NCBI GenBank assembly: GCA_029856145.1 | Contig: JAHQWK010000020.1 | Location: 32,001 to 96,000 of the forward strand | Direction of reading: 5' to 3' | Length of the DNA: 64,000 bases | Source: Promethearchaeia archaeon | Lineage (GTDB): Archaea; Asgardarchaeota; Lokiarchaeia; Sigyniarchaeales; SOKP01 | Shown: one piece after another, positions 1 to 64,000 of the stretch | Layout: each line of letters begins with the position of its first letter | Numbering within the stretch: position 1 is the first letter of the stretch | Program-made: the position numbers and the translations under genes | The notes under the pieces: model-generated | What the model was told of the DNA's origin: nothing | Database searches by the model: none | Seen by the model: only the letters and a program-made list of their open reading frames with translations

Positions 1-432
1 GAAAAAACCTCTTATTGCATATATAACTGAAATAACAAATAAAATTTGAAAAATGAATAAATAGAGATCATTAAAAAGTACTCCTAATTCGCTCAATATT
101 AAATTGGGAATGTTTTGTAATTCTGGCTGAGGGATTGAAAACCATTTGCTCAAGTATCCCTGAAAAAAACCTTCAATAAAGTTAAACATATAACTGTTAA
201 ATCCACCTCCAAAAATAAAGGCTAAACCATAAGCAATAAGGAAAAAAAATCCATAGATTATGTATGAGAAAACGTTTTTTAATGCTCCTAAAAAGGCAAA
301 TAACACGAATTCATTGTCTGCTGTTACAACTACTGTATTAAAATCAAAAATTGAAGTTAGAAAAATAATATATAGCCAGGCGAATATAGCTAGATTGATT
401 ATTTTTAATGATAATAAATATCCGCGAGCCAT
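1..432 (-). CDS. Multi-pass membrane protein, 5' part (runs off the left edge of the window); next gene of the MoxR/DUF58 operon
   Basis: Not in the ORF track. ATG at 432, 3 nt downstream of the DUF58 stop. Reads MARGYLLSLKIINLAIFAWLYIIFLTSIFDF... open to base 1, with several hydrophobic stretches. Confidence 0.8.
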   Translation of the reverse strand, partial: MARGYLLSLKIINLAIFAWLYIIFLTSIFDFNTVVVTADNEFVLFAFLGALKNVFSYIIYGFFFLIAYGLAFIFGGGFNSYMFNFIEGFFQGYLSKWFSIPQPELQNIPNLILSELGVLFNDLYLFIFQILFVISVIYAIRGFF

Positions 433-435
433 TTC

Positions 436-1764
436 TTAATACGCCTTCCCTTTTTTTTTTGCTTCCATATAATTACTTAGAACTTGATTCATCATATCAT
501 CAGGTCCACAGGTTATTATATTAATTCCCAGATTTCGAAGATTTTGTCTAATAGATAAAATATGTTCCATCATTTCTTCACTAATTGCTTCTGCTAAAGC
601 TTTATCAGTTGAAGATAAATCTATTTCATGAATCTCGAACCAAGGACTGAATGGATTAATAATTATAATAGTATGATTAAATGGGACTAATTTTTTAATA
701 GCTTGAGAAATATCCTTAGGATTTGCTTCTAAATCAGATATGACAAAAACTAAACTGCGTTTTTGAAAACGTTTTGTAAAATGAGCCATGGCTTCATTGA
801 ATTTGCACTTTCCTTGTGGTTTTATCCTTGCGACAAAATCTAAAACTTGATAAAAGTGGTCTTCTCCACTATTTGGTTTTAAAAATTTCAAATTCTTTTT
901 GTCTGAGAAGGTAAAAACTCCTACATTATCTCTTCGTGTTAATGCTACTTTTGTTAAAAGCATACAGGCTCTTATTGCATATTCAAATTTTGTATTTTCA
1001 ATTGCTCCACCCGCCATTGTATCAGATGAATCTACAACAATCATTATGGTTACATCTCTTTCACTTTCATGCTCTTTAACGATTAGTGTTTGAGTTCGAG
1101 CACTTGCTTTCCAATCTATCAATCTAAATTGATCTCCAAAAACATATTTCCTCATCCCATAAAATTCCGATCCAAGTCCTTTTTGTTTCGATCTTTGTAA
1201 TCCATAATTTAATTGTAAAGATCGTTTTGAACCTAAAATTTCAATTCTTTTAATATCTTCATAAGGTGGATATATAAGAATATCTGTAACACTATCTGGT
1301 ACAATCCTTTCAACTGAATTAAATCCTAATCTATCTTTCACTATTATTGATAAGGGTCCGAGAGCATATTCTCCTCTTACTTTTGGTTCAAGAACGTAAG
1401 TGAATTTAATTAGATCTTTTGGTCCAATTCTAGTAGATATAAAATTTTCACCTAAAATTAATCTAAATAGCTGTGGGTTGTAGTTATCTCTTATTTCAAT
1501 AAAATCAAAGCTGTTACGACCAATATTTTCAATTACCACTTTTACATGAACAAAATCATCTTTGAATACTTTTTCTTTCTCAAGTTCTCTATGCACATGC
1601 AATTCTTCTATATTCATTTTATAGTAGAAAATTGGTAAACTAATTATTGTACTAAATAATAATAAAATTGCGAAGTAAATTAAGAAATAATTTACGAATG
1701 CAAATCCAGCTGTAAGAAAAAATACAGCAAATAAAATTAAACTTCTACCTTTACCTCCTAGTAT
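436..1764 (-). CDS. DUF58 / vWA-domain protein, MoxR-associated, with N-terminal transmembrane hairpin
   Basis: DUF58 motifs GSEFYGMRKYVFGDQFRLIDWKASAR and VVDSSDTM. The track starts at ATG 1617, but the frame is open for 49 more codons (ILGGKGRSLILFAVFFLTAGFAFVNYFLIYFAILLLFSTIISL...) back to ATA 1764, which follows an AGGTG SD-like site. In-frame stop at 1780-1782. Confidence 0.88.
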   Translation of the reverse strand: MLGGKGRSLILFAVFFLTAGFAFVNYFLIYFAILLLFSTIISLPIFYYKMNIEELHVHRELEKEKVFKDDFVHVKVVIENIGRNSFDFIEIRDNYNPQLFRLILGENFISTRIGPKDLIKFTYVLEPKVRGEYALGPLSIIVKDRLGFNSVERIVPDSVTDILIYPPYEDIKRIEILGSKRSLQLNYGLQRSKQKGLGSEFYGMRKYVFGDQFRLIDWKASARTQTLIVKEHESERDVTIMIVVDSSDTMAGGAIENTKFEYAIRACMLLTKVALTRRDNVGVFTFSDKKNLKFLKPNSGEDHFYQVLDFVARIKPQGKCKFNEAMAHFTKRFQKRSLVFVISDLEANPKDISQAIKKLVPFNHTIIIINPFSPWFEIHEIDLSSTDKALAEAISEEMMEHILSIRQNLRNLGINIITCGPDDMMNQVLSNYMEAKKKGKAY

Positions 1765-1832
1765 AAAAATACACCTTATTTAATATTTTTTCTTCCAATT
1801 CTGATTAAATACTACACCATAAAAAAAACGGT

Positions 1833-2813
1833 TTAGATAGGGATTGATATATCTTCGACAATTGATTTAATAACAGCCTTTGCATCAAGACCTTCTAATT
1901 CTGCTTCTGGTTTTAAAAGAATTCTGTGGTTTAATGCTGGGATGATTAATGCTCGCACATCATCAGGGGTCACATATGATCGGCCTAGTATCGCAGCACG
2001 AGCTTTTGCACATTTCATAAGAGTTAAGCTGGCTCTTGGTCCACATCCGAGGGCAATCTGTGGATGATTTCTAGTTTTTAATATGATATCACGAACATAT
2101 TTTAGAATTCGATCATCAATATAGACTAAATTCATAATTTTCTGTGCTGCGAGGATTTCTTCACCAGTTGTGATTACTTCAACTGAGGGTGATTCACCTG
2201 AAATTTGTCGACGCATAATTTCTACTTCTTCATCTTTCTCAGGATAATCTAGCCAGAGTTTAAATAAGAATCTATCAATTTGAGCTTCTGGCAGTGGATA
2301 AGTTCCTTCCATTTCTACAGGGTTTTCTGTTGCAACAACGATGAAGGGTTTTTCAAGCTGTAAAGTTTGACCCTCAATAGTTATTTGACGTTCAGCCATA
2401 GCTTCAAGTAGAGCTGCTTGTGTTTTAGGAGCAGCTCTGTTAATCTCATCAGCTAGTACCAAGTTAGCAAAAAGCGGTCCTTTTTGAAGTACAAATGCAC
2501 CTTCATTCTGATTAAATATTTTTGTACCTGTAATATCTGCTGGTAACAAATCAGGAGTGAATTGAACTCTTCGAAATGATATACCGAGTGTTTTAGCAAA
2601 AGTTTTAGCCATTACCGTTTTGCCAAGACCTGGGACTCCTTCTAGTAGTACATGCCCATTCACAAGTAGAGCTATAAAAAGTTGCTGTAGAATTTCACCA
2701 TACCCTACGATCACTCGACTTACTTCACTTAATACTTCCTGTGCTATCTCTCTTATAGGTACTACATCAATTTCCTCATGGTCATAATATTTTGCTTTGT
2801 CCGGAGCTTCCAT
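1833..2813 (-). CDS. moxR: MoxR family AAA+ ATPase (MoxR proper)
   Basis: GHVLLEGVPGLGKT Walker A, RVQFTPDLLPADITG, LADEINRAAPKTQAALLEAM, NPVEMEGTYPLPEAQIDRF. Confidence 0.96.
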   Translation of the reverse strand: MEAPDKAKYYDHEEIDVVPIREIAQEVLSEVSRVIVGYGEILQQLFIALLVNGHVLLEGVPGLGKTVMAKTFAKTLGISFRRVQFTPDLLPADITGTKIFNQNEGAFVLQKGPLFANLVLADEINRAAPKTQAALLEAMAERQITIEGQTLQLEKPFIVVATENPVEMEGTYPLPEAQIDRFLFKLWLDYPEKDEEVEIMRRQISGESPSVEVITTGEEILAAQKIMNLVYIDDRILKYVRDIILKTRNHPQIALGCGPRASLTLMKCAKARAAILGRSYVTPDDVRALIIPALNHRILLKPEAELEGLDAKAVIKSIVEDISIPI

Positions 2814-2886
2814 TTATTTATAACCTCTATATTTTTTAATTTTTATATTATTTTTTTTAATTTTTTATTTGATATTTTAAAATTGA

Positions 2887-4671
2887 TTAAATAATGTTAA
2901 CTGCCCAGTCCATTTCGAAAAATAGTTCTTCGAAATCTTGTTCAGTTTTAACTTTTTCTTTTCCTTCTTTAATTGATAAAATTTTATCCATAAACTTACT
3001 TAATCTTCTTGTTTTTAATTTGGTGGTTGAGGGATCTTTTGCAATAACTAGATCTACCACATTTTGTGTTGTTATTTTTGCTCCTCCCAATTGCCTATGT
3101 AATTTCCTTTCTAGCCTTCTGTAAAGCAGTTTTAAAGCATCTCCATATTTCATTTTATCTCTATATTCCTCAATCTTTTGGGCAAAAAAGGAAGATGTTC
3201 TAAATCTAGCAATTTCTTCTTTCTTTTCTTCTTCTGCTGCTATTTTTTGTTCTTCCTGCTTTTTATCCTTTTTTGGGAGGTATTTCCTTAATGTATAAAA
3301 TGCTAGAAGAGGGTAAATCCAGGCTGTGATTGGATTTGTTGATAAGTGTACAATATACTGCATTACGAAACCAAATATCCCTGCGGATGAAAGATCTCTT
3401 GAATATTCTGGTCTTATATGAGCTTCATCGAAAACTACAATCCATTCCTCCTTACTCCTTCCTTCATTTACTTGTGTCAACCATTCAATGATATTTATTC
3501 CAAATTGCATATTATCATAAGTAGGCTCATTAATTAGTTCATTATTAAATAAGCTTGCATCAGCAGAGACAAATAATCGTTGTCTCCCCATATCATTTGC
3601 TAAAAATACATGTTGTTCATATACTCCAAGGGGAAATGTGGTAGGAAGTGGGAATCCTAAATCTATTAAACTCATAAAACCCAAATTAAGTGCATCCTCA
3701 GGTTCATTATAATACCCATTATTATCTTTATCTATAAATGAATGAGGTTGTGAGGTGCCTACAGAAGTCCAACCAAATGCACTTATAAAAGGTCCTCCTA
3801 CAGCACAAGAAGCTACTGAAAGTATAACTTCGTCAATATAATATGGAGTATTTCTGGTTGGATGAGTAGCAAAATTTGTAATCACAGGAAATTCAGGTGT
3901 CGGATTATAAGATTCATTATCCCGTAAAATGCCATTAGGAAATATTGTTAATGGTATATTGATACTAGGATCAAACAAACTCGCAATTAGGATTTCCCAT
4001 AATAACGTACTTGTAGAACCATGATCGTGACATATTAATAGTGAATTAGTTCCTTTTAAAAATTCTATAAAATAAGGTACTTCAAAAATAGGATCATAAA
4101 ATTGATTTGGGCCTAGTAAAATCAATAATATAGATTCTTTTCTATTATTATTAATCGTTGTATTTATTAACCGGTTAGTAGCACTCAAACTTGATTGTAC
4201 CGTCATGACATCGTATCCATCATTTTCAATAGCTTTTTTAAAGTCTGTAGCACCATTCCAGTCTGGATTATAAACTGAAAAATTCTGATTATTTTCCCCT
4301 CTGTCAATTATGGGAGAAAATAAAGGAATGAACACAAAGATAAATATAATGACAAATAGTGCTTGTTTATATATTGAACCAGATTTAATTTTCTTTCGGG
4401 ATTGTGTTTGACGTATTTTTACAGTTGTGGCATTTCTTAGAAATATAATAAGAAAAACCACACTAAAAATTGCTCCAAAATAACATAAAAGAGGGATATA
4501 GGTTAAAATACCCCACCAAACGGGTAATTCACCTGGATTTTCTTGCTGAATATGAACAACAAAATCGCTAATTATAATTCCAAAAATGATTAAATATATC
4601 GTTAAGAATGTAAAAACTATTCCTTTTGAAATATTTATACTCTTTTGAGATGCTTTTCCTTGTTTCACCAT
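2887..4671 (-). CDS. DUF4350-like membrane protein (N-terminal TM helices, extracellular domain, cytoplasmic helical C-terminus)
   Basis: FSVYNPDWNGATDF, GRQRLFVSADASLFNNELI...DNMQF and VVFDEAH motifs typical of DUF4350-type proteins in archaeal MoxR operons. Confidence 0.72.
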   Translation of the reverse strand: MVKQGKASQKSINISKGIVFTFLTIYLIIFGIIISDFVVHIQQENPGELPVWWGILTYIPLLCYFGAIFSVVFLIIFLRNATTVKIRQTQSRKKIKSGSIYKQALFVIIFIFVFIPLFSPIIDRGENNQNFSVYNPDWNGATDFKKAIENDGYDVMTVQSSLSATNRLINTTINNNRKESILLILLGPNQFYDPIFEVPYFIEFLKGTNSLLICHDHGSTSTLLWEILIASLFDPSINIPLTIFPNGILRDNESYNPTPEFPVITNFATHPTRNTPYYIDEVILSVASCAVGGPFISAFGWTSVGTSQPHSFIDKDNNGYYNEPEDALNLGFMSLIDLGFPLPTTFPLGVYEQHVFLANDMGRQRLFVSADASLFNNELINEPTYDNMQFGINIIEWLTQVNEGRSKEEWIVVFDEAHIRPEYSRDLSSAGIFGFVMQYIVHLSTNPITAWIYPLLAFYTLRKYLPKKDKKQEEQKIAAEEEKKEEIARFRTSSFFAQKIEEYRDKMKYGDALKLLYRRLERKLHRQLGGAKITTQNVVDLVIAKDPSTTKLKTRRLSKFMDKILSIKEGKEKVKTEQDFEELFFEMDWAVNII

Positions 4672-4725
4672 TGTGATTACTTTTTAGTATTTTGAAATTA
4701 TAACAAATAATAATTGTTCTTAAAC

Positions 4726-5103
4726 CTACAATTTAAAGGTGAATGTCTTCCCCGTTATTTTGTTATATAAATTAGTAAACAAATCAATTGTAAAGTTAAG
4801 TTCGTTAGTTGTAGGTTCAACCCCACCATAGATTATATCTTCGATTTTTTTTATAAATGGATATATAAATTCTGGTTTCAGATTCATATCTAATTCATTC
4901 ACACAGGCAATAGCATATTCACGAATAGTTTGATGAGCTAATCTAGGTTTCTTAAATTTAATATTAATAAGATCATCGTACACAAGATAAATATAAGCTA
5001 TTGCCTCCTTGGGTCTGTTAGTTTCAACTAGAATCTTAACATTATCAAATTTCTGCTTAATATTAATCTCTGGTTCTGGTTGTTTTTTTTTCTTTTTTGC
5101 CAT
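4726..5103 (-). CDS. Small helical protein, DUF4129-like
   Basis: QTIREYA and IEDIIYG motifs; clearly similar to the C-terminal domain of the adjacent 5221-6816 protein. Confidence 0.65.
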   Translation of the reverse strand: MAKKKKKQPEPEINIKQKFDNVKILVETNRPKEAIAYIYLVYDDLINIKFKKPRLAHQTIREYAIACVNELDMNLKPEFIYPFIKKIEDIIYGGVEPTTNELNFTIDLFTNLYNKITGKTFTFKL

Positions 5104-5220
5104 TATTTTCTACCTATTTCTATATTTTTTCGAATAATTTATTTATTAATTTTTTTTGAATTTATAATTCTTTGTACTTATTTTTGATTTTTATTTTTGA
5201 TTTTTTTATTATATTTGAAT

Positions 5221-6816
5221 TTAAAAATTTAAAACAAAATTATATCCAGTTAATTGGAAATATATTGGTGAAAATAATTCACATGTATTATAGAAGTCTT
5301 TTTCTGTTATTTTAAAGGGTTTTGCATATATTATTTCCTCGACTTTTTGAATAAAAGGGTAAATTGATGAGGGAGTTAATTTTAATTCTTTTACAGAAAT
5401 AATCGCAAAGTCTCTAATTGTCTCATTTTCTTTTCTTATTATATTATATTTAGCATTAATTAAATCCATATAAATACCATTAAATAAATATGATATAGAT
5501 TCTTCTAATCTTCCCGAATCTTTAAGAATCTTAAGATTTATAATTTTTGATTCGAGTGGTAGACTAACTACCCGAGATTCTTTTTCTTGTTTTTTATAAA
5601 ATTTAATTCCATATACAACTAAGCCCGTAACAACACCTGCCAAAATTGGAAAAAAGATTAAAGAAAAAATTAAGAATGGGGGTAAATCACCTGCTCCAGG
5701 ACCTGACGGAAGTGCTGATTCCACGAGTATGTATTGTATGGGTGAACTAATATCTTTTCCTGCAAAATCAACTAATTGAACTTGAATTGATGCAGTTCCA
5801 TTACCGTCAGGAACTTGAAACTCAGAAGTAAAGCTACCATCTACTATCGTTGTTGCTGTATCAACATAGGTTCCATTGAAATAAATTTCAACATCCCTGT
5901 TACTAATTTTTAGAGAGGGATCTGTACTAGATGTAAGTGTTCCAGTTAAGGTATATCTAGCTCCTTCTCTAGTAGTATAGTCAATATCCAAATTCCATGC
6001 AACATCTGAAAATACTTTAATATTGGGTATGGACATTTCTGAGTAATCAACATACGGAGGATCTGTGTAGTTGAATTTCAGAGTTAATCGACTTGCAGAT
6101 GTAATTGGAATTTGTAAGTTTGGTAGAGAACCTGAAGCATCAGTGAAAAATGAACCTTGTGAGATGATTAAAGACCCGTCTAACCAATAATAGTTGACAC
6201 TCTCAAAGGGGATTCCATTTCCATTATCATAATTTAAATGCCCATTTATATTGAAATCTTCTTCAGTCAATTTAGGCGTTGAGGTGTCATCATGAGAGAT
6301 AATATCGAAATAGGAGGTTGCATTTACATATATTATATAGAAATGGTGATATTCAATTTCACTATCAGGACCCCCTGGCTCTGTATCTGTTACAATAACT
6401 TCTAGTTTATGGTTTGAATATACATCAAGATCTGGGTTAATCGTATAACGAATAGTAAAATATCCGTTTATTCCGGTTGTGTTTGTATATCCCCAATCAA
6501 TAATATCATCAACTTCAATTGCAACATTAACTCCCGAAGTATCAATTGATTCATTAAATACATTATAAAGCCGTCCTTTAACAGAGATGGAGGTATAGTG
6601 AGTGAACCTTGAATTATTTACTTCACTAGGATTTGTAAGGTCTAATGTTGCCCAAAACCAAGACATTTTTGGATTTAAATTAGTTTTTTGGGTGTTATTA
6701 TTTAAAAATATGTTAGTAAATAAAGTAAAATTAACTATAATAGCTAAAAAGATAATTAAGATCCCGATTGTTTTAGATTTTTTTTTAAGACTTTTAGGAA
6801 TCTTAAGTTTTTTCAT
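5221..6816 (-). CDS. Membrane-anchored surface protein with Ig-like/beta-rich ectodomain and C-terminal DUF4129-like domain
   Basis: N-terminal signal/TM, Thr/Ser/Asn-rich beta ectodomain with N-x-S/T sites, second TM (FLIFSLIFFPILAGVVTGLVVYGI), then ETIRDFA...VEEIIYA. Confidence 0.75.
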   Translation of the reverse strand: MKKLKIPKSLKKKSKTIGILIIFLAIIVNFTLFTNIFLNNNTQKTNLNPKMSWFWATLDLTNPSEVNNSRFTHYTSISVKGRLYNVFNESIDTSGVNVAIEVDDIIDWGYTNTTGINGYFTIRYTINPDLDVYSNHKLEVIVTDTEPGGPDSEIEYHHFYIIYVNATSYFDIISHDDTSTPKLTEEDFNINGHLNYDNGNGIPFESVNYYWLDGSLIISQGSFFTDASGSLPNLQIPITSASRLTLKFNYTDPPYVDYSEMSIPNIKVFSDVAWNLDIDYTTREGARYTLTGTLTSSTDPSLKISNRDVEIYFNGTYVDTATTIVDGSFTSEFQVPDGNGTASIQVQLVDFAGKDISSPIQYILVESALPSGPGAGDLPPFLIFSLIFFPILAGVVTGLVVYGIKFYKKQEKESRVVSLPLESKIINLKILKDSGRLEESISYLFNGIYMDLINAKYNIIRKENETIRDFAIISVKELKLTPSSIYPFIQKVEEIIYAKPFKITEKDFYNTCELFSPIYFQLTGYNFVLNF

Positions 6817-6846
6817 TTTATTTAATTTTCACCCTTTTTAATTTCA

Positions 6847-9800
6847 TTAAACTTGTCTAAATACTTCTTGTTCTGTTGAAATTATATAAAGACCATCAGG
6901 AATACCAAAATTATCAGGATCATCGGGGTAAAAATTGACCGAAACTTCGGTATTGTCTGGCCAATTTCCAACTGTAAATGTTAGATTGAAGAAACCAGTA
7001 CCATCCGTGATCCATATTTGAGTTGCTAATATACCACCTGATCCATCTCTAATAGTTACATTAATTTCCATGAACGCCATTGCGGTTCCATTATCCCAAT
7101 AAAGATATCCATATACATAGCAATCATCACCATAATACCAAACATCTTTAAAAACGTTAGTCTCATAATTTCCCGTAATATAGGTACCTGCTGTAATATC
7201 AATTGGGATTAATAAGCTACTATTGTGAAGCATATAATCGCTCATTGATATACCTGGAGCATTTAAGCCACCTGTAAACGTAATATTTATATAATAAGCT
7301 CCTTGTGGGCAAGATAAGTCGATTGAGTTCAAAAATTGATACGATCCATCAGCGTTAATAGTTATTGTTTGAGCACCATTTAAATATAGAACAGAAACGT
7401 CAGAATAAGAGCTATCTAATAAAACAATATTTAAATTTAACCCTCTTAAAAATTCTCCACTTTGTCTAACTGTTCCAAAAACAATAAAATTATCAACATC
7501 TCTTAAAATTGAACTTTGATCTATATTACTAAAAATGTTAACATACTCATTTATTATTACATATGTCAAATTTATAGTACCGGAGCCAGACCACTGAGCT
7601 CTTATTCGATGAAGTCCCGCGTGCCAATTGGTAGTATCAACTAATACAGAAGCTTCTCCATTAATTACAGATTGAGTTCCCAGTGGATTACCCGTATAAA
7701 TATCCGTAAATGAAACAGTACCAGAACTAACTGGAACTCCACTTTGAAGAATGTATACACTGAAATTAATATTATTTCCGGGATTATATCTTTCAGGAGG
7801 ATTTCCATCCCAGTAGAATGTTTGAGTTGGGTTTCCATCAATAAAGAAAGAAATATCAACATCATCAGGATCAATAACTCTTAAATCGTTTAAGCCAGGA
7901 ACTGAGTCCGTAAAATTAGCTATATACCATAAATTGAAAAAATGTGGATAACTAGGATTTGTATAAATAAATATACCATTAAAATCAACTTGTAAGGTGT
8001 AGTTTTTAGCTGGAGTCGCGCTTGAAACGGAATATATAAGATTTATTTCTCCAGACGCTCCAAGTTGTAAAGATCCCGATTCTAAATTTAAATAGAATGA
8101 TACATCAATTAATCCATCATACATAAAAACATTTATTTCTCCATATTTGATAGGATTTCCATTAAGAGAATCATTTATATAGCCATGGATTAAGAAATTC
8201 CTTCCATCTGTCCCACTACGATTAACTTCTCTAGGTTGGGGGCAAATATCAAGATTCACATCAATAGGTGCATCCAAAATAAAATATGAATAATTATACT
8301 TGTTATTCCATGTAGCGTAAATCAAATGTGGACCTGCTGTTGTACTGAAGCCAGTTGAATAAATTACCTGAGCATAACCTGAACTTGTTTGAGCTGACCC
8401 TATAGGAATATCTTCAGTTACATCATAGAAATTAACCCATTGTCCATCATCTATAGGAATCCCCCCATATTGAATAAATGCAGTGAGATTAAGCTTATTC
8501 CCTCGATTAATAGTAGGATTATAAGTATCATCAGCTGTAGTTCCATTTATCCAAAAGTTAAATTGTAGAATAGCTGGGGCATCTATTTGTAAATCATTAC
8601 TAAAGTAAGTAGAAGTATTTATAAAAGGTAAATTAAAAAAATATCTATAAGGATGAGACGGAGGAAAATCATTAAAATTCAATGTCCCGTTAAAATCTAA
8701 TCTTAATGTATAATTTCCTGGTGAAATGTTTGGAATGACTCCAAAATCTAAATCAAAATAACCATTAATATCTGTTTGGAATGTTTCACTTGGAGTCAAA
8801 TTTGAAGAGTAATCCATTCCATCTTTTAATAATTTTAATGAAATATAAGAAAAACTTAATGGAAGAGAAGTGTTAGTACTATCATAAATTTCTCCTACAA
8901 TATTAAATTGAGTTACTCCACCACCAGTACGATTAATAACACGAGGTGTTGGCCCAGAAAGAATATTGATTGTTGGTTCTTCATTTAAAATGAAATATGA
9001 ATGATTTTCTTGTAAACCAATTTTTGCATATAATAAATTCGGTCCTGCTACACTATAATCTGCAACAGGATAATTAATTGAAGCAAATCCATTTGCATCT
9101 GAAATATCAGAACCAATCAGGATATCACCTCTAGAATAATCATAAAAAGATACAAGCTTATTAGATATTGGTCCTAAGACAACCGAAACTACTTTGGCAG
9201 TGAGATTTAAATTGTGATATCGCGAAACACTTGCATAATTAGGAGGAATATTCGGATAGTTTGATGGCAAACCATCAATATAGAACCATACATCTAAAGC
9301 TTTCGTAATATTAAAATCAAGTCTGTTGCTTGAATTAGTCATATAATAATAAGGAACTTGAAATAAGAGAGATAAGAGAGAATATGAATAAGTTCCTAAA
9401 GGAGTGTCAATCCACCAAGTTCCGTTAAGATCGGCCCGGACTTCATAATTTCCAGCAGTATTATGATTAAGATCCAAGAAATCATTGAAATCTCCATCAT
9501 AAGTAGTATTAATTGCCGAAGGTGAGAATGCATTTGACACTCCATTGTTTGTCCCTTTTCTAAATAAGCGGATATTTAATTCAGGTCCCTCGACTCTATT
9601 TCCATTTAATGGATCATATACAAAACCTACAACGTTAGTAATATCTGGTTGAGCATCAGAAACATTAATTTCTCCAGGGTTAACATCGGTTAGAGCAATT
9701 GAAATATCTCCTGATATTGTAGTAAGATTGTAGCCTGCATTAAAGAAATCAAATCTCGCCTCAATTAAATGAGGACCAACAATTTCAGTAACATTAAAAA

Positions 9801-11373
9801 CAGTCTGAATTGATGCAAACCCACTTAAATCTGTATCATCTTGTCCCAGTACTCGACCTGTAGTATAATCTCTGAAAGTTATAGTTAAATTATCTACAGG
9901 GTCTGTAATTGAACTAACAATAGCAGATATACTAGCTGTATCCGGTCGTATATAGGAAGTTTGATCAGTTGAAACGGTGATATTATAATTACCTCCTATT
10001 ATAGGACTTCCCCCGCCTCCGAAGCTGTCAAAAATATCAAATTGAACCCATTTTCCTTTTCCATAAATATCTGTTGGCACGTAGATCTCTGCCCAATTAT
10101 AAAGATTTTTGTATTTAATCGCAAATCCCCATTGACCCTCATCATTATCCCAAAATTCTTCAATCATCAAACTATTGAAACCATCGACAAATCGACACGA
10201 GACTTCAAAAGCTCTAGCAAAAGCACAAAACGCTGAAGCAAAATCAGACCATAATCCTTGCTCAGTTTCACAAAACCAGTCAATATCATCTCTTCCTTCT
10301 GGGGCAGGATTATAGTCATCAGGATTCATTGGAAATGAAAATTGAGTTTGTAAATAATTTCTAATCTTATTTGCAACCCAAAAATCATGATCATTAGCAT
10401 TTATTCTATCATCTAAGATATCATAATGGTTAGTAAAATAAGGATTATTAGTCTTATAGACTTCAATTGTAGGAGGTAATTGTAAATATTTATTCTGTAA
10501 ACTCAAATACTCTGGTGAAGGATCAGTAACAATAACCGCACTGGTGTTTAATTCTTCATTTGATGGCAAGTAATTATAAAAGCCAAATATCTCAAATGTC
10601 ATATTTACATCATCATCTGAAGAAAATGAAAGATCTAGTGTAGTAGAATTATATTCATCTTTATACAACTGAGGTGAGGCGGGATCTAAATTTGGTGCAG
10701 AAATTGTATCCATAACAAAAGGACTTGGAAAGAGAGTAGGTAGAACCATTGAATTAGCTCCAATATTCGGGGATAATGGCATTTTTAATTTTAAAAGCTC
10801 AGGATCAGGGAAATAATTTGCAAGATAATCACCATAAGAGTATAAATCATAAAGATTACTCACTGCATTTGATGTCCAACCTTCACCAGTATACTCATCA
10901 AAACATTCATATTTCCATAAAACATCTGACATATTATTGAACGAGAGATAATCATATACTCTAAAAACTTCAATTTCTCCCGCTCCAGAATACAGAAGAT
11001 CAAGTAAACCTTGAGAAAAGTTTCCTAAATCTAAATCATCAATATCTCCATCAAACATTTCTGATAGTAAGTCGAGGAGAGAAGCAGGATCATCTACTTG
11101 ATCTAATAAATCTTGCCAAAAATCCTCATCAAATGGATAATTATCTACTAAATCGGCGTCTTCCCATTCAGTTTCGCCTTTTTCCTTATTAGGGTTTGGT
11201 CTATTAGTCCCAAAAAGAAAACTAATTAGTACTGTAGAGAAAGCAAATATACTAATTAAAAGCATTGCTACTAATGCTACTCCTATAATCCTTTTTTTAT
11301 TAATGCCGCCGCCTAATAATTCATCTCTTAAATCTGGCATATTTTTCTGAAAATGAAACTTATTTTTTTCCAA
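6847..11373 (-). CDS. Large surface protein with a transglutaminase-like domain (catalytic residues appear lost) and about four Ig-like repeat units
   Basis: N-terminal TM; TGase-like core GLWSDFASAFCAFARAFEVSCRFVDGF...YNWAEIY...WVQFD; repeated F-x-D...G...G-x-AS...AGPHLI-x-A units. TTG start. Confidence 0.8.
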   Translation of the reverse strand: MEKNKFHFQKNMPDLRDELLGGGINKKRIIGVALVAMLLISIFAFSTVLISFLFGTNRPNPNKEKGETEWEDADLVDNYPFDEDFWQDLLDQVDDPASLLDLLSEMFDGDIDDLDLGNFSQGLLDLLYSGAGEIEVFRVYDYLSFNNMSDVLWKYECFDEYTGEGWTSNAVSNLYDLYSYGDYLANYFPDPELLKLKMPLSPNIGANSMVLPTLFPSPFVMDTISAPNLDPASPQLYKDEYNSTTLDLSFSSDDDVNMTFEIFGFYNYLPSNEELNTSAVIVTDPSPEYLSLQNKYLQLPPTIEVYKTNNPYFTNHYDILDDRINANDHDFWVANKIRNYLQTQFSFPMNPDDYNPAPEGRDDIDWFCETEQGLWSDFASAFCAFARAFEVSCRFVDGFNSLMIEEFWDNDEGQWGFAIKYKNLYNWAEIYVPTDIYGKGKWVQFDIFDSFGGGGSPIIGGNYNITVSTDQTSYIRPDTASISAIVSSITDPVDNLTITFRDYTTGRVLGQDDTDLSGFASIQTVFNVTEIVGPHLIEARFDFFNAGYNLTTISGDISIALTDVNPGEINVSDAQPDITNVVGFVYDPLNGNRVEGPELNIRLFRKGTNNGVSNAFSPSAINTTYDGDFNDFLDLNHNTAGNYEVRADLNGTWWIDTPLGTYSYSLLSLLFQVPYYYMTNSSNRLDFNITKALDVWFYIDGLPSNYPNIPPNYASVSRYHNLNLTAKVVSVVLGPISNKLVSFYDYSRGDILIGSDISDANGFASINYPVADYSVAGPNLLYAKIGLQENHSYFILNEEPTINILSGPTPRVINRTGGGVTQFNIVGEIYDSTNTSLPLSFSYISLKLLKDGMDYSSNLTPSETFQTDINGYFDLDFGVIPNISPGNYTLRLDFNGTLNFNDFPPSHPYRYFFNLPFINTSTYFSNDLQIDAPAILQFNFWINGTTADDTYNPTINRGNKLNLTAFIQYGGIPIDDGQWVNFYDVTEDIPIGSAQTSSGYAQVIYSTGFSTTAGPHLIYATWNNKYNYSYFILDAPIDVNLDICPQPREVNRSGTDGRNFLIHGYINDSLNGNPIKYGEINVFMYDGLIDVSFYLNLESGSLQLGASGEINLIYSVSSATPAKNYTLQVDFNGIFIYTNPSYPHFFNLWYIANFTDSVPGLNDLRVIDPDDVDISFFIDGNPTQTFYWDGNPPERYNPGNNINFSVYILQSGVPVSSGTVSFTDIYTGNPLGTQSVINGEASVLVDTTNWHAGLHRIRAQWSGSGTINLTYVIINEYVNIFSNIDQSSILRDVDNFIVFGTVRQSGEFLRGLNLNIVLLDSSYSDVSVLYLNGAQTITINADGSYQFLNSIDLSCPQGAYYINITFTGGLNAPGISMSDYMLHNSSLLIPIDITAGTYITGNYETNVFKDVWYYGDDCYVYGYLYWDNGTAMAFMEINVTIRDGSGGILATQIWITDGTGFFNLTFTVGNWPDNTEVSVNFYPDDPDNFGIPDGLYIISTEQEVFRQV

Positions 11374-11604
11374 AAAAGTTTAGAATATTAATTTTAGAAT
11401 ATTAATAATAATTTTTTTATATATAATTTTCCAATCGTTTTTTAAATTGTTCAGATCTTTAAATATAAATTTTTCTGAAGTACTTAAATATATTTAAAAA
11501 GAAAATAGTACACTAAATAAATCTTGTAATAAAACTAAAATTAATAATTCTATTCAAAAAGATGACTAAAAAGTAATTAAGGATTAAAAGAAAGACTGAT
11601 AAAT

Positions 11605-12519
11605 TTAAAATTCAAATCCGCATTTAGTGCAAACCATTTTTTTTGCATAAATAGGTTTGGGAATATAGCTAATTATTCGTGTTCTATCTTCTACTTCTTT
11701 CACAGCAAATCCACTTGCACCACAATTAGGGCAAATTCTTCTTCCTGTTCCCATCGAGGGTGATGGACTTGGCGTTGATGTTGGAGTAGTTGACATACTT
11801 GGAGTAGTACTATAGTTTGTTGTTTGGTTTGTTATCCCTTGAGCTAAGCTAGAAGGCATAACTGCTTTTGGCTCTTTTAATTCTTGAATACGTTTTTCTT
11901 TGTATGTAATTTCTTCTTGTAATTTATTTATTTGTGCTTGCAACGGACCAAGTTGTTGCTGTAATATAGAGTTATGTTGCTGTAACTCTTGAACTTGTTG
12001 TTCCAATCCTGGTATATGGGCTTGTAATTGAGCATTCTGGTCTGTTAATTGTTGGACTTGCTGTTGGTAAGTTTCATTTGAAGATTGTAGAGATTGTAAT
12101 TGGTTTGCCAATCTATTTACTTGATTTTCTTTCTCTCGAAGTTGAGCACTTAATTGGGAAGTTTGACTACTTAAATCGCTAATTTGGGATTGTAATTGGC
12201 CTAAACTTGAATCTTTTTCTTGGAGTTGGGTATATATTGTATCATATTCTGCTTGTGAAGGACCGGTAGGAATTGAGGGAGCAGTTTGAATAATTGGTGG
12301 AGCTGTAGGTTCCATGGTAATAGGAGGAGTTGGTTCATATATAGGGGGCGCCGGAGGTTGTAAGGTAGGGGGAGGTGTCATAGGGGTAGGTGTCGAAGGA
12401 GGGGGCATTGAAGGAGGGGGCGTTAATGGGGTTACCGAAGGTGGGGGCATGGTTGGAAAAGAGACTTCTTTTTTTTTCTTTTCTTTATCATCATCATTTC
12501 TCTCATATTCATACGACAT
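11605..12519 (-). CDS. Proline-rich / coiled-coil / C-terminal zinc-ribbon protein
   Basis: PPP-rich N-terminus, Gln-rich heptad coiled coil, CPNC...CTKC ribbon. SD-like AGGAGA upstream. Confidence 0.8.
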   Translation of the reverse strand: MSYEYERNDDDKEKKKKEVSFPTMPPPSVTPLTPPPSMPPPSTPTPMTPPPTLQPPAPPIYEPTPPITMEPTAPPIIQTAPSIPTGPSQAEYDTIYTQLQEKDSSLGQLQSQISDLSSQTSQLSAQLREKENQVNRLANQLQSLQSSNETYQQQVQQLTDQNAQLQAHIPGLEQQVQELQQHNSILQQQLGPLQAQINKLQEEITYKEKRIQELKEPKAVMPSSLAQGITNQTTNYSTTPSMSTTPTSTPSPSPSMGTGRRICPNCGASGFAVKEVEDRTRIISYIPKPIYAKKMVCTKCGFEF

Positions 12520-12627
12520 GATAATCTCCTTATTGGTTAATTAAATTAAAAATATTTTCAATAATTTTATAGAAGTAATTATGATTATAGCATAAATGTA
12601 AATATAAAAGTGTTTGCATGTTATATC

Positions 12628-13722
12628 TTAAAAACAATTCCAATATGAACTTAATTTATCCTTTAAAGCGGGAATTAATCTGTTATTATAATAATCTAGT
12701 AATTTTTGTCCAGAAGTTCTTAATTCCTCTTTTATTAGATTATTATCCTCATTATTGAGAACTCTTAAGCAATTATAAACAGCTCGAGCTTGTTTATCTA
12801 ACTGATATCCCCCCTCTAAAGTTATTAGAATTCTTTCATCAGCATATTTTTGTGCTATTGTTTTAATTTTTTGTAAATATTCTGCGGGTGCTTGGTAAGT
12901 CCAATTCATGTTTGTCAATTGATCTGTCCAATGAGTATCAAAACCGGCAGAAATTAGGATGAATTCTGGTTTAAATTCTTCACAGATTGGAATGATTATT
13001 TCTTTTAAATAAATCGGTATCACATCATCAGCAGAGCCGGCAGGCATTGGATAATTAATTATTTTACCAGCACCTTTACCCTTGCCAATTTCATCGAAAT
13101 TTCCAGTTCCGGGATAAAAATATCCATATTGATGAGAATTGAACATTACTAATTCGCCAGAATCTGATTTAGAACCTTGATAAAATATATCTTGGGTACC
13201 ATTTCCATGGTGGCAATCCCAATCAATAATGACTACTTTTTTTATTCCTTTTTCTCTAAAAAGATATTCCGCAGTAATAGCAATATTATTGAAAATGCAA
13301 AATCCCGCAAATCGATGAGAATTAGAGTGGTGTCCAGGAGGTCTAACTAAAGCAAATGCATTCTTTATATTACCATTTATAATCTCATCAGCAGCCTGCA
13401 AGTTACCACCGACAGAAAATAACGATGCTTCATAAGTTTTAGGAGAGGCAATAGTATCGCCATCGTCTATATATTGAAGACGTTGTGTTTTAGCACTTAG
13501 TTCACAGATCTCTTGTATCTCTTTTATTATTCTTTCCCTATGGACATATCTTATTTGGTCAAGAGTCGCCTTCCTTGGTTTAATAATTCTATAGCTTGGA
13601 TCTTCAAGTAATTTTTTTTCTTTTAAAAAATCCATAATAGCAATTAATCTTTCATGGCTTTCTACATGAGTTCCTATGTCATGTTCTAGATAAATATCAT
13701 CATATACTATTCCAGTTGTCAT
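12628..13722 (-). CDS. Zn-dependent histone deacetylase family protein (HDAC/AcuC/AphA)
   Basis: RPPGHH, GFCIFNNIA, IDWDCHHGNGTQDIF, ISAGFDTH, LEGGY. Confidence 0.95.
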   Translation of the reverse strand: MTTGIVYDDIYLEHDIGTHVESHERLIAIMDFLKEKKLLEDPSYRIIKPRKATLDQIRYVHRERIIKEIQEICELSAKTQRLQYIDDGDTIASPKTYEASLFSVGGNLQAADEIINGNIKNAFALVRPPGHHSNSHRFAGFCIFNNIAITAEYLFREKGIKKVVIIDWDCHHGNGTQDIFYQGSKSDSGELVMFNSHQYGYFYPGTGNFDEIGKGKGAGKIINYPMPAGSADDVIPIYLKEIIIPICEEFKPEFILISAGFDTHWTDQLTNMNWTYQAPAEYLQKIKTIAQKYADERILITLEGGYQLDKQARAVYNCLRVLNNEDNNLIKEELRTSGQKLLDYYNNRLIPALKDKLSSYWNCF

Positions 13723-13840
13723 AATTGTAGATTTATACCTTATTCTTTATTTTCTGAATTCAATTCAATAATTTTAAGCTTCAATTATTTTAATATTTAC
13801 ATATATACTTATAAAATTTTCTTCATAGATTTAGTTAAAT

Positions 13841-14365
13841 ATGAAAAAAATTAAGAAACTAAGTCTAAAAATCATTATAGTGGGAGAACCCGCTGTAGGT
13901 AAAACTAGTTTGGTTAAAAAGTTTGTATCGGGGCAATTTGCTAAAGATTATCGTTCTAGTATTGGGACTAATATATTTATTAAAAAAATTAATCTTAAAA
14001 ATATCGGTAAAGTAACAATTCAACTATGGGATATAGCTGGACAAGAACGCTGGATAAATATGAGACGTTCTTATTATGTTGGGTCAAAAGGAGTGCTTAT
14101 TGTAGGGGATTTGACGAGAAAAAATACATTTGATCAAATTAGACATTTTTGGGTTCCGGATGTAAAACAACATTGTGAAGTTGCCCCCATTGTATTACTC
14201 GCTAACAAAAATGACTTAGAAAAAGAATTAAGTGAAAAAGAGATTAATTCTTTAGGAAAAGAAATTAATGCGATTTCAATTGTTTATACATCTGCTAAAA
14301 CAGGTGAAAATGTTGAAATGGCTTTTAAAATAATATCTGAACAAGTAATAAACAAATTTTATTAA
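13841..14365 (+). CDS. Rab-like small GTPase (Ras superfamily)
   Basis: G1 GEPAVGKTS, G3 WDIAGQE, G4 NKND, G5 SAK. No C-terminal Cys prenylation motif. Confidence 0.95.
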   Translation: MKKIKKLSLKIIIVGEPAVGKTSLVKKFVSGQFAKDYRSSIGTNIFIKKINLKNIGKVTIQLWDIAGQERWINMRRSYYVGSKGVLIVGDLTRKNTFDQIRHFWVPDVKQHCEVAPIVLLANKNDLEKELSEKEINSLGKEINAISIVYTSAKTGENVEMAFKIISEQVINKFY

Positions 14366-16488
14366 ATTTCTTTATTTGTGAATCTAAGTAGATTATTTTT
14401 TGGTTCATATAGAGTTCCTTCTTTTAGTAATTCTCCTAGAGCACTTTCAATAAATTTTCTATCTAAATTTTCTTCTAATTCTAAAATTTGAATAACGTTG
14501 GACTTTTCAAGTGCTTTCCAATTGTTTTCCTCAAAGATTTCTTTCAATCTATTCATTAAAGTATCTAGTTTATTAAGATTGCTTCTAGATTGACCAACAA
14601 AAATTCTATCCATATCAATTTTGCCAGTTGTTTCATCATAACCTGTATCTTTTAGATATCTTTTAAATAGTTTAAAAATTTCTTCTACGTCTTCTTTAAG
14701 TACTTTATTTCTTAAAGCCATTTTTGCATAAGCTTCACTAAGTCTAACTAAGGCATCTAAATTTCTTGCTAAAATTGATATAATCGCATCTTCACTATCA
14801 TATTGACCTCTTAAATTTAGGTAAAATTCTTTTATTCTTTCCTTAGCCTCATCAGACAATATCGGGTTGCAGGTCCTTCTTGCGTGTTTGATATATTTTT
14901 TTAGAATCTCCCTTGAGATTGGTGCTATAGAAGTATCAATTTCTTCTATTGTTTCTTCTGGGTCAAACATAGAATTTTTTAATATAAATTCAGCCATTTG
15001 TGCATCATCTGCCTGATTAGGTTTATCAACAACCACAAAAATTAAATCAAACCGAGATAAAAGAGAAGGTGGCAATCGAATATTTTGAGTAGGAGTTTTA
15101 TATCTATCGTATCTTCCAGAATGAGGATTTGCTGCTGATATAATTGCGGTTTGGGCTTTCAATGTAGCAACAATTCCAGCTTTAGCAATACTGACAGTTT
15201 GTTGTTCCATCGCCTCATGCAGTGCTGATCTATCTGCAGTATCCATCTTATCAAATTCATCTATTGCCGCTACGCCTCCATTTGCTAACACAACAACACC
15301 TGCCTCAAGGTTCATCTGACCTGTGTCAGTGTCTTTAATTACAGCAGCCGTTAGACCTACGGCTGTTGAGCCTTTCCCAGAAGTATATAATCCTCTTGGG
15401 GATACTTCTATGGCGCTTTTCAGGATTTCTGATTTTCCCGTTCCTGGATCTCCAACAAATAATACGTGGATGTCACCTCTTTTATAGCCTCCTCCAGGTT
15501 TTTTCTTTCTTGTTCCTGCAAATAAGCTTAAAGCTGAAGCCATTTTAAGATCTTGTCTCCCATATATATCAGGAGCAATTGATCTTGCGATTTTTTTTTG
15601 AATAAAAGGTTCTTTAGACAGATCCTCAATTTTTTTCCTGTCCTCTTTGGTGAGATCAATAATATCATCAGTTTTATCCTCAGGGTCAATAAAATTGATA
15701 TCAATAAAAGTCTTGAATAATGTAGAATTATTACTTTTAGTTGACTGAGCTAAAACTGATTTAAAAATTCCCAATATCTTTACTCTATCACCAGGTTTTA
15801 CCGTATCAACTAAATTATAGGTTAAAATTGCTTGAACTGATCTAGGAATTCTTCCAGGCGGTAAATCTTCTGGTATTTCCTGTATCATTATAGACTGCCA
15901 ATCAATAAATTCTGAATGTTTTGATATTAGTCTAAAGTCTGTTTGAGCTTTAGCTTTACACCGTTTATTTATACAAAATTTTGGCCATCTTATTCTGGAA
16001 GTCAACTGAATAACATCAAATTGAGCTCCACATAAATTACATTCAAAAGATGCTTTTACGATTTTTGGTCTTATTGTAGAACATCTGACTAAAATACCTT
16101 TAGACCAAACAAGAGTGCTAATATGTTTTGCTCTTAAACCTCTTAAAGGAAGAAATAATGGGCTCTTTTTATCTTTAGTAGTTATTCTTACGAAATAGTT
16201 TTTATTAGTTAGTTTTGACCCTTGAAATTTTAATAAATTTTTGAATGCTTCAACAGCATCTTCAATTATCGCTTCAGGATCTTTTTTAAGCATTTCTGCT
16301 ATATCAGGATCACTCGCTAATAAATCTTCAAAAAGTATTATTAATGTATTCTCACCTTTTGCATAGATATCGTTAATTTGATCTTGATATTTATACGCAC
16401 CTGGACTTTCTTGAAATAGTCGATAAAAATCCTCAAAGCGTTGAACTTTATTAATTGGGCTACTAGGACTGGAGAGAGGGATTGTCAT
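14362..16488 (-). CDS. mcm: Replicative helicase MCM
   Basis: CNLC...CINKRC zinc finger, GDPGTGKS Walker A, IDEFDKM Walker B, HEAMEQQTVSIAKAG, LLSRFD Arg finger. No intein. Confidence 0.97.
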   Translation of the reverse strand: MTIPLSSPSSPINKVQRFEDFYRLFQESPGAYKYQDQINDIYAKGENTLIILFEDLLASDPDIAEMLKKDPEAIIEDAVEAFKNLLKFQGSKLTNKNYFVRITTKDKKSPLFLPLRGLRAKHISTLVWSKGILVRCSTIRPKIVKASFECNLCGAQFDVIQLTSRIRWPKFCINKRCKAKAQTDFRLISKHSEFIDWQSIMIQEIPEDLPPGRIPRSVQAILTYNLVDTVKPGDRVKILGIFKSVLAQSTKSNNSTLFKTFIDINFIDPEDKTDDIIDLTKEDRKKIEDLSKEPFIQKKIARSIAPDIYGRQDLKMASALSLFAGTRKKKPGGGYKRGDIHVLFVGDPGTGKSEILKSAIEVSPRGLYTSGKGSTAVGLTAAVIKDTDTGQMNLEAGVVVLANGGVAAIDEFDKMDTADRSALHEAMEQQTVSIAKAGIVATLKAQTAIISAANPHSGRYDRYKTPTQNIRLPPSLLSRFDLIFVVVDKPNQADDAQMAEFILKNSMFDPEETIEEIDTSIAPISREILKKYIKHARRTCNPILSDEAKERIKEFYLNLRGQYDSEDAIISILARNLDALVRLSEAYAKMALRNKVLKEDVEEIFKLFKRYLKDTGYDETTGKIDMDRIFVGQSRSNLNKLDTLMNRLKEIFEENNWKALEKSNVIQILELEENLDRKFIESALGELLKEGTLYEPKNNLLRFTNKEI

Positions 16489-16658
16489 GACAAAAAACTT
16501 TAATTTTTTTGATATACCTAAATTATTCTTGGTGATTTTTTAATTCTGATATTAATGACTTATTTTATTAAAGTGTAAATAAACAACTATAATAAACCCG
16601 AGACTGTCGTAAGGTTTACTGAATTATGTTTGAATCTATTGAACTGGGAAATTATATC

Positions 16659-19600
16659 TTAATTTCCCCTCAATTGTTGGAGAGTTTCACAGATAATAGG
16701 GTCTTGACTCATTTCACATCTAATTTTTAATAGAGAAATTACCCTCTTCTTGATTTTTTCATTTTCATACCTTACTGTTCGACCTAAAATTAATGCAATT
16801 GAACGTTGAGTTATTAAAGAACCTTTACCGCTTAAATTTTGTAAAAGTTTAGTTAATATTCGATTAAGTCCAATTTCCCTTATAATTTCAACAAAACTAT
16901 TAATCATACTGGTTCTAACTTCTTTTGATTCATCCCCTAGTAAGAATATTATTATATCAAGAATCTCTTCAATTTGATTGTTATAAATCCTAATTAATCT
17001 AGCTGAGGCTTCTCTAATTTTAGGATCAGCACTCTTTAAATGTTCATGTAACTTATTAAATGGAATGTGATAACCATTCACTTCTCTGATATCAGATAAT
17101 ATATTTAAAGCAGACCAGCGAACCCAATTTTGTTCATCGCTAAGGAGGGAAATAAGTTTTTCAATAATTTTTTCCTTATCATCGACATGACCAATTATTT
17201 TACCTAAGCTTGATACTGCTGCTTCTCTTACAATCCATTCGTCATCAATTAAAGCAGTATTTATTAAAGCATCAATAACTGATAAAGGAAGTTTATATCC
17301 GATAAATCCTAAAACTTTAACACATGTTTCACGAATAAATGAGTCTTTATCACCAAGTAAATTCAAAGTATCTTTGATTGGAATAATTTCTGGTGAAATT
17401 TTAGCAATTTCTAATAATGATTTGGTTAGAACAATCTTTACTTTTGAATCTTGTTCAGTTAAAGTATGAAAAAATTCCGCTATAAATGGTTTTATTAGTG
17501 AAGGATCTTTTTGAGCTATTTTTGAAATTATACCAGAAGCCTTTTTCTTTACCTGATTATTCTTATCATTTTGTAATATTAAAATGATCGGTTTTACATC
17601 AATATAATCAATGAATTCTTCTATTAATCCATCAATAGATGCAAGGGCGTTTAATCTTACATCGACATCCTCTGCAGCTGAATATTTCAATAATGTTGGA
17701 ATAATATTTCTTGGATCTTTTTTACCTATTTTTATTAATGTTTTTGATATAATTCCCTTTGTTATATATGTTGTAACATCCGGTATTTTAATTAAATTCT
17801 GAATTACTAAATCAGGATTTTTAGTATATTTTTCTGTTAAAATCTCTGAAATATTTTCTCTTAATTCATCATTTTCAAATTTGATATATATGAGAAGAGT
17901 AGTTAATATTTTTTCTGAATTATATTTCCATAGTCCGCCAAGAAGTTTAACAACATTATTTAAAATCTCAAAATTATTTGGATCAACTCTATTAATAATG
18001 ACATTAATATCTAATAATTCAGGCTCTTCTTCAAAATATTTTTCGAGAGTGTTTATAGCTGCTTGTCTTGCTTTTTCATTTGAATCAGTTAAGCCTTCTA
18101 AGAATGGTAGAAGTGGAATATTATTTTTTTTAAAATTACCAATTTTCGCAAGAACATCAAAAATCGATGCTCTTACAGAACTAGATGGATCTTTAATTAA
18201 AGGAATAATTTTAGAAATGATTTTTCGATCAATTTGTTTAAAATTAAGATTTCTTATATTTTTAATTGCTGCAGCACTTATTTTATTATTTATATGAAAG
18301 ATTTTGTCAATTATTAGATCAATAGGAAGCTCGTAGGAACTATCAGCTAAAAAATTAAGAGTCTCAACCACAATTTTACTATTTGGGTCATTTATTAATT
18401 TTTTAATGTTTAAATTAAGAAAGACTTTTTTTTGTTTACTTTTTGATCTGCTTAGAACCTTTAATCCTATTAATCTTAATCTCCATTCTGAATCTTCAAT
18501 GAGATTAAGAATTAGCTCTTTAGGTATCTTTTCTACGAAATTGAGGTCTGCTTTTAAGAGTGTTCTTGCTATAGGGATACTTTTATCGTAATTTGGAGAT
18601 TCTAATGCTTCTACTATCCAAGGTAATACAAACTCCGGAACATCATTTTCCAACTGAACTAAAATTTGGTTACATCTTTTTCTTGAATATTTATTATAAT
18701 CACATATACCATCCAGTAATGAATTTTTAAATTTCCAATCATTAAGAATTGTATTATCTTTTAGTGGAATTCTTTCAAACATCATAATTAAAGTTTCTAC
18801 AGCATGTTTTCTTATCTTAAGATTACGATGCTTTATGAGAGTAAATAGTGGAATAGGATCAAATGTTTGCCCGCATTCTGTAATTTTAGAATGCTTAATA
18901 TTCATTACAAAATCGTTGTTCCTTGCTAAAAAATAATATGAAGTAAAAATTATCAATACTATTTCTTCAATCACCGCCGCCCAAGCAAACTTAATAGAAT
19001 TTAGACTGATTTGGCTAGTAAAAATCCATTCGTTAAAAATATCCTCCAGCATAGTAGGATTTACTATTAAAAAATTAACTAAAACATTAATTCCTATTGA
19101 AGCCATTAAATAGGCAGCAAAATAAATATCAATTCCTCTATATTTTATTTTTCTACCCCAAAAACGAGTGAAATATCCTAATATTCCGAAAAGAAGAGTT
19201 ACAAATACAAAAATTGAAGACATGGTTGATATGGCTAATGTTTCAGTGAAAAAGAAAATTACCGTTTGGAATAATGATATCCATGCCCATACAAATACAA
19301 ATAGCATCAAACCTAATATAATATAATGGCCAGGCTCTGATGTAAATTGTTTCATTCCCCTTTTGCTATCTTCAAAATTTAGAAATATTGATCTTCTAAT
19401 TTCTGGTATATGATAATATGCATTTGAAATACCAGCAATATATCCTTTAGATCCATAAAAAGTTAAAATCATTAGAGGATATACGAGCATCCAAGTTATT
19501 AACACCACAATAAAAGGTAATCCTAGAAAAGTTAGGATAATTGGAGGGAAGATAAATACTAATAGGAAAAAAGTGAAGGCAACTAATACCTTTATAAACT

Positions 19601-20006
19601 TATTCCTTGATATGTTAATGATTCTTGTATTGATAAATTTATGAAAAGGTGTTAATCCTTCATCTGATTCTTTACTTAGTGCAATAAATAGGAAATCAAT
19701 CATAGGATAAAATGAAATATAGGTCAAACAAATACTAAAAGGTATAAGTAGTGCTAAAGGATTGACTTCTGGTGGTATAGTCGGCCAAAAACCAGGTGTA
19801 TTTATAGTAAATATTACAGCAACAGCAAAAACTACCATAATAGATAAACCAAAGATGAGCCCATAAAAGATACATTGAAATCGGTCTTTATTATTAAATT
19901 CACCTTTTTTAACTAATGCGACCTGTCTATATATGATATAGAATCCAATTGAAAAGAATAATAGAAAGACTATAAGAAGAATTATTTCTATTACCAAGAT
20001 TTTCAC
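16659..20006 (-). CDS. Polytopic membrane protein fused to a long HEAT-repeat solenoid
   Basis: About 360 aa with many TM segments, then about 700 aa of repeated D-x-x-x-x-VR-x-x-A-x-x-x-L HEAT units. GTG start. Confidence 0.85.
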   Translation of the reverse strand: MKILVIEIILLIVFLLFFSIGFYIIYRQVALVKKGEFNNKDRFQCIFYGLIFGLSIMVVFAVAVIFTINTPGFWPTIPPEVNPLALLIPFSICLTYISFYPMIDFLFIALSKESDEGLTPFHKFINTRIINISRNKFIKVLVAFTFFLLVFIFPPIILTFLGLPFIVVLITWMLVYPLMILTFYGSKGYIAGISNAYYHIPEIRRSIFLNFEDSKRGMKQFTSEPGHYIILGLMLFVFVWAWISLFQTVIFFFTETLAISTMSSIFVFVTLLFGILGYFTRFWGRKIKYRGIDIYFAAYLMASIGINVLVNFLIVNPTMLEDIFNEWIFTSQISLNSIKFAWAAVIEEIVLIIFTSYYFLARNNDFVMNIKHSKITECGQTFDPIPLFTLIKHRNLKIRKHAVETLIMMFERIPLKDNTILNDWKFKNSLLDGICDYNKYSRKRCNQILVQLENDVPEFVLPWIVEALESPNYDKSIPIARTLLKADLNFVEKIPKELILNLIEDSEWRLRLIGLKVLSRSKSKQKKVFLNLNIKKLINDPNSKIVVETLNFLADSSYELPIDLIIDKIFHINNKISAAAIKNIRNLNFKQIDRKIISKIIPLIKDPSSSVRASIFDVLAKIGNFKKNNIPLLPFLEGLTDSNEKARQAAINTLEKYFEEEPELLDINVIINRVDPNNFEILNNVVKLLGGLWKYNSEKILTTLLIYIKFENDELRENISEILTEKYTKNPDLVIQNLIKIPDVTTYITKGIISKTLIKIGKKDPRNIIPTLLKYSAAEDVDVRLNALASIDGLIEEFIDYIDVKPIILILQNDKNNQVKKKASGIISKIAQKDPSLIKPFIAEFFHTLTEQDSKVKIVLTKSLLEIAKISPEIIPIKDTLNLLGDKDSFIRETCVKVLGFIGYKLPLSVIDALINTALIDDEWIVREAAVSSLGKIIGHVDDKEKIIEKLISLLSDEQNWVRWSALNILSDIREVNGYHIPFNKLHEHLKSADPKIREASARLIRIYNNQIEEILDIIIFLLGDESKEVRTSMINSFVEIIREIGLNRILTKLLQNLSGKGSLITQRSIALILGRTVRYENEKIKKRVISLLKIRCEMSQDPIICETLQQLRGN

Positions 20007-20100
20007 GAAGTTTTTATTTTATTAATTAAATAATAGTATGTTTATTTCTCTTGTATTACATTTGTATATTATATAAAGACTTATTAATATATTAAATCTG

Positions 20101-20661
20101 GTGTATTTTTTATTGGAATTAATTAAAGAAAGCTTTTCTAATTCGTTAATACGGTTAAACTTTATTTTTCTAAACGAAATAGTCGTTACTGAATGCATAA
20201 AGAATTTTGAAGGTTTTTCTCTATTAGGAAAATCTTTTGGTCCCTTCGAGGAAGGTAAAAAATATAAACTAAAGCTATTTTCTGCCATTCCCTTCATTGA
20301 AAAAGGCATATTACAAGTGGCTTTGACAGCTAAATGTGATAATATTGATGTTCAACGATATGCTATAGAAGAAAGAGATGATTCAATGCTAATAAAAAGA
20401 TCTAATAAATTTTTTTTAAACAAAATAAGAGAATTCAAGAGATTCATGGAAAATGAAATAACTAAAAATCATAAACCAAAAATAGATTTAGATAGATATC
20501 ATTCATATACATCAAATATCATTGATAGCCGGTTATTTAAACTATTAAAACTATCTATGGCTGAATTATCATTAGAGGATGAATCGAGATTAACGAATTC
20601 TGAAAAAGTGCTTTATAAAAATTTATACAAACTCATTAAAATATGGAGAGGTTTCTTTTAA
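20101..20661 (+). CDS. GINS complex subunit, Gins23-like (B-A domain order)
   Basis: N-terminal beta B-domain motif FGPFEEGKKYKLKLFSAIPFIEKGILQV followed by a helical A-domain ending RLTNSEKVLY...WR; close to mcm. Exact start uncertain. Confidence 0.7.
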   Translation: MYFLLELIKESFSNSLIRLNFIFLNEIVVTECIKNFEGFSLLGKSFGPFEEGKKYKLKLFSAIPFIEKGILQVALTAKCDNIDVQRYAIEERDDSMLIKRSNKFFLNKIREFKRFMENEITKNHKPKIDLDRYHSYTSNIIDSRLFKLLKLSMAELSLEDESRLTNSEKVLYKNLYKLIKIWRGFF

Positions 20662-20680
20662 TTTCAGGTTACTGTAAAAA

Positions 20681-21358
20681 TTAGAGTTGTATTTGTTTCG
20701 TTCCATATTTCTTAAAGTATTCTTTAATATGGTTTGTGATTTCTTGATTCATGTCTAAATGGGGTAATAATTCAATTGCATTGCTCATTGCATAATATGG
20801 GATATTATGCTGTGAGATAATCTCTTTTACACTTTTTCCATCATCTCTTAATTCATTTCTATTAGTTAACCCAATACTAGCTATAATATTTATATCTAAC
20901 TCACTTAATTTTTGAATGGTGTTGATTAAAGATCCCCCAGTAGTTGTAACATCCTCAAGAATAACAACATCTCCTTTAGGTATACCTATAAATATCCTGT
21001 CTTTAGGATCTCCATGTTCTTTTTGTTTACCTCTACCCATTGAGAGAGGATAATTTCCCGAATTATAATTTTTTTGTTTTTTTGCCCATTTAAATTGGGT
21101 AATAATACCTAATTTTGTAGCTCCCTCTGGAACACCATAAAAACATTTGGGATTTAAACCTAAGTAATTAATAAATGAAATAATATAATCTGTTAATTTA
21201 TCGAGTAAGGAGGCATCTGAAGTTATATTCCTCCAATTTACATACCAATAAGATAGCCTTCCAGAGTTAAGTTTTATTGGTTCATCAAAAAAGCCAATTA
21301 CATTATGAGTTTTTATAAATTCATTGAAACTCTCTTGGGTCCACATCATAAAAATCAA
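20681..21358 (-). CDS. pyrE: Orotate phosphoribosyltransferase
   Basis: LNSGRLSYWYVN, KQKEHGD, PRPP-binding VVILEDVTTTGGS. Confidence 0.88.
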   Translation of the reverse strand: MIFMMWTQESFNEFIKTHNVIGFFDEPIKLNSGRLSYWYVNWRNITSDASLLDKLTDYIISFINYLGLNPKCFYGVPEGATKLGIITQFKWAKKQKNYNSGNYPLSMGRGKQKEHGDPKDRIFIGIPKGDVVILEDVTTTGGSLINTIQKLSELDINIIASIGLTNRNELRDDGKSVKEIISQHNIPYYAMSNAIELLPHLDMNQEITNHIKEYFKKYGTKQIQL

Positions 21359-21436
21359 TTTTAGTATAGAATTAAATTTTTTTAAAAGAAATAGTTTTCA
21401 ATTCTATTAATTTTTATTTATTACTTATTTTCTGGT

Positions 21437-21826
21437 TCATTCTTTGATATTCACAAGAATTTTCCGAGCTTGCGATGCTATTTTTTTATCAGTCTGTTTT
21501 GTTAAATTTTCTAGCAAATTTTGAATTGGCATAACAGCTCTAGAATTGGTTTCTGAAAGTTCTTCAAAAATAGAAAGGGTAGAGAGAATTTCTCCTTGGT
21601 TGGACCCTTCAAGAATTTGTTTAATTTTAGGAATAGCAGTTTTATTCAAAATTTCATTGAGATATTTTGAAATTTCTGCTTCTGCTTTAGCGTCTCTATA
21701 AGATCTTAGTTTGTTACTTCTAATATATTCAACAAAAATAAAGGGCATTTCGATTGACCATTCTTGTATTTTTTCCAATTCAATTAATTGAATTACGCCA
21801 CCGTCATCTTTATAAAAAAACTTCAT
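21437..21826 (-). CDS. Uncharacterised helical (HEAT-like) protein translationally coupled to top6A
   Basis: ATGA start/stop overlap with top6A and a GGTGA SD site (GGTGAttggatATGA), so the start is ATG 21826 rather than TTG 21832. Confidence 0.75.
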   Translation of the reverse strand: MKFFYKDDGGVIQLIELEKIQEWSIEMPFIFVEYIRSNKLRSYRDAKAEAEISKYLNEILNKTAIPKIKQILEGSNQGEILSTLSIFEELSETNSRAVMPIQNLLENLTKQTDKKIASQARKILVNIKE

Positions 21827-23004
21827 ATCCAATCACCGGTGGTTAATTTTTCAGGTAAATATTTTTCTGTTAAAAACTCAAAACCATGAGTTGAAAGAGC
21901 CTGAATTTCTGCTTTGACATTTTCTTTAAGAGATAATTTAAGGTCTTCCTCCCAGGCTTTATTCCTTTTAACAAACTCTTCATTTAATAAATCTTTAATG
22001 CGTTTGACATCTACTTTTTCTAATTTCAACCTAGCAACTTCCGGAATTTTATATTTATCCAAATCACGTGTTAAAACTCCAAGAAGTTTTATATCTGGTG
22101 TTGCTAAAAAGGGAGATTCATAACTTAATCGTTTTGAACCCCTTAAATAAACTGAATGTATATAATGGCCATAAGGGTCGCTATCAACTAAACTAAAAAC
22201 TGGAAGATTTAGTTCCTTGTTTAAACGTTTTAAAAACATTCGGGTTGCTATGTCTCCTACACCTCCTGCTGTTAAAAGGATACAAGGGTATTTACGCCAA
22301 AATCTATCCTCAGCAAACCGCATCATTGCAGCTTCTTTTTCTATCGCTAAAATAAATTCTGCATCCGATTCAATTATTTCAATATTGTCTAGAAATGGAG
22401 ATATTCTCCAACCTCCGCTTCCTAATCCTTCAAGATCAATGATATCAGTTTTGTCTCTAATCCTAAGTCGTCCTATACAAGTTCCATTTGCTGTAGCGAC
22501 AATATGGGTTGAATTTCTTGTAGTATAAAGCATAATTGCTGCGTCTTCAATACTTTTATCACTAACCTTTTGCTCATTAAATAATTTAACGTCTGTATAG
22601 TATACTTCTCTTTTAGTTGCATGTAAATCTTTTACTAATAATTCATGAATAATTTCAAGGATCCGCATTAATCTAGTAATATCAGCAACACTTGTAAGAG
22701 TGTGGAATTGCTTTTCTTGAAGTTGTTGACCTAGGAGTAACAAATCGTTCTCTTCATCCCAAATGATATTTGAACTCGATCTAGAAGGTAATTGTATTGA
22801 TGGTCTTCCTGTTTTATTTATTTGATCTATTACATCATCAATAAGTTTATATAACCTATCTAGAGCATTTTTTCTATTAAGATCATCGATCTTTACTGTG
22901 TTTTCGGGAAGTTGGACTTGCTTTTTTTCTGTTCCTTTATTTAAATATTCGTTAAATAGTTCTTTTGCTGCTTTTAAATCATAACTAATTTGTTTTTTGG
23001 CCAT
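21823..23004 (-). CDS. top6A: DNA topoisomerase VI subunit A (Spo11 homolog)
   Basis: ATKREVYY catalytic Tyr motif, TOPRIM AIEKEA and VDSDPYG, KAEIQAL. Confidence 0.96.
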   Translation of the reverse strand: MAKKQISYDLKAAKELFNEYLNKGTEKKQVQLPENTVKIDDLNRKNALDRLYKLIDDVIDQINKTGRPSIQLPSRSSSNIIWDEENDLLLLGQQLQEKQFHTLTSVADITRLMRILEIIHELLVKDLHATKREVYYTDVKLFNEQKVSDKSIEDAAIMLYTTRNSTHIVATANGTCIGRLRIRDKTDIIDLEGLGSGGWRISPFLDNIEIIESDAEFILAIEKEAAMMRFAEDRFWRKYPCILLTAGGVGDIATRMFLKRLNKELNLPVFSLVDSDPYGHYIHSVYLRGSKRLSYESPFLATPDIKLLGVLTRDLDKYKIPEVARLKLEKVDVKRIKDLLNEEFVKRNKAWEEDLKLSLKENVKAEIQALSTHGFEFLTEKYLPEKLTTGDWI

Positions 23005-23017
23005 ATTATTTACCTAA

Positions 23018-26000
23018 TTATTTTTTTAATTTCCATTGTCTTTTACCCATTTTTGATTCAACTAGAACTTTTTCTTTACGTTCTAATTCCTTGAGTTTAA
23101 GCTGGAGATATCGGGCATCCATCATATCTTTAATTTTTAATTTGAAAATGAGATGCTTAATAGTTTGCCATTCATCAGATAAAACATTTAATATTTTTTC
23201 AGTTGTTATGATAGGTAATGTAGTTTGTTTTTGTTTTGGGGGTACTGGTTTATGTATAGGTGGAGTCTTTTTAGGAGTTACCTTACTTGGCGTTTTTCCT
23301 TTAGAAATTGGCAATTGCACTTGTTTTACAGGTATAGTATAGGGACTAACTTTAACTGGTTCTGGAGGTTTTAATTCTATTGGTTTTACTTCAATAGGTT
23401 TTTTATATGATTCTATAATTTTGCCAATAATAACTGTTTTTGTGTCTTTAGATAATAGGCTAATATTATAATCATTACAATATTCAATTAATTCGGTTTT
23501 TGTCCAATTTTTAAGTGTTTTCTCAGTGAATAATTCTTTTTTAGTTTCAACTTTCTTAGCAACTGGTTGTAATTCAGAGGGTTTTTCTATCACTTTTTCC
23601 TTTTTAATAGCAGTTTCTTTAATTTCTCTTGCTTCTGAAGATTTCACAACAGGCGTAGGTTTTTTACCTATTGCGTTCCTCATTAAATCTTCCAATTCTT
23701 TTTTGTCAAGCTTAGATTTATGTATACTCTCACCTTGAGACGCAATATTATATAGGCTGTTAACAAATATTGGTATATATTTTTCTATTAGGCTAGCTCT
23801 CTTTTCGCTTTTACGAAGATTTGCTTTTCTATTGAGATATATTCTTAATCTTCTTCCTATTGCTTCAAGGCAAAACTTAATTTCTTTTATTAAATTTTCA
23901 TCATCAGCCAATGCGTTTTTTGATTGGGATTTAAACATTAAATGCACAAAAGGTCCAGAAACATTAACTAATAATTTTATTGGTCCTTTTGGCAAGCTAT
24001 TATCATAAGTATCAAGGTTGTAGTTTTTCCAATTAACTGCTTGAACTGCTTTTGTGATAGCGCAATCTGCACTATCTCTTAATTTCGGTGTTCTATTTAC
24101 AAATCTAGATAAAACATCCCTAGACCGTTTGGGAACTTCTAAATTTCTTGAATAAGCCAGTACAGCTTCTACAACATAAGCTAAACCTTTTCCACTTGTG
24201 GGTGCTCTTGTTTCTGCTGCTACAAAATCATCATCCTTCGTATAGTTTTCAATGAAATATTCAAATACACCATGGTAGGTATCTATAGAATCTATGTCAG
24301 AGTAAGTGAGAAGATCATCAATAACTTGTTTTACTTGCTGTTGATCCGTTATTTCATCAACGATATCAATGGTTCCCAATATCTCTGAACCTAAATTAAT
24401 GACCTCTTCTGGATTTATTGAAATGTTAATGATTGCATCATCATCAATCTTGATCCCTTCTTCTAATAACGTTCTCTTTTTGTCTTCATGTAATAATTCA
24501 AATATCTGATTAATTTTATCAACGGGTCCAGCAAAGTCATCTATATTTTCTGAAATTCTTAATCCAATTTCTTTAATTAAAGTATTCTCCAGAGTTGAGC
24601 CCCCTACTGGAATTGCTGTGTCCGTTGGAGGAGCCATATACTTGATAGATTTAAACGCTAGGAATAGAGAATTAAACTGTTCTTTTGTTAATTCAATAGG
24701 TTTAACTTTAGATATAAGGACTTTATTAATAAGATCTTCAAAATCTGTTCTGTTTTTTAACTTTTTTAACTCAATCAATCCTTCTTTTGAGTCTTTAAAC
24801 AATGTGTTTAAATCTACTTTAATTTTATCCTTTTGATTTCTAATATCATCTATCTCTTTCAATAATTTTTTAATTTCTCTTTCAATATTCTTTATTTCTT
24901 TTTGAGTTTCAGTTTTTTCAATACGTTTATTTAGTTTCTTTATTTCTTTGTTTATTTTTTCGTAATCTTTATTGGATTTATTGTAATTAGTGATTAATTT
25001 CCAATAATTTTCTTTTAGATCTTCTGATGCGACTTGATAAATAATTAATTTATCTCTCGGTTTATCAGAACGACCGAAAACCCGTTTTTCATTTATCATA
25101 AAGTTTATTGTATCTGTCTTTTTCTGTGCTAAATTCACAAATCCCTCTTTTAGAATAAGTAAATTTAATCGGTCCTGAAGATCTCTTTCAGCAATATAAA
25201 TAATTTCTTTAGCTGTTTTTGAACTCATTCTTACAAAATTATCTTGTAAAAATGCAGAAATTGATTTATTTTCTGATTTTGTAATTAAATCTTGTAGGTC
25301 CCCTATATTAACTGAGGAAGGATGAGACTTAGCATATTTAGGTTCGTCTGGGAAAGAAGTTGCTAATCTTCGGTAAATTTTCTCCTTTCCCTCTGGATCA
25401 ATATAAATAATTGTCACATGAGGATTCATAAATGCAGTTTCTTCAATATATTTCTCAACATAACCTCTGACATATTTTACATTTAAATAATTCAATTTAA
25501 TATAAGTACCATGAAGAAAAAAGCTGTCAATATCTGTTGGATGAATTAAATACTTTTTCTCATTTTTAGATGTGGTAAAAAATTCTGTTACTGTAGCATA
25601 AACATTGTCAATTGATTTTGATACTGTGATAATAGGTTTACCAGTTGTATTTTGAGCATCGCTAAACGCGCTTGGGGCTCCAAATCCTTGACTACCTCTA
25701 GTTTGCTTTAATTCCATAGATTTTGATGAGGCGAGATATTTTCCAAATTTTCTTAGATCAATTTTTGACATTCCAGTCCCATTATCGAAAATTTCAAAAG
25801 TATAACTCATGATATTTTTCTGACTGATTTCAGACGTTAAAAAAGATTGTGCTTCATATTCTCTAATACGAACCCCCACTATTGGTTCTACATCAATGAT
25901 ATATTCAACGGGTTTAATGATTTCTTGCATATCATCTATTATTCTTCTAACTTCTTCTTCTACTTCCAATTCTTCTTTATCACTTATTTCTCCAGATTCT

Positions 26001-26386
26001 TCCTCTTTTTCTTCTGGCACTTGAATACTAGATTGGTCTGGTTCAACAGATTCAATACCTAATTCCTGCATTAACGTATGTTTTGCTTCATTATTTAAAG
26101 TTTGAGATTTTTTTTCTTCTTTTACTGTTTCAAGTATAGAAAATTTTTCTAAAAATAATTCTTGGTCTAATGAAAATTTAATTTTGGAATCTGGTTTTTT
26201 CAATTCTTTCCATTGAAAACTTTCGATGGCATCTAAGGCATTATCAATAAATTCAGCACAATATTGAACATGTTTCCAATAGCCAAATTCGAAACCAACT
26301 AGTTGAGTCCGCTTACGCATAAACTCAGCTATTGTTCCTTGCTTTATTTTTCCTTCTTCTTTTGAAGTAATTTTGGACGCACTCGT
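23018..26386 (-). CDS. top6B: DNA topoisomerase VI subunit B, greatly enlarged (more than 1100 aa)
   Basis: GHKL motifs EFIDNALDA, DNGTGM, TRGSQGFG; H2TH; transducer RFVNRTPKL, VNWKNYNL, FKSQSK. The conserved strap (KIKQGTIAEFMRKRTQLVGF) begins upstream of ATG 26320, so the start is placed tentatively at ACG 26386 (or ATT 26395). Confidence 0.92.
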   Translation of the reverse strand, partial: TSASKITSKEEGKIKQGTIAEFMRKRTQLVGFEFGYWKHVQYCAEFIDNALDAIESFQWKELKKPDSKIKFSLDQELFLEKFSILETVKEEKKSQTLNNEAKHTLMQELGIESVEPDQSSIQVPEEKEEESGEISDKEELEVEEEVRRIIDDMQEIIKPVEYIIDVEPIVGVRIREYEAQSFLTSEISQKNIMSYTFEIFDNGTGMSKIDLRKFGKYLASSKSMELKQTRGSQGFGAPSAFSDAQNTTGKPIITVSKSIDNVYATVTEFFTTSKNEKKYLIHPTDIDSFFLHGTYIKLNYLNVKYVRGYVEKYIEETAFMNPHVTIIYIDPEGKEKIYRRLATSFPDEPKYAKSHPSSVNIGDLQDLITKSENKSISAFLQDNFVRMSSKTAKEIIYIAERDLQDRLNLLILKEGFVNLAQKKTDTINFMINEKRVFGRSDKPRDKLIIYQVASEDLKENYWKLITNYNKSNKDYEKINKEIKKLNKRIEKTETQKEIKNIEREIKKLLKEIDDIRNQKDKIKVDLNTLFKDSKEGLIELKKLKNRTDFEDLINKVLISKVKPIELTKEQFNSLFLAFKSIKYMAPPTDTAIPVGGSTLENTLIKEIGLRISENIDDFAGPVDKINQIFELLHEDKKRTLLEEGIKIDDDAIINISINPEEVINLGSEILGTIDIVDEITDQQQVKQVIDDLLTYSDIDSIDTYHGVFEYFIENYTKDDDFVAAETRAPTSGKGLAYVVEAVLAYSRNLEVPKRSRDVLSRFVNRTPKLRDSADCAITKAVQAVNWKNYNLDTYDNSLPKGPIKLLVNVSGPFVHLMFKSQSKNALADDENLIKEIKFCLEAIGRRLRIYLNRKANLRKSEKRASLIEKYIPIFVNSLYNIASQGESIHKSKLDKKELEDLMRNAIGKKPTPVVKSSEAREIKETAIKKEKVIEKPSELQPVAKKVETKKELFTEKTLKNWTKTELIEYCNDYNISLLSKDTKTVIIGKIIESYKKPIEVKPIELKPPEPVKVSPYTIPVKQVQLPISKGKTPSKVTPKKTPPIHKPVPPKQKQTTLPIITTEKILNVLSDEWQTIKHLIFKLKIKDMMDARYLQLKLKELERKEKVLVESKMGKRQWKLKK

Positions 26387-26646
26387 ATGATTAATTCTTC
26401 ATTTAACATTATTACAACAATCTATAAATATATATACATCTATTAGTAAATTAATTGACAAAACTATAAGATATTATATATATATCTTAATTCCATAGTT
26501 TTCAATTATCTACTCGAACTTTACAATATTATTCACTGTTTACAGTAAATAAACTAATATTTAAATATTTTCATCAGATTTTAAATCATAAAAATAAGTA
26601 AGTATACATCCGAAAAAAATTTTCAAAAATCCATTTAAACTTAATT

Positions 26647-27933
26647 TTAAGAATTCCTTTTTTGATAAGCTTCAATGGCAATATCAATTATTTTCGATGC
26701 AATATATCTTTTAGTATTTCTCTCAACATGAGTAATACGTTTTTTTTTATCTATAATAAATACCTCATTATACTTACTGCTAAAACCAATATCTTCTCTT
26801 CCAATATCATTTGCCACAATTAAATCAACCTCAGATTTAAGGAGTCTATTATAGGCACGTTCTATTAATTCACTTTTAGAAACATTTGTTTCTGCTTTAA
26901 ATGCTACAATAAATAAGTTATAATCTTTTTTCCTTGCAACATTTATTATTTTTGGTGTTAACTTCATATTAACTTGTAGTTCTTCTACATTATCGGAAGA
27001 TATTTTTCCCTCAATATATTCAATTGGTTTATAATCACTTACAGCAGCTGCTGAAATGAAAAAATCATAATTATTTAATGAGATTTCATCTTTAACTGCT
27101 TTTATAAAATCGTCTGTTGAAATAACGTGTCTAGTTTTTATATAATTTGGAAGTTTTACCATACATTCACCAGCAATTAACATTACATCAGCTCCTCTAG
27201 CAGAAGCTTCTTTGGTTAATTCTACACCCATTCTTCCTGATGATTTATTTGAAACGAATCGAACTGAATCTATTGCTTCTCTTGTTGGACCCGCGGTAAT
27301 AAGTATTTTCTTTCCTTCTAAATCTTTCTCAGTAACTAATAAATCTATAACCCTATCAATTATGTCATCAATTTTAGCAATCTTAGCTTTACCTTCTGAA
27401 ATTCTAGGACCTAAAATTTCAACACCATATTCACGCAATTGTCTTTCATTTTTTTCTAAAATAGGGTGTTTGTACATGCTCTCATGCATTGCAGGTACGA
27501 TTACTAGAGGTAAGGACGACCCAAATGCCGTTGATGCGACCGTTGTAACAGGTGTATCGTCAACCCCACAAGCTATTTTTGAAATTGTATTTGCCGTAGC
27601 AGGACATATTAATACTAAATCAGCCTTTCCAACACTTCTTGGTCTATCACCTGCTAGATAAACATGTTCAACAGCACCTGTCAATTTTGTGATTACTTTA
27701 TTTCCTGTAGCCCATTCCATTAAAGCGGGATTCATCAATTCTGTAGCTGCTTTAGACATTACACAGATGACTTCGGCACCTAATCTCATAAGTTCTCGGG
27801 CTACTATGGGAGAAGAAATTACAGCTACTGACCCAGTTAGACACATACAAATTGTTTTTCCTCTAAGGATTGTTCCCTTACTTTCAGCAATATCCTTTGA
27901 GGGGTGTTGAAAATTATTTTTTGTCATATTCAA
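26647..27933 (-). CDS. coaBC: Bifunctional phosphopantothenoylcysteine decarboxylase / phosphopantothenate-cysteine ligase
   Basis: TGSVA, PATANTISKIACG, PAMHESMY, ITAGPTREAIDSVRFVSNKSSGRMG, AAAVSDY, FKAET, IVAND. Confidence 0.96.
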   Translation of the reverse strand: MNMTKNNFQHPSKDIAESKGTILRGKTICMCLTGSVAVISSPIVARELMRLGAEVICVMSKAATELMNPALMEWATGNKVITKLTGAVEHVYLAGDRPRSVGKADLVLICPATANTISKIACGVDDTPVTTVASTAFGSSLPLVIVPAMHESMYKHPILEKNERQLREYGVEILGPRISEGKAKIAKIDDIIDRVIDLLVTEKDLEGKKILITAGPTREAIDSVRFVSNKSSGRMGVELTKEASARGADVMLIAGECMVKLPNYIKTRHVISTDDFIKAVKDEISLNNYDFFISAAAVSDYKPIEYIEGKISSDNVEELQVNMKLTPKIINVARKKDYNLFIVAFKAETNVSKSELIERAYNRLLKSEVDLIVANDIGREDIGFSSKYNEVFIIDKKKRITHVERNTKRYIASKIIDIAIEAYQKRNS

Positions 27934-28188
27934 ATAATTATTATTTACTAATTTTCAATTAAACTTTCAGATTCTATGTAAATAAAATTTATGCTTTAAT
28001 AAAAAAAATTATGATACAATTATTACTATTCTCTTGAAAATTCAATTTCAATTTTACAATAAAGTGGAAATAATGACTGTTTTTTACTAATTCTTACAAT
28101 TTTCTATAATCCTATTTTTTATTTATGATTTTAAATAAGTTAATCGAAATATTATTACAAGTTTCTTCAACTAAATTAATTAAAAAAT

Positions 28189-29379
28189 ATGAATAAAATC
28201 TGTGATTTACATATCCATAGTAAATTTTCAGGAGGAGCAAGCAAAAATATTGATGTTTATAAAATTGCCTTTAATTGCAATATGAAAGGAATTCAATTAG
28301 TAGGAACTGGAGACTGTCTCCACCCATTATGGTTAATTGAATTAAAGAATAATTTAATTGAATATTCAAATGGAATATACTGTACTCCAAAAATACCAAA
28401 TGTGAATTTTATATTACAAACAGAAATTGAAGCAACTTGGAAAAATAATTCAAACGTCAAAAAGGTACATTTCGTCCTTCTTTTTCCAAATTTTGAAAAA
28501 TTAGATGAATCTATTAAGTTTCTATCCAAATTTGGTAATTTAGCAAAAGATGGTAGACCAAAGATCTATAAATCTGCAGAGAGTCTTATTTTTGGATTAA
28601 AATCAATTGATGAGGATATTGAGATAATTCCTGCTCATATATTTACTCCTTATTTTGGTATATTTGGCGATAAACCTCATTTCAATACTATGAAAGAAGC
28701 TTTGGGTTATGGAATGAATTATATTAATTGTATTGAAACGGGATTAAGTGTCGATCCCTTAATGGTGAGAAGTATTTCAGAATTAAATAAAGTGTCAATT
28801 ATATCTAATTCTGATTGTCATTCTACAAATTTTCATAGATTAGGAAGAGAAGCTACAACGATTAAGCTTAATAAATTAAATTACCATAATCTTGTAGATT
28901 CAATTAAAAGAAACAAAATTATTAAGACTTACGAGTTTAAACCATCACAGGGGAAATATTACTATGATGGTCACAGACCAGAACGACATTTTGATAATAA
29001 AGATTATTATTGTAGCCCAAAACTTAATATTGACATTTGTCCTTATTGTAAAAAAAAATTAACAAAAGGGGTATTAGCTCGAGTCCAAGATTTAAGCGAT
29101 CAAATAAATCCTTTCAAACTAAATTTTCAATATATTGTCCCAATATTGCACCTAATTTCAGTTGTATTAGGAGGATCTGAATATGATAGAAGAAACTTAT
29201 CGATATACCAAAAATTAATTGAAAATAATGATGGTGAATATGCTATATGGGAAGGTAAAAGTAATTTTGATAATATACCTGAAAATTTAATTGAAGCAAT
29301 TCATAAAATTAGGAATGGAAAATTCTGGTTTATACCCGGTCATGACGCTGTTTATGGAAAATTACAATTTGAAAATTAA
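28189..29379 (+). CDS. Endonuclease Q family (PHP domain plus zinc finger) DNA repair nuclease
   Basis: DLHIHSKFS, GTGDCLHP, PAHIFTP, ETGLS, SNSDCHS...GRE, GKYYYDGH, CPYC...KGV, PGHDAVYG. Confidence 0.88.
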   Translation: MNKICDLHIHSKFSGGASKNIDVYKIAFNCNMKGIQLVGTGDCLHPLWLIELKNNLIEYSNGIYCTPKIPNVNFILQTEIEATWKNNSNVKKVHFVLLFPNFEKLDESIKFLSKFGNLAKDGRPKIYKSAESLIFGLKSIDEDIEIIPAHIFTPYFGIFGDKPHFNTMKEALGYGMNYINCIETGLSVDPLMVRSISELNKVSIISNSDCHSTNFHRLGREATTIKLNKLNYHNLVDSIKRNKIIKTYEFKPSQGKYYYDGHRPERHFDNKDYYCSPKLNIDICPYCKKKLTKGVLARVQDLSDQINPFKLNFQYIVPILHLISVVLGGSEYDRRNLSIYQKLIENNDGEYAIWEGKSNFDNIPENLIEAIHKIRNGKFWFIPGHDAVYGKLQFEN

Positions 29380-29387
29380 AGCAGTAT

Positions 29388-31742
29388 TTAATTTTTAGTG
29401 TCAATAATATTTAGTTTCAGATTTAATTTGGAACTAAAATCGCGAAATTTCTTAAAATTATCAGGTTGAAGATTTAATTTTTCCTTAAATTGAAGAATTT
29501 TAAAGAATTTTCTACCATAATATGTCTTACAAATTTCAGATATATCATAAAAAACTCTACCTTTATCATACAATCTAAAAATTTCAGAAGATTCAAACTC
29601 GTCTTTTCGAATTTCAAGAATTTTGTTAGAATATTTAAAAAAGGGTGTATGTTGCATTTTTTTCAAATCAAATATTATCGTACTTCCAAGCTTACGTGTA
29701 TTTAATAAGTCTTTAATAATAGAATGGATTTCATTTAAAAATCTTGACTTAAATTCTTTTAGATTAATATTTGGATAAAGAGATCTTTTTAATATTTCAG
29801 CATAGGGTAGATCTAATCCAGCTAATTCGCTATTTAAATTTAATAAAGTTAAAATTTGGTTTGTATTAAGATAAATATCATTTTTCAATTCTTTAAAGAT
29901 CTGATCTCTTTCATTAAAAATATAATCTAATAAAAATTTATTAAATGCTTTAATAAAGGCGTTATAATTAGGTACAAATAATCTATTTGGTTTTTTAACC
30001 ACAATTTCATTTGCTTGAAAAGGATTAATCTCTTTATTCAATACTGCCCTTATAAGTGATAATGGATAATATCCTTCAATAAATTCCATGCCTTTAGAAA
30101 TACTTTTAATAGCATCTTTAAATGAACATTTTATAATTACGTTAATTGTTTTAATGATATTACTTTCAATTTTAATGGGTGTTTTTTTACAATAACAAAG
30201 ATCAAATGGTTTTAAATCATGAAACAATGGATTATTGTAATCAGGAATAATTATTTGAGCCCCGTAAGCATTAACGAGACTGCCTTGAATTGGCCTATTT
30301 GCTAGATCCCATTCAATAACCATTACATCTTCTGAATCTTTATGAACTTTATCATAACTATATTCTATATTTTCACTTTGTAATGATAAACCATCAATTG
30401 ATCTTATTTCATAATCATTAATTTCTCCCCAGAATTGTTGCCTATAATAATATACGTCTTGAAAACTACTAAGATCATCTAAAAATAATTCTTTCATTAT
30501 AAAATAATTGATCCCTATTTCAGAAGATTTAATTGTTTGATCATTTAATCCAAAAAAGCCAATACGGGAGACTATATAATGATATACAGGATTATTTAAA
30601 TTTTTTTCATCATGTTTCACTATATATGTGTTTCTTTTTTTCCTAAACTCTCCCTTAGCTCTTATAATGTTATGTTTTTCTATTAATAACTTTAAAAAAG
30701 AAAATTTTTTGAGGTAAACTTTTCTTTCCAATTCCTTAATTTCTATTTTGTACTTCTTATATTCATCGTAATACTCTTCCTTTGGAATGTTTATGATTCG
30801 AAATTGCTTTTTCATTAACTTTAGTTTATCAATTACACAGAAATTATCGATTTCAGAATAAAAATAGTTTAATAGTTTGGTTTTTAGAGAATTTAACGAA
30901 ACCTCAGATATTAAATCCTTAAATAAAGGATTAAGCTTAACTAATTCGTCAAAATTCTTCTTTACTAGATAGAGAGAAAAATAATGATCATTAAAACTTG
31001 AACTATTTACCAAAGTTTTTAATTTATCAAAATGGGATGCTATAAACGAAATGTTTTTAAAATTCAGTATTCTATTAATAGATTCAATAATTTTAAGAAG
31101 ATTGAAAAAAGAATATTCTGGTATAATATTTAGAAATTTCTTGAATCCTTTTTCTATATAGGCATTAAATGTCAGAAAATAATTTTGTAAATCATTCTCG
31201 TACCCATTTTCTAGAAACTTAAAAAATTCTATAAATAAATTATTGTTAATGGCTGTATTCAGGTAAGTTTTAATTATATTTTCTGTTTCAAATTGATTAT
31301 TAATCGCTTTATTCATATAATTTAGAGCTTCTACACAATTATTACTTTTGAAGCAACTATTAGCTAATAGTAGAAAGTTTTTACTTTTTTTCTGTGAGCC
31401 TAAATCTTCAGAGGTTAAAAGATAACTCTTAAAATTCTCTAAAATCTTTTGAGCAAGATTATTCTTAATTATTGATAATAATTTTATTAAATGAACACAG
31501 ATTTTTTTGTTTTTTTCAGAATGAATAAGAAATGATGGACAATCATGAAAAATTTCATTATTCTTTTCATCTATAATAAGATGAAATTCACGCTCATTAT
31601 CTAATATAAGACTTCTAATTAGTATTGGATCTTCTTCAATATCAATTAAATTGATTTTATTGGAAAGAAATTTAAGTGATTTTTGATATAAATTTAAACC
31701 AAATTTATCAATTACAAGACTTGATATTGAATTATCAACCAT
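29388..31742 (-). CDS. Uncharacterised protein with N-terminal SWIM-type zinc finger
   Basis: HDCPSF...KICVHLIKLL SWIM-like motif. 4 nt downstream of the VWA gene. Confidence 0.7.
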   Translation of the reverse strand: MVDNSISSLVIDKFGLNLYQKSLKFLSNKINLIDIEEDPILIRSLILDNEREFHLIIDEKNNEIFHDCPSFLIHSEKNKKICVHLIKLLSIIKNNLAQKILENFKSYLLTSEDLGSQKKSKNFLLLANSCFKSNNCVEALNYMNKAINNQFETENIIKTYLNTAINNNLFIEFFKFLENGYENDLQNYFLTFNAYIEKGFKKFLNIIPEYSFFNLLKIIESINRILNFKNISFIASHFDKLKTLVNSSSFNDHYFSLYLVKKNFDELVKLNPLFKDLISEVSLNSLKTKLLNYFYSEIDNFCVIDKLKLMKKQFRIINIPKEEYYDEYKKYKIEIKELERKVYLKKFSFLKLLIEKHNIIRAKGEFRKKRNTYIVKHDEKNLNNPVYHYIVSRIGFFGLNDQTIKSSEIGINYFIMKELFLDDLSSFQDVYYYRQQFWGEINDYEIRSIDGLSLQSENIEYSYDKVHKDSEDVMVIEWDLANRPIQGSLVNAYGAQIIIPDYNNPLFHDLKPFDLCYCKKTPIKIESNIIKTINVIIKCSFKDAIKSISKGMEFIEGYYPLSLIRAVLNKEINPFQANEIVVKKPNRLFVPNYNAFIKAFNKFLLDYIFNERDQIFKELKNDIYLNTNQILTLLNLNSELAGLDLPYAEILKRSLYPNINLKEFKSRFLNEIHSIIKDLLNTRKLGSTIIFDLKKMQHTPFFKYSNKILEIRKDEFESSEIFRLYDKGRVFYDISEICKTYYGRKFFKILQFKEKLNLQPDNFKKFRDFSSKLNLKLNIIDTKN

Positions 31743-31746
31743 TTTT

Positions 31747-34236
31747 TTAAAATCTTGATTTTATTATTTCCGAAATTAATTTGGGAAATTCATTCCAATC
31801 TTTTATAGTAAGTAATTGCCCTCCTGCAACTTTTACCATTTTTTTAGCTTCTTTTAAATTGAAAGAAGCTTCAGGACATACTAATATGAAATCAACTCCT
31901 AAAGAACGCATTATTCTAAATTCTGTTATGGCTTCTTTTAGATCAAAAATTTCAGCATCAGTAAATAATACATTTAGTTTTTCACGTGAATTTGAATATT
32001 CCTTAAATTGTTTATTTGCCCACTCAACTGCACTTTGTATTCGTGTTCCCCCTCGAGTAGTAACAGAAAGAAGCTCATCTGCCAATTTCTCTAAATCAAT
32101 TTTTTCATCTAATCTTTTCAAAACATGAGTGTTTGACTCAAAAAAAGTGATACCCAGTTCATCTTTGCGCATTCCATAGCATAGCATTGTTATACAAATA
32201 CTCATATACGCAAGTTTATCTCCCGTCATACTGCCTGAAATATCAAGCTCAAAGCAAGCTGTTTTTAGTCCTTTAGCAGTTTCAAAAACAAAAAAGTCGT
32301 CGTATTTTATGTGATCTAATTTTTTACCTTTTTCTAAGATGTTATTTATAGTCTCCTCAAGATCAATATTTTCAAAATCGTCTCCTATGGAATATGGTCT
32401 TACTATATTAATTGGAATTGGCCCTGTTGTAGAACTGCCTAAATGTGCTCTTGAATAATAAATACCTAGATCAATTAACATTTTTTTTGCCAATTCTTTT
32501 ACTTTCTGTTTAGTGGTTTCCTGTAAATTATTTCGATGAATAAACCATTGTTTAAGTAGATTTTCTCCACTACCAGCTGATAAGCACGAAATCATTTTAT
32601 TTTCGCCCTCTTGACCTCCGATTTGTTGAGCACTTTTTAGAGCATCACTTAAATTAAAATTCCCTAGAGCCCCTAATGCATCTCTATTATCAGAAGCTAA
32701 TGCACTGGCTGTTAATTCTCTTATCCTTTCATAATTTAATTGATCTTGAATTTGATTCATTAAATTACTTAATCTTTGAAAATCTGCTTTATTTTTTTCT
32801 ATTAATTTTTTTAGCAACTGATAGGTAGGTTCAATTAATTCGAAAATTTCATCTTCAGGCATTTGAAGTTTCTTTCCAATCTTCTCTATAAGTTTTGACT
32901 CTAGGTTTAATCCTATTTTTCTTAAAAATTCGGTTGCATTTTTTAGTTGGTAAGGAGTTTCACAAGATTCTAAAGTTAAAGAAGTAAGATTTGGAATGTT
33001 CTGTGCCATTTTTTGGCTACAATGCATATTCGGAGAGCTATTAGCCAACTGTTGTAATTGATGAGTTAGAGTTTTAAAAGCTTCAAATTTTTTACTTTGG
33101 TTCATAGCTTCGTTAATGGCATTCTTAAGTGCTTGATTGAATAATGAATTCCATGATTTGTTTGCAAAAGCAGTTTTCGTTAAAGTTTCAAGTGAAAGAC
33201 TCATTTGGGAGTTTTCAATTTGTTGATCAAATTTATCTAATAGTGAGGTTCTTAGATTAGTGCCAAAAAATTGGTCAAGCGAATTTGCCAAATTGAAGTT
33301 ATGTTCAAATGAAGATTGTTTCATACTATTATTTAAAACTTTATCTGGATTAAAATTGGGAGTTTCTCCTAACTGTTTTGCTGATTGAAATAATTGATCT
33401 AAATTATGAATCTTATTTTGAAGTTCCTTTTTCAGATTCTCTAATTGATCTTTAGGAATAGCGTTAGTATCTTTTAAAAATTTCATAGATTGAAGAAAAT
33501 CTTCTAAACTTCCTAATTTTAATAATTTATTTAAATCATCTTCAATATTTTGATTATTAAGAGCTTTGCTTGTAATTTTTTCCCATTCTCTTAAAGATTG
33601 TTCTTGAATTAAATCATTTAACCCTAAGTTAGTACCTGCTTTAAGATCCTTGGGATCTAAAGAATTAATCTTTTGAAGCATTCTGTTTTTTGCTTCTTCA
33701 AGTAATTTCTCGAATGACGTTACTTCTTCTTTATATAATTCAGAATCGTCATTAAAGAAATTAAGTGCTGATTTATAAGGTTCTTCATGCCTCTTTTGAT
33801 TTAATTCTTCTATGAATTGTTCCAATTGCTGAATCATATCTGTATCAAATGATTTTGATAATTCAATCTCATCTATTAGATCTTGGAATTGGTCTAATTC
33901 TGATTTGATTTCCGAATTTGTTAATTCGTTTTCAAAATTATCAACTTCATTCTCAATGAAAAATGATTCCATTAAATTTTTCTTATAATTTGGGAAGAGA
34001 ATCTCAAAAGAAATATCTTTTGCTAAATTTTGGTTATCTGGAAAGGAGGTAACAGTACTAATTTCAATGAAATCATTTGGAGTAATTGATCCCTTACGAT
34101 AGTATCGTGATACAATTAATTTTGGTATTGATAATACTTGTCTTGGAGATGGCATTTGGGTTATATCCGGATGATTTCTCATCCTTCTTATGAACTCCAC
34201 AGCAAATTCACATGGGTTTTCAGGAAATACTCCCAA
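31747..34236 (-). CDS. VWA domain protein (CoxE/YehP-like MoxR partner) with a long helical N-terminal region
   Basis: IDLEETI, MIDAS DISGSM, GGTRI, FTDAE. Confidence 0.88.
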   Translation of the reverse strand: MGVFPENPCEFAVEFIRRMRNHPDITQMPSPRQVLSIPKLIVSRYYRKGSITPNDFIEISTVTSFPDNQNLAKDISFEILFPNYKKNLMESFFIENEVDNFENELTNSEIKSELDQFQDLIDEIELSKSFDTDMIQQLEQFIEELNQKRHEEPYKSALNFFNDDSELYKEEVTSFEKLLEEAKNRMLQKINSLDPKDLKAGTNLGLNDLIQEQSLREWEKITSKALNNQNIEDDLNKLLKLGSLEDFLQSMKFLKDTNAIPKDQLENLKKELQNKIHNLDQLFQSAKQLGETPNFNPDKVLNNSMKQSSFEHNFNLANSLDQFFGTNLRTSLLDKFDQQIENSQMSLSLETLTKTAFANKSWNSLFNQALKNAINEAMNQSKKFEAFKTLTHQLQQLANSSPNMHCSQKMAQNIPNLTSLTLESCETPYQLKNATEFLRKIGLNLESKLIEKIGKKLQMPEDEIFELIEPTYQLLKKLIEKNKADFQRLSNLMNQIQDQLNYERIRELTASALASDNRDALGALGNFNLSDALKSAQQIGGQEGENKMISCLSAGSGENLLKQWFIHRNNLQETTKQKVKELAKKMLIDLGIYYSRAHLGSSTTGPIPINIVRPYSIGDDFENIDLEETINNILEKGKKLDHIKYDDFFVFETAKGLKTACFELDISGSMTGDKLAYMSICITMLCYGMRKDELGITFFESNTHVLKRLDEKIDLEKLADELLSVTTRGGTRIQSAVEWANKQFKEYSNSREKLNVLFTDAEIFDLKEAITEFRIMRSLGVDFILVCPEASFNLKEAKKMVKVAGGQLLTIKDWNEFPKLISEIIKSRF

Positions 34237-34240
34237 TAAT

Positions 34241-35182
34241 TTATCCTCCTAGGGTTTTATGAATGATATTCTCTATTATATTTTCGACTTTTACTCCAGG
34301 TTTAGGTTTTAAACTTCCAAGTAGAACGTGCCGAGCAATTTCAGAAAGATAAATATACTCAGATTCTTTTTCTTTGACTTTTTTTTCTTTCTCTATAATT
34401 CTTTTTCTTGCTAATAATTTAGCAATAGCAATTCCTGCTCTTATAGAAGCAGGAATTTCAATATCGATTTTATTTTGTCTAGTTTCTTTAATAATTGAAT
34501 AAATTAATTCTAATTCAGATTCTTCAATAATAAAATGTTCAGGCAAATTAATTCTTATAATATCTAATTCTGTTGACTTATCAGGATAAGTTAATTTGAT
34601 CCAAACTTTTATTCTATCTTTTAAAGCTTCAGATAAGCGATGAGTTCCTGATAGTTCTTCAGGGTTCATTGCACATATAAAGAAAAAATCATTATCAGCC
34701 TTTATTCGCCCTAGATGAGCGATTCCTATAGATGCTTCTTCTAGAGGTTCTAATAAAGTATTTTGAGAATATTCTGTAGCCCTATTAATTTCATTAGCTA
34801 AGAAAGTACCCCCTTCTAACATAGCATTTAATAATGGTCCAGGATTAAAAGCTTCAAGTACAAATCCTTTCTTTAAAGTTATAGCGGGATCAAATGAACC
34901 AACAAAATGAGAAGGTTTAATGCTCTCATCCATTGTTAACCATTGAAAACTCTTGTTTTTGTTCTCCTTCGCTCTTAAACTAGCAAAATATCGACACAAT
35001 ATAGTTTTTCCAACACCGGGAGGCCCTACTAAAGCAGGAAATAATCCTGTAGATTCTGCATCTCTTAATAATTCTAGAGCTTTACCATATTGACCTGAAA
35101 GAACTATATCAATTTGTTCTTCAGTAATATCCTTAATTAGATGTTGGTTAAATAATTCTTCAAATCTTTGTTTATTTATCAT
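34241..35182 (-). CDS. MoxR-family AAA+ ATPase (CoxD/YehL-like subtype)
   Basis: GPPGVGKT, PGPLLNAM, LANEINRA (Walker B Asp replaced by Asn), AMNP, LSEALKDR, SIRAGI. Confidence 0.9.
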   Translation of the reverse strand: MINKQRFEELFNQHLIKDITEEQIDIVLSGQYGKALELLRDAESTGLFPALVGPPGVGKTILCRYFASLRAKENKNKSFQWLTMDESIKPSHFVGSFDPAITLKKGFVLEAFNPGPLLNAMLEGGTFLANEINRATEYSQNTLLEPLEEASIGIAHLGRIKADNDFFFICAMNPEELSGTHRLSEALKDRIKVWIKLTYPDKSTELDIIRINLPEHFIIEESELELIYSIIKETRQNKIDIEIPASIRAGIAIAKLLARKRIIEKEKKVKEKESEYIYLSEIARHVLLGSLKPKPGVKVENIIENIIHKTLGG

Positions 35183-35344
35183 GTTTAAATCTCTGTGGCA
35201 TTTTTACATAAATTAACGATTTTCTTACATGAATATTAAGTGTTTGTTAATATAAAACTTTAAAGTTAATAATTAAAAGATATTATATTTTCTTAACCCG
35301 CTTGATTGAATTTTACATAATTTCTAAGATAAAATTACCTTAAT

Positions 35345-36181
35345 ATGATAAAGCCTTATTTTGATGAGAAAAATTTCATTTTGTATCATGGAGACGCTTT
35401 AGATATTCTTAATCAATTTGAAGAGAGAAAATTTGATTTAATATTTGCTGATCCACCTTATTTCTTATCAAATAATGGAATTACGTGCAAATCAGGCAAG
35501 ATGGTTTCGGTTAATAAAGGGGAATGGGATAGATCAAAAGGTTTCGATGAGGATATTAAATTTATTGATTCTTGGTTAAAAGCTTGTAAAAGAATTTTAA
35601 AAAAAAATGGTAGTTTATGGGTTTCTGGAACTTTTCATATTATCTATAAAGTAGGTTATCTATTAGAAAAAAATGGTTATGATATTATTAATGATATCGT
35701 AATGTATAAACCAAATGCTCCACCTAACTTATCATGTAAATATTTTACACATAGCCATGAAATAGTATTATGGGCTCGCAAATCTAAAAACTCACATCAT
35801 ACATTTAATTATGAGAAATTGAAGACTTGGAATAACCCCAAAGATAAATTGAAGAATAAGGATAAGCAAATGAGAAGTGTTTGGTCAATTCCTTTAATGC
35901 CTAAAGATGAGAAAGAATATGGTAAACATCCAACCCAAAAACCATTGGAGTTGTTAAACAGAATAATATCATCCTCCTCGAATGAAGGTGATTGGGTATT
36001 AGATCCTTTTGCAGGAGCCGGTACTACAGGAATTGTATGTAGTATTTTAAATCGAAAATTTATTGGAATCGACTCGAATGAAGAATATTTGGATATAGCA
36101 ATTAAAAGATTTAGAGACAAAAAAAAAGAGGATCTATTATTTTCTCCTAAAACTAAAAATCATTTGATGAAATTTATTTAA
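35345..36181 (+). CDS. Site-specific DNA amino-methyltransferase (beta class, DpnA/DpnIIB-like), orphan
   Basis: DPPY catalytic motif, LSNNGITCKSGKMVSVNKGEWD, HPTQKP, LDPFAGAGTT. Confidence 0.92.
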   Translation: MIKPYFDEKNFILYHGDALDILNQFEERKFDLIFADPPYFLSNNGITCKSGKMVSVNKGEWDRSKGFDEDIKFIDSWLKACKRILKKNGSLWVSGTFHIIYKVGYLLEKNGYDIINDIVMYKPNAPPNLSCKYFTHSHEIVLWARKSKNSHHTFNYEKLKTWNNPKDKLKNKDKQMRSVWSIPLMPKDEKEYGKHPTQKPLELLNRIISSSSNEGDWVLDPFAGAGTTGIVCSILNRKFIGIDSNEEYLDIAIKRFRDKKKEDLLFSPKTKNHLMKFI

Positions 36182-36290
36182 ATCTACTAAATTCCAGAAT
36201 TTCTATGAAAAAATATAATAAAAACGTTTATTAAATAAAGCAATTTTAAATTTAGTAAAACTAAATAGTTGACTATAATTAGGGATATAA

Positions 36291-38669
36291 ATGCAATTAG
36301 AACAGATTCATCTTTTAAATTATAAAGAACGTACACTAAGAATGAAAAATAAGTTAATTAAAACACCTCAGGAAATTTGTGTAGAAAGAGCTAGATTAAT
36401 TACAGAATTCTACAAAAATACTAAAGGAGAGAACCCAATTATTAGGTTTGCGAAAGCTATGGATTATTATTTAACAAACATGACAATTAAAATATGGAAA
36501 GATGAATATATAGTCGGTAATAGATGTACGAAATATGTAGGCACACCTATGTATCCTGAAGCTCGGATAGATACAATAGAACAAGATATTGACAATTATG
36601 ATACTCGTCCCGTGCAAAAACTTTTCTTAACAAATGAAGAAAGACGAGTTATAAAAGAAGAAATAATTCCTTATTGGAAAGAAGAAGAAATTACTGTGCA
36701 AGAGCGATTCCAATCTTATTTAGACTCAGATTTAAGAGATATAATGGAAAAACTAGTTTTTACTGTAGATGTGGAACTTTCTAGTGGAATTGGTCATTTT
36801 TTTCCTGGACATGAAAATGTATTAAAAAATGGAATCAATGGTTTAATTAAAAAAACAAGTGAGAGTTTAGAGAAAATCTCCACTGACAAAGATAAAAAGA
36901 CTTTCTTAGAATCAGTACTCATTTTACTATATGCTGTTAAAAAATTCATACAGAGATTTTCAAATTTAGCGAGAAAAATGGCGGAGAATGAACAAAATCC
37001 TGAACATCGGAAAGAGCTTAATAATATCTCCGAAATTTGTGAAAATATTTCTGGTAATCGTCCAAAAAGCTTTGAAGAGGCGCTACAATTAATTTATTTT
37101 ACTCATCTAATAAGTGGTCTAGAAGATGGTGGTTTTGCCATTTCAGTAGGTCGATTAGATCAGTATTTATATCCATATTATTTAGAAGATATTAAAAAGA
37201 GAAATATAACAAAAGAAAAAGTGCAGTTTCTTATTGAGTGTTTTTTCATCAAATTATCTACATTATGGAATTATGCTATTTCAAAAGGAGTAGTAGCTGT
37301 GGAAGGGCCTCCTATTGCTGAAAATATGGTAATTGGTGGATTAGATCGTGAAGGGAAAGACGCCTTAAATGATTTATCTTTAGTTATTTTAGATGCATAT
37401 ACTCATATTAAAACTGTTCAACCAACTTTTTGTGTTAGGATACATAAAGATACTTCAGATGATTTTCTTATAAAAGTTGGAGAATCCATAAAAGCTGGTA
37501 CTAGTATTGCTCTATTCAATGATAATGTAATGATCCCTGGACTTATTAATCGAGGATTTACTCATGAAGATGCTCGAGAATATGCGCCAATAGGATGTGT
37601 TGAGCCTCAACATCCCCATAAATCATATGGTTCGACAAATGCAAATCAATTTAACGTAGTGAAATGCTTAGAATTAACATTAAATAATGGAGTTGATATG
37701 CTAACTAGGAAAGAATATGGACTTAAAATTGGTAAAGAGATTACTTCTTATGAAGATCTATTGGATGCTTTTAAGAATCAAGTCAAATTTTTCATTGATT
37801 ATATGGTGAAAACAATGTATTTACTCGATAAAGCAATTGCTGAACTTACTCCTCAACCATTTTTATCTGCAACTATAGATGATTGTATTGGGCGTGGTCT
37901 TGATATAACCAAAGGTGGAGCAATTTATGATTTCACAGGACCACAACTTATAGGTTTAGCAACGGTTGCGGATAGTCTTGCTGTAATTAAAAAAGTTGTT
38001 TTTGAAGAAAAACTCTTAACTTTTAAAGATTTAGTTCAAATGCTTGCTAAGGATTTCAGAGGTGTATATCAAGAAAGAAAAGGAACAGAATGGCGGGAGA
38101 TTTTTATAAATAAAGTACCAAAATTTGGAAATGATGATGATTACGTTGATCAGATAGCTGTAGATATTTCAAAATTTTATTGTGAAGAAATTTCAAAACA
38201 TTCAAATTATCGAGGAGGGAAGTTTAATCCTGGATTTTATTCTACTACATTCCATTTGGCATTTGGCATTTTTACAGGAGCTTCTGCTGATGGCAGACAA
38301 AAAACAGATCCTCTTTCAAATGGTCTTGGTCCTACAAGTGGTATGGATAAAAACGGTCCCACAGCAATTCTTAATTCTATTAAAAAACTCAATAATAAGT
38401 TAATGACAAATGGTAATTCACTAATATTATCTTTTCACCCAAAAACATTGAAATTAGAAATTTTAGTACCCCTTATTAGAACTTTTTTTGAACCTGAAGG
38501 CGGTTATCAAGTACAATTTAACATTGTAGGAAAAAAAACTCTATGTGATGCTCAAATAAATCCTAATAATTATAGAGGGTTAGTTGTCAGAGTTGCAGGA
38601 TATTCAGTCTATTTTACAGAGTTGTCGAAAAGTGCCCAAGATGAAATTATTGCTCGAACTGAATATTAA
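36291..38669 (+). CDS. Glycyl radical enzyme (PFL2 / glycerol dehydratase-like family)
   Basis: ERARLIT, SVGRLDQYLYP, Cys loop GCVEP, KFGNDD, GASADGR, C-terminal VRVAGYS glycyl radical motif. Confidence 0.95.
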   Translation: MQLEQIHLLNYKERTLRMKNKLIKTPQEICVERARLITEFYKNTKGENPIIRFAKAMDYYLTNMTIKIWKDEYIVGNRCTKYVGTPMYPEARIDTIEQDIDNYDTRPVQKLFLTNEERRVIKEEIIPYWKEEEITVQERFQSYLDSDLRDIMEKLVFTVDVELSSGIGHFFPGHENVLKNGINGLIKKTSESLEKISTDKDKKTFLESVLILLYAVKKFIQRFSNLARKMAENEQNPEHRKELNNISEICENISGNRPKSFEEALQLIYFTHLISGLEDGGFAISVGRLDQYLYPYYLEDIKKRNITKEKVQFLIECFFIKLSTLWNYAISKGVVAVEGPPIAENMVIGGLDREGKDALNDLSLVILDAYTHIKTVQPTFCVRIHKDTSDDFLIKVGESIKAGTSIALFNDNVMIPGLINRGFTHEDAREYAPIGCVEPQHPHKSYGSTNANQFNVVKCLELTLNNGVDMLTRKEYGLKIGKEITSYEDLLDAFKNQVKFFIDYMVKTMYLLDKAIAELTPQPFLSATIDDCIGRGLDITKGGAIYDFTGPQLIGLATVADSLAVIKKVVFEEKLLTFKDLVQMLAKDFRGVYQERKGTEWREIFINKVPKFGNDDDYVDQIAVDISKFYCEEISKHSNYRGGKFNPGFYSTTFHLAFGIFTGASADGRQKTDPLSNGLGPTSGMDKNGPTAILNSIKKLNNKLMTNGNSLILSFHPKTLKLEILVPLIRTFFEPEGGYQVQFNIVGKKTLCDAQINPNNYRGLVVRVAGYSVYFTELSKSAQDEIIARTEY

Positions 38670-38754
38670 TCTTATTTTTTTAAAAATCTAAGAAAAACAA
38701 TAAAAATTTTAGTTATTCTAATTTTAACAATATAAATATATAAAAAATATAGTT

Positions 38755-38856
38755 GGGCCTGTAGATCAGTGGAAGATCGCTTGATTTCATTAAGCAAGAC
38801 GCTTAATTTCAAGATTCGCATTCAAGAGGTCACGGGTTCAATTCCCGTCAGGTCCA
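38755..38856 (+). tRNA. tRNA-Ala (anticodon CGC) with a 30-nt intron at position 32/33 (38786-38815); CCA not encoded
   Basis: Acceptor stem GGGCCTG/CAGGTCC with G3:U70 and A73 (Ala identity), D arm GATC/GATC, T arm ACGGG-TTCAATT-CCCGT. Removing 38786-38815 restores CTTGA-TTCGCAT-TCAAG. AT-rich TATA-like sequence at 38731-38745. Confidence 0.92.
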
Positions 38857-38888
38857 TTCTATTTATACACATCTAAAGAGGATTTTAT

Positions 38889-41489
38889 ATGGCACAAGGA
38901 ACAATTTATCCAAAAAGGTACAATTTTAAAGCGGTTCAAGAAAAGTGGATAAAATATTGGGATGAAAATAAGATATATGCATTTAATAAAGACCGAACAG
39001 ATGAAATTTTTACTATTGATACACCACCTCCCTTTGTAAGTGGAGTTTTACATATAGGACAATATCTAAATTACGCTTGGATTGATTTTGTAGCAAGGTA
39101 CCGTCGAATGAGAGAACAAAATGTATATTTTCCTCAAGGATGGGATTGTCATGGATTGCCTGTTGAGTTAGCAGTCACAAAGAATTATGGAATTTCTAAA
39201 GATGATCGAGAAAACTTCTTAGAGAAATGTAGAGAATGGGTAGAGAATAACATTGAAAATATGACAAAGCAATTGAATGATTTAGGGTATTCGACTGATT
39301 GGGAATATACTTATAGAACGATGAATGATGACTACAAACGAAAAGTTCAACTTTCACTCTTAGAATTCTATGAAAAAGGTATGCTTTATAGAGATAAATT
39401 TCCAACTCATTTCTGTGTAAATTGTGAAACATCTGTTGCAAAAGCAGAAGTAGGTTATCAAGAAGAGTTAGGAAAATTATGGTACATAAAATTACCAATT
39501 GTAGAGAGAGAAAATGAGTTTATTACTATTGCTACAACACGTCCTGAATACATGGAAGCTTGTGTTGCCGTAGTGATTCATCCAAATGATGAACGTTATT
39601 ACGACATTTCTGCTGCTAAAATAGAAATTCCATTCACGAATAGAACCGTTCGCGTTTATATGGATCCTTCAATTGATATGAATTTTGGTACTGGAGTTGT
39701 TTATGTCTGTACATATGGAGATGAAATGGACATTAAATGGAAAATTGAATATGACTTGGATGAGATCCAAATCTTTACTGAAGATGGTCATATGAATGAA
39801 AATTCTGTATATCAAGGTTTAACCATTATGGAAGCACGAGAGCAAATAGTTAAAGATCTTGATAAAAAAGGATTAATTGAAAAAATTGAAGACTATGAGC
39901 ATAATTTAATAATTCATTCAGAACGGTCATCTTGTAGAAAGCCAATAGAATATTTACCAGTCTATCAGTGGTTTATAAATGTGAAGGATTTTACACAGGA
40001 AATTATTGAATCTGGAGAAATTATGAAATGGTATCCTGAAAAACAAAAACAAAGATTAATAGATTGGGCAGAAGGATTAGATTGGAACTGGGTTATTTCA
40101 CGTCAGCGCTTTTTTGGTACCCCTATTCCATTTTGGTATTGCAAGGATTGCGGTGAAATTATCCCACCTAAAAGAGAGGATTTACCATTAAATCCTGTGA
40201 AAATTTCACCACCTATTAACCAGTGTTTAAAATGTAAAAGTAAAAATATCATAGGTGAAAACGATGTCTGTGATTGTTGGATTGATTCTAGTCTTACTCC
40301 CCTAGAAATATCAAAATGGACAGAAGATAATGAATTTTTTAAAAGAGCTTATATGGATGCTAAAGTTCATCGATCACAGGGTTATGAAATCATCCGTACT
40401 TGGTTGTTTTACACCTTATTTCGATGTAAAATATTAACTGGAAAAGCTCCTTTTTATGAAGCAATGATTAATGGAATGGTTGCTGGCCCAGATGGAAGAC
40501 ATATGTCAAAGAGTCTCGGGAACTATATTGCACCAGAGGAAGTGATGCCTGAATTTGGTTCTGATGCCATAAGATATTGGACAGCCATGGGTTCTTTAGG
40601 TGACGATTATCCGTTTGAATTTACTTGGATAAATCAACAAACTAAACAACCTGTTTCAGATAATTTTATTCTGAAAGAAAAACAAAAACTTCCAGAAGAT
40701 AAATTTAATAAGAAATACAGGAGAAAGTTTGAACAATTAATTGGTGCTTCAAGATTTTTAACTAAAATTTGGAATGCTTACAGATTTTTATTTTTAAATA
40801 TGAATAAGATTAAGATTGATAACATTAATGTTAATCCTAATGAACTATCAGCTATAGACAGTTATTTCTTTTCAGAATTTAACAAAAATTTAGATAAAAT
40901 TACAAAATATTTTGAGGAATATAATTGGCATGGAGCTATGATGATTTTACGTACTTTTTTCTGGAATGAGATTTGCGATAATTATGTTGAAGCAATAAAG
41001 CATAAATTTTATTCTAAAAATCAAGAAACGCGAGAGATTTCCTTAAAGAATGCATTAAACCTTTTTTACAAATTATTAACCATATCATCTGTTATAATGC
41101 CATTTATTTCAGAAGAAATTTACTCAATTCTCTATAAACAATTTAAACATCTAAAATCTGTTCATATAGCGAAATGGCCATTGCACTATGAAACGATTTC
41201 AGAAGATTCAGCTAATAATGGAAAATTAATTATTGAAATAATTAAAGTTCTAAGGATGCAAAAATCAAAGCTTCAAATACCTTTAAACCAAAGTATAAGA
41301 AAAGTCATTTTGATTTCAGATACAAATCAACTGAAAAAGATTGATAAATTAAAAAAAGATATTAAACAAACTCTTAGAATAGATAATTTAGAAATAATTG
41401 AGAAATCTCAGGAAAATAATATTAAAGAAAAATCAGATTTAAAACAAATTATTGAGGATTTGAATATCACAGTCTATTTTTTTAAGTAA
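38889..41489 (+). CDS. valS: Valyl-tRNA synthetase (archaeal type)
   Basis: DTPPPFVSGVLHIG, GWDCHGLPVE, ATTRPE, WVISRQRFFGTPIP, QGYEIIRTW, HMSKS. Confidence 0.95.
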   Translation: MAQGTIYPKRYNFKAVQEKWIKYWDENKIYAFNKDRTDEIFTIDTPPPFVSGVLHIGQYLNYAWIDFVARYRRMREQNVYFPQGWDCHGLPVELAVTKNYGISKDDRENFLEKCREWVENNIENMTKQLNDLGYSTDWEYTYRTMNDDYKRKVQLSLLEFYEKGMLYRDKFPTHFCVNCETSVAKAEVGYQEELGKLWYIKLPIVERENEFITIATTRPEYMEACVAVVIHPNDERYYDISAAKIEIPFTNRTVRVYMDPSIDMNFGTGVVYVCTYGDEMDIKWKIEYDLDEIQIFTEDGHMNENSVYQGLTIMEAREQIVKDLDKKGLIEKIEDYEHNLIIHSERSSCRKPIEYLPVYQWFINVKDFTQEIIESGEIMKWYPEKQKQRLIDWAEGLDWNWVISRQRFFGTPIPFWYCKDCGEIIPPKREDLPLNPVKISPPINQCLKCKSKNIIGENDVCDCWIDSSLTPLEISKWTEDNEFFKRAYMDAKVHRSQGYEIIRTWLFYTLFRCKILTGKAPFYEAMINGMVAGPDGRHMSKSLGNYIAPEEVMPEFGSDAIRYWTAMGSLGDDYPFEFTWINQQTKQPVSDNFILKEKQKLPEDKFNKKYRRKFEQLIGASRFLTKIWNAYRFLFLNMNKIKIDNINVNPNELSAIDSYFFSEFNKNLDKITKYFEEYNWHGAMMILRTFFWNEICDNYVEAIKHKFYSKNQETREISLKNALNLFYKLLTISSVIMPFISEEIYSILYKQFKHLKSVHIAKWPLHYETISEDSANNGKLIIEIIKVLRMQKSKLQIPLNQSIRKVILISDTNQLKKIDKLKKDIKQTLRIDNLEIIEKSQENNIKEKSDLKQIIEDLNITVYFFK

Positions 41490-41510
41490 TAGAGATTTTT
41501 CAACAATTAT

Positions 41511-42320
41511 TTATCCTTCTCCTTCTTCATTTCCGTGTAGAGATTCAGTTTCAGTAGAGAGTTCATTATCATCTGGGGTTTCACTACTCGATACTTCTTC
41601 AATTCCTAATTGTGTAACCATAGCACGTTTCAAATCAGTTTTATTTTTTGGTAACCCAAACATATCTGCATATTTATCAGTGGTGGTTAGTTCGTGGGAT
41701 CTTCCCTTTTTTACAGCATTTATAAACCCATTATCTATGAGATATTTTACATGTTCATATGCGCCAGTACCTCTCAATTTAATAACCATTGATTTCAAAA
41801 CTGGCTGCTTCAAAGCAATAACTGTTAAAGTTCTCAAATATCTTTCTGCTATTGCTCCTCCTTTAGCAAATTTAGAAACTTTTTCAGTATATTCTGGTTT
41901 AATTTGCATTTGATATCTATCTCCAATTTGTGCAATGACAAGAGCAGTAGAGCGTTCTAAATAATCAAAAGCTACTTCATTTACTAATGCTTCCACTTCT
42001 TTCTTAGGAAGTTCCAATTTTGTCGATATTTCTTCTATGGTTAGGGGTCTTCCAGCAGCGTACAAAGAAGCTTCAATTAAATTTCGATGGAAAATCCTTA
42101 CTTGGTTTTTTAATAATTCTTCATCAAGAATTGTGGTTTCCGAAGTGTCTTCAATCAAATTGGTTTGTAAATCATCTTCTATATCTTCGGCTTCCTCAAA
42201 TTCTTCTATTAATGGAGTTTCTGATTTTAAACTAGATTCTCCACTTAAATTAATTTCTTCTATTTTTTCTAAATCTTCTTCTTGTTTATCATCAAGAGCA
42301 TTTTCGTGATTTTCTTCCAA
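41511..42320 (-). CDS. scpB: Segregation and condensation protein B (kite subunit) with acidic N- and C-terminal tails
   Basis: IEASLYAAGRPL, LRTLTVIALKQPV, LRGTGAYEHV, TTDKYADMFGL. GGTGA SD before TTG. Confidence 0.93.
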   Translation of the reverse strand: MEENHENALDDKQEEDLEKIEEINLSGESSLKSETPLIEEFEEAEDIEDDLQTNLIEDTSETTILDEELLKNQVRIFHRNLIEASLYAAGRPLTIEEISTKLELPKKEVEALVNEVAFDYLERSTALVIAQIGDRYQMQIKPEYTEKVSKFAKGGAIAERYLRTLTVIALKQPVLKSMVIKLRGTGAYEHVKYLIDNGFINAVKKGRSHELTTTDKYADMFGLPKNKTDLKRAMVTQLGIEEVSSSETPDDNELSTETESLHGNEEGEG

Positions 42321-42361
42321 ATTATCACCATATTTTATAATTAATCCAATAAATTTAGTTT

Positions 42362-43363
42362 TTATTTAACATTGACACTAAAATCTTGAAAATCTTCAAC
42401 TTGAGACAGAGTTAATTTATTCCCAGTTGATAGGAACATTAATGCTAGAAACATACGGACAAAAGAAAATATCCGCCCAATACCACTTTTCTCTTCATTT
42501 TTAATAATATCTGCCAATTCGTAAAATGTAGGTTCTTTATTATTTAGATTAATCGTAGCCTTAATTCGATTGTACCATGATTCATGCAGTTCTTCTACTG
42601 TTTGTTCTCTTCCGCTTATATGTTTAAGAAGTTCTTTAGGGAGTTGTGCTTTAGATTTCATTTGAATCCTTTGTTGTTTTATTTCTTCTTTTCTCATTCG
42701 TCTTCTTCTTAGTTTTTCTTTATTCTGCATAACTTCTATAATAGCAGATCTCATAGCATCAAATAATTCATCTTTTGTGGCTATTTGCATTTTAGGTTGA
42801 ATTGGTTGAGGTAATGCTTTTGGAATGGTCCTACCATGTGCTTGCCTGAATCTCTCCAACTCTTCTCTTTTTTGAATTTGTTCCTCTTCTCTAATTATAC
42901 TTGAAATTTTATAATGATGTAAAACTGCAGAAGTTTTAAGCGCAATTCCCGAAATTTTATAATTTATCAAGTCTTCGTGGAGCATTTTATCGAAAAATTC
43001 ATCAACTAATTTTGCTAAATCATAAAACGCAATTTCTGATTCTTTTGCTATTTCCGAATCTAATAGACTCGAAAATGGTGGTTTTTGCCAGAATTTTAAT
43101 TCAAGCTTTTCTTTCCTCAATAAAGCAAGATCTTCCTCATCATCAAATCCAGCAACTAGTTCTTCTTCTACTTCTTCAATTTCTTGAGATCTATCTGTAA
43201 ATTCAGGATGGGATACGACCTCTTGAAGTAAATCAATTATTTCTTTTTTCTTAGATTTAGAAGGTATTTTTATATTATTTTTCGAGGCAAATTCCTTGAG
43301 TTGTTTAACAGTCCAATCATTAAAATTATATTTTTTAGTAGAATTTTGTTCATTTTCTGATAT
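42362..43363 (-). CDS. scpA: Segregation and condensation protein A (kleisin) with an extra N-terminal HeH/SAP-like module
   Basis: Kleisin N-domain (YDLAKLVDEF...SGIALKTSAVLHHYK) and C-terminal FLALMFL...LSQVEDFQD. The frame is open 81 codons upstream of TTG 43120 to ATA 43363, 6 nt after a GGTGA SD; in-frame TGA lies within that SD. Confidence 0.85.
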   Translation of the reverse strand: MSENEQNSTKKYNFNDWTVKQLKEFASKNNIKIPSKSKKKEIIDLLQEVVSHPEFTDRSQEIEEVEEELVAGFDDEEDLALLRKEKLELKFWQKPPFSSLLDSEIAKESEIAFYDLAKLVDEFFDKMLHEDLINYKISGIALKTSAVLHHYKISSIIREEEQIQKREELERFRQAHGRTIPKALPQPIQPKMQIATKDELFDAMRSAIIEVMQNKEKLRRRRMRKEEIKQQRIQMKSKAQLPKELLKHISGREQTVEELHESWYNRIKATINLNNKEPTFYELADIIKNEEKSGIGRIFSFVRMFLALMFLSTGNKLTLSQVEDFQDFSVNVK

Positions 43364-43390
43364 ACAATATCACCATTTTATATAATTTAA

Positions 43391-46300
43391 TTATTCTGTA
43401 ATCGTTGGTTCGACATCTTCCAGTTCAAGAAGTCTCTTGGCTTCCTCTTCTAAATCAACACTAAAAATATCTGTTATTCCACTTTGTTGCATTGATACGC
43501 CGTATATTCTATCTGAATTCACAATATTTTCTTCTCTGTGAGATATAACCATAAATTGAGCCTGCGAAGCGAATTCTTTTATGACCATTGAAACACGGTG
43601 AACGTTTGGACCATCGAGCGCAGCATCAATCTCATCCATTACGTAAAATGGAGCAGGATAAAATTCTTGAACTGCAAAAATGAAAGATAATGCTACAAGC
43701 GTTTTTTCCCCACCACTTAAAATTTCTAGTGAACTAATTTTCTTACCTCTTGGTCTTGCTTCGATAGAAATACCCCCTTCAAAAGGTTTATCTGGCCTAT
43801 CTAAGATCATTTTTGCAGAACCCCCTGGAGATAATTTCTGAAAAATCCTTGAAAATTCCCGATTAATTTCATGATAAGCTTTCATGAAAGTGCGAGTTTT
43901 TTCTAACTCAATTTTATCAATCGCATCAAGAATTGACTTTCTTTCTCTTTGAATTGTCTGTCGCCTCATATCTATTTCATCAAATCTTTCTTTGACTGTG
44001 TCATATTGTTGAATTGCCTTCAAATTCACGGGTTCAAGAGTTTTTTTCTTTTTTGTTAATTCCACGATATCCGACTGTAGTTCTGCTTCAATAAGATCAT
44101 CAGTTACTGGCGGCAATGAACCGTATTCTTTAGAACGCTGAAATAAGGTTTCTATTTGGTCAGTACACATTATCTTTTTGGACTCATAATTATTTATTTT
44201 AGAATTTTCCATAGAAAGATCTGATTTTAAATCTGTTATAACTTTCTGATATTGCTTTTGCTTTTTCCATGATTCATCTTTTTCTTGTATATACTTGTCA
44301 ATCTCTTTTTGTTTTTCATCTTTCTTCGCATTTTCATTAGCTAAATCTTCTTTCAATATTTCTAAGTCTTTTGTTATTGATTCAACTTGTTCTTCAGTAT
44401 CCTTTATATCTTGACCCAATCCTATTATCTTTTGTTCTCTCTCTTTATTTTTATTTAATTCATTTAATTTCCCTTGAGATCTTTGTAAATCTTTATTTAA
44501 TTTATTTAATTTTTTCTGAGCTGCTTTTTGAGATTCTAACTCTTGAGATTTTTCATCTCTTAAAGTATTTATAACCTGTTGCTTTTGATCTACATTTTTT
44601 TGAATTTCTTCAACTTGGGAATTTAATCCTTGCATATCATCTTGACAAGTCTTAATTCTATTATTAGCATCTACGTTCTCTTTTTTAATATCTTCAATAG
44701 TGGTGATAATCCTCATCACATTTTGAAGTGCTCTTAGACGGTCCATTGTATCTTCAAGGATTTTGTTTTCAGCATCTATCTGTTTTCGCAAATTCTCGGT
44801 TATTTCCCAGAAATTTTCTTTTCGAATAAGAAGCTCATCAATATTCTTTTGTAGTGAATTTTGTTCAACTTGAATATTTTTTATGTTTTCTTCTGTTTTG
44901 ACTATTATGTTTTTCTTTTCTTCAATAAGAAAATTCAATTTTTCTACATTACCATCAATCTCTACGATATTATCAAATAAATTCGTAATTCCGTGTAATT
45001 CTTGTAACTTTTCTCTTAAATTTTCTAATTCCTTTTGCTTTTTATCAATATCATCTTGAATTTTAGATATATTATCCCAATAGGTATCCTTAAGTTCTTT
45101 CAATTTAATTATCTCAGAATCCAAGTTATTGACTTCTAATTGTCTATTATCGATAATTTCCTTTCTTTCATTTATTTCTTCTTCTGCTTTTTTAATTCTT
45201 TCATTTAATTCAGATTTTCTTTTACCAATTTCTTCAAGTCTTTTATTATAAGATGAAAGGTTTTCAGAAAAATGCTTTACTTGGATTCTAGCCTCAGTTA
45301 ATTGTTGCTCATTTTTATTAAAATCATCTGTTTGAGATTTAATGCTTGCTGAGATCTCTTCCAATTGTTTATATAATTCTTGGCTTTTAGACATAGTTAA
45401 TTTTCTTAAAGAGAGATATACATTTTCAAGAATTTCCATTAGGTCTTGAACAAAATTATCAAATCTAATCGTCGAAGATTGGACTTCAACATCAGCGGAT
45501 TCTTTTACTTTTTCGATTAATTGACTAATTGTATCATCAGCATTATCTGTAAATAACTTTAAAGTTTGCATAATAGAACTAAACATATTTGTCATTTCAG
45601 TAGGTTTTTCTGTATCGGCACCAATGTCCTCAACTGATTTCATAATATCAATTATATCTAGAATAAATTTTTTGAAATCTTCTGCAGAGGTTTCAATTGC
45701 TTCTGCATTTGATTGTTGTATATTACTTTTAATAGATTCTACTGAAATGTTAATATTCTGGGTAAGCATGTTTAAAATTTGAAGAATTCCGGTAATATCT
45801 TTTGTATTTTTATCATATTCTTCTTCAGAAACTTCAATTTTCTTAAGGAGATTTTCTCGTTCTTGTGAAAGATCTTGTAACCGTCTTTGAATATTTTCTT
45901 TTCTGGATTCAGATTTTTCTGATTCACTTGTGACTTTTGAAAGAGTTTTACTTAAGGAATCAATTTGTAGTTCTAATTTATTCTTTTCTCGATCTAATTT
46001 TGTTAATTCTTTTGTAAGGATTTTTAATTCTGTATTGATATTATCAATCTTTGCATTGTTATCATTGATTTCAGATTCAAATGAATAATTCTTCATTTTC
46101 ATTAATTCTAAGTCTTGTTCATTTTTCCTATAGATTGAGTTTTCTTGCTTTAATTTCACTTTTAGATCGTTTAAATCTTTGTTAATATCCTCATTTTCTT
46201 TCAATAATTCTTTTACAGCTTTTTCAGCATCTCTACCTTCACTTAAATCAGTAATTTTCTTCTCGATAGAAATTTTCTTTTCATTTAATTGTTGGATATT

Positions 46301-47842
46301 CGCTTGATTCATTTTAATTTCAGTATTTAATGATGATAAAGAAGCTTGAAAATCTGTCAATTTTGAATTTAATTGATTTTTTACTGCTTGAATACTATTT
46401 ATATTGTTTTCTAAATCTTTTTGACTTTGATTTTCTTTAGATATTTTGGCATTTAAGTCATTAATTCGTTTTCTAATTTCTGATTCTGTCTTTTTTGTTG
46501 CTTCAATGGCTTCATCAATACTTTCGGTATCTTTTTTCAATTTTTCTAGCTCAGTTTCTAATTTTTGCTTCTTTTCCTCATTCTTTTTTATAGTTCCTCT
46601 GAGCATCTTAATTTGAGCGTTATTAGATGAAATATTTTGTTGTATTTTGGAGATTTCTGCTTTAAAAAGAGATTTTTCATCATCAGTATTTTTTATTTGA
46701 AGATCCAAATCAGCTTGGTTTTGCTGTCTTTTTTCAATTTCTTTTTTGGCCTCTTCTATATGATTCTCATAATCTAAAATTTCATTTGAAACACTTTCTA
46801 TTAATGAATCAAAAGTTTGTCCCTCTTCAAGCTTCATTTGTTTACTTTCTAAAGTTCCAATTTCATTAACTAATTTTTCGATTGATTTTTGAGCTAAATT
46901 TAGTGTAGTTTGACTTGATGAAATTTGTGTCTTTACTTGGGTAATATTTTCAGTAATTTGCTCTCTCTCTTTTTCTTTCTCGGTAATTGTTTTTTGAATA
47001 TTATCCATAACAAGTGATTCTTGTTTTAAGATATCTTCTTGTCTATTGATTTTTTCTTGTAATTCTTCAATGATTTTTAAAGAATTTTCGATTTTTCTTT
47101 CTAAATCATCTTCCTCTTGCCGTAACTTTGAAATTTTTAAAGCAATCAACTGAGAATTTAAAAAATTTATTTGATCATCTAATTCCTTCCAAGCTAAAGC
47201 ATCGTTTTTCTCCTTTTCCACTTTTTTCAACTGAGAAGAAACTTCTTTAAAGATCGCTTCAAATTGTCCTAAATCTCTTTCTGCTTTTTCCAATTCTTTT
47301 AACGTAGCATCTTTCATTTCATCATATTTTTGAAGTCCGATTAATTCTTCAATAAATCTTCTACGATCTTCTGCATTCATATGAGTTAATTCCACAATTT
47401 TTCCTTGAAGGACAAATTGATTACTTCCATCTGGATCGATATTAGCCGCTGCTAACGCATTAAGAATTTGTTGGCGAGTAGTTTTTTTTCCATTCATTTT
47501 ATAGCCACCACCACCACCTCTCTTGATAGTTCGAGTAATTTCAAAATCAATGGTGCCTCCTGGAAAAGCATTTTCAGAATTATCGAAATATAGTGTGACA
47601 GAAGCTCTTTGAGAGGGATTTTTTCCTCTTGAACCCGCGAAGATGAGATCTTCAAGACTTTTTGCTCTCATAGTTTTCTTACTTAACCTACCTAACGCGA
47701 AACAAAGAGCATCTATAATATTAGACTTACCTGCCCCATTTGGTCCAACGATGCACGTAAATCCACTAGAAAGTCGAATTGTAACAGTTCTATCTCCAAA
47801 ACTTTTAAAACCACTCATTGAAATTTTTTTAATATAAGTCAA
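43391..47842 (-). CDS. smc: SMC ATPase, 1483 aa, with extended arms and no recognisable canonical hinge
   Basis: GFKSF, GPNGAGKSN Walker A, Q-loop VLQG, PVNLKA, signature LSGGEK, Walker B/D-loop MDEIDAALD, H-switch VISH. Directly upstream of scpA-scpB. Confidence 0.93.
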   Translation of the reverse strand: MTYIKKISMSGFKSFGDRTVTIRLSSGFTCIVGPNGAGKSNIIDALCFALGRLSKKTMRAKSLEDLIFAGSRGKNPSQRASVTLYFDNSENAFPGGTIDFEITRTIKRGGGGGYKMNGKKTTRQQILNALAAANIDPDGSNQFVLQGKIVELTHMNAEDRRRFIEELIGLQKYDEMKDATLKELEKAERDLGQFEAIFKEVSSQLKKVEKEKNDALAWKELDDQINFLNSQLIALKISKLRQEEDDLERKIENSLKIIEELQEKINRQEDILKQESLVMDNIQKTITEKEKEREQITENITQVKTQISSSQTTLNLAQKSIEKLVNEIGTLESKQMKLEEGQTFDSLIESVSNEILDYENHIEEAKKEIEKRQQNQADLDLQIKNTDDEKSLFKAEISKIQQNISSNNAQIKMLRGTIKKNEEKKQKLETELEKLKKDTESIDEAIEATKKTESEIRKRINDLNAKISKENQSQKDLENNINSIQAVKNQLNSKLTDFQASLSSLNTEIKMNQANIQQLNEKKISIEKKITDLSEGRDAEKAVKELLKENEDINKDLNDLKVKLKQENSIYRKNEQDLELMKMKNYSFESEINDNNAKIDNINTELKILTKELTKLDREKNKLELQIDSLSKTLSKVTSESEKSESRKENIQRRLQDLSQERENLLKKIEVSEEEYDKNTKDITGILQILNMLTQNINISVESIKSNIQQSNAEAIETSAEDFKKFILDIIDIMKSVEDIGADTEKPTEMTNMFSSIMQTLKLFTDNADDTISQLIEKVKESADVEVQSSTIRFDNFVQDLMEILENVYLSLRKLTMSKSQELYKQLEEISASIKSQTDDFNKNEQQLTEARIQVKHFSENLSSYNKRLEEIGKRKSELNERIKKAEEEINERKEIIDNRQLEVNNLDSEIIKLKELKDTYWDNISKIQDDIDKKQKELENLREKLQELHGITNLFDNIVEIDGNVEKLNFLIEEKKNIIVKTEENIKNIQVEQNSLQKNIDELLIRKENFWEITENLRKQIDAENKILEDTMDRLRALQNVMRIITTIEDIKKENVDANNRIKTCQDDMQGLNSQVEEIQKNVDQKQQVINTLRDEKSQELESQKAAQKKLNKLNKDLQRSQGKLNELNKNKEREQKIIGLGQDIKDTEEQVESITKDLEILKEDLANENAKKDEKQKEIDKYIQEKDESWKKQKQYQKVITDLKSDLSMENSKINNYESKKIMCTDQIETLFQRSKEYGSLPPVTDDLIEAELQSDIVELTKKKKTLEPVNLKAIQQYDTVKERFDEIDMRRQTIQRERKSILDAIDKIELEKTRTFMKAYHEINREFSRIFQKLSPGGSAKMILDRPDKPFEGGISIEARPRGKKISSLEILSGGEKTLVALSFIFAVQEFYPAPFYVMDEIDAALDGPNVHRVSMVIKEFASQAQFMVISHREENIVNSDRIYGVSMQQSGITDIFSVDLEEEAKRLLELEDVEPTITE

Positions 47843-48018
47843 AATTTATCTCCATTTCTACTCTTCATTATTAAAAAAATAGTGTGATTACACCTATAAA
47901 TATTATAATATACGATATAAAAAAAAACTAATTTTCGTTTTCCAGTTTTAAAAATGATACCCAGTTAATTTTTTCTACTCAAACTAAAAATTATCAGATT
48001 TTACATTAAATATTTTTA

Positions 48019-49209
48019 TTACTGATTAAAAATCGTATCAATTATAACCTTTATTTGTTTGGGGTTTATTATTGTAAAGAAAAAATCACAATTTATATTG
48101 TTAAAACCTTTATAAGCATTGTTTTTATAATTAGTTCTTTTTGAGGGTTTAATAATCCCCATATTTAACATCTCTTCAATTAGACTATAAAACTCATTAT
48201 TATTTTTTATACATTCTAAAGATTCACAAGAAAGTTCATAGCATTCCATTAATTCATTAAAGGAAATGTAATAATTCATTTTGCTTACAAAAAAATTCGA
48301 AAGATTATCTAAGAATACAACAGTTAATATATCCTCTTCCGAAAGATAATTTATTATGCTAAATTCATCAGAGATTTGAAATGTATCAAATTCATTCTGG
48401 CAAATTTCTAATAACTCAAAATTACAAGCCCCTTTATTATTTTTTATTGTTGGATATATATCTCGAAGAATTTCAATTCCTTTTCCGGGAACAGGGACAT
48501 ATTCTTCACAAATTAAATCTGTTATATATCTAATTAAGTCTTTATCAATTTCATGTGAAAAACTTAATAGAACTCTTTGTTTAAGAATAGAATAAAGCTC
48601 ATGATATGAGAAAAAGTCTAATTTATGTTTAAAATCAAATTCAGAAAGTAAATCCATTGTACCTGGTTTTAAAAATTTATTTACTGTAGAAATTAAAGTA
48701 ATATTTGTTTCTTTACTAAATTGTAAGAATTTATGAAATATTTCAGGCTCTAAATATTCAATATTATTAAAAATAAAGAACAAATGAGAATCAGTTTTAT
48801 TACAAATAAATTTAAAAGTATTCCATAAGTGGGCAATGTTTGAATTTAAGATGGTTCGATAATCGAAGTTAAAATTAGAAAAGCTTGTTAATTCATTTAA
48901 TAGTGAAAAAATTAATTCTTCAATTTCTTTTTCTTTGCAATCTACACAAACTTTATTAATTTTAAAACAATCTTTGTTTTGCATTAAAAGATCGTTTATT
49001 ACTTTATTTACTATTACTTTTTTCCCAATCCCATTCATTCCGTGATAAAGAACGTTAAGGCAAAACTCGTCAGAAATCGAATCATTTAAAATCGAAAGTA
49101 AAGAATTTTCTTCTTTTTTTCTGTATAATAAGCGTGGTGGGATATAATTTGGGTCAAAGAGAGCTTTGGGGCCTATATAATTTTTATTTACATTGGATTT
49201 TATTATCAA
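48019..49209 (-). CDS. Cdc6/Orc1-like AAA+ protein with degenerate ATPase motifs
   Basis: FDPNYIPPRLLYRKKE N-terminal motif and YSILKQRV lid motif. Walker A is GMNGIGKK, the Walker B position reads FIFNNIE, and there is a wH-like C-terminus. Confidence 0.78.
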   Translation of the reverse strand: MIIKSNVNKNYIGPKALFDPNYIPPRLLYRKKEENSLLSILNDSISDEFCLNVLYHGMNGIGKKVIVNKVINDLLMQNKDCFKINKVCVDCKEKEIEELIFSLLNELTSFSNFNFDYRTILNSNIAHLWNTFKFICNKTDSHLFFIFNNIEYLEPEIFHKFLQFSKETNITLISTVNKFLKPGTMDLLSEFDFKHKLDFFSYHELYSILKQRVLLSFSHEIDKDLIRYITDLICEEYVPVPGKGIEILRDIYPTIKNNKGACNFELLEICQNEFDTFQISDEFSIINYLSEEDILTVVFLDNLSNFFVSKMNYYISFNELMECYELSCESLECIKNNNEFYSLIEEMLNMGIIKPSKRTNYKNNAYKGFNNINCDFFFTIINPKQIKVIIDTIFNQ

Positions 49210-49426
49210 TTTTTTAGCCTTTGTTTAAAATGATTTTAGACATATGTATTTAAACCCCACCCCCAGAGGGGTGATTAAAAGTAAAATTAAAAAGTTAATT
49301 CTTGAATTTCTGATGGAGAATTGATATTTCTCACTCTTTCAAGAACTTTTCTGAAATTTGGCATAAAAAATTACTCTAAATTGAAAATCAGAGTTCTAGA
49401 AGAGAATTTCAGATTAAATTTTTTAA

Positions 49427-50383
49427 CTAATCAAAACTTTCTAATAAATTTTTTAAATTTTCTGCTAACAATGGTAAATATTCATAGGATTTAATTTTTA
49501 CTTTCTTATTTAAACAAAGCGCGACCAAATATAGTCTTGCATCTCCTATATCTAATTTTCTTAGAAAAATAATTCCTTCTTTTTGAAATTCTGAATGTTT
49601 CTCTGGAAATTCTACATTTGTTACAATATCAATTGTATTTATATCCCATTCTTCTAGTTTTTCTAATGCTTGAGTTAGCCTCGGAGCTATAGACTCGCAA
49701 ATTTCCTGATAAGCTTGATTTGTGCTTCTGCTAGCAATTATAAAACAATTCTGATCCAATAGCAGCGTAGAGCTATTATAAGTCTTGCCCATATAATCTT
49801 TCAGTAAGGTTTGAAACATTTCAGATTTGTGAGTAGCATAAAAAGCACCATCAGAGAAAGCCTTCAATAAACTTGGTTCATCATATATTGAAGTTTTTAA
49901 GATAGAAAATTTAACATCTTTAATAATAGATGAAATTTCATGATCTAAAGATTTGATGTTATTAACAATATTTTTATTATTTTTAATATCCGGATCACAT
50001 TTATGTAGTAAGATCAAGAGTTGAAAATTATCAGGGTGTGATTCTGAGGTAATATTTATTATATCTTTAAGAAAAACTAAGGCTTCTTCAAATTTTTTAG
50101 GTGCTTGGATATCTATAACATAAAAAATTGATTGCATTTCCGTAAAATACTTACTTTTTTCACCTATATATATTTTTCTATAACTCTTTTGACCACCTAA
50201 ATCCCAACGGACTATTGTAGTACCTAATAATGAGTTTGTATGAAGAGTTCTTTTTGCCTTTATAGTTGGTTTAACTGTAGTTAGTAAACTAAATTTCTTA
50301 TCTAATATTAATAAAATTGATGTCTTTCCACCACTTTCTAAACCACAGAAAAGTATTTTTTTATACTCTTTTGATTCGCTCAT
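49427..50383 (-). CDS. Arf/Rag-like small GTPase fused to a C-terminal roadblock/longin-like domain
   Basis: G1 GLESGGKTS, G2 KPT, G3 WDLGGQ, G4 HKCD, G5 TSI, then an alpha/beta C-terminal domain (STLLLDQNCFIIAS). Confidence 0.85.
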   Translation of the reverse strand: MSESKEYKKILFCGLESGGKTSILLILDKKFSLLTTVKPTIKAKRTLHTNSLLGTTIVRWDLGGQKSYRKIYIGEKSKYFTEMQSIFYVIDIQAPKKFEEALVFLKDIINITSESHPDNFQLLILLHKCDPDIKNNKNIVNNIKSLDHEISSIIKDVKFSILKTSIYDEPSLLKAFSDGAFYATHKSEMFQTLLKDYMGKTYNSSTLLLDQNCFIIASRSTNQAYQEICESIAPRLTQALEKLEEWDINTIDIVTNVEFPEKHSEFQKEGIIFLRKLDIGDARLYLVALCLNKKVKIKSYEYLPLLAENLKNLLESFD

Positions 50384-50411
50384 ATCTTTTATAGGATAAT
50401 ATTGAATTTAT

Positions 50412-51230
50412 TTATGCTTTAACTATTTTAATTTTTATTTTTATTTTATCAATTTTTTCTTTAAGTCGAATTTCTCTTAGTTTTCTTGGAAAATTTAAAT
50501 CTAGCTCATCAAAAATAAAACCACTTGAACCCTTTGGTCCTTCTATAATTTTTAATTTAGATGGAGATATATTTCCTTTATAAAAAGAAATAATTTTACT
50601 ATTACCAAGAAATTTTCTTTTTAGATAATGACCAAAAGTATTACAAGCAACAATAGGGATTCGATTTTCAAGAGCACGCGCTTGTAAATAAACATGCCAA
50701 TTTTCCATTCCATCCTCCCTTATTTGAGTTGGAGAAAATAAAAGATCAGCACCATTTTCGACAGCCAATCGAGGAGTTTCAAAAAAAGCCATATCAAAAC
50801 AAATAAGAATTGTGAAACAATAGGAGCTATTAATTTTAAACACCTGTAATTCTTTACCTGGTTCAAAGTGTTCACGTTCATAAGCGTATAAGTGAATTTT
50901 ATCCTGCCTTCCAATTTCCTCACCATTTTCATCAAAAAAATAGGATGTTATTGCAGGTTTTTTTGAACTAGTTCTTTTCTCCCAAATTGCTCCTGATATA
51001 AATTTTACATTGTATTCTTTAGCTAAATTTTTTATAAAAGAATAATCATTACCTCTTTGTTGTTGGAAATTCTGAGTTGGATCTCTAAGAAAAGGAACCC
51101 ATCTTTCCGGGAGGCAAATTATATCGCAATTTTTGTGCGTTTCCAATAATTCTTTTAGAATATTTTCTATTTCATTATAACATTTTGTTCTTTTTTCAAA
51201 TAATTCAGGTTGAATACAGGCTACTCTCAT
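50412..51230 (-). CDS. Carbon-nitrogen hydrolase (nitrilase superfamily)
   Basis: Triad motifs LPE, DKIHL, ICFDMAF; ARALENR. Confidence 0.92.
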   Translation of the reverse strand: MRVACIQPELFEKRTKCYNEIENILKELLETHKNCDIICLPERWVPFLRDPTQNFQQQRGNDYSFIKNLAKEYNVKFISGAIWEKRTSSKKPAITSYFFDENGEEIGRQDKIHLYAYEREHFEPGKELQVFKINSSYCFTILICFDMAFFETPRLAVENGADLLFSPTQIREDGMENWHVYLQARALENRIPIVACNTFGHYLKRKFLGNSKIISFYKGNISPSKLKIIEGPKGSSGFIFDELDLNFPRKLREIRLKEKIDKIKIKIKIVKA

Positions 51231-51238
51231 TTTTAAAA

Positions 51239-51994
51239 TTACTGAGTGTTTTCTTTATTGCTAATCTCTTCTATTATATCAAATAATTCATTTAAATTAG
51301 AGATCTCATAATTAGGCTTTATATCTCCTTGATCATTAAAATCTGCATTATAAGTGTCATATTTACCTCCACGATGAAGATAAACGCTATAAATATTGTT
51401 TAAATTAGCTGGAATTATATCTTTATCAATACGGTCTCCTACATATATTGTTTCTTGACCAATAACTCCAAATTTTTTTAAACAGTAATTGAATAGTTCT
51501 GGATTAGGTTTTTTAATACCAATTTCATCTGAAATAACTACTAAATCAATTAATTTATCAACATTAAGTCTTAAAATCTTTTCATATTGCTTTATAGGGA
51601 TTCCATCAGTTATAATGGCTGTTTTTATTGATAATTCTTTTAATTTATTTAAACTTTCTTCTACATCATCATAAAGCGTTATTGAATTAACCTTTTCTGC
51701 GTGGTATGCCATTACTGCTGCTGCTATAAATTTAAAACCATCGTTATAAGAGATATATTCTATGTTATCCTCCATTTGATTCAATCTTCTAATGAAGTAA
51801 TTATAATGTTTTGACGAATTTGAACCATATTCTTTCACAATTTCCTTTAATATCCGAACTGCTTTCTTTTTATCTATATTTAGCCCCAAATTAATCATTG
51901 CATCGAGACCTTTAATTCTTGCTCTTTCAGATAACACGGTTGAATCAAAAAGACAATCATCCAAGTCAAACCCAATTAATTTTATAGGACTCAT
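51239..51994 (-). CDS. HAD-superfamily hydrolase (class IA)
   Basis: FDLDDCL, IITDG, KKP, YVGDRIDKDI. Confidence 0.92.
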   Translation of the reverse strand: MSPIKLIGFDLDDCLFDSTVLSERARIKGLDAMINLGLNIDKKKAVRILKEIVKEYGSNSSKHYNYFIRRLNQMEDNIEYISYNDGFKFIAAAVMAYHAEKVNSITLYDDVEESLNKLKELSIKTAIITDGIPIKQYEKILRLNVDKLIDLVVISDEIGIKKPNPELFNYCLKKFGVIGQETIYVGDRIDKDIIPANLNNIYSVYLHRGGKYDTYNADFNDQGDIKPNYEISNLNELFDIIEEISNKENTQ

Positions 51995-52201
51995 TGTTAG
52001 ATTCTGATTTTATCTAAAATTCATTGAAAATATTTATGTTGATTGCTAATATTAATTATTCTAGGATATTAGATATTAAGTTAAGATAAATTTATTTATC
52101 TTTAATAATATATAATCTTCAATATTAATTTATTCTAGGTTATACAGAAAAAAAAGCTGTTCTTGCAATTTAATAATTAAATCTTAATGGAGATTCATTA
52201 A

Positions 52202-53398
52202 TTGAAAACCATCGTTGCTTTGTCATATTTTCATCGTAAAATTGGTCCATTAGTCTTTTATTCTTATCCAAAAGATATGTTAGAAAGAGAATTATCACTT
52301 AAAATTGCAAACATTATGGATCAGCAATTTAGCGAAGGTTTTTTTACACATTCTTTTGAAAATTTAAAATCATTGAATTATTACTTCGAGATTCATTCAG
52401 ATTGGGCTAGAGGAAATAAAGAAATGTTGATGGTTTCAACAATTCTTGATCAGCAAATCTCTACTGAAGATGAAGAAAAAATCTCAATTTTATGTACAGA
52501 GTTTTCAGAACAATTACAATCAAATGAAGAGATTTATACTGCATTTTATATAAATGATGTAAATAATTTTGATGAAGAAGATCAGGAAAGCATAAGAAAA
52601 AACGAATCCTTAATAAAAGCGTGGGTAGAGAATCTATATTGGTTTATTATAGAAGATACACGGGAAAAAACTGAAGAAGAGGAAATCGCAATCTTATTAA
52701 ATGATAAACATATATTTATGACCTTAGAGAAGTTGTCCGAAGGTCCTATCTTATTAGAAGGGCTTAGAGAATGGTTCATTGAAAATTTTCCTGAAAAAAA
52801 TTTTAATGAAATTATTGAAATATTAGATGAACGACAATTTATTTTTATTAATCAAATAGGCTTAGTAGAGAAATATGTACTTTTAGTAAAAGAAGTAAAT
52901 GCTGAAAGAATACCACCAGATAGCATCATTGAATATATTGATGATAAACCAGAATTGATTGAATTGCTTCTCCCTAAAGTTCAAGAATATTTTAGTGAAT
53001 ATGAAAAGAAAACTAGGGAAGACATAAAGGAAGATGCTTTCACATTATATCAAATTATGGCAGATCCAAAAAAGTATAGTGTTCTTTCAGAATTAAGAAA
53101 TGGATTAATATCAAAAGATAAATTACCAAAATTAGTATCGAAAAAATCTTTGGATTCATTAATGGAAAATATTGAATTCTTAAAGAAATTTGATGTAATT
53201 GAAGAATTAAATTATAATAGTGAAACTTATATTGTTTTAAAGACCAATTTGCAAATAACAACTGCATTTCCAGAATGGATGAGAAAATTATTACCAAAAG
53301 AATCTGAACCCGTGGTAGCAGATAAGTATAAAGCAAATAGAAATAAAAGTAAAAAAACTTCAAAAAATAAAAAAAGTAAAAATTCTAAAAAAAAGTAA
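52202..53398 (+). CDS. Longin / uDENN-like domain protein (Asgard eukaryotic-signature type)
   Basis: N-terminal VALSYFHRKIGPLVFYSYP (F-x-x-x-x-GP) and ARG...MLMVS longin pattern; wH-like C-terminal segments; basic tail. Confidence 0.7.
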   Translation: MKTIVALSYFHRKIGPLVFYSYPKDMLERELSLKIANIMDQQFSEGFFTHSFENLKSLNYYFEIHSDWARGNKEMLMVSTILDQQISTEDEEKISILCTEFSEQLQSNEEIYTAFYINDVNNFDEEDQESIRKNESLIKAWVENLYWFIIEDTREKTEEEEIAILLNDKHIFMTLEKLSEGPILLEGLREWFIENFPEKNFNEIIEILDERQFIFINQIGLVEKYVLLVKEVNAERIPPDSIIEYIDDKPELIELLLPKVQEYFSEYEKKTREDIKEDAFTLYQIMADPKKYSVLSELRNGLISKDKLPKLVSKKSLDSLMENIEFLKKFDVIEELNYNSETYIVLKTNLQITTAFPEWMRKLLPKESEPVVADKYKANRNKSKKTSKNKKSKNSKKK

Positions 53399-53433
53399 CT
53401 CCCAGAAAATAGTCTTTTTAAGAACGAATAATA

Positions 53434-53685
53434 ATGCCTAAAAAAGAAGAAACTCATGAGGATTTAAAAAATCTTTTAGGTTATATGGGAATTGAAATAC
53501 TGGTAGCAATTAATAATGGAGCTAAAAATTATGAAACAATAAAATTATTTTCTGGCTTACCAATTTCTTGTATAAACGGGAGAATACCAGTTTTACGTGA
53601 CTTAGGTCTTATAAAACAAAATAACGATGAATATTTTTTAACAGAGAAAGGAATTCATTTTCGAAAAAGATTAGAAGTAGAATAA
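53434..53685 (+). CDS. Small winged-helix DNA-binding protein
   Basis: EILVAI...LRDLGLI...YFLTEKG wHTH pattern. Confidence 0.75.
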   Translation: MPKKEETHEDLKNLLGYMGIEILVAINNGAKNYETIKLFSGLPISCINGRIPVLRDLGLIKQNNDEYFLTEKGIHFRKRLEVE

Positions 53686-53695
53686 TTTATAAAGT

Positions 53696-53772
53696 TTGAC
53701 ATCAGTTTGGGGCGACAATGTCATCGCTACCGAGCAAGTAGCTAGCTTTGTCATAAGTTCATCATCTGTCAA
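53696..53772 (-). ncRNA. Box C/D guide sRNA, predicted to direct 2'-O-methylation of the 23S rRNA P-loop G (E. coli G2251 equivalent)
   Basis: Minus strand reads TTGACA-G-ATGATGA (box C, 53759-53765)...CTAG (degenerate D')...CGATGA (C')-CATTGTCGCCCCAAA-CTGA (box D, 53702-53705)-TGTCAA. It has a 6-bp terminal stem, and the D guide is complementary to UGGGGCGGCA. Confidence 0.82.
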
Positions 53773-53778
53773 TTGATA

Positions 53779-54264
53779 CTAATCTTCTTTACTATTTAAT
53801 TCTTGATTATTAATCTCCTTTTTATAGTACTTTCTCATATAATATCCGGGTCGTTTTAAACCACCACATTCATCAATTATTTGCTTTAACCCTCCTTCTT
53901 GCGAAATGATGTTTTCATATCTAATATAATCTTGTTGTGTAATTTCATTTCTTTCCATTAAGTAATCTAAAATATTAATTGCTTCTTCATTTTTTGTACA
54001 CCTTCTTAAAAAGTCAATCACTCCAGGATTAAATAATTCATTAGGATATAAATTATTAGATTCCTGAGGTTTTTCCTCATTTTCTTGCTCTACATCCATA
54101 TCAATTGAATTCATTTTTATTGATTTTTTTCTTGTTGAAATTTCTTCAATCAAATGAGGGAATTGCTTATTAAGTTCATCTTTATCATAAGATATTTTTA
54201 ATCCGTTTGATTCTTCAATTTCAACTTTTTTGAGATCTTTTCTATTTTTATTTTTTTTTTTCAT
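53779..54264 (-). CDS. DUF2095-like conserved archaeal protein
   Basis: FPHLIEEI, PGVIDFLRRC...EEAINILDYL, KRPGYY. Confidence 0.75.
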   Translation of the reverse strand: MKKKNKNRKDLKKVEIEESNGLKISYDKDELNKQFPHLIEEISTRKKSIKMNSIDMDVEQENEEKPQESNNLYPNELFNPGVIDFLRRCTKNEEAINILDYLMERNEITQQDYIRYENIISQEGGLKQIIDECGGLKRPGYYMRKYYKKEINNQELNSKED

Positions 54265-54439
54265 AATAATAATGATTTCTATTTATAGTTGAGTCTTTAA
54301 ACGAATATTGGTTATACAATTATTAATTTATATAATTATAGAACATCCAAAAATTTTTGCTCATAATAGAAAATAATAAAATTAATTAATTTCAGTAAAT
54401 TTTTGAAGATATAATAAAATAAAAGATTGTAGTGAGAAA

Positions 54440-55024
54440 TTGAAGTCTGGATATAGCTATGTAAAAGAGACTTTTGAGAAACATGAAAAAGGTTATAAAA
54501 CACCTCATTGGTATCGTGGAATTGAATATCGAAAGGGTAGATCAATTCAAAGAGTTGAAAAACCAACTAATATTCATCGCGCAAGAACTTTAGGTTATAA
54601 AGCAAAACAAGGATATATAATAGTTAGAGCTAGAATAAGAAAGGGAGGAATGCATAAAACTCGTCCAAAGCGAGGTAGAAAACCAAGAGCAATGGGTGTT
54701 TCTAAGTATACAACTGGAAAAAATCTTCAATGGATCGCTGAGGAACGTGTTCAAAGAAAGTATCCAAACATGCAGGTTCTTAACAGTTATAAAGTCTATT
54801 CTGATGGGAAACATTGGTATTATGAAACAATTTTAGTTGATCCTAATCACCCTGTCATCAAGTCGGATCCCAAAATTAACTGGATAGTTCAACCACAACA
54901 TACAAAAAGAGTAACTCGTGGTCTTACATCTGCGGGAAAAAGAGCTCGGGGATTAAATAAGAAAGGTTGGGGTTCAGAAAAAACTCGACCAAGCATTAGA
55001 GCTAATAAAGGTCGTGGAAAGTAG
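54440..55024 (+). CDS. rpl15e: 50S ribosomal protein L15e
   Basis: RVEKPTNIHRARTLGYKAKQG, IAEERVQRKYPNMQVLNSY, LVDPNHPVIKSDP, RGLTSAGKRARGL. Confidence 0.97.
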   Translation: MKSGYSYVKETFEKHEKGYKTPHWYRGIEYRKGRSIQRVEKPTNIHRARTLGYKAKQGYIIVRARIRKGGMHKTRPKRGRKPRAMGVSKYTTGKNLQWIAEERVQRKYPNMQVLNSYKVYSDGKHWYYETILVDPNHPVIKSDPKINWIVQPQHTKRVTRGLTSAGKRARGLNKKGWGSEKTRPSIRANKGRGK

Positions 55025-55078
55025 TAAGATTATATGATTTTATGAAATTAAAATAGAAATTTAATTTTTACTTATTCT

Positions 55079-55876
55079 CTACAATGTGTTTACTGAAATA
55101 GTCATCCCGCCATCTAAAATCATGTTCTGGCCTGTTATATAATCTGAAGCAGGTGAAGCTAAAAATAAAGCGACATCAGCAACTTGTCTTGGTTCCCCAA
55201 TTCTGTCTAATGGAAGTTTAACATTTCTTTTTTTCATAAATTCTCGAATAAATTCAGGATTACCCTTGTACATAGGTGTTAAAAATAAACCTGGACAAAT
55301 TCCATTCACTGTAATATTAGTGGCCCCGAGTTCCAGAGCCCAAAGCTTCGTAAAACTAATAAGCGCTGCTTTACTTACACTATATATTCCTATATATGGA
55401 TTAGCTCCGCATTCTGTACCTGCACATGAGGCAATATTAATAATTTTTCCTGCTATAGGTTTGAAATCTTGTTTACTCATTTTTCTATAGAATGATTTTG
55501 TTACATTCCAAGCACCTTTAACATTTACATCCATGACTTTATCATAATCTTCTTCTTTTGCAACAAGTGAAAATGTACCTACTCTGACACCTGCATTATT
55601 CACCAATATAAACACATTATCAAACTTTTCAAAAACTTCTTTTCTCATTTCTTTAACTTGATTGACATCAGATATATCTGCTTGAGCTAATAAAATATCC
55701 ACATTATATTTATTCAAAATGATTTCGCGAGTTTTTTCGATACTTTCAAGATTTATATCATTTAATACTAAACTAGCACCTTTACTTGCATAAGCAATTG
55801 CCATTTCACGACCAAATCCACTTCCTGCCCCTGTAACAAGGGCTACTTTTCCTTCTAAAAAGTTTTTATTCATCAT
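55079..55876 (-). CDS. Short-chain dehydrogenase/reductase (FabG-like)
   Basis: TGAGSGFG, NNAG, YSVSK, ITGQNMILDGG. Confidence 0.94.
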   Translation of the reverse strand: MMNKNFLEGKVALVTGAGSGFGREMAIAYASKGASLVLNDINLESIEKTREIILNKYNVDILLAQADISDVNQVKEMRKEVFEKFDNVFILVNNAGVRVGTFSLVAKEEDYDKVMDVNVKGAWNVTKSFYRKMSKQDFKPIAGKIINIASCAGTECGANPYIGIYSVSKAALISFTKLWALELGATNITVNGICPGLFLTPMYKGNPEFIREFMKKRNVKLPLDRIGEPRQVADVALFLASPASDYITGQNMILDGGMTISVNTL

Positions 55877-55915
55877 ATTTTTCTCTTAAATTAATTAAAT
55901 TATAAAAAGAATTAC

Positions 55916-57649
55916 CTATTTTCCAAATAAACCCTTATTTTTTTTATAAAGACCAAGTAATTTCATTGCGGGGGGTGTTTCAAAAGCAATATCTACATCA
56001 ATGACTGCTGGTTTTTTTGAATCAATGGCACGTTGCAATGCTGTTTTTATTTCTTCGGGGTTACTTATCTTCTCTCCATGGCATCCAAAACCTCGAGCAA
56101 TTTCTGCATAATCTATTGGTGGAAAATCTACATCATAGTATCTTTTATCCAAATTAAGTTTTTGATTTGATTTTATCATACCCCACGCGCAATTATTACC
56201 GATTATAATAATTATAGGAAGATTTAACCTTACTGCTGTTTCCAATTCTTGTACATTAAACATAAAGCTACCATCTCCAGTAATACATACGACTAATTTA
56301 TCTGGTTTAGCCATTTGTGCGCCAATAGCATATGGAATCCCAATACCTAAATGACCCATTGAAACAGAGCGAAAAAAACTTCTTGGGGGGCGCGGTTTAA
56401 GACTTATTAAATCCAATGAAAAAACAAAAATATCTCCCCCATCGATGACTAGTTGTGTATCATCTGGTATGAAATCTAGAACTTCATATATAAGTCTGTG
56501 AGGTTTCATGGGTAATTTATTAGATTTTAACATTTTTTCTATCTGTTGTTTATCACTTTTCCTTACATCTTGCAAATATTCATTCCATTGAGACCATTCA
56601 GTAACTTTTTCTTTAGGAAGATTCTTTTCCATTTCTTCTAATAGTTGATTAATGACAGCTTTGGCATCTCCAACAATTGCAACGTTCACTGGTCTATTTT
56701 TACCAATTTCTGTCGGGTCTATATCAACTTGGATAATTTTTTGATCTTGATTCCAAAGAGGGGAAGCTCCATAAATAATTGTATGGTCCCATTTACACCC
56801 AAGAGAGAGGACTACATTTGCTTCAATAGCAGCTCTTCTATATGCCATTGCAGTCAATTTTCCTCCTACAAATGTTTTATCTGTTGTAACTGCTCCTATC
56901 CCGCTTAAAGTTGTTCCAACAGGAATATTGTAGGTTTCTGATAGCTTATTTACCTCATTAAAAGCTTCTGAAGCTATGACACCGCCACCAGCTACAATTA
57001 AAGGTTTATTAACAGTCTTTAAAAGCTCTACTGCCTTAATTATACAGTCTATATTTCCAGCAGGTCTATATAATGGACGATAATGTTCTGGATCTAAAAC
57101 TTTTTTAAAATCCTCCTCCGTAGCTTCTCTAACTAATGCTGTTTCCCTTAATTCGAGAAATACAGGCCCCCTTCTTCCAGTCAACGCAGTTTTTATACAT
57201 CTTTGAACGGCATGTGGTATTTCATATGGATCTTCTACTGAAACTTGTAATTTTGTAATAGGTTTCATTAAACTCATTTGGTCTAAATCACCTTGCAATA
57301 TTCCGATATTATCAAACATTCTAGCGATTTGAGAACCAATTACCAACATTGGTATCGAATCTGCATTTGCTGCAGCAACAGCGGGGATCAGATGAGTGAC
57401 TCCAGGACCTGCTGTCCCAAAACAAACCCCTATTTCTCCAGTTGCTCTTGCCCATGCGTCTGCCATATGTGCTCCAGCTTGTTCGTGCCGTACCATTACA
57501 GTGTCAATACCTTCTTCACGACCCCAGCGCCCAATAGCATCATAAATCTTTAGTAATTCTCCACCAACAAGACCAAAAATTTTAGTAATGCCTTCTTTTA
57601 TTAGGCATTTAACTAGTAAATCGCCACCATTTAACATTTGATTTGACAT
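55916..57649 (-). CDS. Thiamine-diphosphate enzyme (acetolactate synthase / 2-hydroxyacyl-CoA lyase-like)
   Basis: RHEQAGAHMADAWAR, TAGPG, GDGSFMFNVQELETAVR...GNN TPP motif. Confidence 0.92.
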   Translation of the reverse strand: MSNQMLNGGDLLVKCLIKEGITKIFGLVGGELLKIYDAIGRWGREEGIDTVMVRHEQAGAHMADAWARATGEIGVCFGTAGPGVTHLIPAVAAANADSIPMLVIGSQIARMFDNIGILQGDLDQMSLMKPITKLQVSVEDPYEIPHAVQRCIKTALTGRRGPVFLELRETALVREATEEDFKKVLDPEHYRPLYRPAGNIDCIIKAVELLKTVNKPLIVAGGGVIASEAFNEVNKLSETYNIPVGTTLSGIGAVTTDKTFVGGKLTAMAYRRAAIEANVVLSLGCKWDHTIIYGASPLWNQDQKIIQVDIDPTEIGKNRPVNVAIVGDAKAVINQLLEEMEKNLPKEKVTEWSQWNEYLQDVRKSDKQQIEKMLKSNKLPMKPHRLIYEVLDFIPDDTQLVIDGGDIFVFSLDLISLKPRPPRSFFRSVSMGHLGIGIPYAIGAQMAKPDKLVVCITGDGSFMFNVQELETAVRLNLPIIIIIGNNCAWGMIKSNQKLNLDKRYYDVDFPPIDYAEIARGFGCHGEKISNPEEIKTALQRAIDSKKPAVIDVDIAFETPPAMKLLGLYKKNKGLFGK

Positions 57650-57715
57650 ATTTAGACCTATTACAAATAAAAAATAAAGTTTATGATAAAAAGAGATTCA
57701 ACAAATATGTACAAA

Positions 57716-58159
57716 TTAGAGGGCAATCAATTCGAGATAATAACCTAAAATATCTTTTGTGTCTAAATAGAAAAATTCAACTCTTCCAACTTTTCCTGAT
57801 TGAATCACATCTATATTATATACATTCTTAAAATGATTAATTTTTGTCTCAGTATTTTTGGTATATACGCCTAAATGATGTAAGCCTATATTTCCTTCTT
57901 TAAGAAATTCAGAATATAAATGATCACCAGTAGATTCTAATAATTCAATAATTTCAAACTGTTTACCACTAAAATTTAGCATTATTTTTTTCATTTTAAA
58001 TTCCACTTCTTTTCCTTTATAAGTTACAGTGCTAGTTTGTTCAATAACCTTGATTTTTCCATTAAGATCCAGTAAAACATTATACAATGATGCTGCTTTT
58101 TCAATATCTTTAACTAAGATTCCAATTTGATCAAATTTTGATAATTTTAGTTTTAACAT
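57716..58159 (-). CDS. VOC / glyoxalase-fold protein (methylmalonyl-CoA epimerase-like)
   Basis: QIGILVKDIEKA, FEIIE, GLHHLG, YLELI. Confidence 0.85.
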   Translation of the reverse strand: MLKLKLSKFDQIGILVKDIEKAASLYNVLLDLNGKIKVIEQTSTVTYKGKEVEFKMKKIMLNFSGKQFEIIELLESTGDHLYSEFLKEGNIGLHHLGVYTKNTETKINHFKNVYNIDVIQSGKVGRVEFFYLDTKDILGYYLELIAL

Positions 58160-58176
58160 AATTGCTAAATTAATTT

Positions 58177-59466
58177 TTATTTTACTTCTTTTGCAAACTG
58201 TAATTTAGAAATTGGTTTTTTTAAGGGAAATTCCCCTTTTAAGATCATTGATTTCAATTGTTCAGCTAATTTTATTGCTCCATATCTATCTGATTGTCTT
58301 AAAACAATTGGGATATCTTTGCCTTCGAATTCAATTGTTTTTAAATCTAATTCAAAAGCTTCTGGACATAAATGAGTACAATTGCCACAATTAAAACAGC
58401 GGGAACGATCTATAGCAGAGATCATACCCTCTTTTATAATAAACGCATTAGTAGGACATTTATCAATAGCTTTGCACTCTTCACAATTTTTACAGGCATC
58501 TGGATTAAACCTCATAAAAAAATTATTTTTCCAAACATCGCCATAAGTGATTTCTCCTACTTTTTCACGTCCTACGAGACTTAAAATTGTTAATTTAACT
58601 AATTTATCAGATTTTATTATATTATTGAAGATATTCTCATTTAATATAGGAATAGGGAGGGCTAAGCTACAAATAGGCTCCAATCCATAAGAAGTTTTGA
58701 ATGCACCCATGTATTCTGGTTTCATTCCTTTAAATGGAGCGATAGTCATCATATTAGGTTTTTCTATATAATTACGAGTTCCAGGACCCATGAGATGTCC
58801 TATATTTCCGTTTACAAGAACAGGAGAACCAACACCAAACGATTCAAATTCAGGATCATTTTGAAAGGGATTAAGTGCTCCACATCCAGAAAAAGTAATT
58901 TCTGTTTTATTAGGTGAAAAAGGAAGACAAGAGAAAATTGTGTTAACATTATAAGTTTCGCAATTTATCATAGCATTGTAATTCTTTATAGCTTGTCTAG
59001 TTCCTGCTAATTTGGCAAATTGCATATCTTCTAAATCCATTACTTTTTCGATGGTTTCACCTTCAGCACTCTTAGCTAAGATTTCTATAGGTTTTCCTTC
59101 AGCAATTTCTCTAAATAAAGAACCACCACAATAATTGTCTTTCGTACGACTTTGAGTAGTTCCATAGATAATTAGATCCACTATACCTAAATATTCATTT
59201 GGACAAGGTCCAGGAAAAGCAGGTATTCCATTAATATCAACTTCAGTAAATTTTCTCAAAGTTTTCGGTGGTGAGAGTCGAAAAGAGAAAATCCCCATAA
59301 TTCCGCTCATAAGCCCTTTTGTTGCTGTTGTAACGATATCAACATCTTCAAATTTAACTTTCTTACCTTCACTTATTTGATCTATTAATTCTTGAACGGT
59401 TAATACCACAGCGGACCCATTTTCAACCTTCTTTCTGATTTCTGAAAGCTTTCTTTTTTTGGCCAC
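58177..59466 (-). CDS. DUF39 (homocysteine biosynthesis) family Fe-S protein, 'methanogenesis marker 16'-like
   Basis: DIVTTAT.G.MSG, GPCPNE, SGCGALNPFQNDP; C-terminal ferredoxin motifs CKNCEEC...CP and CFNCGNCTHLCP. Confidence 0.8.
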   Translation of the reverse strand: MAKKRKLSEIRKKVENGSAVVLTVQELIDQISEGKKVKFEDVDIVTTATKGLMSGIMGIFSFRLSPPKTLRKFTEVDINGIPAFPGPCPNEYLGIVDLIIYGTTQSRTKDNYCGGSLFREIAEGKPIEILAKSAEGETIEKVMDLEDMQFAKLAGTRQAIKNYNAMINCETYNVNTIFSCLPFSPNKTEITFSGCGALNPFQNDPEFESFGVGSPVLVNGNIGHLMGPGTRNYIEKPNMMTIAPFKGMKPEYMGAFKTSYGLEPICSLALPIPILNENIFNNIIKSDKLVKLTILSLVGREKVGEITYGDVWKNNFFMRFNPDACKNCEECKAIDKCPTNAFIIKEGMISAIDRSRCFNCGNCTHLCPEAFELDLKTIEFEGKDIPIVLRQSDRYGAIKLAEQLKSMILKGEFPLKKPISKLQFAKEVK

Positions 59467-59585
59467 TAGAAATCCTCACATAAATTCAAAAGCTAACATT
59501 TTAAATATTTATTTATAATAAAATTTTTTTATTTTTATAATTCTTAAGATAATTATAGAGAGTTTAGCAGTTTTTTGAGGTTATA

Positions 59586-60311
59586 TTGTTTTTGTCATAT
59601 TTTGAATCAAGACTACCAGCAGATTTCGATAATTTTACAGAAATGCTTAAAAAATTAGAATTTTGTGAAAAGCTAGGGATTAAAAATGTTATTTTGGAGC
59701 CTATAAATAAATTAAAAGTAATACCATTAGAAATAAAAAAGAAAATAAAAAGCAATACAACACTAAACGTATTTTTTCGAATTAATTTAAGATTAAATAA
59801 TCTTGAGGATTTCAAAAAAAGAATTAAACAATATAACAATTGTTCTGACATCCTTTCAATTGAGTCCTTAAATAAAGAAGTTCAATTACAAGCAGCAAGA
59901 GATTCAAGGGTTGATATTATCTCTTTTTCTAATCTGCAGATAATTAAAACACTTACTCCCGGAGTAATCTCACTCACTAAACAAAATAATTCATTTTTGG
60001 AATTTTCGTTAGCTTCAATCATGATAACAAACAAGGCAAACCAATCAAAAAATTTTAGAAATCTATATAGATTTATCCAGTTAGCTTTAAAATATAAAGC
60101 AAATTGTATCATTAGCGGAAATTTTGATGATTTGTATGATCTTAGACACCCTAGAGCCTTAATAAGCATTTGCAATTCTCTTTTAGGAATTTCTTTAGAT
60201 AGAGCAAAGAAAATCTTTATAGTAAATCCAATTTTATTGTTGGAGAGAACTGAAAAACATCATAGTAATAAACTTGAACCAGAAGTTAGATTAATTAAAG
60301 GTGGGGATTAA
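59586..60311 (+). CDS. rnp3: Ribonuclease P protein component 3 (Rpp30)
   Basis: AARDSRVDII, LEFSL, IISGN...YDLRHPR; followed by Pop5. Confidence 0.85.
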   Translation: MFLSYFESRLPADFDNFTEMLKKLEFCEKLGIKNVILEPINKLKVIPLEIKKKIKSNTTLNVFFRINLRLNNLEDFKKRIKQYNNCSDILSIESLNKEVQLQAARDSRVDIISFSNLQIIKTLTPGVISLTKQNNSFLEFSLASIMITNKANQSKNFRNLYRFIQLALKYKANCIISGNFDDLYDLRHPRALISICNSLLGISLDRAKKIFIVNPILLLERTEKHHSNKLEPEVRLIKGGD

Positions 60312-60646
60312 TAATAGGTCGAAAAGAAAGGCAGAGATATATTTCCTTTAAAATAATTAAAGAAAATAAAATAGATATCACTCAAAATTCACTTTTAAAA
60401 TCAATTTGGCAATCGATCTGGAGATATTTTGGATTGAAAGAAGCAAATAAAATTGGATTATGGTTAATAGAACTTAATTTGGATGAAGAATATGGAATTA
60501 TAAGATGTTCTCACCAGACTAAAGAAACAATAATTTCTGCTTTAAGCCTTGTAAAAGAAATTAATGGAATAAAAGTCATTCTATCACCATTTAAAACTTC
60601 AGGAACTATTCTATCACTAAAAAAAAGAATTAATAAAGAAAAATAG
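60311..60646 (+). CDS. rnp2: Ribonuclease P protein component 2 (Pop5/Rpp14)
   Basis: GIIRCSH and TSGTILSLK. The conserved N-terminal RKERQRYISFKII lies upstream of the track start TTG 60434. No ATG/GTG/TTG exists back to the stop at 60296-60298, so the start is placed at ATA 60311 (or 60314), overlapping the rnp3 TAA. Confidence 0.85.
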   Translation: MIGRKERQRYISFKIIKENKIDITQNSLLKSIWQSIWRYFGLKEANKIGLWLIELNLDEEYGIIRCSHQTKETIISALSLVKEINGIKVILSPFKTSGTILSLKKRINKEK

Positions 60647-60672
60647 ATTTAGATTAAAAAATTATTTTTTAA

Positions 60673-61113
60673 TTGAAAATGAAGGTATACAATTTAACAA
60701 AAGCCCATATTCAGCATATTGATGATATCTCCAGAACTACATTAAAACTTTCATTATTAAACATAAAAAATCTAGAGAATAATCCATTTCTTTTAATAGT
60801 TCAATCAATTATTGAGAACTCTATAAAAGTCTCAATTTATCCACTAAAAAAAGAGAAAATCATAAAGGTGACATTCTCAACATTAAACTTTTCTAATGAG
60901 GTTTTTGATAGAATTTCCAATATCTTTCAAAATTATCAGGTTATTCATACATCCGGATTTTTACTTATTGAAAAACAACTTTATTATGAGTGTTATTTGA
61001 ATTTAAATTTAGATGAAACAAAAGCTATGGGTTTAGATGCTTCTTTAAATAAGATTAAAAATATATTTAAACAAATAAAAATAGAAGAAATTGGACTGAA
61101 AAAACATATATAA
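60673..61113 (+). CDS. Hypothetical protein, possible C-terminal ACT-like domain
   Basis: Intact ORF in operon context; IHTSGF...YECYL beta-alpha pattern. Confidence 0.55.
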   Translation: MKMKVYNLTKAHIQHIDDISRTTLKLSLLNIKNLENNPFLLIVQSIIENSIKVSIYPLKKEKIIKVTFSTLNFSNEVFDRISNIFQNYQVIHTSGFLLIEKQLYYECYLNLNLDETKAMGLDASLNKIKNIFKQIKIEEIGLKKHI

Positions 61114-61117
61114 AACT

Positions 61118-61570
61118 ATGATGAATATTTGGAGAGTCTTTTTGAAATTATCAGACGGAGAAGATAAAGAGCTTGAATTATTTGATGCTAAAGGATATTT
61201 TGGAGGGTACTTGAAGATTAAAAGAAGTTATTTTAATGCTCTAGTTAAAACAATTAAAATGACTAAAAAATATCATACTCAAAAAACAATTGAAAAGGTA
61301 GTTGGACCTGATGATGATGATTGGACACAAAATCCTTGGATGCTTATAATAGTAAAAGATAATGAAAAAAAAAACCCTTTTTGGTTTTTCATTAAAAGAG
61401 AAAAAGATTTATCTGGTATCCTTGTTGCTATAGGCCCTAAACCATTCGCTGAATATAATAGTAATAATTCACTAGACGCTAAACGAGAGATTAAACGTCT
61501 GATGAATTATATTATAGTTTATTTAAATAAATTTAATTGTGTTGTCATGCTTCCTAGTTTTCTTCACTGA
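61118..61570 (+). CDS. Hypothetical protein
   Basis: Intact 150-aa ORF, 4 nt after the previous gene. Confidence 0.7.
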   Translation: MMNIWRVFLKLSDGEDKELELFDAKGYFGGYLKIKRSYFNALVKTIKMTKKYHTQKTIEKVVGPDDDDWTQNPWMLIIVKDNEKKNPFWFFIKREKDLSGILVAIGPKPFAEYNSNNSLDAKREIKRLMNYIIVYLNKFNCVVMLPSFLH

Positions 61571-61725
61571 ATGGAAGATATTTCAATTAATTTTTAATAC
61601 TAAAGTTGATGTCGAATTTTTAGTAAAACATAAAATTTATACGAAAAATATTAAATTCAATTTTAATTATCAATTTTTATATTTAGCATTACAGAAAATA
61701 GAAGTATTTAAAAATAAATGGCTTT

Positions 61726-62529
61726 TTGATCTTGAAGAGAGAGAATTTTAGAGTATTAACCTGTATTATAATTATAAATATAACTATAGTTTCCCTATTT
61801 CTTTTAGCAAATGGCTATTGTGCTACTGAAGAAATCAATTCAAAGTATGGAGAATCCCCTGTAATTGATGGTTATATGGATCTCTCAGCAAAAGAATGGA
61901 ATAAAGCTGCCTTTAATGATGAAATTTCATTAGAGGGTATTCCTATTGATTTATGGGTTATGCATGATGATACAAATCTTTATATTTCTATCCAGTTTGA
62001 TTTATTACTCGGACATCACAAAATAAATGAATTTATTGGGCTCATTATATCAAATAGTTCTTCTGAGGATAAAGAAGAATTTATTGATGCTAAAATAATT
62101 CAGTTCACTAATATCTCTGCAAATGAATATAACTATTTTGATTATAATGTTAGTGGGAGCGTTTTTTTAATCGATACAGAAAAAAATGGAGATGGAGCTG
62201 CTAAACTTGAAGAACTTACATCTACTTATGAATTTGCTTTACCCATTAAAGGCCATGATGCAAATGAAGATGATGCAGCATTAGATTATGGTAATGGTTA
62301 TGCTTTCAATATTACTTATGGAGAAACACCAGCCTACCCTGGTGGTATTAAAAAAAGTTCAATAGTTCTCATCAATATTAAAGCATTAGCTGGTCCAATA
62401 CCATCAATTATCAATGTTGTTTTTTCTGTGTTAAGTATAATAGTATTTAGCGTTCTTGGAATTGTTCTAGGTTTTTACATTTATAGAATTTTTAAACTAA
62501 AAGAAAATATAGAAAAATATAGAAGATAA
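61726..62529 (+). CDS. Secreted, membrane-anchored DOMON/CBM9-like domain protein
   Basis: Signal peptide, SPVIDG...EW, LWVMHDDTNLYISI, TYEFALP, C-terminal TM followed by a basic tail. Confidence 0.7.
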   Translation: MILKRENFRVLTCIIIINITIVSLFLLANGYCATEEINSKYGESPVIDGYMDLSAKEWNKAAFNDEISLEGIPIDLWVMHDDTNLYISIQFDLLLGHHKINEFIGLIISNSSSEDKEEFIDAKIIQFTNISANEYNYFDYNVSGSVFLIDTEKNGDGAAKLEELTSTYEFALPIKGHDANEDDAALDYGNGYAFNITYGETPAYPGGIKKSSIVLINIKALAGPIPSIINVVFSVLSIIVFSVLGIVLGFYIYRIFKLKENIEKYRR

Positions 62530-62530
62530 T

Positions 62531-62944
62531 ATGTCAAAAATTCCTAAACAACCAGAAAAGAAACAAAAAACAAAGGAAAAATATCGATCTGATGAAAATT
62601 TTGCTTTTAGATCAATAATCATATCAGCTATATTAGGATGTATTTCTTTTATTGTATCACTTCTTTTTAATGCTGAAATAATAACAGTTTTTATGAATAT
62701 AGATTTATTATGGACCTTTATTGATATAAGCATAAAAGTAATTGCTGTTTTATTGTTTTTTCTATTTATTATTACCAGCTATGCGAATTATAAAGAATTA
62801 ATTGGTAAACGATTAAATTGGAAAGAACTACTTTTACTTATATTTTTCTCTATTGGTCAGACTCTGTTAAATCCATCAGTTTTTATTCTTACTCTTATTG
62901 GTATATTTATTATTTTAATCTACTTATTTCTTATTCAAGAGTAA
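62531..62944 (+). CDS. Small four-TM membrane protein
   Basis: Four hydrophobic segments; 1 nt after the previous stop. Confidence 0.75.
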   Translation: MSKIPKQPEKKQKTKEKYRSDENFAFRSIIISAILGCISFIVSLLFNAEIITVFMNIDLLWTFIDISIKVIAVLLFFLFIITSYANYKELIGKRLNWKELLLLIFFSIGQTLLNPSVFILTLIGIFIILIYLFLIQE

Positions 62945-62969
62945 AAATACAATTTTTAAAAGTTCTGCT

Positions 62970-63713
62970 ATGAACTCAGAATTTTTATATATAGGACACA
63001 GAGGAACCAGAACTATTTTTGATGAAAATACAATCACCGCATTTGAAAAAGCGATCGAATTTGGTGCTAATTGTGTAGAATTTGATGTTCGAGAGACTAA
63101 AGATGGGAAATTGATAATTCTACATGATCCTACATTAAATAGAACGACAAATAGTTCAGGTTTATTAAAAAATCTTTACTATGATGAGATAAAAGAATTC
63201 AGAACTAAAAACCATAATGATACTATCCCTCTCTTATCAGAGGTTTTGAAAATATTAAAAGGAAAAACAATGTTTATGATTGAGTTGAAAGATGATAATA
63301 TAAAAGAAGATATTCTAAAGATTGTTAATAATCATAATTTATTGGAAGATTGTATTTTTAGTGGGAGAAATTTACACGAATTAGGCGAAATAAAGTCGGA
63401 TTACCATAATAGTCGAATATGCTATAATATTACAAAAGGTTTAGGTTTCAATATCAGTAAATTTTTGAAATTTGGAAGACTTAAGAAATTCAAGATTAAA
63501 CCTGATTTAATAAGTTTAAGATCGAATTTAATAACTAAAGAATTTATTGAAATTTGTTATAAATATAAAATAAAATCTTTAGCATGGAACTTTTTATTAT
63601 ACAACGATCCAATATTTCAGATTAAATCTTTAATTGATTTAGGTATTGATGGGATTTTATTTGATAACCATAGAAATATTACAAAAATTAAACATTGGCT
63701 TTACTCAACTTAA
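62970..63713 (+). CDS. Glycerophosphodiester phosphodiesterase (GDPD)
   Basis: GHRG, ENTITAF, VEFDVRETKDG...HD, IELK, GIDGILFD. Confidence 0.92.
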   Translation: MNSEFLYIGHRGTRTIFDENTITAFEKAIEFGANCVEFDVRETKDGKLIILHDPTLNRTTNSSGLLKNLYYDEIKEFRTKNHNDTIPLLSEVLKILKGKTMFMIELKDDNIKEDILKIVNNHNLLEDCIFSGRNLHELGEIKSDYHNSRICYNITKGLGFNISKFLKFGRLKKFKIKPDLISLRSNLITKEFIEICYKYKIKSLAWNFLLYNDPIFQIKSLIDLGIDGILFDNHRNITKIKHWLYST

Positions 63714-64000
63714 CTTTTTGACTTGATTATTGAAATACCACTAGGTAAATAAAGAAGAATTTCGTCTATGGATAATAACTTAATCCAAATTCTTGATTCC
63801 TTATCACTATTTTTATAAAAAGTAGATAAAATCTCTTTAGCTAACTTTCCTTTTGTGAAACCACCAGATTTTGATGGAATAATAGTTATAAGATTTTTAG
63901 TTTGCTTTTTTATTGCGGGTTTTGGACCGGAAATGAGTTTAGGATAAAAAATTTTCCGATTATCTTGAGAATCTGCTTCCAATTCAATAATTTTTAATCC
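63710..64000 (-). CDS. 3' end of a ribosome-rescue RqcH/NFACT-family gene (starts beyond the right edge of the window)
   Basis: Frame is open to base 64000. GPKPAIKK...IIP...KGKLAKEI...IDEILLYLPSG resembles the archaeal Rqc2 C-terminus. Confidence 0.6.
   Translation of the reverse strand, partial: GLKIIELEADSQDNRKIFYPKLISGPKPAIKKQTKNLITIIPSKSGGFTKGKLAKEILSTFYKNSDKESRIWIKLLSIDEILLYLPSGISIIKSKS

What the first reader, a model, noticed from the sequence alone, without database searches (positions are those of the whole stretch)
23410..43320. The same HeH/SAP/Rho-N-like motif is appended to both Topo VIB and the condensin kleisin
Seen: the ScpA N-terminus WTVKQLKEFASKNNIKIPSKSKKKEII (about 43235-43315, hidden upstream of the track ORF) aligns without gaps to the Top6B tail WTKTELIEYCNDYNISLLSKDTKTVII (about 23425-23506), 11 of 27 identical. 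Known: this pattern fits helix-extension-helix domains (SAP/LEM/Rho-N), which tether eukaryotic proteins to chromatin; SMC and type II topoisomerases cooperate in segregation. Inference: a shared targeting tag co-localising condensin and Topo VI, which may be an undescribed Asgard chromosome-organisation system.
Basis: partly seen in the sequence, partly recalled or inferred. Interest (0 to 1): 0.82.

Follow-up and report, generated by a model that had tools for sequence, protein, structure and literature searches.

The report
Swappable DNA-tether domain on Asgard proteins
In one family of Asgard archaea a small, known type of nucleic-acid-gripping domain (HeH/SAP) really does sit on both the chromosome-folding kleisin ScpA and topoisomerase VI, but it also sits on actin regulators and other proteins and is freely lost or swapped, so it looks like a general add-on DNA tether rather than a dedicated condensin-topoisomerase address tag.

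Summary
Observation confirmed. Both segments are where stated (11/27 identical). Pairwise identity alone is marginal, but profiles from orthologs show homology (hhalign 98.7%), and the predicted fold is HeH (SAP/LEM/Rho-N). The hidden ScpA extension is very probably translated from an ATA start: conserved GGTGA spacing, ATG in relatives, dN/dS 0.09.

The motif is confined to one Promethearchaeia (Loki) family (36/40 genomes versus 2/160 other Asgard). It also occurs on gelsolin-X proteins, RadA, a GIFT-domain protein and others. ScpA and Top6B copies are no closer to each other (34%) than to gelsolin copies (40%). Top6B lost it about six times while ScpA kept it. The ScpA slot is filled instead by (HhH)2, a zinc finger or a lysine-rich tract in sister lineages.

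Best reading (0.6): an interchangeable, non-specific nucleic-acid tether that aids DNA capture, like Ku70's SAP domain; on ScpA it may offset a hinge-less SMC. No binding has been shown. No paper describing it was found; this scan reached a similar verdict on another genome (e1-5498632).

The parts
43211..43327 (-). HeH (helix-extension-helix) domain at the ScpA N-terminus, residues about 13-51
   Evidence: Pfam Ish1 31.3 bits, above cut-off 26.6; Rho_N, HeH, SAP weaker; AlphaFold two helices, pLDDT 87-89; dN/dS 0.09 over 29 orthologs
43361..43374 (-). Shine-Dalgarno-like GGTGA (43374-43370), 6-nt spacer and inferred ATA start codon (43363-43361) of scpA
   Evidence: ATA/ATT/ATC followed by a Ser codon at this place in 27 of 29 genus orthologs, ATG in one; 24 of 29 have no canonical start upstream of the motif; ATG starts in genera g18, g21, g23, g24. 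Inferred, not shown by proteomics
42362..43363 (-). scpA, full length (333 aa): HeH, acidic flexible linker, kleisin N-domain, long helix, C-terminal winged helix
   Evidence: Ortholog profile hits Pyrococcus ScpA-N 6IVH E=9e-9 and ScpA/Scc1 C-domains; model's best fold match is ScpA cWHD 4I99; linker residues 62-86 pLDDT<50
23402..23518 (-). HeH domain in the Pro/Lys/Glu-rich linker of Top6B
   Evidence: 17 of 20 ortholog segments hit Rho_N, 15 SAP; hhalign to ScpA HeH 98.7%; dN/dS 0.16-0.23
23021..23209 (-). Conserved C-terminal domain of Top6B, winged-helix-like by pattern (fold not tested), present across the order whether or not HeH is present
   Evidence: Seen in f1-f4 orthologs; dN/dS 0.05; no Pfam hit
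23018..26371 (-). top6B, about 1117 aa, inferred ATT start at 26371
   Evidence: NCBIfam PRK04184 above cut-off; two orthologs have ATG at the same codon
21823..23004 (-). top6A
   Evidence: Pfam TP6A_N and TOP6A-Spo11_Toprim above cut-off
43391..47842 (-). smc, 1483 aa, no recognisable hinge domain
   Evidence: TIGR02168 above cut-off; PF06470 hinge not found in this gene, only in a second SMC on contig C9
41511..42320 (-). scpB with acidic N- and C-terminal tails
   Evidence: Pfam SMC_ScpB E=3e-33; TIGR00281 above cut-off

Best explanation
The motif is a mobile HeH-fold mini-domain that the ancestor of most of this Promethearchaeia family inserted into flexible tails of several proteins. It most likely works as a low-affinity, sequence-independent nucleic-acid tether: held on a disordered linker it catches DNA first and raises the local concentration of the core enzyme, speeding loading, as the SAP domain does for Ku70. 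On ScpA some tether appears to be retained in nearly all lineages of the order, but its type is interchangeable; on Top6B it is an optional booster (0 to 4 copies). Shown: homology, predicted fold, coding selection, distribution, swaps. Inferred: translation from ATA, nucleic-acid binding, the loading role.
For: Fold matches SAP, LEM, Rho-N and EndoVII-C domains, rmsd 0.8-2 A over 37-39 residues. The ScpA slot holds HeH in 77 of 83 family genomes, an (HhH)2 domain in 2 (HHH_5 E=3e-13), a C2HC zinc finger in 4 plus one outside the family, and 20-22 Lys/Arg in the first 50 residues in several sister-family genomes: unrelated folds whose common known property is DNA binding. ScpA copies are basic (mean +3.4) and flexibly linked. 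Top6B copy: present in 81 of 106, one gain and six losses by parsimony, tandem copies in four genera. The same subtype is widespread and often repeated in unrelated proteins, including a distant family-B DNA polymerase. Precedent: Ku70 SAP speeds initial DNA binding yet is dispensable in vivo (PMC10681742).
Against: No binding data. HeH folds also bind proteins (emerin LEM-BAF, MANF/CDNF-BiP are among the top structural matches). Top6B and GelB copies are nearly neutral in charge (+0.8, -0.4). Several hosts are not known DNA proteins (gelsolin-X, a membrane-protein tail, an uncharacterised tubby-like protein). Some sister-lineage ScpA extensions are not strongly basic (L085, L090, L091, L095). 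Z-scores of 5-6 for a 39-residue model are modest.
Confidence: 0.6

Rival explanations
1. One reading: a dedicated address tag that brings condensin and Topo VI together as a coupled chromosome-organisation system.
For: In this genome ScpA and Top6B are the only close carriers. Both gains map to the same branch. 57 of 77 genomes have both. The two genes lie about 16-20 kb apart in many relatives.
Against: 15 genomes have it on ScpA only and 2 on Top6B only. Six independent losses on Top6B. ScpA-Top6B identity 34% versus ScpA-GelA 40%, and ScpA copies group with GelA copies in the domain tree (39 columns, weak). Gelsolin-X carries it in 14 of 15 genomes examined in full (10 of these were picked for high copy number). 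Not found in 158 of 160 other Asgard genomes searched.
Confidence: 0.07
2. The HeH is a protein-binding module (as LEM binds BAF or MANF binds BiP) that docks all its hosts, including actin regulators, onto one common nucleoid or scaffold protein.
For: Protein-binding HeH domains are among the best fold matches. Near-neutral charge of Top6B and GelB copies. Non-DNA hosts exist.
Against: Replacement by HhH, zinc finger or Lys-rich tracts is hard to square with one specific partner surface. No candidate partner was identified. The subtype occurs in many unrelated proteins with no similarity to this genome's proteome.
Confidence: 0.2
3. On ScpA the tether specifically compensates for loss of the SMC hinge, a DNA-binding site in Smc-ScpAB (PMC4306524). 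This extends rather than excludes the best explanation.
For: The scpA-linked SMC lacks a hinge hit here and in three genomes of sister families (two full-length at 1498-1509 aa, one 959-aa frame), whereas its orthologs in two class-level outgroups have one, and their ScpA has no extension.
Against: This is a single evolutionary event and five genomes, so it cannot be tested statistically. It does not explain Top6B or gelsolin copies. A divergent hinge could escape the profile.
Confidence: 0.3
4. The Top6B copy is a nearly neutral passenger in a tolerant linker.
For: Repeated loss; degenerate copy in this genome's subclade.
Against: dN/dS 0.16-0.23, below the adjacent linker (0.34 versus 0.23 in the same five genomes); invariant core residues; tandem expansion in four genera.
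Confidence: 0.1

Closest known systems
SAP domain of Ku70 and other eukaryotic SAP proteins (Pfam PF02037; PMC10681742)
   Same: Same HeH fold; small domain on a flexible linker of a DNA-acting machine; patchy presence across lineages (PMC11936186).
   Different: Archaeal hosts; window copies score below the SAP cut-off; DNA binding untested.
Ish1 repeat (PF10281), Rho_N (PF07498), HeH/LEM (PF12949)
   Same: ScpA copy passes the Ish1 cut-off; many orthologs hit Rho_N.
   Different: No nuclear envelope or Rho context; family assignment within the clan is ambiguous.
Prokaryotic Smc-ScpAB, e.g. Thermococcus kodakarensis (PMC11840125), Pyrococcus ScpA (PDB 6IVH, 4I99)
   Same: smc-scpA-scpB cluster; kleisin N-domain and C-terminal winged helix present.
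   Different: 81-residue N-terminal extension with HeH; SMC of 1483 aa with no recognisable hinge; non-AUG start.
Archaeal Topo VI subunit B (PRK04184)
   Same: GHKL and transducer domains; adjacent top6A.
   Different: About twice the usual length, with a long linker carrying 0-4 HeH copies and a lineage-specific end domain.
Asgard 1DGelX/GelX (PMC7444086; bioRxiv 10.1101/2025.11.30.690169)
   Same: One gelsolin domain plus a further domain; profile hits Asgard gelsolin structures 7C2F, 7WHG.
   Different: In this family they end in one or two copies of the same HeH, which those papers do not mention in the passages read; this genome's nearest paralog is short and lacks it.

Membership tests
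HeH clan (SAP/LEM/Rho-N/Ish1) | Two helices joined by an extended linker, about 35-40 residues | tested here: met
   AlphaFold H7-16 and H27-38, pLDDT 89; aligns to SAP, LEM, Rho-N at rmsd 0.8-2 A
HeH clan (SAP/LEM/Rho-N/Ish1) | Profile match above a curated cut-off | tested here: met
   ScpA: Ish1 31.3 > 26.6. Top6B of this genome: not on its own, but 17/20 orthologs hit Rho_N at E<=0.01, best 4e-8
SAP domain in the strict sense (PF02037) | Score above SAP cut-off 23.9 | tested here: not met
   ScpA copy 17.2 bits; Top6B copy no hit
HeH clan (SAP/LEM/Rho-N/Ish1) | Binds nucleic acid or a chromatin protein | not testable with these tools
   Needs EMSA or pull-down
Kleisin ScpA | N-terminal kleisin helical domain and C-terminal winged helix | tested here: met
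   6IVH E=9e-9, 4I99 E=0.005; fold match 4I99 prob 1.0, TM 0.85 by target. Pfam SMC_ScpA itself is below cut-off
Kleisin ScpA | Encoded with smc and scpB | tested here: met
   Adjacent co-oriented genes
Canonical Smc-ScpAB | SMC hinge domain (PF06470) | tested here: not met
   No hit in the window SMC; the profile does detect the second SMC on C9 and 10 of 14 control genomes over cut-off
Topo VI subunit B | GHKL ATPase plus transducer, partner top6A | tested here: met
   PRK04184 323 > 274; PF09239
Dedicated condensin-Topo VI co-targeting system (proposed) | Tag limited to, and jointly retained on, the two partners | tested here: not met
   Other hosts; 17 of 77 genomes have it on only one
Dedicated condensin-Topo VI co-targeting system (proposed) | Physical or spatial coupling in cells | not testable with these tools
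   Needs co-IP or ChIP

The most novel reading that the evidence does not exclude
This Loki family uses one shared HeH tether to gather condensin, Topo VI, RadA and actin-regulating gelsolin-X proteins on the nucleoid, i.e. an independently evolved chromosome-to-cytoskeleton link built from the fold that eukaryotes use in LEM and SAP proteins.
Probability: 0.13. Interest if true: 0.8.

Novelty: new variant of a known kind. Interest (0 to 1): 0.42.

Why it matters
A prokaryotic kleisin with its own exchangeable DNA-binding-type module, paired with a hinge-less SMC, is an undescribed variant of Smc-ScpAB as far as the searched literature shows, and gives a natural swap series (HeH, HhH, zinc finger, basic tract) for testing how SMC complexes first grip DNA. 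The same module on gelsolin-X gives a concrete test of whether Asgard actin regulators touch the chromosome. It is a late, family-specific elaboration, so it says little directly about the eukaryotic ancestor. Practically, AUH starts hide such domains from standard gene callers.

Tried and rejected
Pairwise phmmer between the two segments: no hit, so raw identity was rejected as evidence. PDB sequence search with the HeH profile: best E=0.007 (HI1506), uninformative. Foldseek on the 39-residue model: nothing at E<=0.001. RNA runs: no RNA holder listed, so no read mapping was done. P0068 (PolB with two HeH) was checked as a possible Loki host and rejected: only 26% identity to this genome's PolB over 156 residues. 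One search was an uninformative comparison. A frameshift or sequencing error explaining the missing ATG was rejected because 24 of 29 orthologs also lack a canonical start. The 39-column HeH tree is poorly resolved and is used only as weak support. Ten literature searches found no description of HeH on Asgard ScpA or Top6B; subscription journals are not covered. No complex prediction was run because no binding claim is made.
Full report
Setting. The window is part of a 3.55-Mb, 30% GC genome. Close relatives are recorded as Promethearchaeota/Promethearchaeia MAGs, including Loki_b32. The tools give only coded names: the genome's family is f1, its genus g1.

Observation. Both segments translate as stated and share 11 of 27 residues. 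That alone is marginal: 33 unrelated windows in the genome reach 10/27 and phmmer does not link the pair. Ortholog profiles settle it. A Top6B-only profile finds ScpA at E=1.2e-8 as top non-self hit; hhalign gives 98.7%, E=2e-16. The ScpA copy passes the Pfam Ish1 cut-off and hits Rho_N, HeH and SAP weakly; 17 of 20 Top6B ortholog segments hit Rho_N. AlphaFold gives two helices joined by an extended linker, pLDDT 89, and the top structural matches are dominated by SAP, LEM, Rho-N, EndoVII-C and MANF/CDNF domains at Z 5-6, rmsd 0.8-2 A.

Is the ScpA extension translated? The frame has no ATG/GTG/TTG before the motif. GGTGA lies 6 nt before an ATA; 27 of 29 genus orthologs have ATA, ATT or ATC followed by a Ser codon there and one has ATG; several other genera start with ATG at the equivalent place. 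The 39 codons have pN 0.13, pS 0.65, dN/dS 0.09. Translation is therefore very likely, though not shown. top6B behaves the same way, with an ATT where two orthologs have ATG. In the full ScpA model the HeH is an independent domain followed by a low-confidence acidic linker, then the kleisin N-domain and winged helix.

Distribution. A combined profile hits 124 of 131 f1 genomes and only 2 of 19 others in the order, weakly; across the phylum 36 of 40 f1 genomes and 2 of 160 others. It is therefore not found as an Asgard-wide feature in the genomes searched. Listing all hits in 15 f1 genomes (10 picked for high copy number, 5 for genus diversity) gave ScpA in 11, Top6B in 12 and gelsolin-X proteins in 14 (one judged from its tail only), plus RadA, a GIFT-domain protein, a tubby-like protein, a membrane-protein tail, a DUF11 protein and a more distant Rho_N-SWIM protein. 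Nine further loci from an even draw were also gelsolin-X. The gelsolin assignment rests on hits to Asgard gelsolin structures. This genome happens to lack a gelsolin-X with HeH, which is why ScpA and Top6B look like an exclusive pair here.

The two hosts are uncoupled. Of 77 f1 genomes where both genes could be typed, 57 have HeH on both, 15 on ScpA only, 2 on Top6B only, 3 on neither. On a tree of ScpA core plus Top6B transducer, parsimony needs seven changes for Top6B (one gain, six losses); genera g21, g24, g25 and g26 carry 2-4 tandem copies. These genomes are related, so the counts are descriptive. Mean identity between ScpA and Top6B copies (34%) is no higher than ScpA to GelA (40%) or Top6B to GelB (37%).

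The slot is interchangeable. ScpA begins with HeH in 77 of 83 f1 genomes, with an (HhH)2 domain in both g28 genomes (HHH_5, E=3e-13), with a C2HC zinc finger in all four g19 genomes and one f2 genome, and with Lys-rich, histone-H1-like tracts in many f2 genomes; three class-level outgroups have no extension. Swaps occur on other hosts too: this genome's RadA has a Cys/His finger-like motif where G096 has HeH, and its GIFT-domain protein ends in an unnamed Trp-containing module where G108 and G153 have HeH; that module also occurs twice in the Top6B linker of G051. Convergent use of unrelated folds whose shared known property is DNA binding is the main argument for a generic tether and against a specific address.

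Mechanism. Best reading (0.6): a flexibly linked, weak, non-specific nucleic-acid anchor that helps the enzyme capture DNA. The precedent is Ku70's SAP domain, which speeds initial DNA binding yet is dispensable in vivo (PMC10681742). For ScpA there is a suggestive extra: the linked SMC has no hinge hit here or in three sister-family genomes, while two outgroup orthologs have a hinge and no ScpA extension; the hinge binds DNA in Smc-ScpAB (PMC4306524). That is one evolutionary event and remains an inference. The main alternative (0.2) is protein docking, since LEM and MANF HeH domains bind proteins and the Top6B and GelB copies are nearly neutral.

Novelty. The domain is known and promiscuous (1,810 hits in the global library, many in repeat-bearing unrelated proteins). 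Its fusion to a prokaryotic kleisin and Top6B, and the swap series, were not found in the literature searched. Earlier notes of this scan saw the same features in other genomes, and one follow-up reached a similar verdict; my reading was fixed before I consulted them, except for the hinge-less SMC lead, which I then tested. Verdict: new variant of a known kind, interest 0.42.

Noticed in passing
window 43361-43374 and 26371; genome-wide: Non-AUG (ATA/ATT/ATC) starts look common: 6 nt after GGTGA, 22 of 64 in-frame codons at the head of long ORFs are ATT/ATA versus 9 ATG; 38 long ORFs have an SD-linked ATH at least 15 codons before the first canonical start (crude count).
   Followed up: partly
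window 43391-47842: SMC without a recognisable hinge, also in sister families. A second, hinge-bearing, divergent SMC lies at G000 C9:162922-166386 beside two small genes that look kleisin- and kite-like by eye (untested). G050 and G055 have a third SMC with a strong canonical hinge that was not found in this genome.
   Followed up: partly
G000 C9:441451-441558 (L201), C19:106766-106867 (L204) and six more proteins: A second promiscuous ~37-aa module with a KxAIWxGxxT core and no Pfam match is found in 150 of 151 genomes of the order, up to 17 copies; here on the RNA polymerase A' C-terminus, RHH-like regulators, an ABC ATPase and a membrane protein. Fold and function unknown.
   Followed up: partly
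L314:1492-2943, L315:133-1584 (genus g19): The C2HC zinc finger that replaces HeH on ScpA in g19 is also added to the N-terminus of an aIF2-gamma-like GTPase; g19 has 4-5 copies versus about 2 elsewhere.
   Followed up: partly
L310:1438-1737 (G049): A ~100-aa Lys-rich, histone-H1-like protein with the same zinc finger in the middle: candidate nucleoid protein.
   Followed up: no
G000 C32:65272-65766: The nearest gelsolin-X paralog in this genome stops at about 165 aa, lacking the second domain and the HeH found in most relatives.
   Followed up: partly
window 48019-49209: Divergent Orc1/Cdc6-like gene directly upstream of smc, far below family cut-offs.
   Followed up: no
G000 C9:296915-297865 (L203): Rho_N domain above cut-off fused to a SWIM-like finger; the most plausible older, family-wide carrier of an HeH domain.
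   Followed up: partly
G090 C29 and C91 (L160, L165): Two full-length top6B genes in one assembly, with one and two HeH copies; duplication or bin contamination.
   Followed up: no

Follow-up and report, generated by a model that had tools for sequence, protein, structure and literature searches.

The window, a stretch of 64,000 nucleotides, belongs to a 3.55-Mb genome that is 97% complete and whose nearest relatives carry the labels Promethearchaeota/Lokiarchaeia; the database labels 'Thorarchaeota' and 'Hodarchaeota' on near-identical matches were taken as mislabels, following genome-taxonomy tallies. Four open reading frames on the minus strand occupy positions 41511-49209, namely cdc6-like, smc, scpA and scpB. 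All are real genes, and the four co-directional genes that an earlier note had reported here were recovered in full.

The smc gene (43391-47842, minus strand, TTG start) encodes a condensin-type SMC of 1483 aa with intact head motifs, no hinge and no CxxC hook. The protein scores 608 bits against TIGR02168, above the cut-off of 567, and PF02463 matches at both ends. Walker A, Q-loop, signature, Walker B, D- and H-loops are all present in the split ABC ATPase head, and these motifs are invariant across 17 orthologues. The hinge model PF06470 found no match in the SMC at E<=1 and matched none of the 17 orthologues (0/17), which bears out the description of the protein as hingeless. The same model was detectable in 20/20 other Asgard SMCs, in 17 of them as whole proteins and in three weakly, the latter matching when the middle part was scanned alone. 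This genome's sole hinge match falls in a different SMC, encoded on contig C9. At the chain midpoint, residues ~674-820 form a helical apex (45383..45823, minus strand) in which one repeat follows another at an offset of 71 aa and a variable loop occupies ~743-747.

Three other assignments were considered for this SMC and rejected. Rad50/SbcC was ruled out by the lack of a CxxC zinc hook in the apex and by Rad50 HMM scores below 100 bits against cut-offs of 700-1087, and RecN by the length of 1483 aa, the linked kleisin and kite genes and a TIGR00634 score of 31 bits against a cut-off of 408. An archaeal SMC5/6-related or coalescin-like complex was ruled out by the SMC heads, which group with canonical Asgard Smc. 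That published class is fitted instead by the operon on contig C9, which holds the second SMC of this genome, divergent and hinged, with small kleisin-like and kite-like genes.

The scpA gene (42362-43363, minus strand) encodes a kleisin of 333 aa with N-terminal helical and C-terminal winged-helix domains, and it lies with smc. A profile of Asgard ScpA matched the solved ScpA 6ivh at E 4.5e-23 and this reading frame at E 3e-73. Gene callers open the frame at a TTG at 43120 and so miss the first 81 aa; no ATG, GTG or TTG precedes this position in frame. The start is a non-canonical ATA behind a GGTGA at 43370-43374, and the arrangement of GGTGA, 6 nt, ATA/ATT/ATC and a Ser codon recurs in 24/28 relatives, with ATG at the same place in one. 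Genome-wide, ATT and ATA make up 22/64 of the frame openings at GGTGA spacing compared to a background of about 11%. Substitutions in the extension fall mostly on third codon positions (168/66/521 by codon position). With this conserved start and substitution pattern, the ScpA extension that the earlier note had postulated is almost certainly translated.

The extension carries an HeH/SAP-like domain (43220..43324, minus strand), a candidate DNA anchor. Residues 16-50 of the frame match Ish1, Rho_N and HeH with E-values of 2.6e-7 (over cut-off), 1.3e-3 and 6.3e-3, respectively; this profile match of ~35 aa is translated and under purifying selection. Ten genera of the family have the HeH extension and one lacks it, and the HeH form is limited to this one family. 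At the same N-terminus, MK-D1, B-35 and their kin carry an ATG-started tail rich in Lys, Ser and Thr. From the domain family and its replacement by Lys-rich tails we infer a DNA-binding role for the HeH; the simplest reading, a plausible one, would be that the ScpA N-tail is a DNA-binding appendage that occurs in two unrelated forms. The HeH HMM found no such domain in the Top6B of the window. The basic helical insert KLRRRRMRKEE in the middle region of ScpA is present as described (42683-42715, minus strand) and has counterparts in Hodarchaeales and in a sister order within the class.

ScpB (41511-42320, minus strand) is a kite protein of 269 aa, with PF04079 at residues 81-230 (E 2.7e-33) and a TIGR00281 score over cut-off. 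Its acidic tails were seen as claimed, 78 aa at the N-terminus and 28 aa at the C-terminus, each with 36% D+E. Acidic ScpB tails range over 78-175 aa, with variable length and no conserved sequence; other ScpB paralogues in Asgard archaea can have long acidic N-tails as well, and NCBIfam holds a long-form ScpB model. ScpB is an ordinary kite core and the least unusual part of the locus. Euryarchaeal ScpA does not bind ScpB (PMC7055376), and ScpB is placed in the complex here by synteny only. The view that each protein departs from the standard Smc-ScpAB pattern holds for the SMC; it has little force for ScpB or the basic ScpA insert, given their counterparts in other Asgard orders. All testable features of Smc-ScpAB were found in smc-scpA-scpB except the hinge.

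The fourth gene, cdc6-like (48019-49209, minus strand), encodes a degenerate Orc1/Cdc6 paralogue of 396 aa. It matches TIGR02928 at E 5.9e-14, far under the cut-off. The profile of its family matches Cdc6 2qby at E 1.1e-12 and the AAA+ Cdc6 scaffold is present, with only weak alignment to the 2qby C-terminus, where an origin-binding winged helix would be expected; a match to 1fnn spans profile 16-360 (E 7.8e-5). Walker A ends in GKK and Walker B reads FNNIE; the catalytic Walker A GKT/S, the Walker B DE and the sensor-2 Arg are all missing, and the latter two are lost in 12/12 aligned Cdc6-like proteins. The protein is as degenerate as the earlier note had stated. The genome holds two intact Cdc6 elsewhere, and the Cdc6-like protein is single-copy and order-wide (108/116 genomes).

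Its proposed role in a four-part system, in which an ATPase-dead Cdc6 would be the dedicated loader or positioning factor of the hinge-less SMC, fared less well. The gene precedes smc co-directionally in 65/68 close relatives, the two genes, each single-copy, are found together throughout the order, and with catalytic motifs degenerate in all of them, a role of the protein would probably be structural. Co-occurrence is, however, expected for any two order-wide genes, and the neighbouring ValRS, nitrilase and HAD genes are likewise syntenic within the family. The cdc6-smc linkage, whose lack of conservation the earlier note had listed among the refuting findings, does not extend across families: cdc6-like lies upstream of smc in 0/11 loci from other families and from one genus (g2) of the same family, and in three closed genomes the two genes are 1.4, 1.9 and 2.7 Mb apart. 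The gap between them, 176 nt here and 111-226 nt among close relatives, is never closed to a coupled arrangement. It contains a conserved non-coding element (47865..47930, minus strand) with a T-run, a TATA-like box and a second conserved block, likely the promoter of smc itself; a sigma-70 promoter scan of the region gave chance levels, the sigma-70 model not being meaningful for archaea. Because 176 nt with a conserved TATA-like element part cdc6-like from smc, shared direction does not make the four genes one operon, and because cdc6-like adjoins smc in a single family, and there in most members only, we see no support for the loader idea and consider it quite improbable. We regard the Cdc6-like protein as probably no more than a neighbour of the SMC complex. 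It would be an initiator paralogue in its own right, probably without catalytic activity, whose gene a rearrangement in one family would have placed beside smc. It may have a functional tie to the SMC without linkage; this analysis found no support for a role with the SMC or for a relation to ORC2-5.

To judge by gene order, the unit that is kept comprises the three genes smc-scpA-scpB, with cdc6-like outside it. The order smc-scpA-scpB is retained as far as the contigs reach in 15/16 diverse loci and in 44/53 close loci, smc and scpA being apart in the other 9/53. The apex was found in 113/134, 1/1, 14/14 and 2/4 genomes of four families of the order that contains Promethearchaeum. Its carriers include P. 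syntrophicum MK-D1 (WP_147661926.1), L. ossiferum B-35 (UYP46603.1) and Ca. Harpocratesius repetitus (MCF2138850.1), all three with closed genomes. Among the 400 Asgard genomes searched, those outside this order returned only weak matches and two probably misbinned contigs.

Besides the apex SMC and the SMC5/6-related type, a third type occurs, a hinged condensin-type SMC of 1196-1214 aa that lies beside its own scpB, with a second scpA unlinked. It was found in MK-D1, B-35 and H. repetitus, in the deepest family and in four genera of the present family; none was found in 45 genomes of the present genus. Genomes with this second, hinged condensin-type SMC hold a second ScpA and ScpB, and this genome holds one of each. 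This genus thus apparently has no condensin-type SMC but the apex one, unlike the cultured species. The apex and hinged sets form separate clades, each following the species branching, and both therefore date to the ancestor of the order. The SMC, ScpA and ScpB trees join the apex genes to two other lineages of Asgard archaea with modest support (80/90, 57/94, 81/87 and 58/92), and a clade joining apex and hinged paralogues was not rejected (p-AU 0.127); for these reasons we claim no origin for the apex set.

The apex is predicted to be all-helical and free of strands (AF2, pLDDT 79.6), and its internal repeat was recovered by hhalign with 98.1% probability (E 8.8e-14, offset 71 aa). Its hydrophobic fraction is 0.37-0.38 versus 0.21-0.28 in the flanking coil, and it has a broad hydrophobic face that a two-stranded coil alone could not bury. 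The apex profile gave nothing under E 0.06 against PDB sequences, Foldseek found no match to the model at E<=0.001, VIA-align returned generic four-helix bundles only (Z up to 16 for designed proteins) and the ESM Atlas search nothing informative. An apex HMM run against 1.8 billion representatives retrieved these SMCs and a headless two-apex family, plus two repeat-rich chance matches. Related Asgard SMCs have decaying or shortened hinges, so that hinge erosion is under way in this branch and the apex might be taken for a highly diverged ordinary hinge. The hinge is, however, an alpha/beta fold and the apex is predicted without strands, consists of tandem repeats and drew no match from hinge HMMs or PDB sequences. 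That the gene arose from faulty assembly or annotation is contradicted by full-length intact frames in more than 100 genomes, closed ones included; the apex is a real and conserved design. Both explanations together we rate as close to negligible. An all-helical model, a tandem repeat and a restriction to one order support the suggestion of a distinct lokiarchaeial SMC with a non-hinge apex.

How two chains would meet at this apex is suggested by a homologue. In the single-chain AF2 model the apex is folded back on itself as a closed four-helix bundle, and a complex prediction of two apex copies scored 0.01, a result that counts neither for nor against pairing. The headless protein of one family (DSAG12_01461 in MK-D1) combines two apex copies, homologous to the SMC apex with 99.7% and 97.8% probability, with Ig-like domains and a Lys-rich tail. 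AF2 models each copy in this natural two-apex protein as a long extended hairpin (pLDDT 85). Four-helix-bundle templates span both copies, symmetrically about both turns (for example over ranges 107-409, 96-424 and 79-446); template 4uos, for instance, aligned over residues 79-446 with 188 residues, an rmsd of 3.2 and Z 13.2. The model suggests hairpins lying side by side with their tips together, the way paired SMC arms would come together in a rod; this dimer geometry was read from alignment ranges in a homologue's model, and contacts did not enter into it.

The arms that lead to the apex are modular. The N-terminal arm strand (45941..46822, minus strand) consists of 97-98-aa modules and the C-terminal arm strand (44180..45142, minus strand) of 90-aa modules (W922, W1012, W1192). 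The spacing between the head-proximal anchors is 1049-1055 aa in 16/17 orthologues compared to about 765 aa in hinged SMCs. The 17th orthologue is short by exactly one 97-aa and one 90-aa module, lacking exactly residues 491-587 and 872-961. The arms of functional B. subtilis Smc have a 91-aa period (PMC5344682); since the steps in arm length are whole modules that match this period, the SMC seems to be under the usual mechanical constraint of an Smc arm, and the natural indel lends support to the 91-aa arm rule. The exact arm length falls roughly near the published modes of 515 and 423 aa, a boundary-dependent comparison from which we claim nothing.

The folded-back monomer model allows another reading, in which the apex is a self-satisfied four-helix cap and the chains pair only through heads, arms and kleisin, or the tips link separate complexes into chains or filaments in the manner of RecN, the complex then bridging or scaffolding DNA without loop extrusion. 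The reuse of the apex module in a headless, Ig-like, Lys-tailed protein of structural appearance would suit such a cap, and the hinged condensin-type paralogue of many genomes could do the ordinary job. In the 45 genomes of this genus, however, no such paralogue was found. Moreover, a 71-aa repeat modelled as a lone chain would fold back anyway, so that the closed bundle would be a by-product of the internal repeat, the two-copy model uses extended hairpins, and the arms measure whole numbers of superhelical units, as they do in Smc dimers that form rods. We therefore hold the self-closed cap to be unlikely.

In summary, we favor, with a probability of roughly 0.68, the reading that smc-scpA-scpB is the condensin-type Smc-ScpAB of one Lokiarchaeia order, hinge-less and dimerised by its apex, with Cdc6 independent of it. 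Two SMC chains would dimerise at the apex, most likely through two extended helical hairpins packed as a four-helix bundle, and ScpA would close the ring at the SMC heads. By analogy with other Smc-ScpAB, cycles of ATP would power the capture of DNA and its compaction or extrusion into loops. The N-tail of ScpA, an HeH in this genome and Lys-rich in MK-D1 and B-35, would add DNA affinity, perhaps in place of the DNA contacts of the lost hinge. The apex complex may not be the main condensin of the cultured species, which keep the hinged paralogue. A bolder version can be offered tentatively, with somewhat less than even odds: the tip would be a new type of dimeriser for SMC proteins, in which two extended hairpins form a four-helix bundle like that of chemoreceptors, and it would serve a kleisin-kite motor that works; the ancestor of the order would have had three SMC complexes, and most of the family would use the hinge-less one as sole condensin, the kleisin DNA anchor replacing the hinge-DNA contacts. 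Several models of loop extrusion and loading give the SMC hinge an active role in DNA binding, as an entry gate or by folding onto the heads. A natural hinge-less condensin-type SMC, kept across an order, makes such models testable, and in MK-D1, B-35 and Ca. H. repetitus the hinged paralogue beside the apex SMC provides an internal control. The SMC picture in these archaeal relatives of eukaryotes is also refined, to three complexes in this lineage and not two.

Canonical Smc-ScpAB, as in B. subtilis and Pyrococcus, is recognised by TIGR02168/TIGR02169, PF02463 with PF06470, PF02616 and PF04079. The lokiarchaeial complex shares with it the condensin-type heads, the kleisin, the kite, the gene order and arm steps of about 91 aa. 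It differs in an SMC that lacks the hinge, carries a helical repeat apex and is about 290 aa longer, in a ScpA with an N-terminal HeH (behind an ATH start) or a Lys-rich tail, and in the acidic tails of ScpB. The Cdc6-like neighbour resembles archaeal Orc1/Cdc6 (PDB 2qby) and the non-catalytic eukaryotic ORC subunits in its AAA+ scaffold and Cdc6 N-terminal motif; unlike archaeal Orc1/Cdc6, it has lost the Walker B acidic pair and the sensor-2 Arg order-wide. An SMC-kleisin-kite operon of P. syntrophicum has been described as a condensin/cohesin-related complex (van Hooff et al. 2025, bioRxiv 10.1101/2024.01.07.573240), with no mention of a missing hinge or an apex. The apex operon is very probably the same one, since in MK-D1 only DSAG12_00820 (WP_147661926.1) has SMC, kleisin and kite adjacent in this order; the further hinged condensin-type SMC of that strain, WP_147664559.1, has its ScpA unlinked. 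To call the whole locus an undescribed system, for which the earlier note had named it the best candidate in the window, thus goes too far; its apex, its modular arms and its kleisin tail appear to be new relative to the published operon, and no description of a hinge-less archaeal Smc or of the apex was found in the literature searched, which excluded subscription papers. The nearest analogue for the helical tip is RecN, an SMC-like ATPase that dimerises through apical helices with neither hinge nor hook (PMC4255302); its arms are a quarter as long, it has no kleisin or kite and acts in break repair, and no homology to the apex was found. Unlike Rad50/SbcC, the lokiarchaeial SMC has no CxxC at its midpoint, and its heads and partners are of the Smc type. 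B. subtilis Smc remains functional when a zinc hook takes the place of its hinge (PMC5344682), and this engineered protein and the hook of Rad50/SbcC both illustrate that a non-hinge dimeriser can cap an SMC arm.

In SMC proteins of Hodarchaeales, of a sister order inside Lokiarchaeia and in one Jordarchaeales paralogue, degenerate or shortened hinges were observed (loci L051, L053, L063, L047, L048, L049 and L061); in Hodarchaeales the hinge measures 113 aa, against 136 aa. These same groups are the closest in trees to the apex SMC, the window's hinge-less condensin-type protein with a helical tip, and it is possible that the hinge decayed before it was replaced.

A headless protein of 920-1180 aa carries two copies of the SMC apex, along with domains rich in beta structure and a Lys tail that resembles histone H1. 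It is present in six of the nine genomes of one family, among them MK-D1 (DSAG12_01461, L042:5981-8758, coordinates local to the locus, as for all L-numbers), with other copies at L040, L041 and L043, and was not found in G000, the source genome of the window. The second SMC operon of G000 (contig C9, L010:6729-11381), which encodes a hinged SMC of 1153 aa, a kleisin-like protein of 218 aa and a kite-like protein of 171 aa, is SMC5/6-related. Stand-alone SMC hinge ORFs in two genomes of one genus (L124:7716-8432, 238 aa; L125:8021-8764, 247 aa) have the appearance either of leftovers of the hinged paralogue, the condensin-type SMC that has a hinge, or of a fragment of it put to a new use.

The smc and scpA genes are apart in 9 of 53 close loci, and in one relative they are split by the insertion of a gene of 1463 aa, which is encoded on the other strand (L039:12259-16650). 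Immediately upstream of the Cdc6-like gene lies a Rag/Arf-like small GTPase gene with an extra C-terminal domain (window 49427-50383); Rag-like genes are found at the sister order's SMC locus as well (L047, L048).

The Top6B-like frame of the window (23018-26398, 1126 codons, without an early ATG) gave no match to the N-terminal HeH domain of ScpA, unlike the ORFs of relatives (~1100-1150 aa), which matched it weakly. Finally, long frames opened by ATT or ATA 6 nt past GGTGA, as at window 43363, occur genome-wide in G000 at ~3 times the background frequency, an excess which suggests that non-canonical starts are common in this lineage.

Follow-up and report, generated by a model that had tools for sequence, protein, structure and literature searches.

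The smc-scpA-scpB locus

The window (that is, the whole 64,000-nt stretch of DNA analyzed here) comes from a metagenome-assembled genome (MAG) of a Promethearchaeota (Loki-type Asgard) archaeon, with a size of 3.55 Mb and a G+C content of ~30%. It contains the genes smc, scpA, and scpB in that order, with scpA between the other two (Table 1). The sequence downstream of the smc stop codon is aaaATGGTGAtattgtATAtcagaaaat, in which an in-frame TGA overlaps a Shine-Dalgarno (SD) sequence, GGTGA, and in which an ATA codon comes two codons past that TGA. The original prediction held that scpA starts at this ATA, in the arrangement GGTGA-tattgt-ATA, and that the ATA opens 81 sensible codons. The letters of the minus strand at 43374..43361 are as predicted and the count is correct: the 83 codons that follow the upstream TGA include no ATG, GTG, or TTG (hereafter NTG), and the codons from ATA to the first TTG are 81 sense codons. 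The same SD geometry had been claimed for scpB, for which the GGTGA and the TTG start are correct, but for which the spacer is 4 nt (taat) and not the 5-6 nt implied.

Table 1. Positions of features in the window (numbered from its first nucleotide) and of a congener's initiator tRNA gene.
Feature	Position	Strand	Remarks
SD sequence GGTGA of scpA	43374..43370	-	its TGA (43372..43370) is the in-frame upstream stop
ATA, proposed scpA start	43363..43361	-	6 nt after GGTGA (spacer tattgt)
TTG, first canonical codon of scpA frame	43120..43118	-	start that an ORF caller would choose
N-terminal part of ScpA lost with TTG start	43121..43363	-	81 codons
HeH/Ish1/SAP-like helix-extension-helix domain of ScpA (residues 14-48)	43220..43324	-	Pfam
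Full scpA (predicted kleisin) coding sequence	42362..43363	-	333 aa + stop
smc	43391..47842	-	stop 43393..43391, 27 nt upstream of scpA ATA
scpB with SD	41511..42329	-	GGTGA (42329..42325), taat, TTG (42320); coding sequence 41511-42320
DUF58 gene, predicted start	1762..1776	-	AGGTG, 7 nt, ATA (1764..1762)
rnp2/Pop5, predicted start	60300..60316	+	SD-like GGTGGGGA, then ATA ATA; start most likely 60314..60316 (or 60311)
top6B, predicted start ATT	26371..26369	-	tenth codon past upstream TGA
Initiator tRNA, congener	G022 c[903345,903455], locus L253		canonical: A1:U72, GGG/CCC anticodon stem, CAU

Gene identities in the window were checked against Pfam and NCBIfam. The scpB product matches PF04079 with 115 bits. 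The window's own ScpA protein does not match the ScpA profile PF02616; the profile is matched by 11 of 17 ScpA orthologs, with a best E value of 7e-5. A profile of the ScpA family matches, in the PDB, kleisins alone, and these weakly (E values of 0.05-0.6), and the JGI names for ScpA relatives are those of the kleisin family. The matches of the orthologs, the PDB profile search, the JGI names, and synteny together identify the gene between smc and scpB as scpA, encoding a predicted kleisin.

The N-terminal extension of scpA is coding

The 81-codon extension upstream of the first canonical codon corresponds to a helix-extension-helix domain followed by an acidic linker. It matches the Pfam family Ish1 with 31.3 bits, above the gathering score of 26.6, and also matches HeH and Rho_N, in both cases below the cut-off of the family; families of the HeH/Ish1 type are matched by 9 of 17 ScpA orthologs. 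Comparison of the extension with those of 19 congeners yields 242, 118, and 531 mismatches at codon positions 1, 2, and 3 (60% at position 3), and comparison of the gene core with the same 19 congeners yields 625, 283, and 1545 (63% at position 3). The substitution pattern of the extension thus matches that of the gene core, which indicates that the extension is under selection at the protein level. We conclude that the 81-codon extension is coding.

The HeH/Ish1 module of ScpA also matches many other proteins of the genus, among them the ~1130-aa frames of Top6B in relatives, at the C-terminal end (window 23021-26398, minus strand), and this DNA-binding module therefore seems to have been attached repeatedly to chromosome proteins.

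An ATH codon at SD spacing is conserved among scpA relatives

In 20 congeners, with 78-92% identity, residue 1 of ScpA is already part of the match, and only 1-7 codons of open frame precede it. The start regions of nearly all 20 have the form GGTGA NNN NNN AT(T/A/C) TC., and GGTGA or a near variant precedes scpA in 19 of them. We extended the comparison to 65 distinct related loci, in 40 of which the codon at SD+6 could be scored by rule. This codon is ATT in 22, ATA in 13, ATC in 1, and ATG in 3; that is, it is ATT, ATA, or ATC (ATH) in 36 of 40. Loci outside the rule, scored by eye, have mostly ATH in close relatives and ATG or GTG in more distant genera. Locus L014, among others, has ATG in the same column as the scpA ATA. 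The results show that ATH at a functional SD spacing is conserved, with GGTGA-N6-ATH present in most scpA-related loci. Several relatives have GTG, TTG, or ATG 0-3 nt after the SD, inside the spacer, and this NTG could be the start in those species.

Three further genes of the window have conserved, probable ATH starts

The original prediction assigned non-standard starts to three further genes: ATA for a DUF58 gene, ATA for rnp2, and ACG or ATT for top6B. For the DUF58 gene, identified by a match to PF01882, the assignment is borne out: the codon before LGGKGR is ATA, ATT, or ATC in 27 genus-level loci (own genome included) and ATG only in L069, and relatives have GGTG 6-8 nt upstream of the ATH codon. 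For rnp2/Pop5 the ATA likewise stands: the codon before (V/G)RKERQRY is ATA or ATC in most of 27 congeners, is ATG in L028 and L033 and GTG in L045 and L046, and in relatives lies downstream of a G-rich SD. The PF01900 profile begins at residue 9 of the ATA-started Pop5, so a TTG start would remove about one-third of the Pop5 domain.

For top6B, one of the two proposed codons is upheld, namely the second, ATT. The motif AAA ATT (T/S)(S/T) KEEGKIKQGTIAE(Y/F)M is kept in congeners, and the closest relative, L082, has ATG in the ATT column. The ACG is not conserved, and in L091 and L092 an upstream stop codon lies 4 codons before the ATT column, immediately downstream of the codon aligned with ACG; a start at ACG was rejected on these grounds.

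Thus each of the four flagged genes has ATT, ATA, or ATC at the same aligned codon in ~20-30 congeners, and ATG or GTG there in a few; for DUF58, rnp2, and top6B the comparison covers about 28 congeners each. The prediction's tally of four non-standard starts among about 45 genes is retained as to the four, the denominator that we use being the 37 genes of the window having an ortholog in the congener (4/37). One further position in the window resembles a non-canonical start: at 61714-61716 (plus strand), upstream of the called TTG (61726), the sequence AAA ATA AAT GGC TTT is conserved, and the congener has ACA in place of that TTG; no clear SD is present at 61714-61716.

Non-NTG starts account for about 5-6% of genes

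The MAG contains 2646 stop-to-stop ORFs of at least 100 codons, among which 109 have at least 30 codons, and 45 at least 50 codons, before the first NTG; GGTGA-N6-ATT or GGTGA-N6-ATA stands at the beginning of many of these. In an SD-anchored tally we counted the codons after GGTGA that open a long frame near its 5' end. With a spacer of 6 nt, the counts are 14 for ATT, 11 for ATA, and 2 for ATC, versus 12 for ATG, 9 for TTG, and 2 for GTG; with control spacers of 3, 9, 12, and 15 nt, the ATH totals are 12, 7, 10, and 9. With background subtracted, ATH accounts for roughly a fifth of GGTGA-led (strong-SD) starts. TTG starts, which had been described as frequent, are so: among ORFs with an NTG no more than 3 codons from the upstream stop, ~21% have TTG as the first NTG.

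A genome-wide count of conserved N-terminal extensions lacking an NTG start, which had been suggested as a check, was obtained by ortholog comparison with the whole genome of a closed congener, G022 (1441 pairs; median identity 79%). In 54 of the 1441 pairs at least 20 conserved aligned codons precede the first NTG, and in 35 at least 30 do. Upstream stretches of at least 30 codons have a position-3 mismatch share of 0.58-0.62, versus 0.595 for the coding control; stretches of 8-12 codons have a share of 0.35 and are conserved non-coding leaders. Because short leaders are conserved as DNA between congeners, a threshold of 8 codons is useless, and thresholds of 16-30 codons were used. An authentic N-terminus is free of NTG over its first 20 codons with a measured probability of 0.53 and over its first 30 with one of 0.39; with the counts corrected for this, we estimate that about 5-6% of genes have a non-NTG start.

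Inspection of the 54 pairs gave ~37 clear cases, comprising ~19 ATT, 12 ATA, 4 ATC, 1 CTG, and 1-2 GTT, the remainder being gene splits, interrupted genes, or not clear. In ~11 of the ~37 clear cases the congener has ATG or TTG in the same column, and with the start column fixed in this way GGTG is present upstream in 9 of 11, compared with ~7% of ATG genes. Among ATH starts called automatically, just 59% have an SD-like motif and 33% have GGTG; the calling rule is noisy. On the basis of these comparisons, scpA, the three other genes of the window, and about one gene in 20 genome-wide almost certainly start at AUA, AUU, or AUC behind an SD.

The rarer starts lie behind GGTGA or GGTTGA with a spacer of 6-7 nt, in the MAG (G000) at C19:136850-137347 (CTG; ATG in congener), C9:461196-461672 (GTT in both genomes), and C2:47497-48435 (ATT vs. 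GTT). Two conserved genes of the MAG look interrupted: a GTPase gene (C5:34223-35422), in which TAG cuts the G1 motif (GHVDHGKTTL in congener), and a UppS-like gene (C3:194930-195610), in which an insert of ~10 codons with TAA lies between IIDG and NRRWA.

AUH starts in the family and in its sister family

In other genera of the same family, ATH and NTG are mixed at the four flagged genes. For seven ATH-start genes we examined orthologs in the sister family (closed genomes G032 and G061 included), and 34 of 35 have ATG, GTG, or TTG. The exception, L352 (in G038), has ATC behind GGAGGGGGA in place of the ATG of its congeners, so that the family is not quite alone in having AUH starts. As judged from this seven-gene contrast, AUH starts are characteristic of this Lokiarchaeia family. 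The conservation of the four genes across congeners and the genome-wide share of non-NTG starts agree with the original prediction of relaxed start-codon selection in the lineage, with one refinement: the relaxation is not general, being tied to a strong SD at fixed spacing and affecting mostly the third position (AUH).

Explanations for the scpA start

According to the explanation that we favor, the GGUGA located 6 nt upstream would pair with the 3' end of 16S rRNA and so set the AUA at 43363..43361 in the P site, and the ordinary initiator Met-tRNA (anticodon CAU) would accept AUA despite the third-position mismatch. ScpA would thus start with Met and would bear the N-terminal HeH/Ish1 domain, as one instance of a family-wide habit in which genes start at AUU, AUA, or AUC and, rarely, at CUG or GUU. 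The scpA frame offers no canonical start, and ATH interchanges with ATG, GTG, and TTG in the same column between species. We consider it highly probable that scpA is translated in this manner, that is, from an SD-placed AUA read by ordinary Met-tRNAi as part of a family-wide habit; the decoding of AUH starts by Met-tRNAi, with insertion of Met, is the step that we infer.

The choice that an ORF caller would make, the TTG at 43120, is the first canonical codon in the scpA frame, and the 81 codons upstream of it could in principle be an untranslated leader that is open by chance and conserved as DNA, as short upstream stretches (8-12 codons) often are. This is very improbable, however, given that the stretch contains a Pfam domain scoring above cut-off, has a share of position-3 substitutions like that of the gene core, and keeps an open frame, with synonymous changes, in more than 60 species. 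The ATG at 43376..43374 overlaps the SD and lies in the +1 frame; for it to be the start of scpA, either ribosomes would have to undergo a programmed +1 frameshift at AAA-TGA, or an assembly error in an A-run would have to be concealing an ATG start. Although ATGGTGA is present in the MAG itself and in ~10 of 20 congeners, and although the short ATG frame ends in AGA AAA TGA, about half of the congeners lack the ATG and have ttGGTGA, aaGGTGA, agGGTGA, or agGGTAG instead. The sequence of the would-be shift site varies freely among congeners, the ATH-after-SD layout recurs in dozens of unrelated genes, and more than 40 independent assemblies agree; we regard both versions of this explanation as having very little chance of being correct.

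Two other explanations accept the AUA as start but differ as to how it is used. Initiation at the AUA might be restricted to ribosomes coming directly from termination at the smc stop, 27 nt upstream (termination-reinitiation), as the proximity of that stop codon and the smc-scpA-scpB operon would allow. Yet ATH-start genes are not enriched near the ends of upstream same-strand ORFs (0.20, vs. 0.25 for ATG genes), and DUF58, rnp2, and top6B have the same conserved SD-ATH layout, so that coupling to smc is unlikely to be the basis of the start. Alternatively, ATA and ATT might be cognate starts, owing to a dedicated tRNA or to an alteration of the genetic code. This is extremely improbable: within conserved proteins, Ile is most often encoded by ATT and ATA; the third base of the start can be T, A, or C, in alternation with ATG, GTG, and TTG; and both the anticodon (CAU) and the GGG/CCC stem of the congener's initiator tRNA are normal.

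Initiation machinery

No aIF1 gene was detected in the MAG with PF01253 or with a congener's aIF1, and no initiator tRNA gene was detected in the MAG; the initiation machinery was therefore examined in relatives. The aIF1 gene is present in 16 of 18 congeners and in 68 of 81 genomes of the order. Since most relatives have the gene, its absence from the MAG is attributed to an assembly gap, and loss of aIF1 was rejected as the cause of AUH starts. An altered initiator tRNA was likewise rejected as the cause, the tRNAi of the closed congener being canonical (Table 1), with one 32-nt intron after position 40. ARAGORN and Rfam detect just 19-25 tRNAs in these genomes, presumably because of introns. 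An intron-containing tRNA gene is present in the window at 38755-38856 (plus strand; G000 C20:70755-70856; Rfam), just upstream of valS, and a tRNA-Sec gene is present elsewhere in the MAG and in the congener.

The leader of the aIF1 (SUI1) gene has the form AAGGTTGTGA-N9-ATT AAA GA., conserved in five genera of the family in 11 of 11 loci (among the relatives L180, L182-L186, and L322-L325). In several species stop codons occur inside the N9 spacer, which places the start of the aIF1 gene at the ATT. The corresponding start is ATA in a sixth genus (g13) and TTG in the sister family.

Comparison with known systems

In archaea, SD-led pre-positioning of the initiation complex is established, and aIF1 has been reported to discriminate against non-canonical starts (PMC6237735). 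In bacteria, E. coli infC (encoding IF3) and pcnB start at AUU (reviewed in PMC4705826), Enterococcus faecalis ebpA starts at ATT (PMC4447247), and mRNAs with AUG, GUG, UUG, AUU, or AUA have been compared by competition in vitro (PMC5499595). The AUH starts described here are like those of infC, pcnB, and ebpA in that the deviation from AUG is at the third position, behind an SD, and in that annotators pick a downstream ATG. The bacterial starts are read by the initiator tRNA, and on that point the likeness would extend to the Asgard starts if our proposal is correct. They differ in that the bacterial cases comprise few genes, whereas here the starts comprise about one gene in 20, including roughly a fifth of strong-SD genes, and are family-wide, in an archaeon having eukaryote-type factors (aIF1, aIF1A, and aIF2) and with ATH and NTG turning over freely between species.

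Within the Asgard archaea, an ATT start has been proposed for the tubulin gene atubA of a Kariarchaeaceae MAG and was termed 'rare' by its authors (bioRxiv 10.64898/2026.02.15.705738; PMC13394414). As with scpA, the gene is shortened in GenBank and the real start is proposed to be an ATT at RBS distance; unlike the present case, atubA is one gene, in another Asgard class, and carries no genome- or lineage-wide claim. In Haloferax ribosome profiling, near-cognate sites were seen and then set aside. Our search of the literature found no systematic description of an AUH-start habit, the sole related remark being that on the 'rare ATT start codon' of Asgard tubulin. We conclude that the event is of a mechanistically known kind and that its scale and phylogenetic setting are new.

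Animal mitochondria initiate at AUA, AUU, and AUC with a tRNAMet bearing f5C34 (PMC2655697), and thus, as would be the case here, combine a relaxed third start-codon position with a single Met-tRNA; in contrast to the present case, in which AUA and AUU stay Ile internally, they have a modified C34 and a changed code (AUA is Met internally). In eukaryotes, near-cognate initiation is tuned by the levels of eIF1 and eIF5 (PMC5666671, PMC5714202). The likeness here is that the factor is homologous (aIF1 being the eIF1 homologue) and that the weak ATT start of the family's aIF1 recalls the autoregulation of eIF1 through poor context. The difference is that eukaryotes scan and favor CUG, GUG, and ACG in Kozak context, whereas here the site is SD-fixed and the codons are almost only AUH.

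The ATT start of aIF1 recalls both the AUU start of infC and the poor context of eIF1 (PMC6237735, PMC4705826), and suggests a feedback hypothesis that we offer tentatively and consider less probable than not by a wide measure: the start-codon stringency of the family may have been reset as a system, with the level of aIF1 held, by feedback through its own AUU, at a point permitting efficient initiation from SD-led AUH codons, and with the AUH genes (~5%) forming an aIF1-tuned regulon. If this is true, eIF1-controlled non-AUG initiation would have a prokaryotic equivalent among the nearest relatives of eukaryotes. The family offers a natural system for asking how archaeal aIF1, aIF1A, and aIF2 tolerate third-position mismatches, and would allow testing of whether control of start-codon stringency predates eukaryotes.

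Consequences for annotation

Starts at AUA, AUU, and AUC behind an SD lead ordinary gene finders to shorten the proteins concerned. If about one gene in 20 starts at AUH, calls of the Prodigal type would systematically strip N-terminal domains (here, the HeH/Ish1 DNA-binding module of ScpA, about one-third of Pop5, two transmembrane helices' worth of the DUF58 protein, and the N-terminus of Top6B), and small genes may go wholly unannotated. This matters to the search for eukaryote-like proteins and domains, for which Asgard proteomes are mined. The systematic truncation foreseen in the original prediction is seen in public entries: among the best 120 public ScpA relatives, 66 are N-terminally truncated (less than 329 aa), their first residues lying within the HeH domain or past it, as in VKELREFAS..., MREFADKN..., VSHPEF..., or MEEELIAGF.... 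Full-length public ScpA entries are mostly from species with GTG or ATG in or beside the SD spacer.

Follow-up and report, generated by a model that had tools for sequence, protein, structure and literature searches.

The SMC protein encoded in a 64-kb stretch of Asgard archaeal DNA (hereafter the window) has neither a globular hinge nor a zinc hook. In the reading that we favor, with a probability of roughly 0.58, this hinge-less (HL) SMC belongs to a second, order-specific Smc-ScpAB, whose helical tips would pair into a four-helix bundle and so substitute for the hinge. Every kleisin-associated SMC complex is assumed to have a hinge, and Asgard archaea are the closest archaeal relatives of eukaryotes. 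A broader picture is put forward tentatively, at slightly worse than even odds: the main SMC-kleisin motor of a whole Asgard order would be hinge-less, its homodimer would be closed by a new, lineage-specific four-helix-bundle tip, and its arms would measure about 75-80 nm; the tip module would perhaps also act as a portable association domain in a second protein family, one with a putative DNA-binding tail.

The features of the locus are collected in Table 1. The smc gene lies directly upstream of scpA, which is followed by scpB, all on the minus strand. A motif scan recovers every ATPase motif in intact form (Walker A, Q-loop, signature, Walker B, D-loop, and H-loop), and the Pfam family SMC_N matches both termini of the protein. 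Of the NCBIfam models, TIGR02168 (SMC_prok_B) scores above its cut-off of 567 bits; TIGR02169 (SMC_prok_A, the archaeal type) matches in six stretches and stays below its cut-off of 729. The Rad50, RecN, and ASRP models fall far under their cut-offs. The best Rad50 score is 99.5 bits against a cut-off of 1087, the cut-offs of the other Rad50 models being at least 700, and the head is of the SMC type. The window is archaeal and AT-rich (about 29% GC), and the genes around the HL SMC are housekeeping genes, with no defense island.

Table 1. Features of the HL SMC locus (positions in the window; aa, residues of the HL SMC).
Feature	Position	Strand	Basis
smc gene, hinge-less (HL) SMC, 1483 aa	43391..47842	(-)	ORF; SMC_N 4e-42; TIGR02168 608 bits, TIGR02169 626 bits
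ATPase head, N-terminal half, ~aa 1-170	47333..47842	(-)	Motif scan; SMC_N match aa 3-138
Walker A	47723-47746	(-)	Motif scan
R-finger region	47642-47668	(-)	Motif scan
Q-loop	47396-47407	(-)	Motif scan
Ascending coiled-coil arm, ~aa 171-682	45797..47332	(-)	hhalign segments; AF2 helix already begun before aa 591
Repeat unit 1, aa 683-737, predicted ascending tip helix	45632..45796	(-)	Ungapped comparison, profile-profile, AF2
Predicted apical loop region, aa 738-753	45584..45631	(-)	AF2 DSSP (model loop aa 742-747); orthologue alignment
Repeat unit 2, aa 754-808, predicted descending tip helix	45419..45583	(-)	Ungapped comparison, profile-profile, AF2
Conserved extension of the descending helix, aa 809-840, within the conservation island	45323..45418	(-)	Entropy profile
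Descending coiled-coil arm, ~aa 841-1290	43973..45322	(-)	AF2 and hhalign segments
ATPase head, C-terminal half, ~aa 1291-1483	43394..43972	(-)	Motif scan
Signature LSGGE	43706-43720	(-)	Motif scan
Walker B	43625-43648	(-)	Motif scan
D-loop	43613-43627	(-)	Motif scan
H-loop	43535-43546	(-)	Motif scan
scpA (kleisin), very divergent, N-terminal HeH/Ish1-like domain	42362..43363	(-)	5-orthologue profile vs PDB; Ish1 2.6e-7
scpB (kite subunit)	41511..42320	(-)	PF04079 2.7e-33; TIGR00281 94 bits, above cut-off

The Pfam profiles of the hinge (PF06470, SMC_hinge) and of the Rad50 zinc hook (PF04423, Rad50_zn_hook) give no match in the HL SMC at E ≤ 1, as had been anticipated for such a search in the original prediction, nor in the orthologue from Ca. 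Lokiarchaeum ossiferum at E ≤ 10. Among the matches listed for 120 HL homologues, PF06470 is seen in none. When aa 600-900 of 39 HL orthologues are compared by hhalign with the hinge region of 19 canonical Asgard SMCs, the probability of similarity is only 0.07%. The hinge search is sensitive enough for this purpose, because it did pick up the weak hinge (27.5 bits on PF06470) of the SMC5/6-like SMC of the same genome, which is encoded on another contig (C9). The HL SMC contains four cysteines in total (residues 30, 47, 1066, and 1226), none of them in mid-protein, and no CxxC motif; 11 glycines and a single proline are found between aa 193 and 1240.

AlphaFold2 (AF2) was run on aa 590-900 as a single chain, with 39 sequences. 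It models the HL SMC apex as one antiparallel all-helical hairpin, in which a loop of six residues connects two helices (aa 591-741 and 748-899); the model has zero strands and a pLDDT of 82. The claim that the protein midpoint has neither a hinge nor a CxxC-type zinc hook thus holds: no hinge fold is predicted in this strand-free single-chain model, in line with the Pfam and hhalign results, and the cysteine content agrees with the lack of a PF04423 match. The confidence exceeds 90 in the flanking coiled coil and drops to 57-70 across about aa 690-810, so that the fine structure of the tip is uncertain. The top structural matches of the model are antiparallel coiled-coil hairpins, with both Foldseek and VIA-align. 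The best one, at a Foldseek E of 1.6e-4 and a VIA Z of 15.1 over 300 residues, is the chemoreceptor 2ch7, and others include PrgA, dynein stalks, Rad50 and SMC arm fragments (5xg2, 5nnv), and the MukB elbow. The hinge-containing entries 4rsi and 4rsj rank 9 and 27 among the listed matches, where they are given without aligned residues. A look-up of aa 665-830 in the ESM Atlas gave best scores of 0.89 and no cluster bearing a Pfam family. When the central 220 aa were searched against PDB sequences, only low-complexity helical proteins matched (apolipoprotein A-I, E about 0.02), and this result was discarded as unusable.

The two 55-residue units described in the original prediction do align without a gap and with 12 of 55 residues identical, and their similarity lies far beyond chance. 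The ungapped BLOSUM62 score of unit 1 against unit 2 is 71, compared with -31 ± 16 for shuffled sequences (z 6.2), and none of 20000 shuffles scored as high. This pair is also the top-scoring pairing of 55-mers within the coiled-coil part of the HL SMC, the runner-up scoring 17. A profile-profile comparison across orthologues gives a probability of 96.8% (E 2.4e-10) over 59 ungapped columns, and each of the 25 orthologues tested shows the duplication (10-18 of 55 residues identical, z 5.7-7.2). Because score, profile match, and recurrence in every orthologue agree, the two units are, on sequence grounds, true homologues, and the internal duplication that produced them is older than the order. 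Their arrangement has to be revised. They had been described as tandem units around a linker; since the AF2 model shows a single hairpin, they would rather be the upward and downward helices of its tip, the supposed linker being the apical loop.

Residues 661-840 form an island of conservation, with column entropies of 0.44-1.3 against 1.3-1.9 in the arms (39 orthologues), and the indels observed among orthologues within the module are confined to the apical loop. Together with the strand-free model and the duplication, this conservation supports the earlier view of a helical, duplicated apex module. Hydrophobic residues amount to 40% of the tip module against 27% of the arms, and lysine plus arginine to 6% against 18%; the net charge of the module is about -20. 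The hydrophobic occupancy of the heptad e and g positions shows a modest enrichment (0.20-0.32 in the tip, 0.08-0.18 in the arms). Such a pattern is what would be expected of a helix with two or more buried faces, and not of a basic DNA-binding surface.

The replacement extends well beyond the tip. A confident hhalign alignment to the canonical Asgard SMC covers aa 1-338 and 1130-1473 of the HL SMC, equivalent to canonical aa 1-337 and 850-1192. The intervening segment is 791 aa long in the HL SMC and 512 aa, hinge included, in the canonical protein. In the ascending arm only aa 171-338 align confidently, and in the descending arm the alignment starts only at aa 1130, which leaves just the head-proximal third of each arm alignable. 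Each HL arm comprises about 555 aa, around 1.6 times the usual length; for reference, the arm of Bacillus subtilis Smc has 344 aa and measures about 47 nm (PMC5344682).

The HL SMC has partner genes for both a kleisin (ScpA) and a kite subunit (ScpB). The kleisin open reading frame begins at 43120 when an ATG, GTG, or TTG start is required. Pfam finds no ScpA match in the kleisin of the window, its divergence being too great, and the orthologue in genome G147 is matched by PF02616 at 1.1e-3. A profile built from five kleisin orthologues and compared with the PDB matches ScpA chains only: 6ivh for the N-terminal domain (E 1.4e-3) and 5xns, 4i99, 5h66, and 5xg3 for the C-terminal winged-helix domain (WHD), the two standing in the correct order. 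The scpB gene is the only one of its genome, and the order smc-scpA-scpB is kept in genomes G213, G147, G165, and G089. The expression "otherwise canonical Smc-ScpAB", used in the original prediction, does not fit arms lengthened about 1.6-fold, a divergent kleisin bearing an HeH domain, and a protein that turns out to be a paralogue.

With the central region as query, 171 protein clusters were retrieved; the proteins measure about 1470-1490 aa and come exclusively from Loki-type metagenome-assembled genomes (MAGs). Across one Asgard order, the HL SMC keeps a length of about 1475-1505 aa. The tip module is found in 67 of the 75 genomes sampled in this order (60 of 68 in the family of the source genome, 7 of 7 in its sister family) and is essentially absent beyond it, among 301 Asgard genomes. 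An orthologue of 1505 aa is encoded by the cultured Ca. L. ossiferum. Among Asgard genomes, the majority encode a canonical SMC of about 1200 aa, with a hinge match at E about 1e-34, and many show a second, weaker hinge match as well. In the genus of the source genome and in four others, only the weak hinge match was detected and the canonical SMC was not found; a hinge match of canonical strength occurs in 0 of the 21 genomes sampled from the source genus. The HL SMC is likewise the sole condensin-type SMC in genera g2, g4, g5, and g7. Elsewhere in the order there are genera that possess both SMCs, canonical and HL. Both are encoded, for example, by the closed genome of Ca. Harpocratesius repetitus (G213) and by G147, where each SMC has downstream genes of its own, a kleisin and a long ScpB for the HL SMC and a short ScpB for the canonical SMC. 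The HL SMC is a paralogue, and the canonical hinge SMC has been lost in the source genus.

In a tree of the head domains, the HL sequences form a monophyletic clade (100% support) inside the canonical Asgard SMC radiation, and the SMC5/6-like sequences lie beyond a branch of 100% SH-aLRT support, apart from both the canonical and the HL clade. A sister relationship between the HL SMC and the canonical SMC of the same order, as an origin by duplication of the latter would suggest, is not recovered in this tree; the AU test does not reject this grouping (p 0.27). For the same pair of genomes, HL heads evolve about six times more slowly than canonical heads and are the slowest of the SMCs compared. 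Because of this slow rate, the HL complex looks like the indispensable one of the two.

Clues about how the tip may work come from a second protein family. Among 1.84 billion representative proteins, a module profile made from 25 sequences gave 41 matches only. Besides HL SMCs (1296-1497 aa) and fragments, these comprise a few helical-repeat proteins matched by chance and a single further protein family, which occurs in the sister family of archaea within the same order. These proteins of about 920-1180 aa (for example MCF2141576.1) contain the whole module twice in a row (about aa 68-219 and 330-470); further along the chain come a non-helical domain, a coiled coil, and a basic tail rich in lysine and threonine. 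AF2 models their N-terminal 520 aa as helices only (pLDDT 87.5), with kinks where the HL SMC has invariant polar residues. In a VIA-align wide search, the best matches on which this model superposes are four-helix bundles of solved structure, over a stretch that spans both modules, from the beginning of the first to the end of the second: 4uos (Z 14.2, rmsd 3.2 Å, 188 of 188 residues), 1nze (Z 12.8, rmsd 2.2 Å, 107 of 112 residues), and 7ah0 (Z 12.8, rmsd 2.2 Å, 104 of 104 residues), on the understanding that helical models often reach a Z of about 14 and that the aligned range is known by its first and last residues. Foldseek was uninformative for this model (TM < 0.2). Our reading is that the two module hairpins of this family pack on each other within one chain, and this packing would be a natural analogue of tip-to-tip pairing in the SMC. 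The second-family protein was also considered as the partner of the SMC tip in the source organism, and this was rejected because the module occurs only once in its genome.

The HL SMC would accordingly be pictured as follows. It would be a subunit of a second, order-specific Smc-ScpAB and the sole condensin-type SMC left in the source genus. Its heads and head-proximal arms would be ordinary, the distal arms and hinge (about 510 aa) having been swapped for an antiparallel coiled coil of about 790 aa. This coiled coil would end in an acidic, hydrophobic-rich, conserved hairpin, whose strands derive from the ancient internal duplication. Two such tips would zip side by side into a four-helix bundle, taking over the role of the hinge in holding the dimer together at its far end, with ScpA bridging the heads and ScpB binding ScpA. 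Any DNA contact made by the canonical hinge may have been lost or moved elsewhere, since the tip is almost devoid of basic residues. Tip-to-tip dimerization into such a bundle appears to be the best-supported mechanism in view of the composition and conservation of the tip and of the superposition of the two-module family on four-helix bundles; the tip-tip dimerization, its geometry, and a condensin-like function of the HL complex are inferred.

The dimer could also be held by the ATP-engaged heads and the kleisin, with a tip that does not dimerize and acts as a docking site or as a fold-back regulatory element. Many of the invariant tip residues are indeed polar (Q, N, S, T, D, K; for example S719, N767, S790, and T791), as would suit an interface with a specific partner, the AF2 monomer is a plain hairpin, and the presence of the module in a non-SMC protein with a lysine-rich tail makes heterotypic contacts conceivable. 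However, that protein was found only in the sister family and not in the source genome, so that it cannot be a general partner, and the widened hydrophobic face of the tip needs a helical partner, for which a second copy is the simplest choice. We know of no precedent for a kleisin-bridged SMC with free arms. A non-dimerizing tip is for these reasons considered unlikely. The complex might otherwise be a specialized SMC system (for repair, defense, or plasmid control) with ScpAB-like partners instead of a housekeeping condensin, as its unusual architecture and its coexistence, as a paralogue, with a canonical SMC in several genera could suggest. This seems quite improbable for a protein that is the only condensin-type SMC in the 21 sampled genomes of the source genus and in the four genera named above, that has the slowest-evolving heads, and that sits among housekeeping genes and not in a defense island.

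Sequence models could in principle have missed a divergent but genuine alpha/beta hinge, since hinges do diverge in general and the SMC5/6-like hinge of the source genome itself has a low PF06470 score. Yet the search that detects this weak hinge finds nothing in the HL SMC, and the lack of strands in the AF2 model, the scarcity of glycine and proline, and the hhalign probability make a hidden hinge very hard to believe. An assembly, frameshift, or gene-fusion artefact has practically no chance of explaining equal lengths and colinear sequences in 171 clusters from independent assemblies, closed genomes included.

Canonical Smc-ScpAB (B. subtilis, Pyrococcus; TIGR02168/TIGR02169) shares with the HL complex its ABC heads with all motifs, the alignable head-proximal arms, and adjacent kleisin and kite genes, and the HL heads fall within the canonical Asgard radiation. 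The HL SMC differs by its lack of a globular hinge, its arms of about 555 aa, an acidic rather than basic tip, and a divergent kleisin with an HeH domain. The zinc hook of Rad50/SbcC and the Smc(Zn-hook) chimera resemble it in having a coiled-coil hairpin apex with a small non-hinge element, dimerization being our proposal in the HL case (PMC5344682, PMC6969161); unlike Rad50/SbcC, the HL SMC has no CxxC, no metal site, and no adjacent Mre11 gene. B. subtilis Smc remains functional when its hinge is swapped for the Rad50 zinc hook (PMC5344682; PMC6969161), and hinge-hook interchange is also reported in PMC6969161. These results show that Smc-ScpAB can function without a hinge when another constitutive dimerizer takes its place.

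The signaling hairpin of methyl-accepting chemotaxis proteins (MCP, 2ch7) likewise consists of a long antiparallel coiled coil folded as a hairpin, and its tip region is conserved too. The chemoreceptor cytoplasmic hairpin homodimerizes into a four-helix bundle. In the HL SMC, by contrast, it is the loop that varies, and conservation is found about 30-60 residues further down; the likeness is one of shape only, no sequence relationship to MCPsignal being detected (no Pfam match; 2ch7 at E 1.1 in the PDB sequence search). A "hinge-less" SMC with an SMC-type head, a coiled coil, and no CxxC has been described in uncultured marine Actinobacteria from ocean metagenomes (PMC12153180). It differs from the HL SMC in belonging to a bacterial clade, and the paper gives no tip module, partner genes, or coexisting paralogue for it (PMC12153180); no tie between the two was detected, the tip profile matching Loki-type proteins only. 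The archaeal SMC5/6-related complex is also encoded by a second SMC operon in Asgard genomes (PMC8665677; bioRxiv 10.1101/2024.01.07.573240). In contrast to the HL SMC, its SMC falls in another clade of the head tree, keeps its hinge, and has its own small partner genes, and the hinge-bearing SMC5/6-like protein of the source genome is of this kind. Two evolutionary surveys of archaeal SMCs treat all of them as hinge dimers, and one survey mentions a third complex in some Asgards and says no more of it. No description of a hinge-less Asgard SMC was found in open-access papers and bioRxiv.

The hinge has been proposed as a DNA entry gate, as a DNA-binding site, and as a gate for bypassing obstacles (e.g., PMC6371919, PMC12647877). 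The HL SMC, the only condensin-type SMC in most genera of the order, would be a natural test of its purpose, in which an all-helical element and much longer arms took the place of the hinge, much as in the engineered Rad50-hook swap. If this is true, the hinge fold and its basic DNA-binding surface would be dispensable for Smc-ScpAB function in nature. Relatives that keep both SMC versions provide a built-in comparison, and since Ca. L. ossiferum is cultured and encodes the HL SMC, the question is directly testable.

A few module matches lie outside the order, in G193, G205, and MAGs labeled as Thor-, Hod-, Hermod-, or Odinarchaeota or as Nanopelagicaceae. The module is absent from four other genomes of the genus of G193, two of them single-contig. 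These matches come from short contigs, differ hardly at all from Loki-type sequences, and are read not as a wider distribution but as misbinning or loose naming.

In the head tree, the phylogeny of the SMC ATPase heads, the hinge-less SMC heads of Ca. Harpocratesius repetitus (G213) and of a second comparison genome, G089, are separated by a path length of 0.04, whereas the canonical, hinge-bearing SMC heads of the same genome pair are separated by 0.25. The canonical copy appears to be under relaxed constraint, which fits with its repeated loss. In genomes that retain it, as seen in Ca. H. repetitus and in comparison genome G147, it is followed by a short ScpB (196–197 aa; PF04079 1e-17 to 1e-19). 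The candidate for its kleisin is not linked to it, the weak PF02616 matches lying at other sites of these genomes.

The host genome also contains a second SMC operon (see table below). Its SMC, of about 1139 aa, has a hinge that is weak yet genuine (27.5 bits on PF06470) and an SMC_prok_A score of only 193 bits. The two ORFs that follow, of 218 and 171 aa, have no Pfam match and are probably this SMC's own kleisin and kite, the whole operon being probably the SMC5/6-related archaeal complex.

Coordinates of the features discussed
Feature	Location	Strand	Remarks
Kleisin (scpA) reading frame	window 42362-43363	-	runs upstream past first ATG/GTG/TTG start
Orc1/Cdc6-sized protein	window 48019-49209	-	AAA/NB-ARC matches, faint only
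Gtr1/RagA-like and Arf-like small GTPase	window 49427-50383	-	PF04670 1e-22
Second SMC operon	host genome (G000) contig C9:161731-166386 (= locus L012:728-5380)	-	SMC + two ORFs
Canonical hinge SMC + short ScpB	L014:7176-11392		G213
Canonical hinge SMC + short ScpB	L017:6372-10542		G147
Two-module protein MCF2141576.1	L015:5996-9121	-	G213 (Ca. H. repetitus); tandem tip modules

The SMC tip module also occurs, twice in tandem, at the N-terminus of proteins of about 1000 aa that are not SMCs; they form a family encountered only in the sister family of the same order. In these proteins (MCF2141576.1 and its relatives P0132, P0133, P0139, P0142, P0144, P0147 and P0148), the modules are followed by a non-helical domain (approximately aa 520–860), then by a coiled coil, and lastly by a basic tail rich in K and T. 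No Pfam match was obtained for this family.

The upstream extension of the kleisin frame carries an Ish1/HeH/Rho_N-like motif (Ish1 2.6e-7), in place of which the kleisin orthologues have long lysine-rich N-terminal tails. The genes of the small GTPase and of the Orc1/Cdc6-sized protein closely precede smc.

The Loki-type hinge-less SMC was also encountered on contigs L125 (DATKTW010000114.1), L069, L074, L079, L106 and others, deposited as Ca. Nanopelagicaceae bacterium or as Thor-, Hod-, Hermod- and Odinarchaeota. These non-Loki names look to be the result of misbinned contigs or of loosely named public records.

Follow-up and report, generated by a model that had tools for sequence, protein, structure and literature searches.

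The stretch of DNA analysed (64,000 nt, hereafter the window) belongs to a Lokiarchaeia genome of 3.55 Mb, ~30% GC and 97% completeness, and carries a predicted box C/D sRNA gene on the minus strand at 53696..53772 (~77 nt with its terminal stem, both ends predicted). Upstream on the same strand lies a DUF2095 gene (PF09868, 53779..54264); the sRNA starts 6 nt past its stop codon, a placement that the original prediction had described correctly without naming the strand, whilst 10 nt separate the other end of the sRNA from the stop codon of a small, convergent winged-helix gene (53434..53685, plus strand). Homologues of this winged-helix gene (41% identity) adjoin the sRNA in two families; the orientation of the pair is convergent in f1, and in f2 (loci L057-L059) co-directional. 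Also in the window, an open-reading frame at 52202..53398 (plus strand) encodes a 398-aa protein with no Pfam match, divergent from minus-strand genes at 49427..51994 encoding HAD, nitrilase and Rag-like GTPase proteins, and a tRNA gene at 38755..38856 (plus strand) has a ~30-nt insertion in its anticodon loop, probably an intron; elsewhere in the genome, ARAGORN called a tRNA-Sec (contig C8, 12915-13007, minus strand).

Read along the minus strand, the sRNA consists of the 5' arm of a 6-bp terminal stem (53767..53772, pairing with 53696-53701), a single G, a box C AUGAUGA (53759..53765), a 12-nt D' guide (53747..53758), a degenerate box D' GCUA (53743..53746), an inner hairpin (53726..53742), a second single G, a box C' AUGACAU (53718..53724), a 12-nt D guide (53706..53717), a box D CUGA (53702..53705) and the 3' arm of the stem (53696..53701). 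The perfect boxes C and D, the terminal stem and the GCUAC/GUAGC hairpin are all present as originally described, the hairpin having a 5-bp stem and a 7-nt loop and providing the canonical stem of a C'/D' kink-turn. The description of the inner boxes stood in part: box C' has the conserved AUGA core, whilst box D' is non-canonical and is placed by positional homology, the position reading NNGA in most relatives.

The genome holds two sites with this architecture in a naive scan, shuffled genomes hold 0-2, and the fold z-score of the sRNA is only -1.7, so the architecture alone carries no significance. The other scan site (contig C23, ~25940-26000, plus strand) combines a box C, AUGA, CUGA and a 4-bp stem, in a count that is at chance level. 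No Rfam family matched the sRNA at gathering level; its weak matches were all to C/D RNAs, headed by snR67, snoU31b and TBR7, all guides to the P-loop, and a match to SNORD43 at the 5' end, made up of box C and a few bases, was taken as chance.

We judge the sRNA to be real because its boxes, guide cores and stem pairing are conserved. Pattern searches matched 98 of 135 genomes in the family and 81 of 301 in the phylum, with no match to a reversed control pattern in either set; matches in three Streptococcus and one Erythrobacter had no box D and were set aside as chance. The same locus holds the sRNA in at least 29 congeners. Two cultured Asgards, MK-D1 and Loki-B35, have homologues, and carriers from the same order include Promethearchaeum syntrophicum MK-D1, Ca. 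Lokiarchaeum ossiferum and Ca. Harpocratesius repetitus. An alignment of 12 sequences from two families showed no variation in box C, box D, the AUGA of box C', or the UGACAA and GUCGCCCCA cores. The terminal stems, of 3-17 bp, keep their pairing in sequences unrelated between lineages, and the inner stem similarly varies in sequence with its pairing kept. One genome (G303) contained both f1-type and f32-type copies (L124, L125), the latter on a 4.5-kb contig that is probably binning contamination. In f33 (L070, L071) and f22 (L130) the P-loop guide is accompanied by a different second guide, a case of guide replacement within the family.

As the host's own 23S rRNA is absent from the assembly, targets were read from the 23S genes of congeners, with E. 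coli numbering checked against rrlB. The P-loop in six congener 23S genes is GGCUGGGGCGGCUCAC; in this genus it reads ...GGGGCGGCU, being CUGGGGCGGCU rather than the ...GGCA that had been assumed for archaea. The D guide pairs with 23S 2249-2257 over 9 bp (8 Watson-Crick and one G-U), which places D+5 (C53710) opposite G2251; the predicted pairing with a single G-U was thereby retained, whilst its tenth pair is absent in the genus. By the nine-pair rule (PMC6009581), a duplex of 8 Watson-Crick pairs and a G-U falls below the threshold. Each guide duplex taken alone is within chance; of the trials with shuffled guides, 48% and 29% equalled the top score. The pairing check named with the original prediction, of both guides against rRNAs and tRNAs, returned sites in the P-loop and helix 89 of congener 23S genes with duplex scores at chance level.

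The assignment to G2251 follows from guide/target covariation across Asgard families and not from the score of any single duplex. Guide position -2 is C in families f2 and f27, where 23S 2248 is G, and G in f32, f33, f13, f18, f5, f22 and f31, opposite C2248 wherever the 23S was found. Families f2 (MK-D1 and Loki-B35 among its members) and f27 show a flip of the P-stem pair, with G2248-C2256 in place of C2248-G2256 (L031-L033, L107-L109, L116). One f27 guide is fully complementary over 11 nt, including a G at -10 opposite C2256, the guide and the 23S in this case being from two different genomes within the same genus. Most f1 guides have A at -2, a mismatch with C2248, and the f2 duplex mispairs U x C at 2256; the f2 guide tracked the P-stem flip at -2, not at -10. 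In the search pattern CGCCCCA and CUGA were fixed, and guide positions -2 and -10 were free. This covariation amounts to a handful of events, as kin are not independent. With the E. coli numbering verified, position -2 covarying with 23S 2248 and the protein machinery encoded in the genome (below), the predicted register of D+5 on G2251 was upheld, and the D guide, if functional, very likely directs methylation of this nucleotide. G2251 is Gm in T. kodakarensis (PMC12124282), and is a predicted sRNA target in three archaea of the seven species covered in PMC4644070.

The original prediction had assigned no target to the D' guide, a gap that is filled by a covarying match in helix 89. When guides were scanned against the 23S of their own genomes, the D' guide had one homologous site, on the 5' strand of helix 89, which was also its top-ranked site among the rRNA of the genus and the host's own tRNAs. 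The duplex comprises six Watson-Crick pairs at 2457-2462, an A x C mismatch at 2463 and four further pairs at 2464-2467, 10 of 11 bp against congener 23S. Guide position -3 is A opposite U2458 in f1, f2 and f13, and G opposite C2458 in f32 and f7; at -9/-10, f2 has U/C opposite A2464/G2465, whilst the host genus has (U or C)/U opposite G2464/A2465. The most stable duplexes of f1 guides are those with f1 targets (-10.6 vs. -6.5 to -9.1 kcal/mol). Pairing of the D' guide with helix 89 is, from these complementary changes, a well-supported prediction. Its register places A53751 (D'+5) opposite U2460, and where a clear D' box is present (CUGA in g19, f13 and f32), position -5 is A, opposite U2460. 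Methylation of exactly U2460 is less sure, because box D' is degenerate and the register varies among relatives, and we favour it by a narrow margin: D' reads GCUA or GUUA throughout the host subclade, and in genus g20 the spacing from guide core to D' varies by several nucleotides.

Other placements of the D' guide were rejected. Helix 71 (U1946, near yeast Gm2288) pairs well in f2, forms 5 bp in the host genus and has a mismatch at +5 in f13; 23S 2592-2599, 16S 1494-1500 and the host's own tRNAs scored lower and exhibited no covariation; and reading the D' box as CUAG, with G2459 as the target, is disfavoured by the position of NNGA in homologues. The 23S genes themselves were variable in places: many f1 genes have variable hairpin insertions near helix 91, and f32 genes near helix 89 (L062-L065, L103, L110-L113, L117), whilst the 23S of two genomes (G061 and G064) diverges abruptly past ~2600, possibly owing to an intron or misassembly.

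The loop of the inner hairpin, the single unusual feature in an otherwise ordinary guide RNA, is itself conserved, its core GCUC being found in nearly all 98 family homologues although the stem changes. A candidate extra base-pairing element in this loop, CUUGCUCG (53731..53738), is complementary to 23S 2463-2470 over 8 bp with one G-U, flush with the 6-bp core of the D' duplex. The complementarity is perfect in genome G077, and G250 has an A in place of G opposite U2467. The match was found post hoc, 6% of shuffled inserts equal it near either target, and most homologues have only 4-6 bp of loop/23S pairing, against a 23S target that is invariant in the family, with no compensatory changes. 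Such pairing would also compete with the 5' half of the D' guide and would need the loop to open. An intramolecular GAGC/GCUC hairpin, considered as the cause of the loop conservation, is possible in g19, g20 and g22, not in the host subclade, and was rejected. The suggestion that the loop gives extra base-pairing to 23S beside the D' duplex, as in yeast, is accordingly a tentative one. If the element exists, it probably evolved within the Lokiarchaeia family, as f2 and other Asgards have no such loop.

Fibrillarin and Nop5 are encoded by adjacent genes in the host genome, which also encodes L7Ae-family proteins; no methylase of the SpoU family, to which bacterial RlmB belongs, was found there. 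Taken with the boxes, stems, conservation, complementarity and covariation observed here, these protein genes suggest that the locus is a dual-guide archaeal box C/D sRNA for 23S G2251 and probably U2460, a reading to which we give a probability of roughly 85%. From the known mechanism we infer expression of the sRNA, RNP assembly and methylation: L7Ae would bind the C/D kink-turn, and probably a weaker C'/D' one too, Nop5 and fibrillarin would assemble on the L7Ae-bound sRNA, and both guides would pair with pre-23S rRNA during assembly of the large subunit. With the D guide on the P-loop, fibrillarin would methylate the ribose of G2251, and with the D' guide on helix 89, most likely that of U2460. 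Both nucleotides lie beside the ribosomal catalytic centre.

The locus might instead be a conserved terminator or protein-binding hairpin whose boxes arose by chance, as it fills the gap between convergent genes and the C/D architecture is at chance level genome-wide; however, four boxes and two guide cores are kept although context, orientation and guide order change, and the guides covary with rRNA, which makes this reading highly improbable. If the locus is a guide RNA, its D guide could target a 16S strand of helix 30/31, GGGGCGACA (~E. coli 988), instead of or besides the P-loop. This site would account for the invariant U at -10 and forms 9 Watson-Crick pairs and a G-U in family f2, but in the host genus it reads AGGGGAGACAG, where an internal G x A mismatch breaks the duplex. 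Neither the A at -3 nor the covariation of -2 with 23S 2248 can be accounted for by a 16S target, and snR67, U31b and TBR7, which guide to the P-loop in eukaryotes, have the same U; we regard a 16S target as improbable, and the P-loop as the target of the D guide. A stronger challenge is that methylation is confined to the D guide, the D' arm being a folding chaperone or a relic that binds helix 89 and leaves U2460 unmethylated. The degenerate box D' of the subclade and the variable spacing in g20 would fit such an arm, as would the lack of any mention of Um2460 in the literature searched, yet in swapped-order homologues the helix-89 guide precedes a perfect CUGA, with A at -5. The A-U that the degenerate box places at a kink-turn position also has a natural precedent, as Kt-23 carries A-U at the position in question. 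Guides that pair and do not methylate are documented in Pyrobaculum (PMC6009581), whereas divergent C'/D' motifs stay active in yeast (PMC3116282). On this evidence a D' arm that pairs and does not methylate appears unlikely, and a dual guide remains our preferred reading.

How the sRNA would be transcribed is more finely balanced. A possible promoter (53793..53808, minus strand), with a purine-rich, BRE-like run followed by TTAAATA, lies in the last codons of DUF2095, and conservation within the subclade is 96% for this block (-43 to -28 relative to box C), whereas the codons on either side reach 74% and 83%; however, such conservation could reflect constraint on the DUF2095 protein, and TATA-like boxes arise easily in a genome of ~70% AT. 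T/A-rich boxes at -33 to -36 are found in homologues from f32, f13, f22, f31, f5 and f7, but no consistent upstream box is present in g20 or in the second g1 subclade. The spacing from the DUF2095 stop varies between 10 and 66 nt, and in family f2 the sRNA lies downstream of the winged-helix homologue, on the same strand, both of which favour a promoter of its own. Against this, most archaeal C/D sRNAs have no promoter of their own, and co-transcription with an upstream gene is common (PMC7994747). A sigma-70 promoter scan was uninformative for an archaeon. We rate transcription from a promoter within the DUF2095 tail and processing from the DUF2095 mRNA about equally probable.

Both the class of sRNA and the G2251 target are already known in archaea (PMC4644070, PMC12124282), whilst no paper on Asgard C/D sRNAs was found in the literature searched, an incomplete collection. 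Dual-guide sRNAs for G2251 such as Pca sR36 (PMC4644070) share the class, machinery, P-loop target and G-U wobble with the sRNA described here, but have other partner guides, 50-60 nt between termini and no inner hairpin. The closest likeness is to Sac-sR110 of Sulfolobus acidocaldarius, which was identified by RNA-seq with no target given (Dennis et al. 2015, PMC4644070, Additional file 1). When its pairing was computed here against the 23S alignment of the same study, Sac-sR110 came out as combining a P-loop guide (D+5 = G2251) with a helix-89 guide (D+5 = U2460), which assigns predicted targets to an sRNA published as an orphan. The two differ in that the P-loop guide is at D' in Sac-sR110 and at D here, and in that Sac-sR110 has a 3-nt K-loop in place of the hairpin found here, which is closed by a stem and has a conserved loop. 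The sRNA is a member of an old family of P-loop and helix-89 guides reaching Sulfolobus. Within this family the helix-89 guide comes first in f1 and f2, and the P-loop guide in f5, f7, f13, f31 and f32; the simplest reading of these sequences would be that the order was circularly permuted on the branch leading to f1 and f2. Guide-order permutations are known in Pyrobaculum (PMC6009581), and the present family is a clean natural case within one sRNA family. Gm2251 and Um2460 are predictions that can be tested in P. syntrophicum MK-D1 and Ca. L. ossiferum, which both have homologues.

The inner loop may have its counterpart in the yeast snoRNAs snR70, snR75 and snR13 (van Nues et al. 2011, PMC3116282), which combine a short guide duplex with a conserved D'-C' loop able to pair with rRNA adjoining the target, in some cases over bases to which the guide itself pairs, and in which the extra pairing raises methylation up to five-fold; it was shown experimentally in yeast, and is predicted here from sequence. 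If true, the loop pairing would be an archaeal counterpart of a feature of yeast and human snoRNAs. One might go further and see a snoRNA-like, asymmetric design, in which box D' is degenerate, C'/D' is closed by a stem, the loop extends the 6-bp core to a contiguous 14-nt grip on helix 89, and the P-loop arm may share ancestry with snR67/U31; this fuller picture is more speculative than the loop pairing itself. The equivalent nucleotide (yeast Gm2619, human Gm4196; PMC11542601) has the eukaryotic guides snR67, U31 (SNORD31), snoU31b and TBR7; a table of that paper equates Gm1950 of H. marismortui with Gm2251, which we take to be doubtful and leave unused here. In Rfam, the consensus guides of snR67, snoU31b and TBR7 contain the 10-mer of the sRNA, UGUCGCCCCA, wobble U included, at scores for snR67, U31 and TBR7 (20.5/55, 19.3/37 and 17.2/45 bits) far below gathering. 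The eukaryotic RNAs have no helix-89 partner guide and their likeness to the sRNA is confined to the guide, so orthology and convergence are indistinguishable, and the common 10-mer is compatible with common descent. In Lokiarchaeia, the P-loop G2251 is predicted to be methylated by means of an RNA guide, as in eukaryotes, and not by RlmB, as in bacteria.
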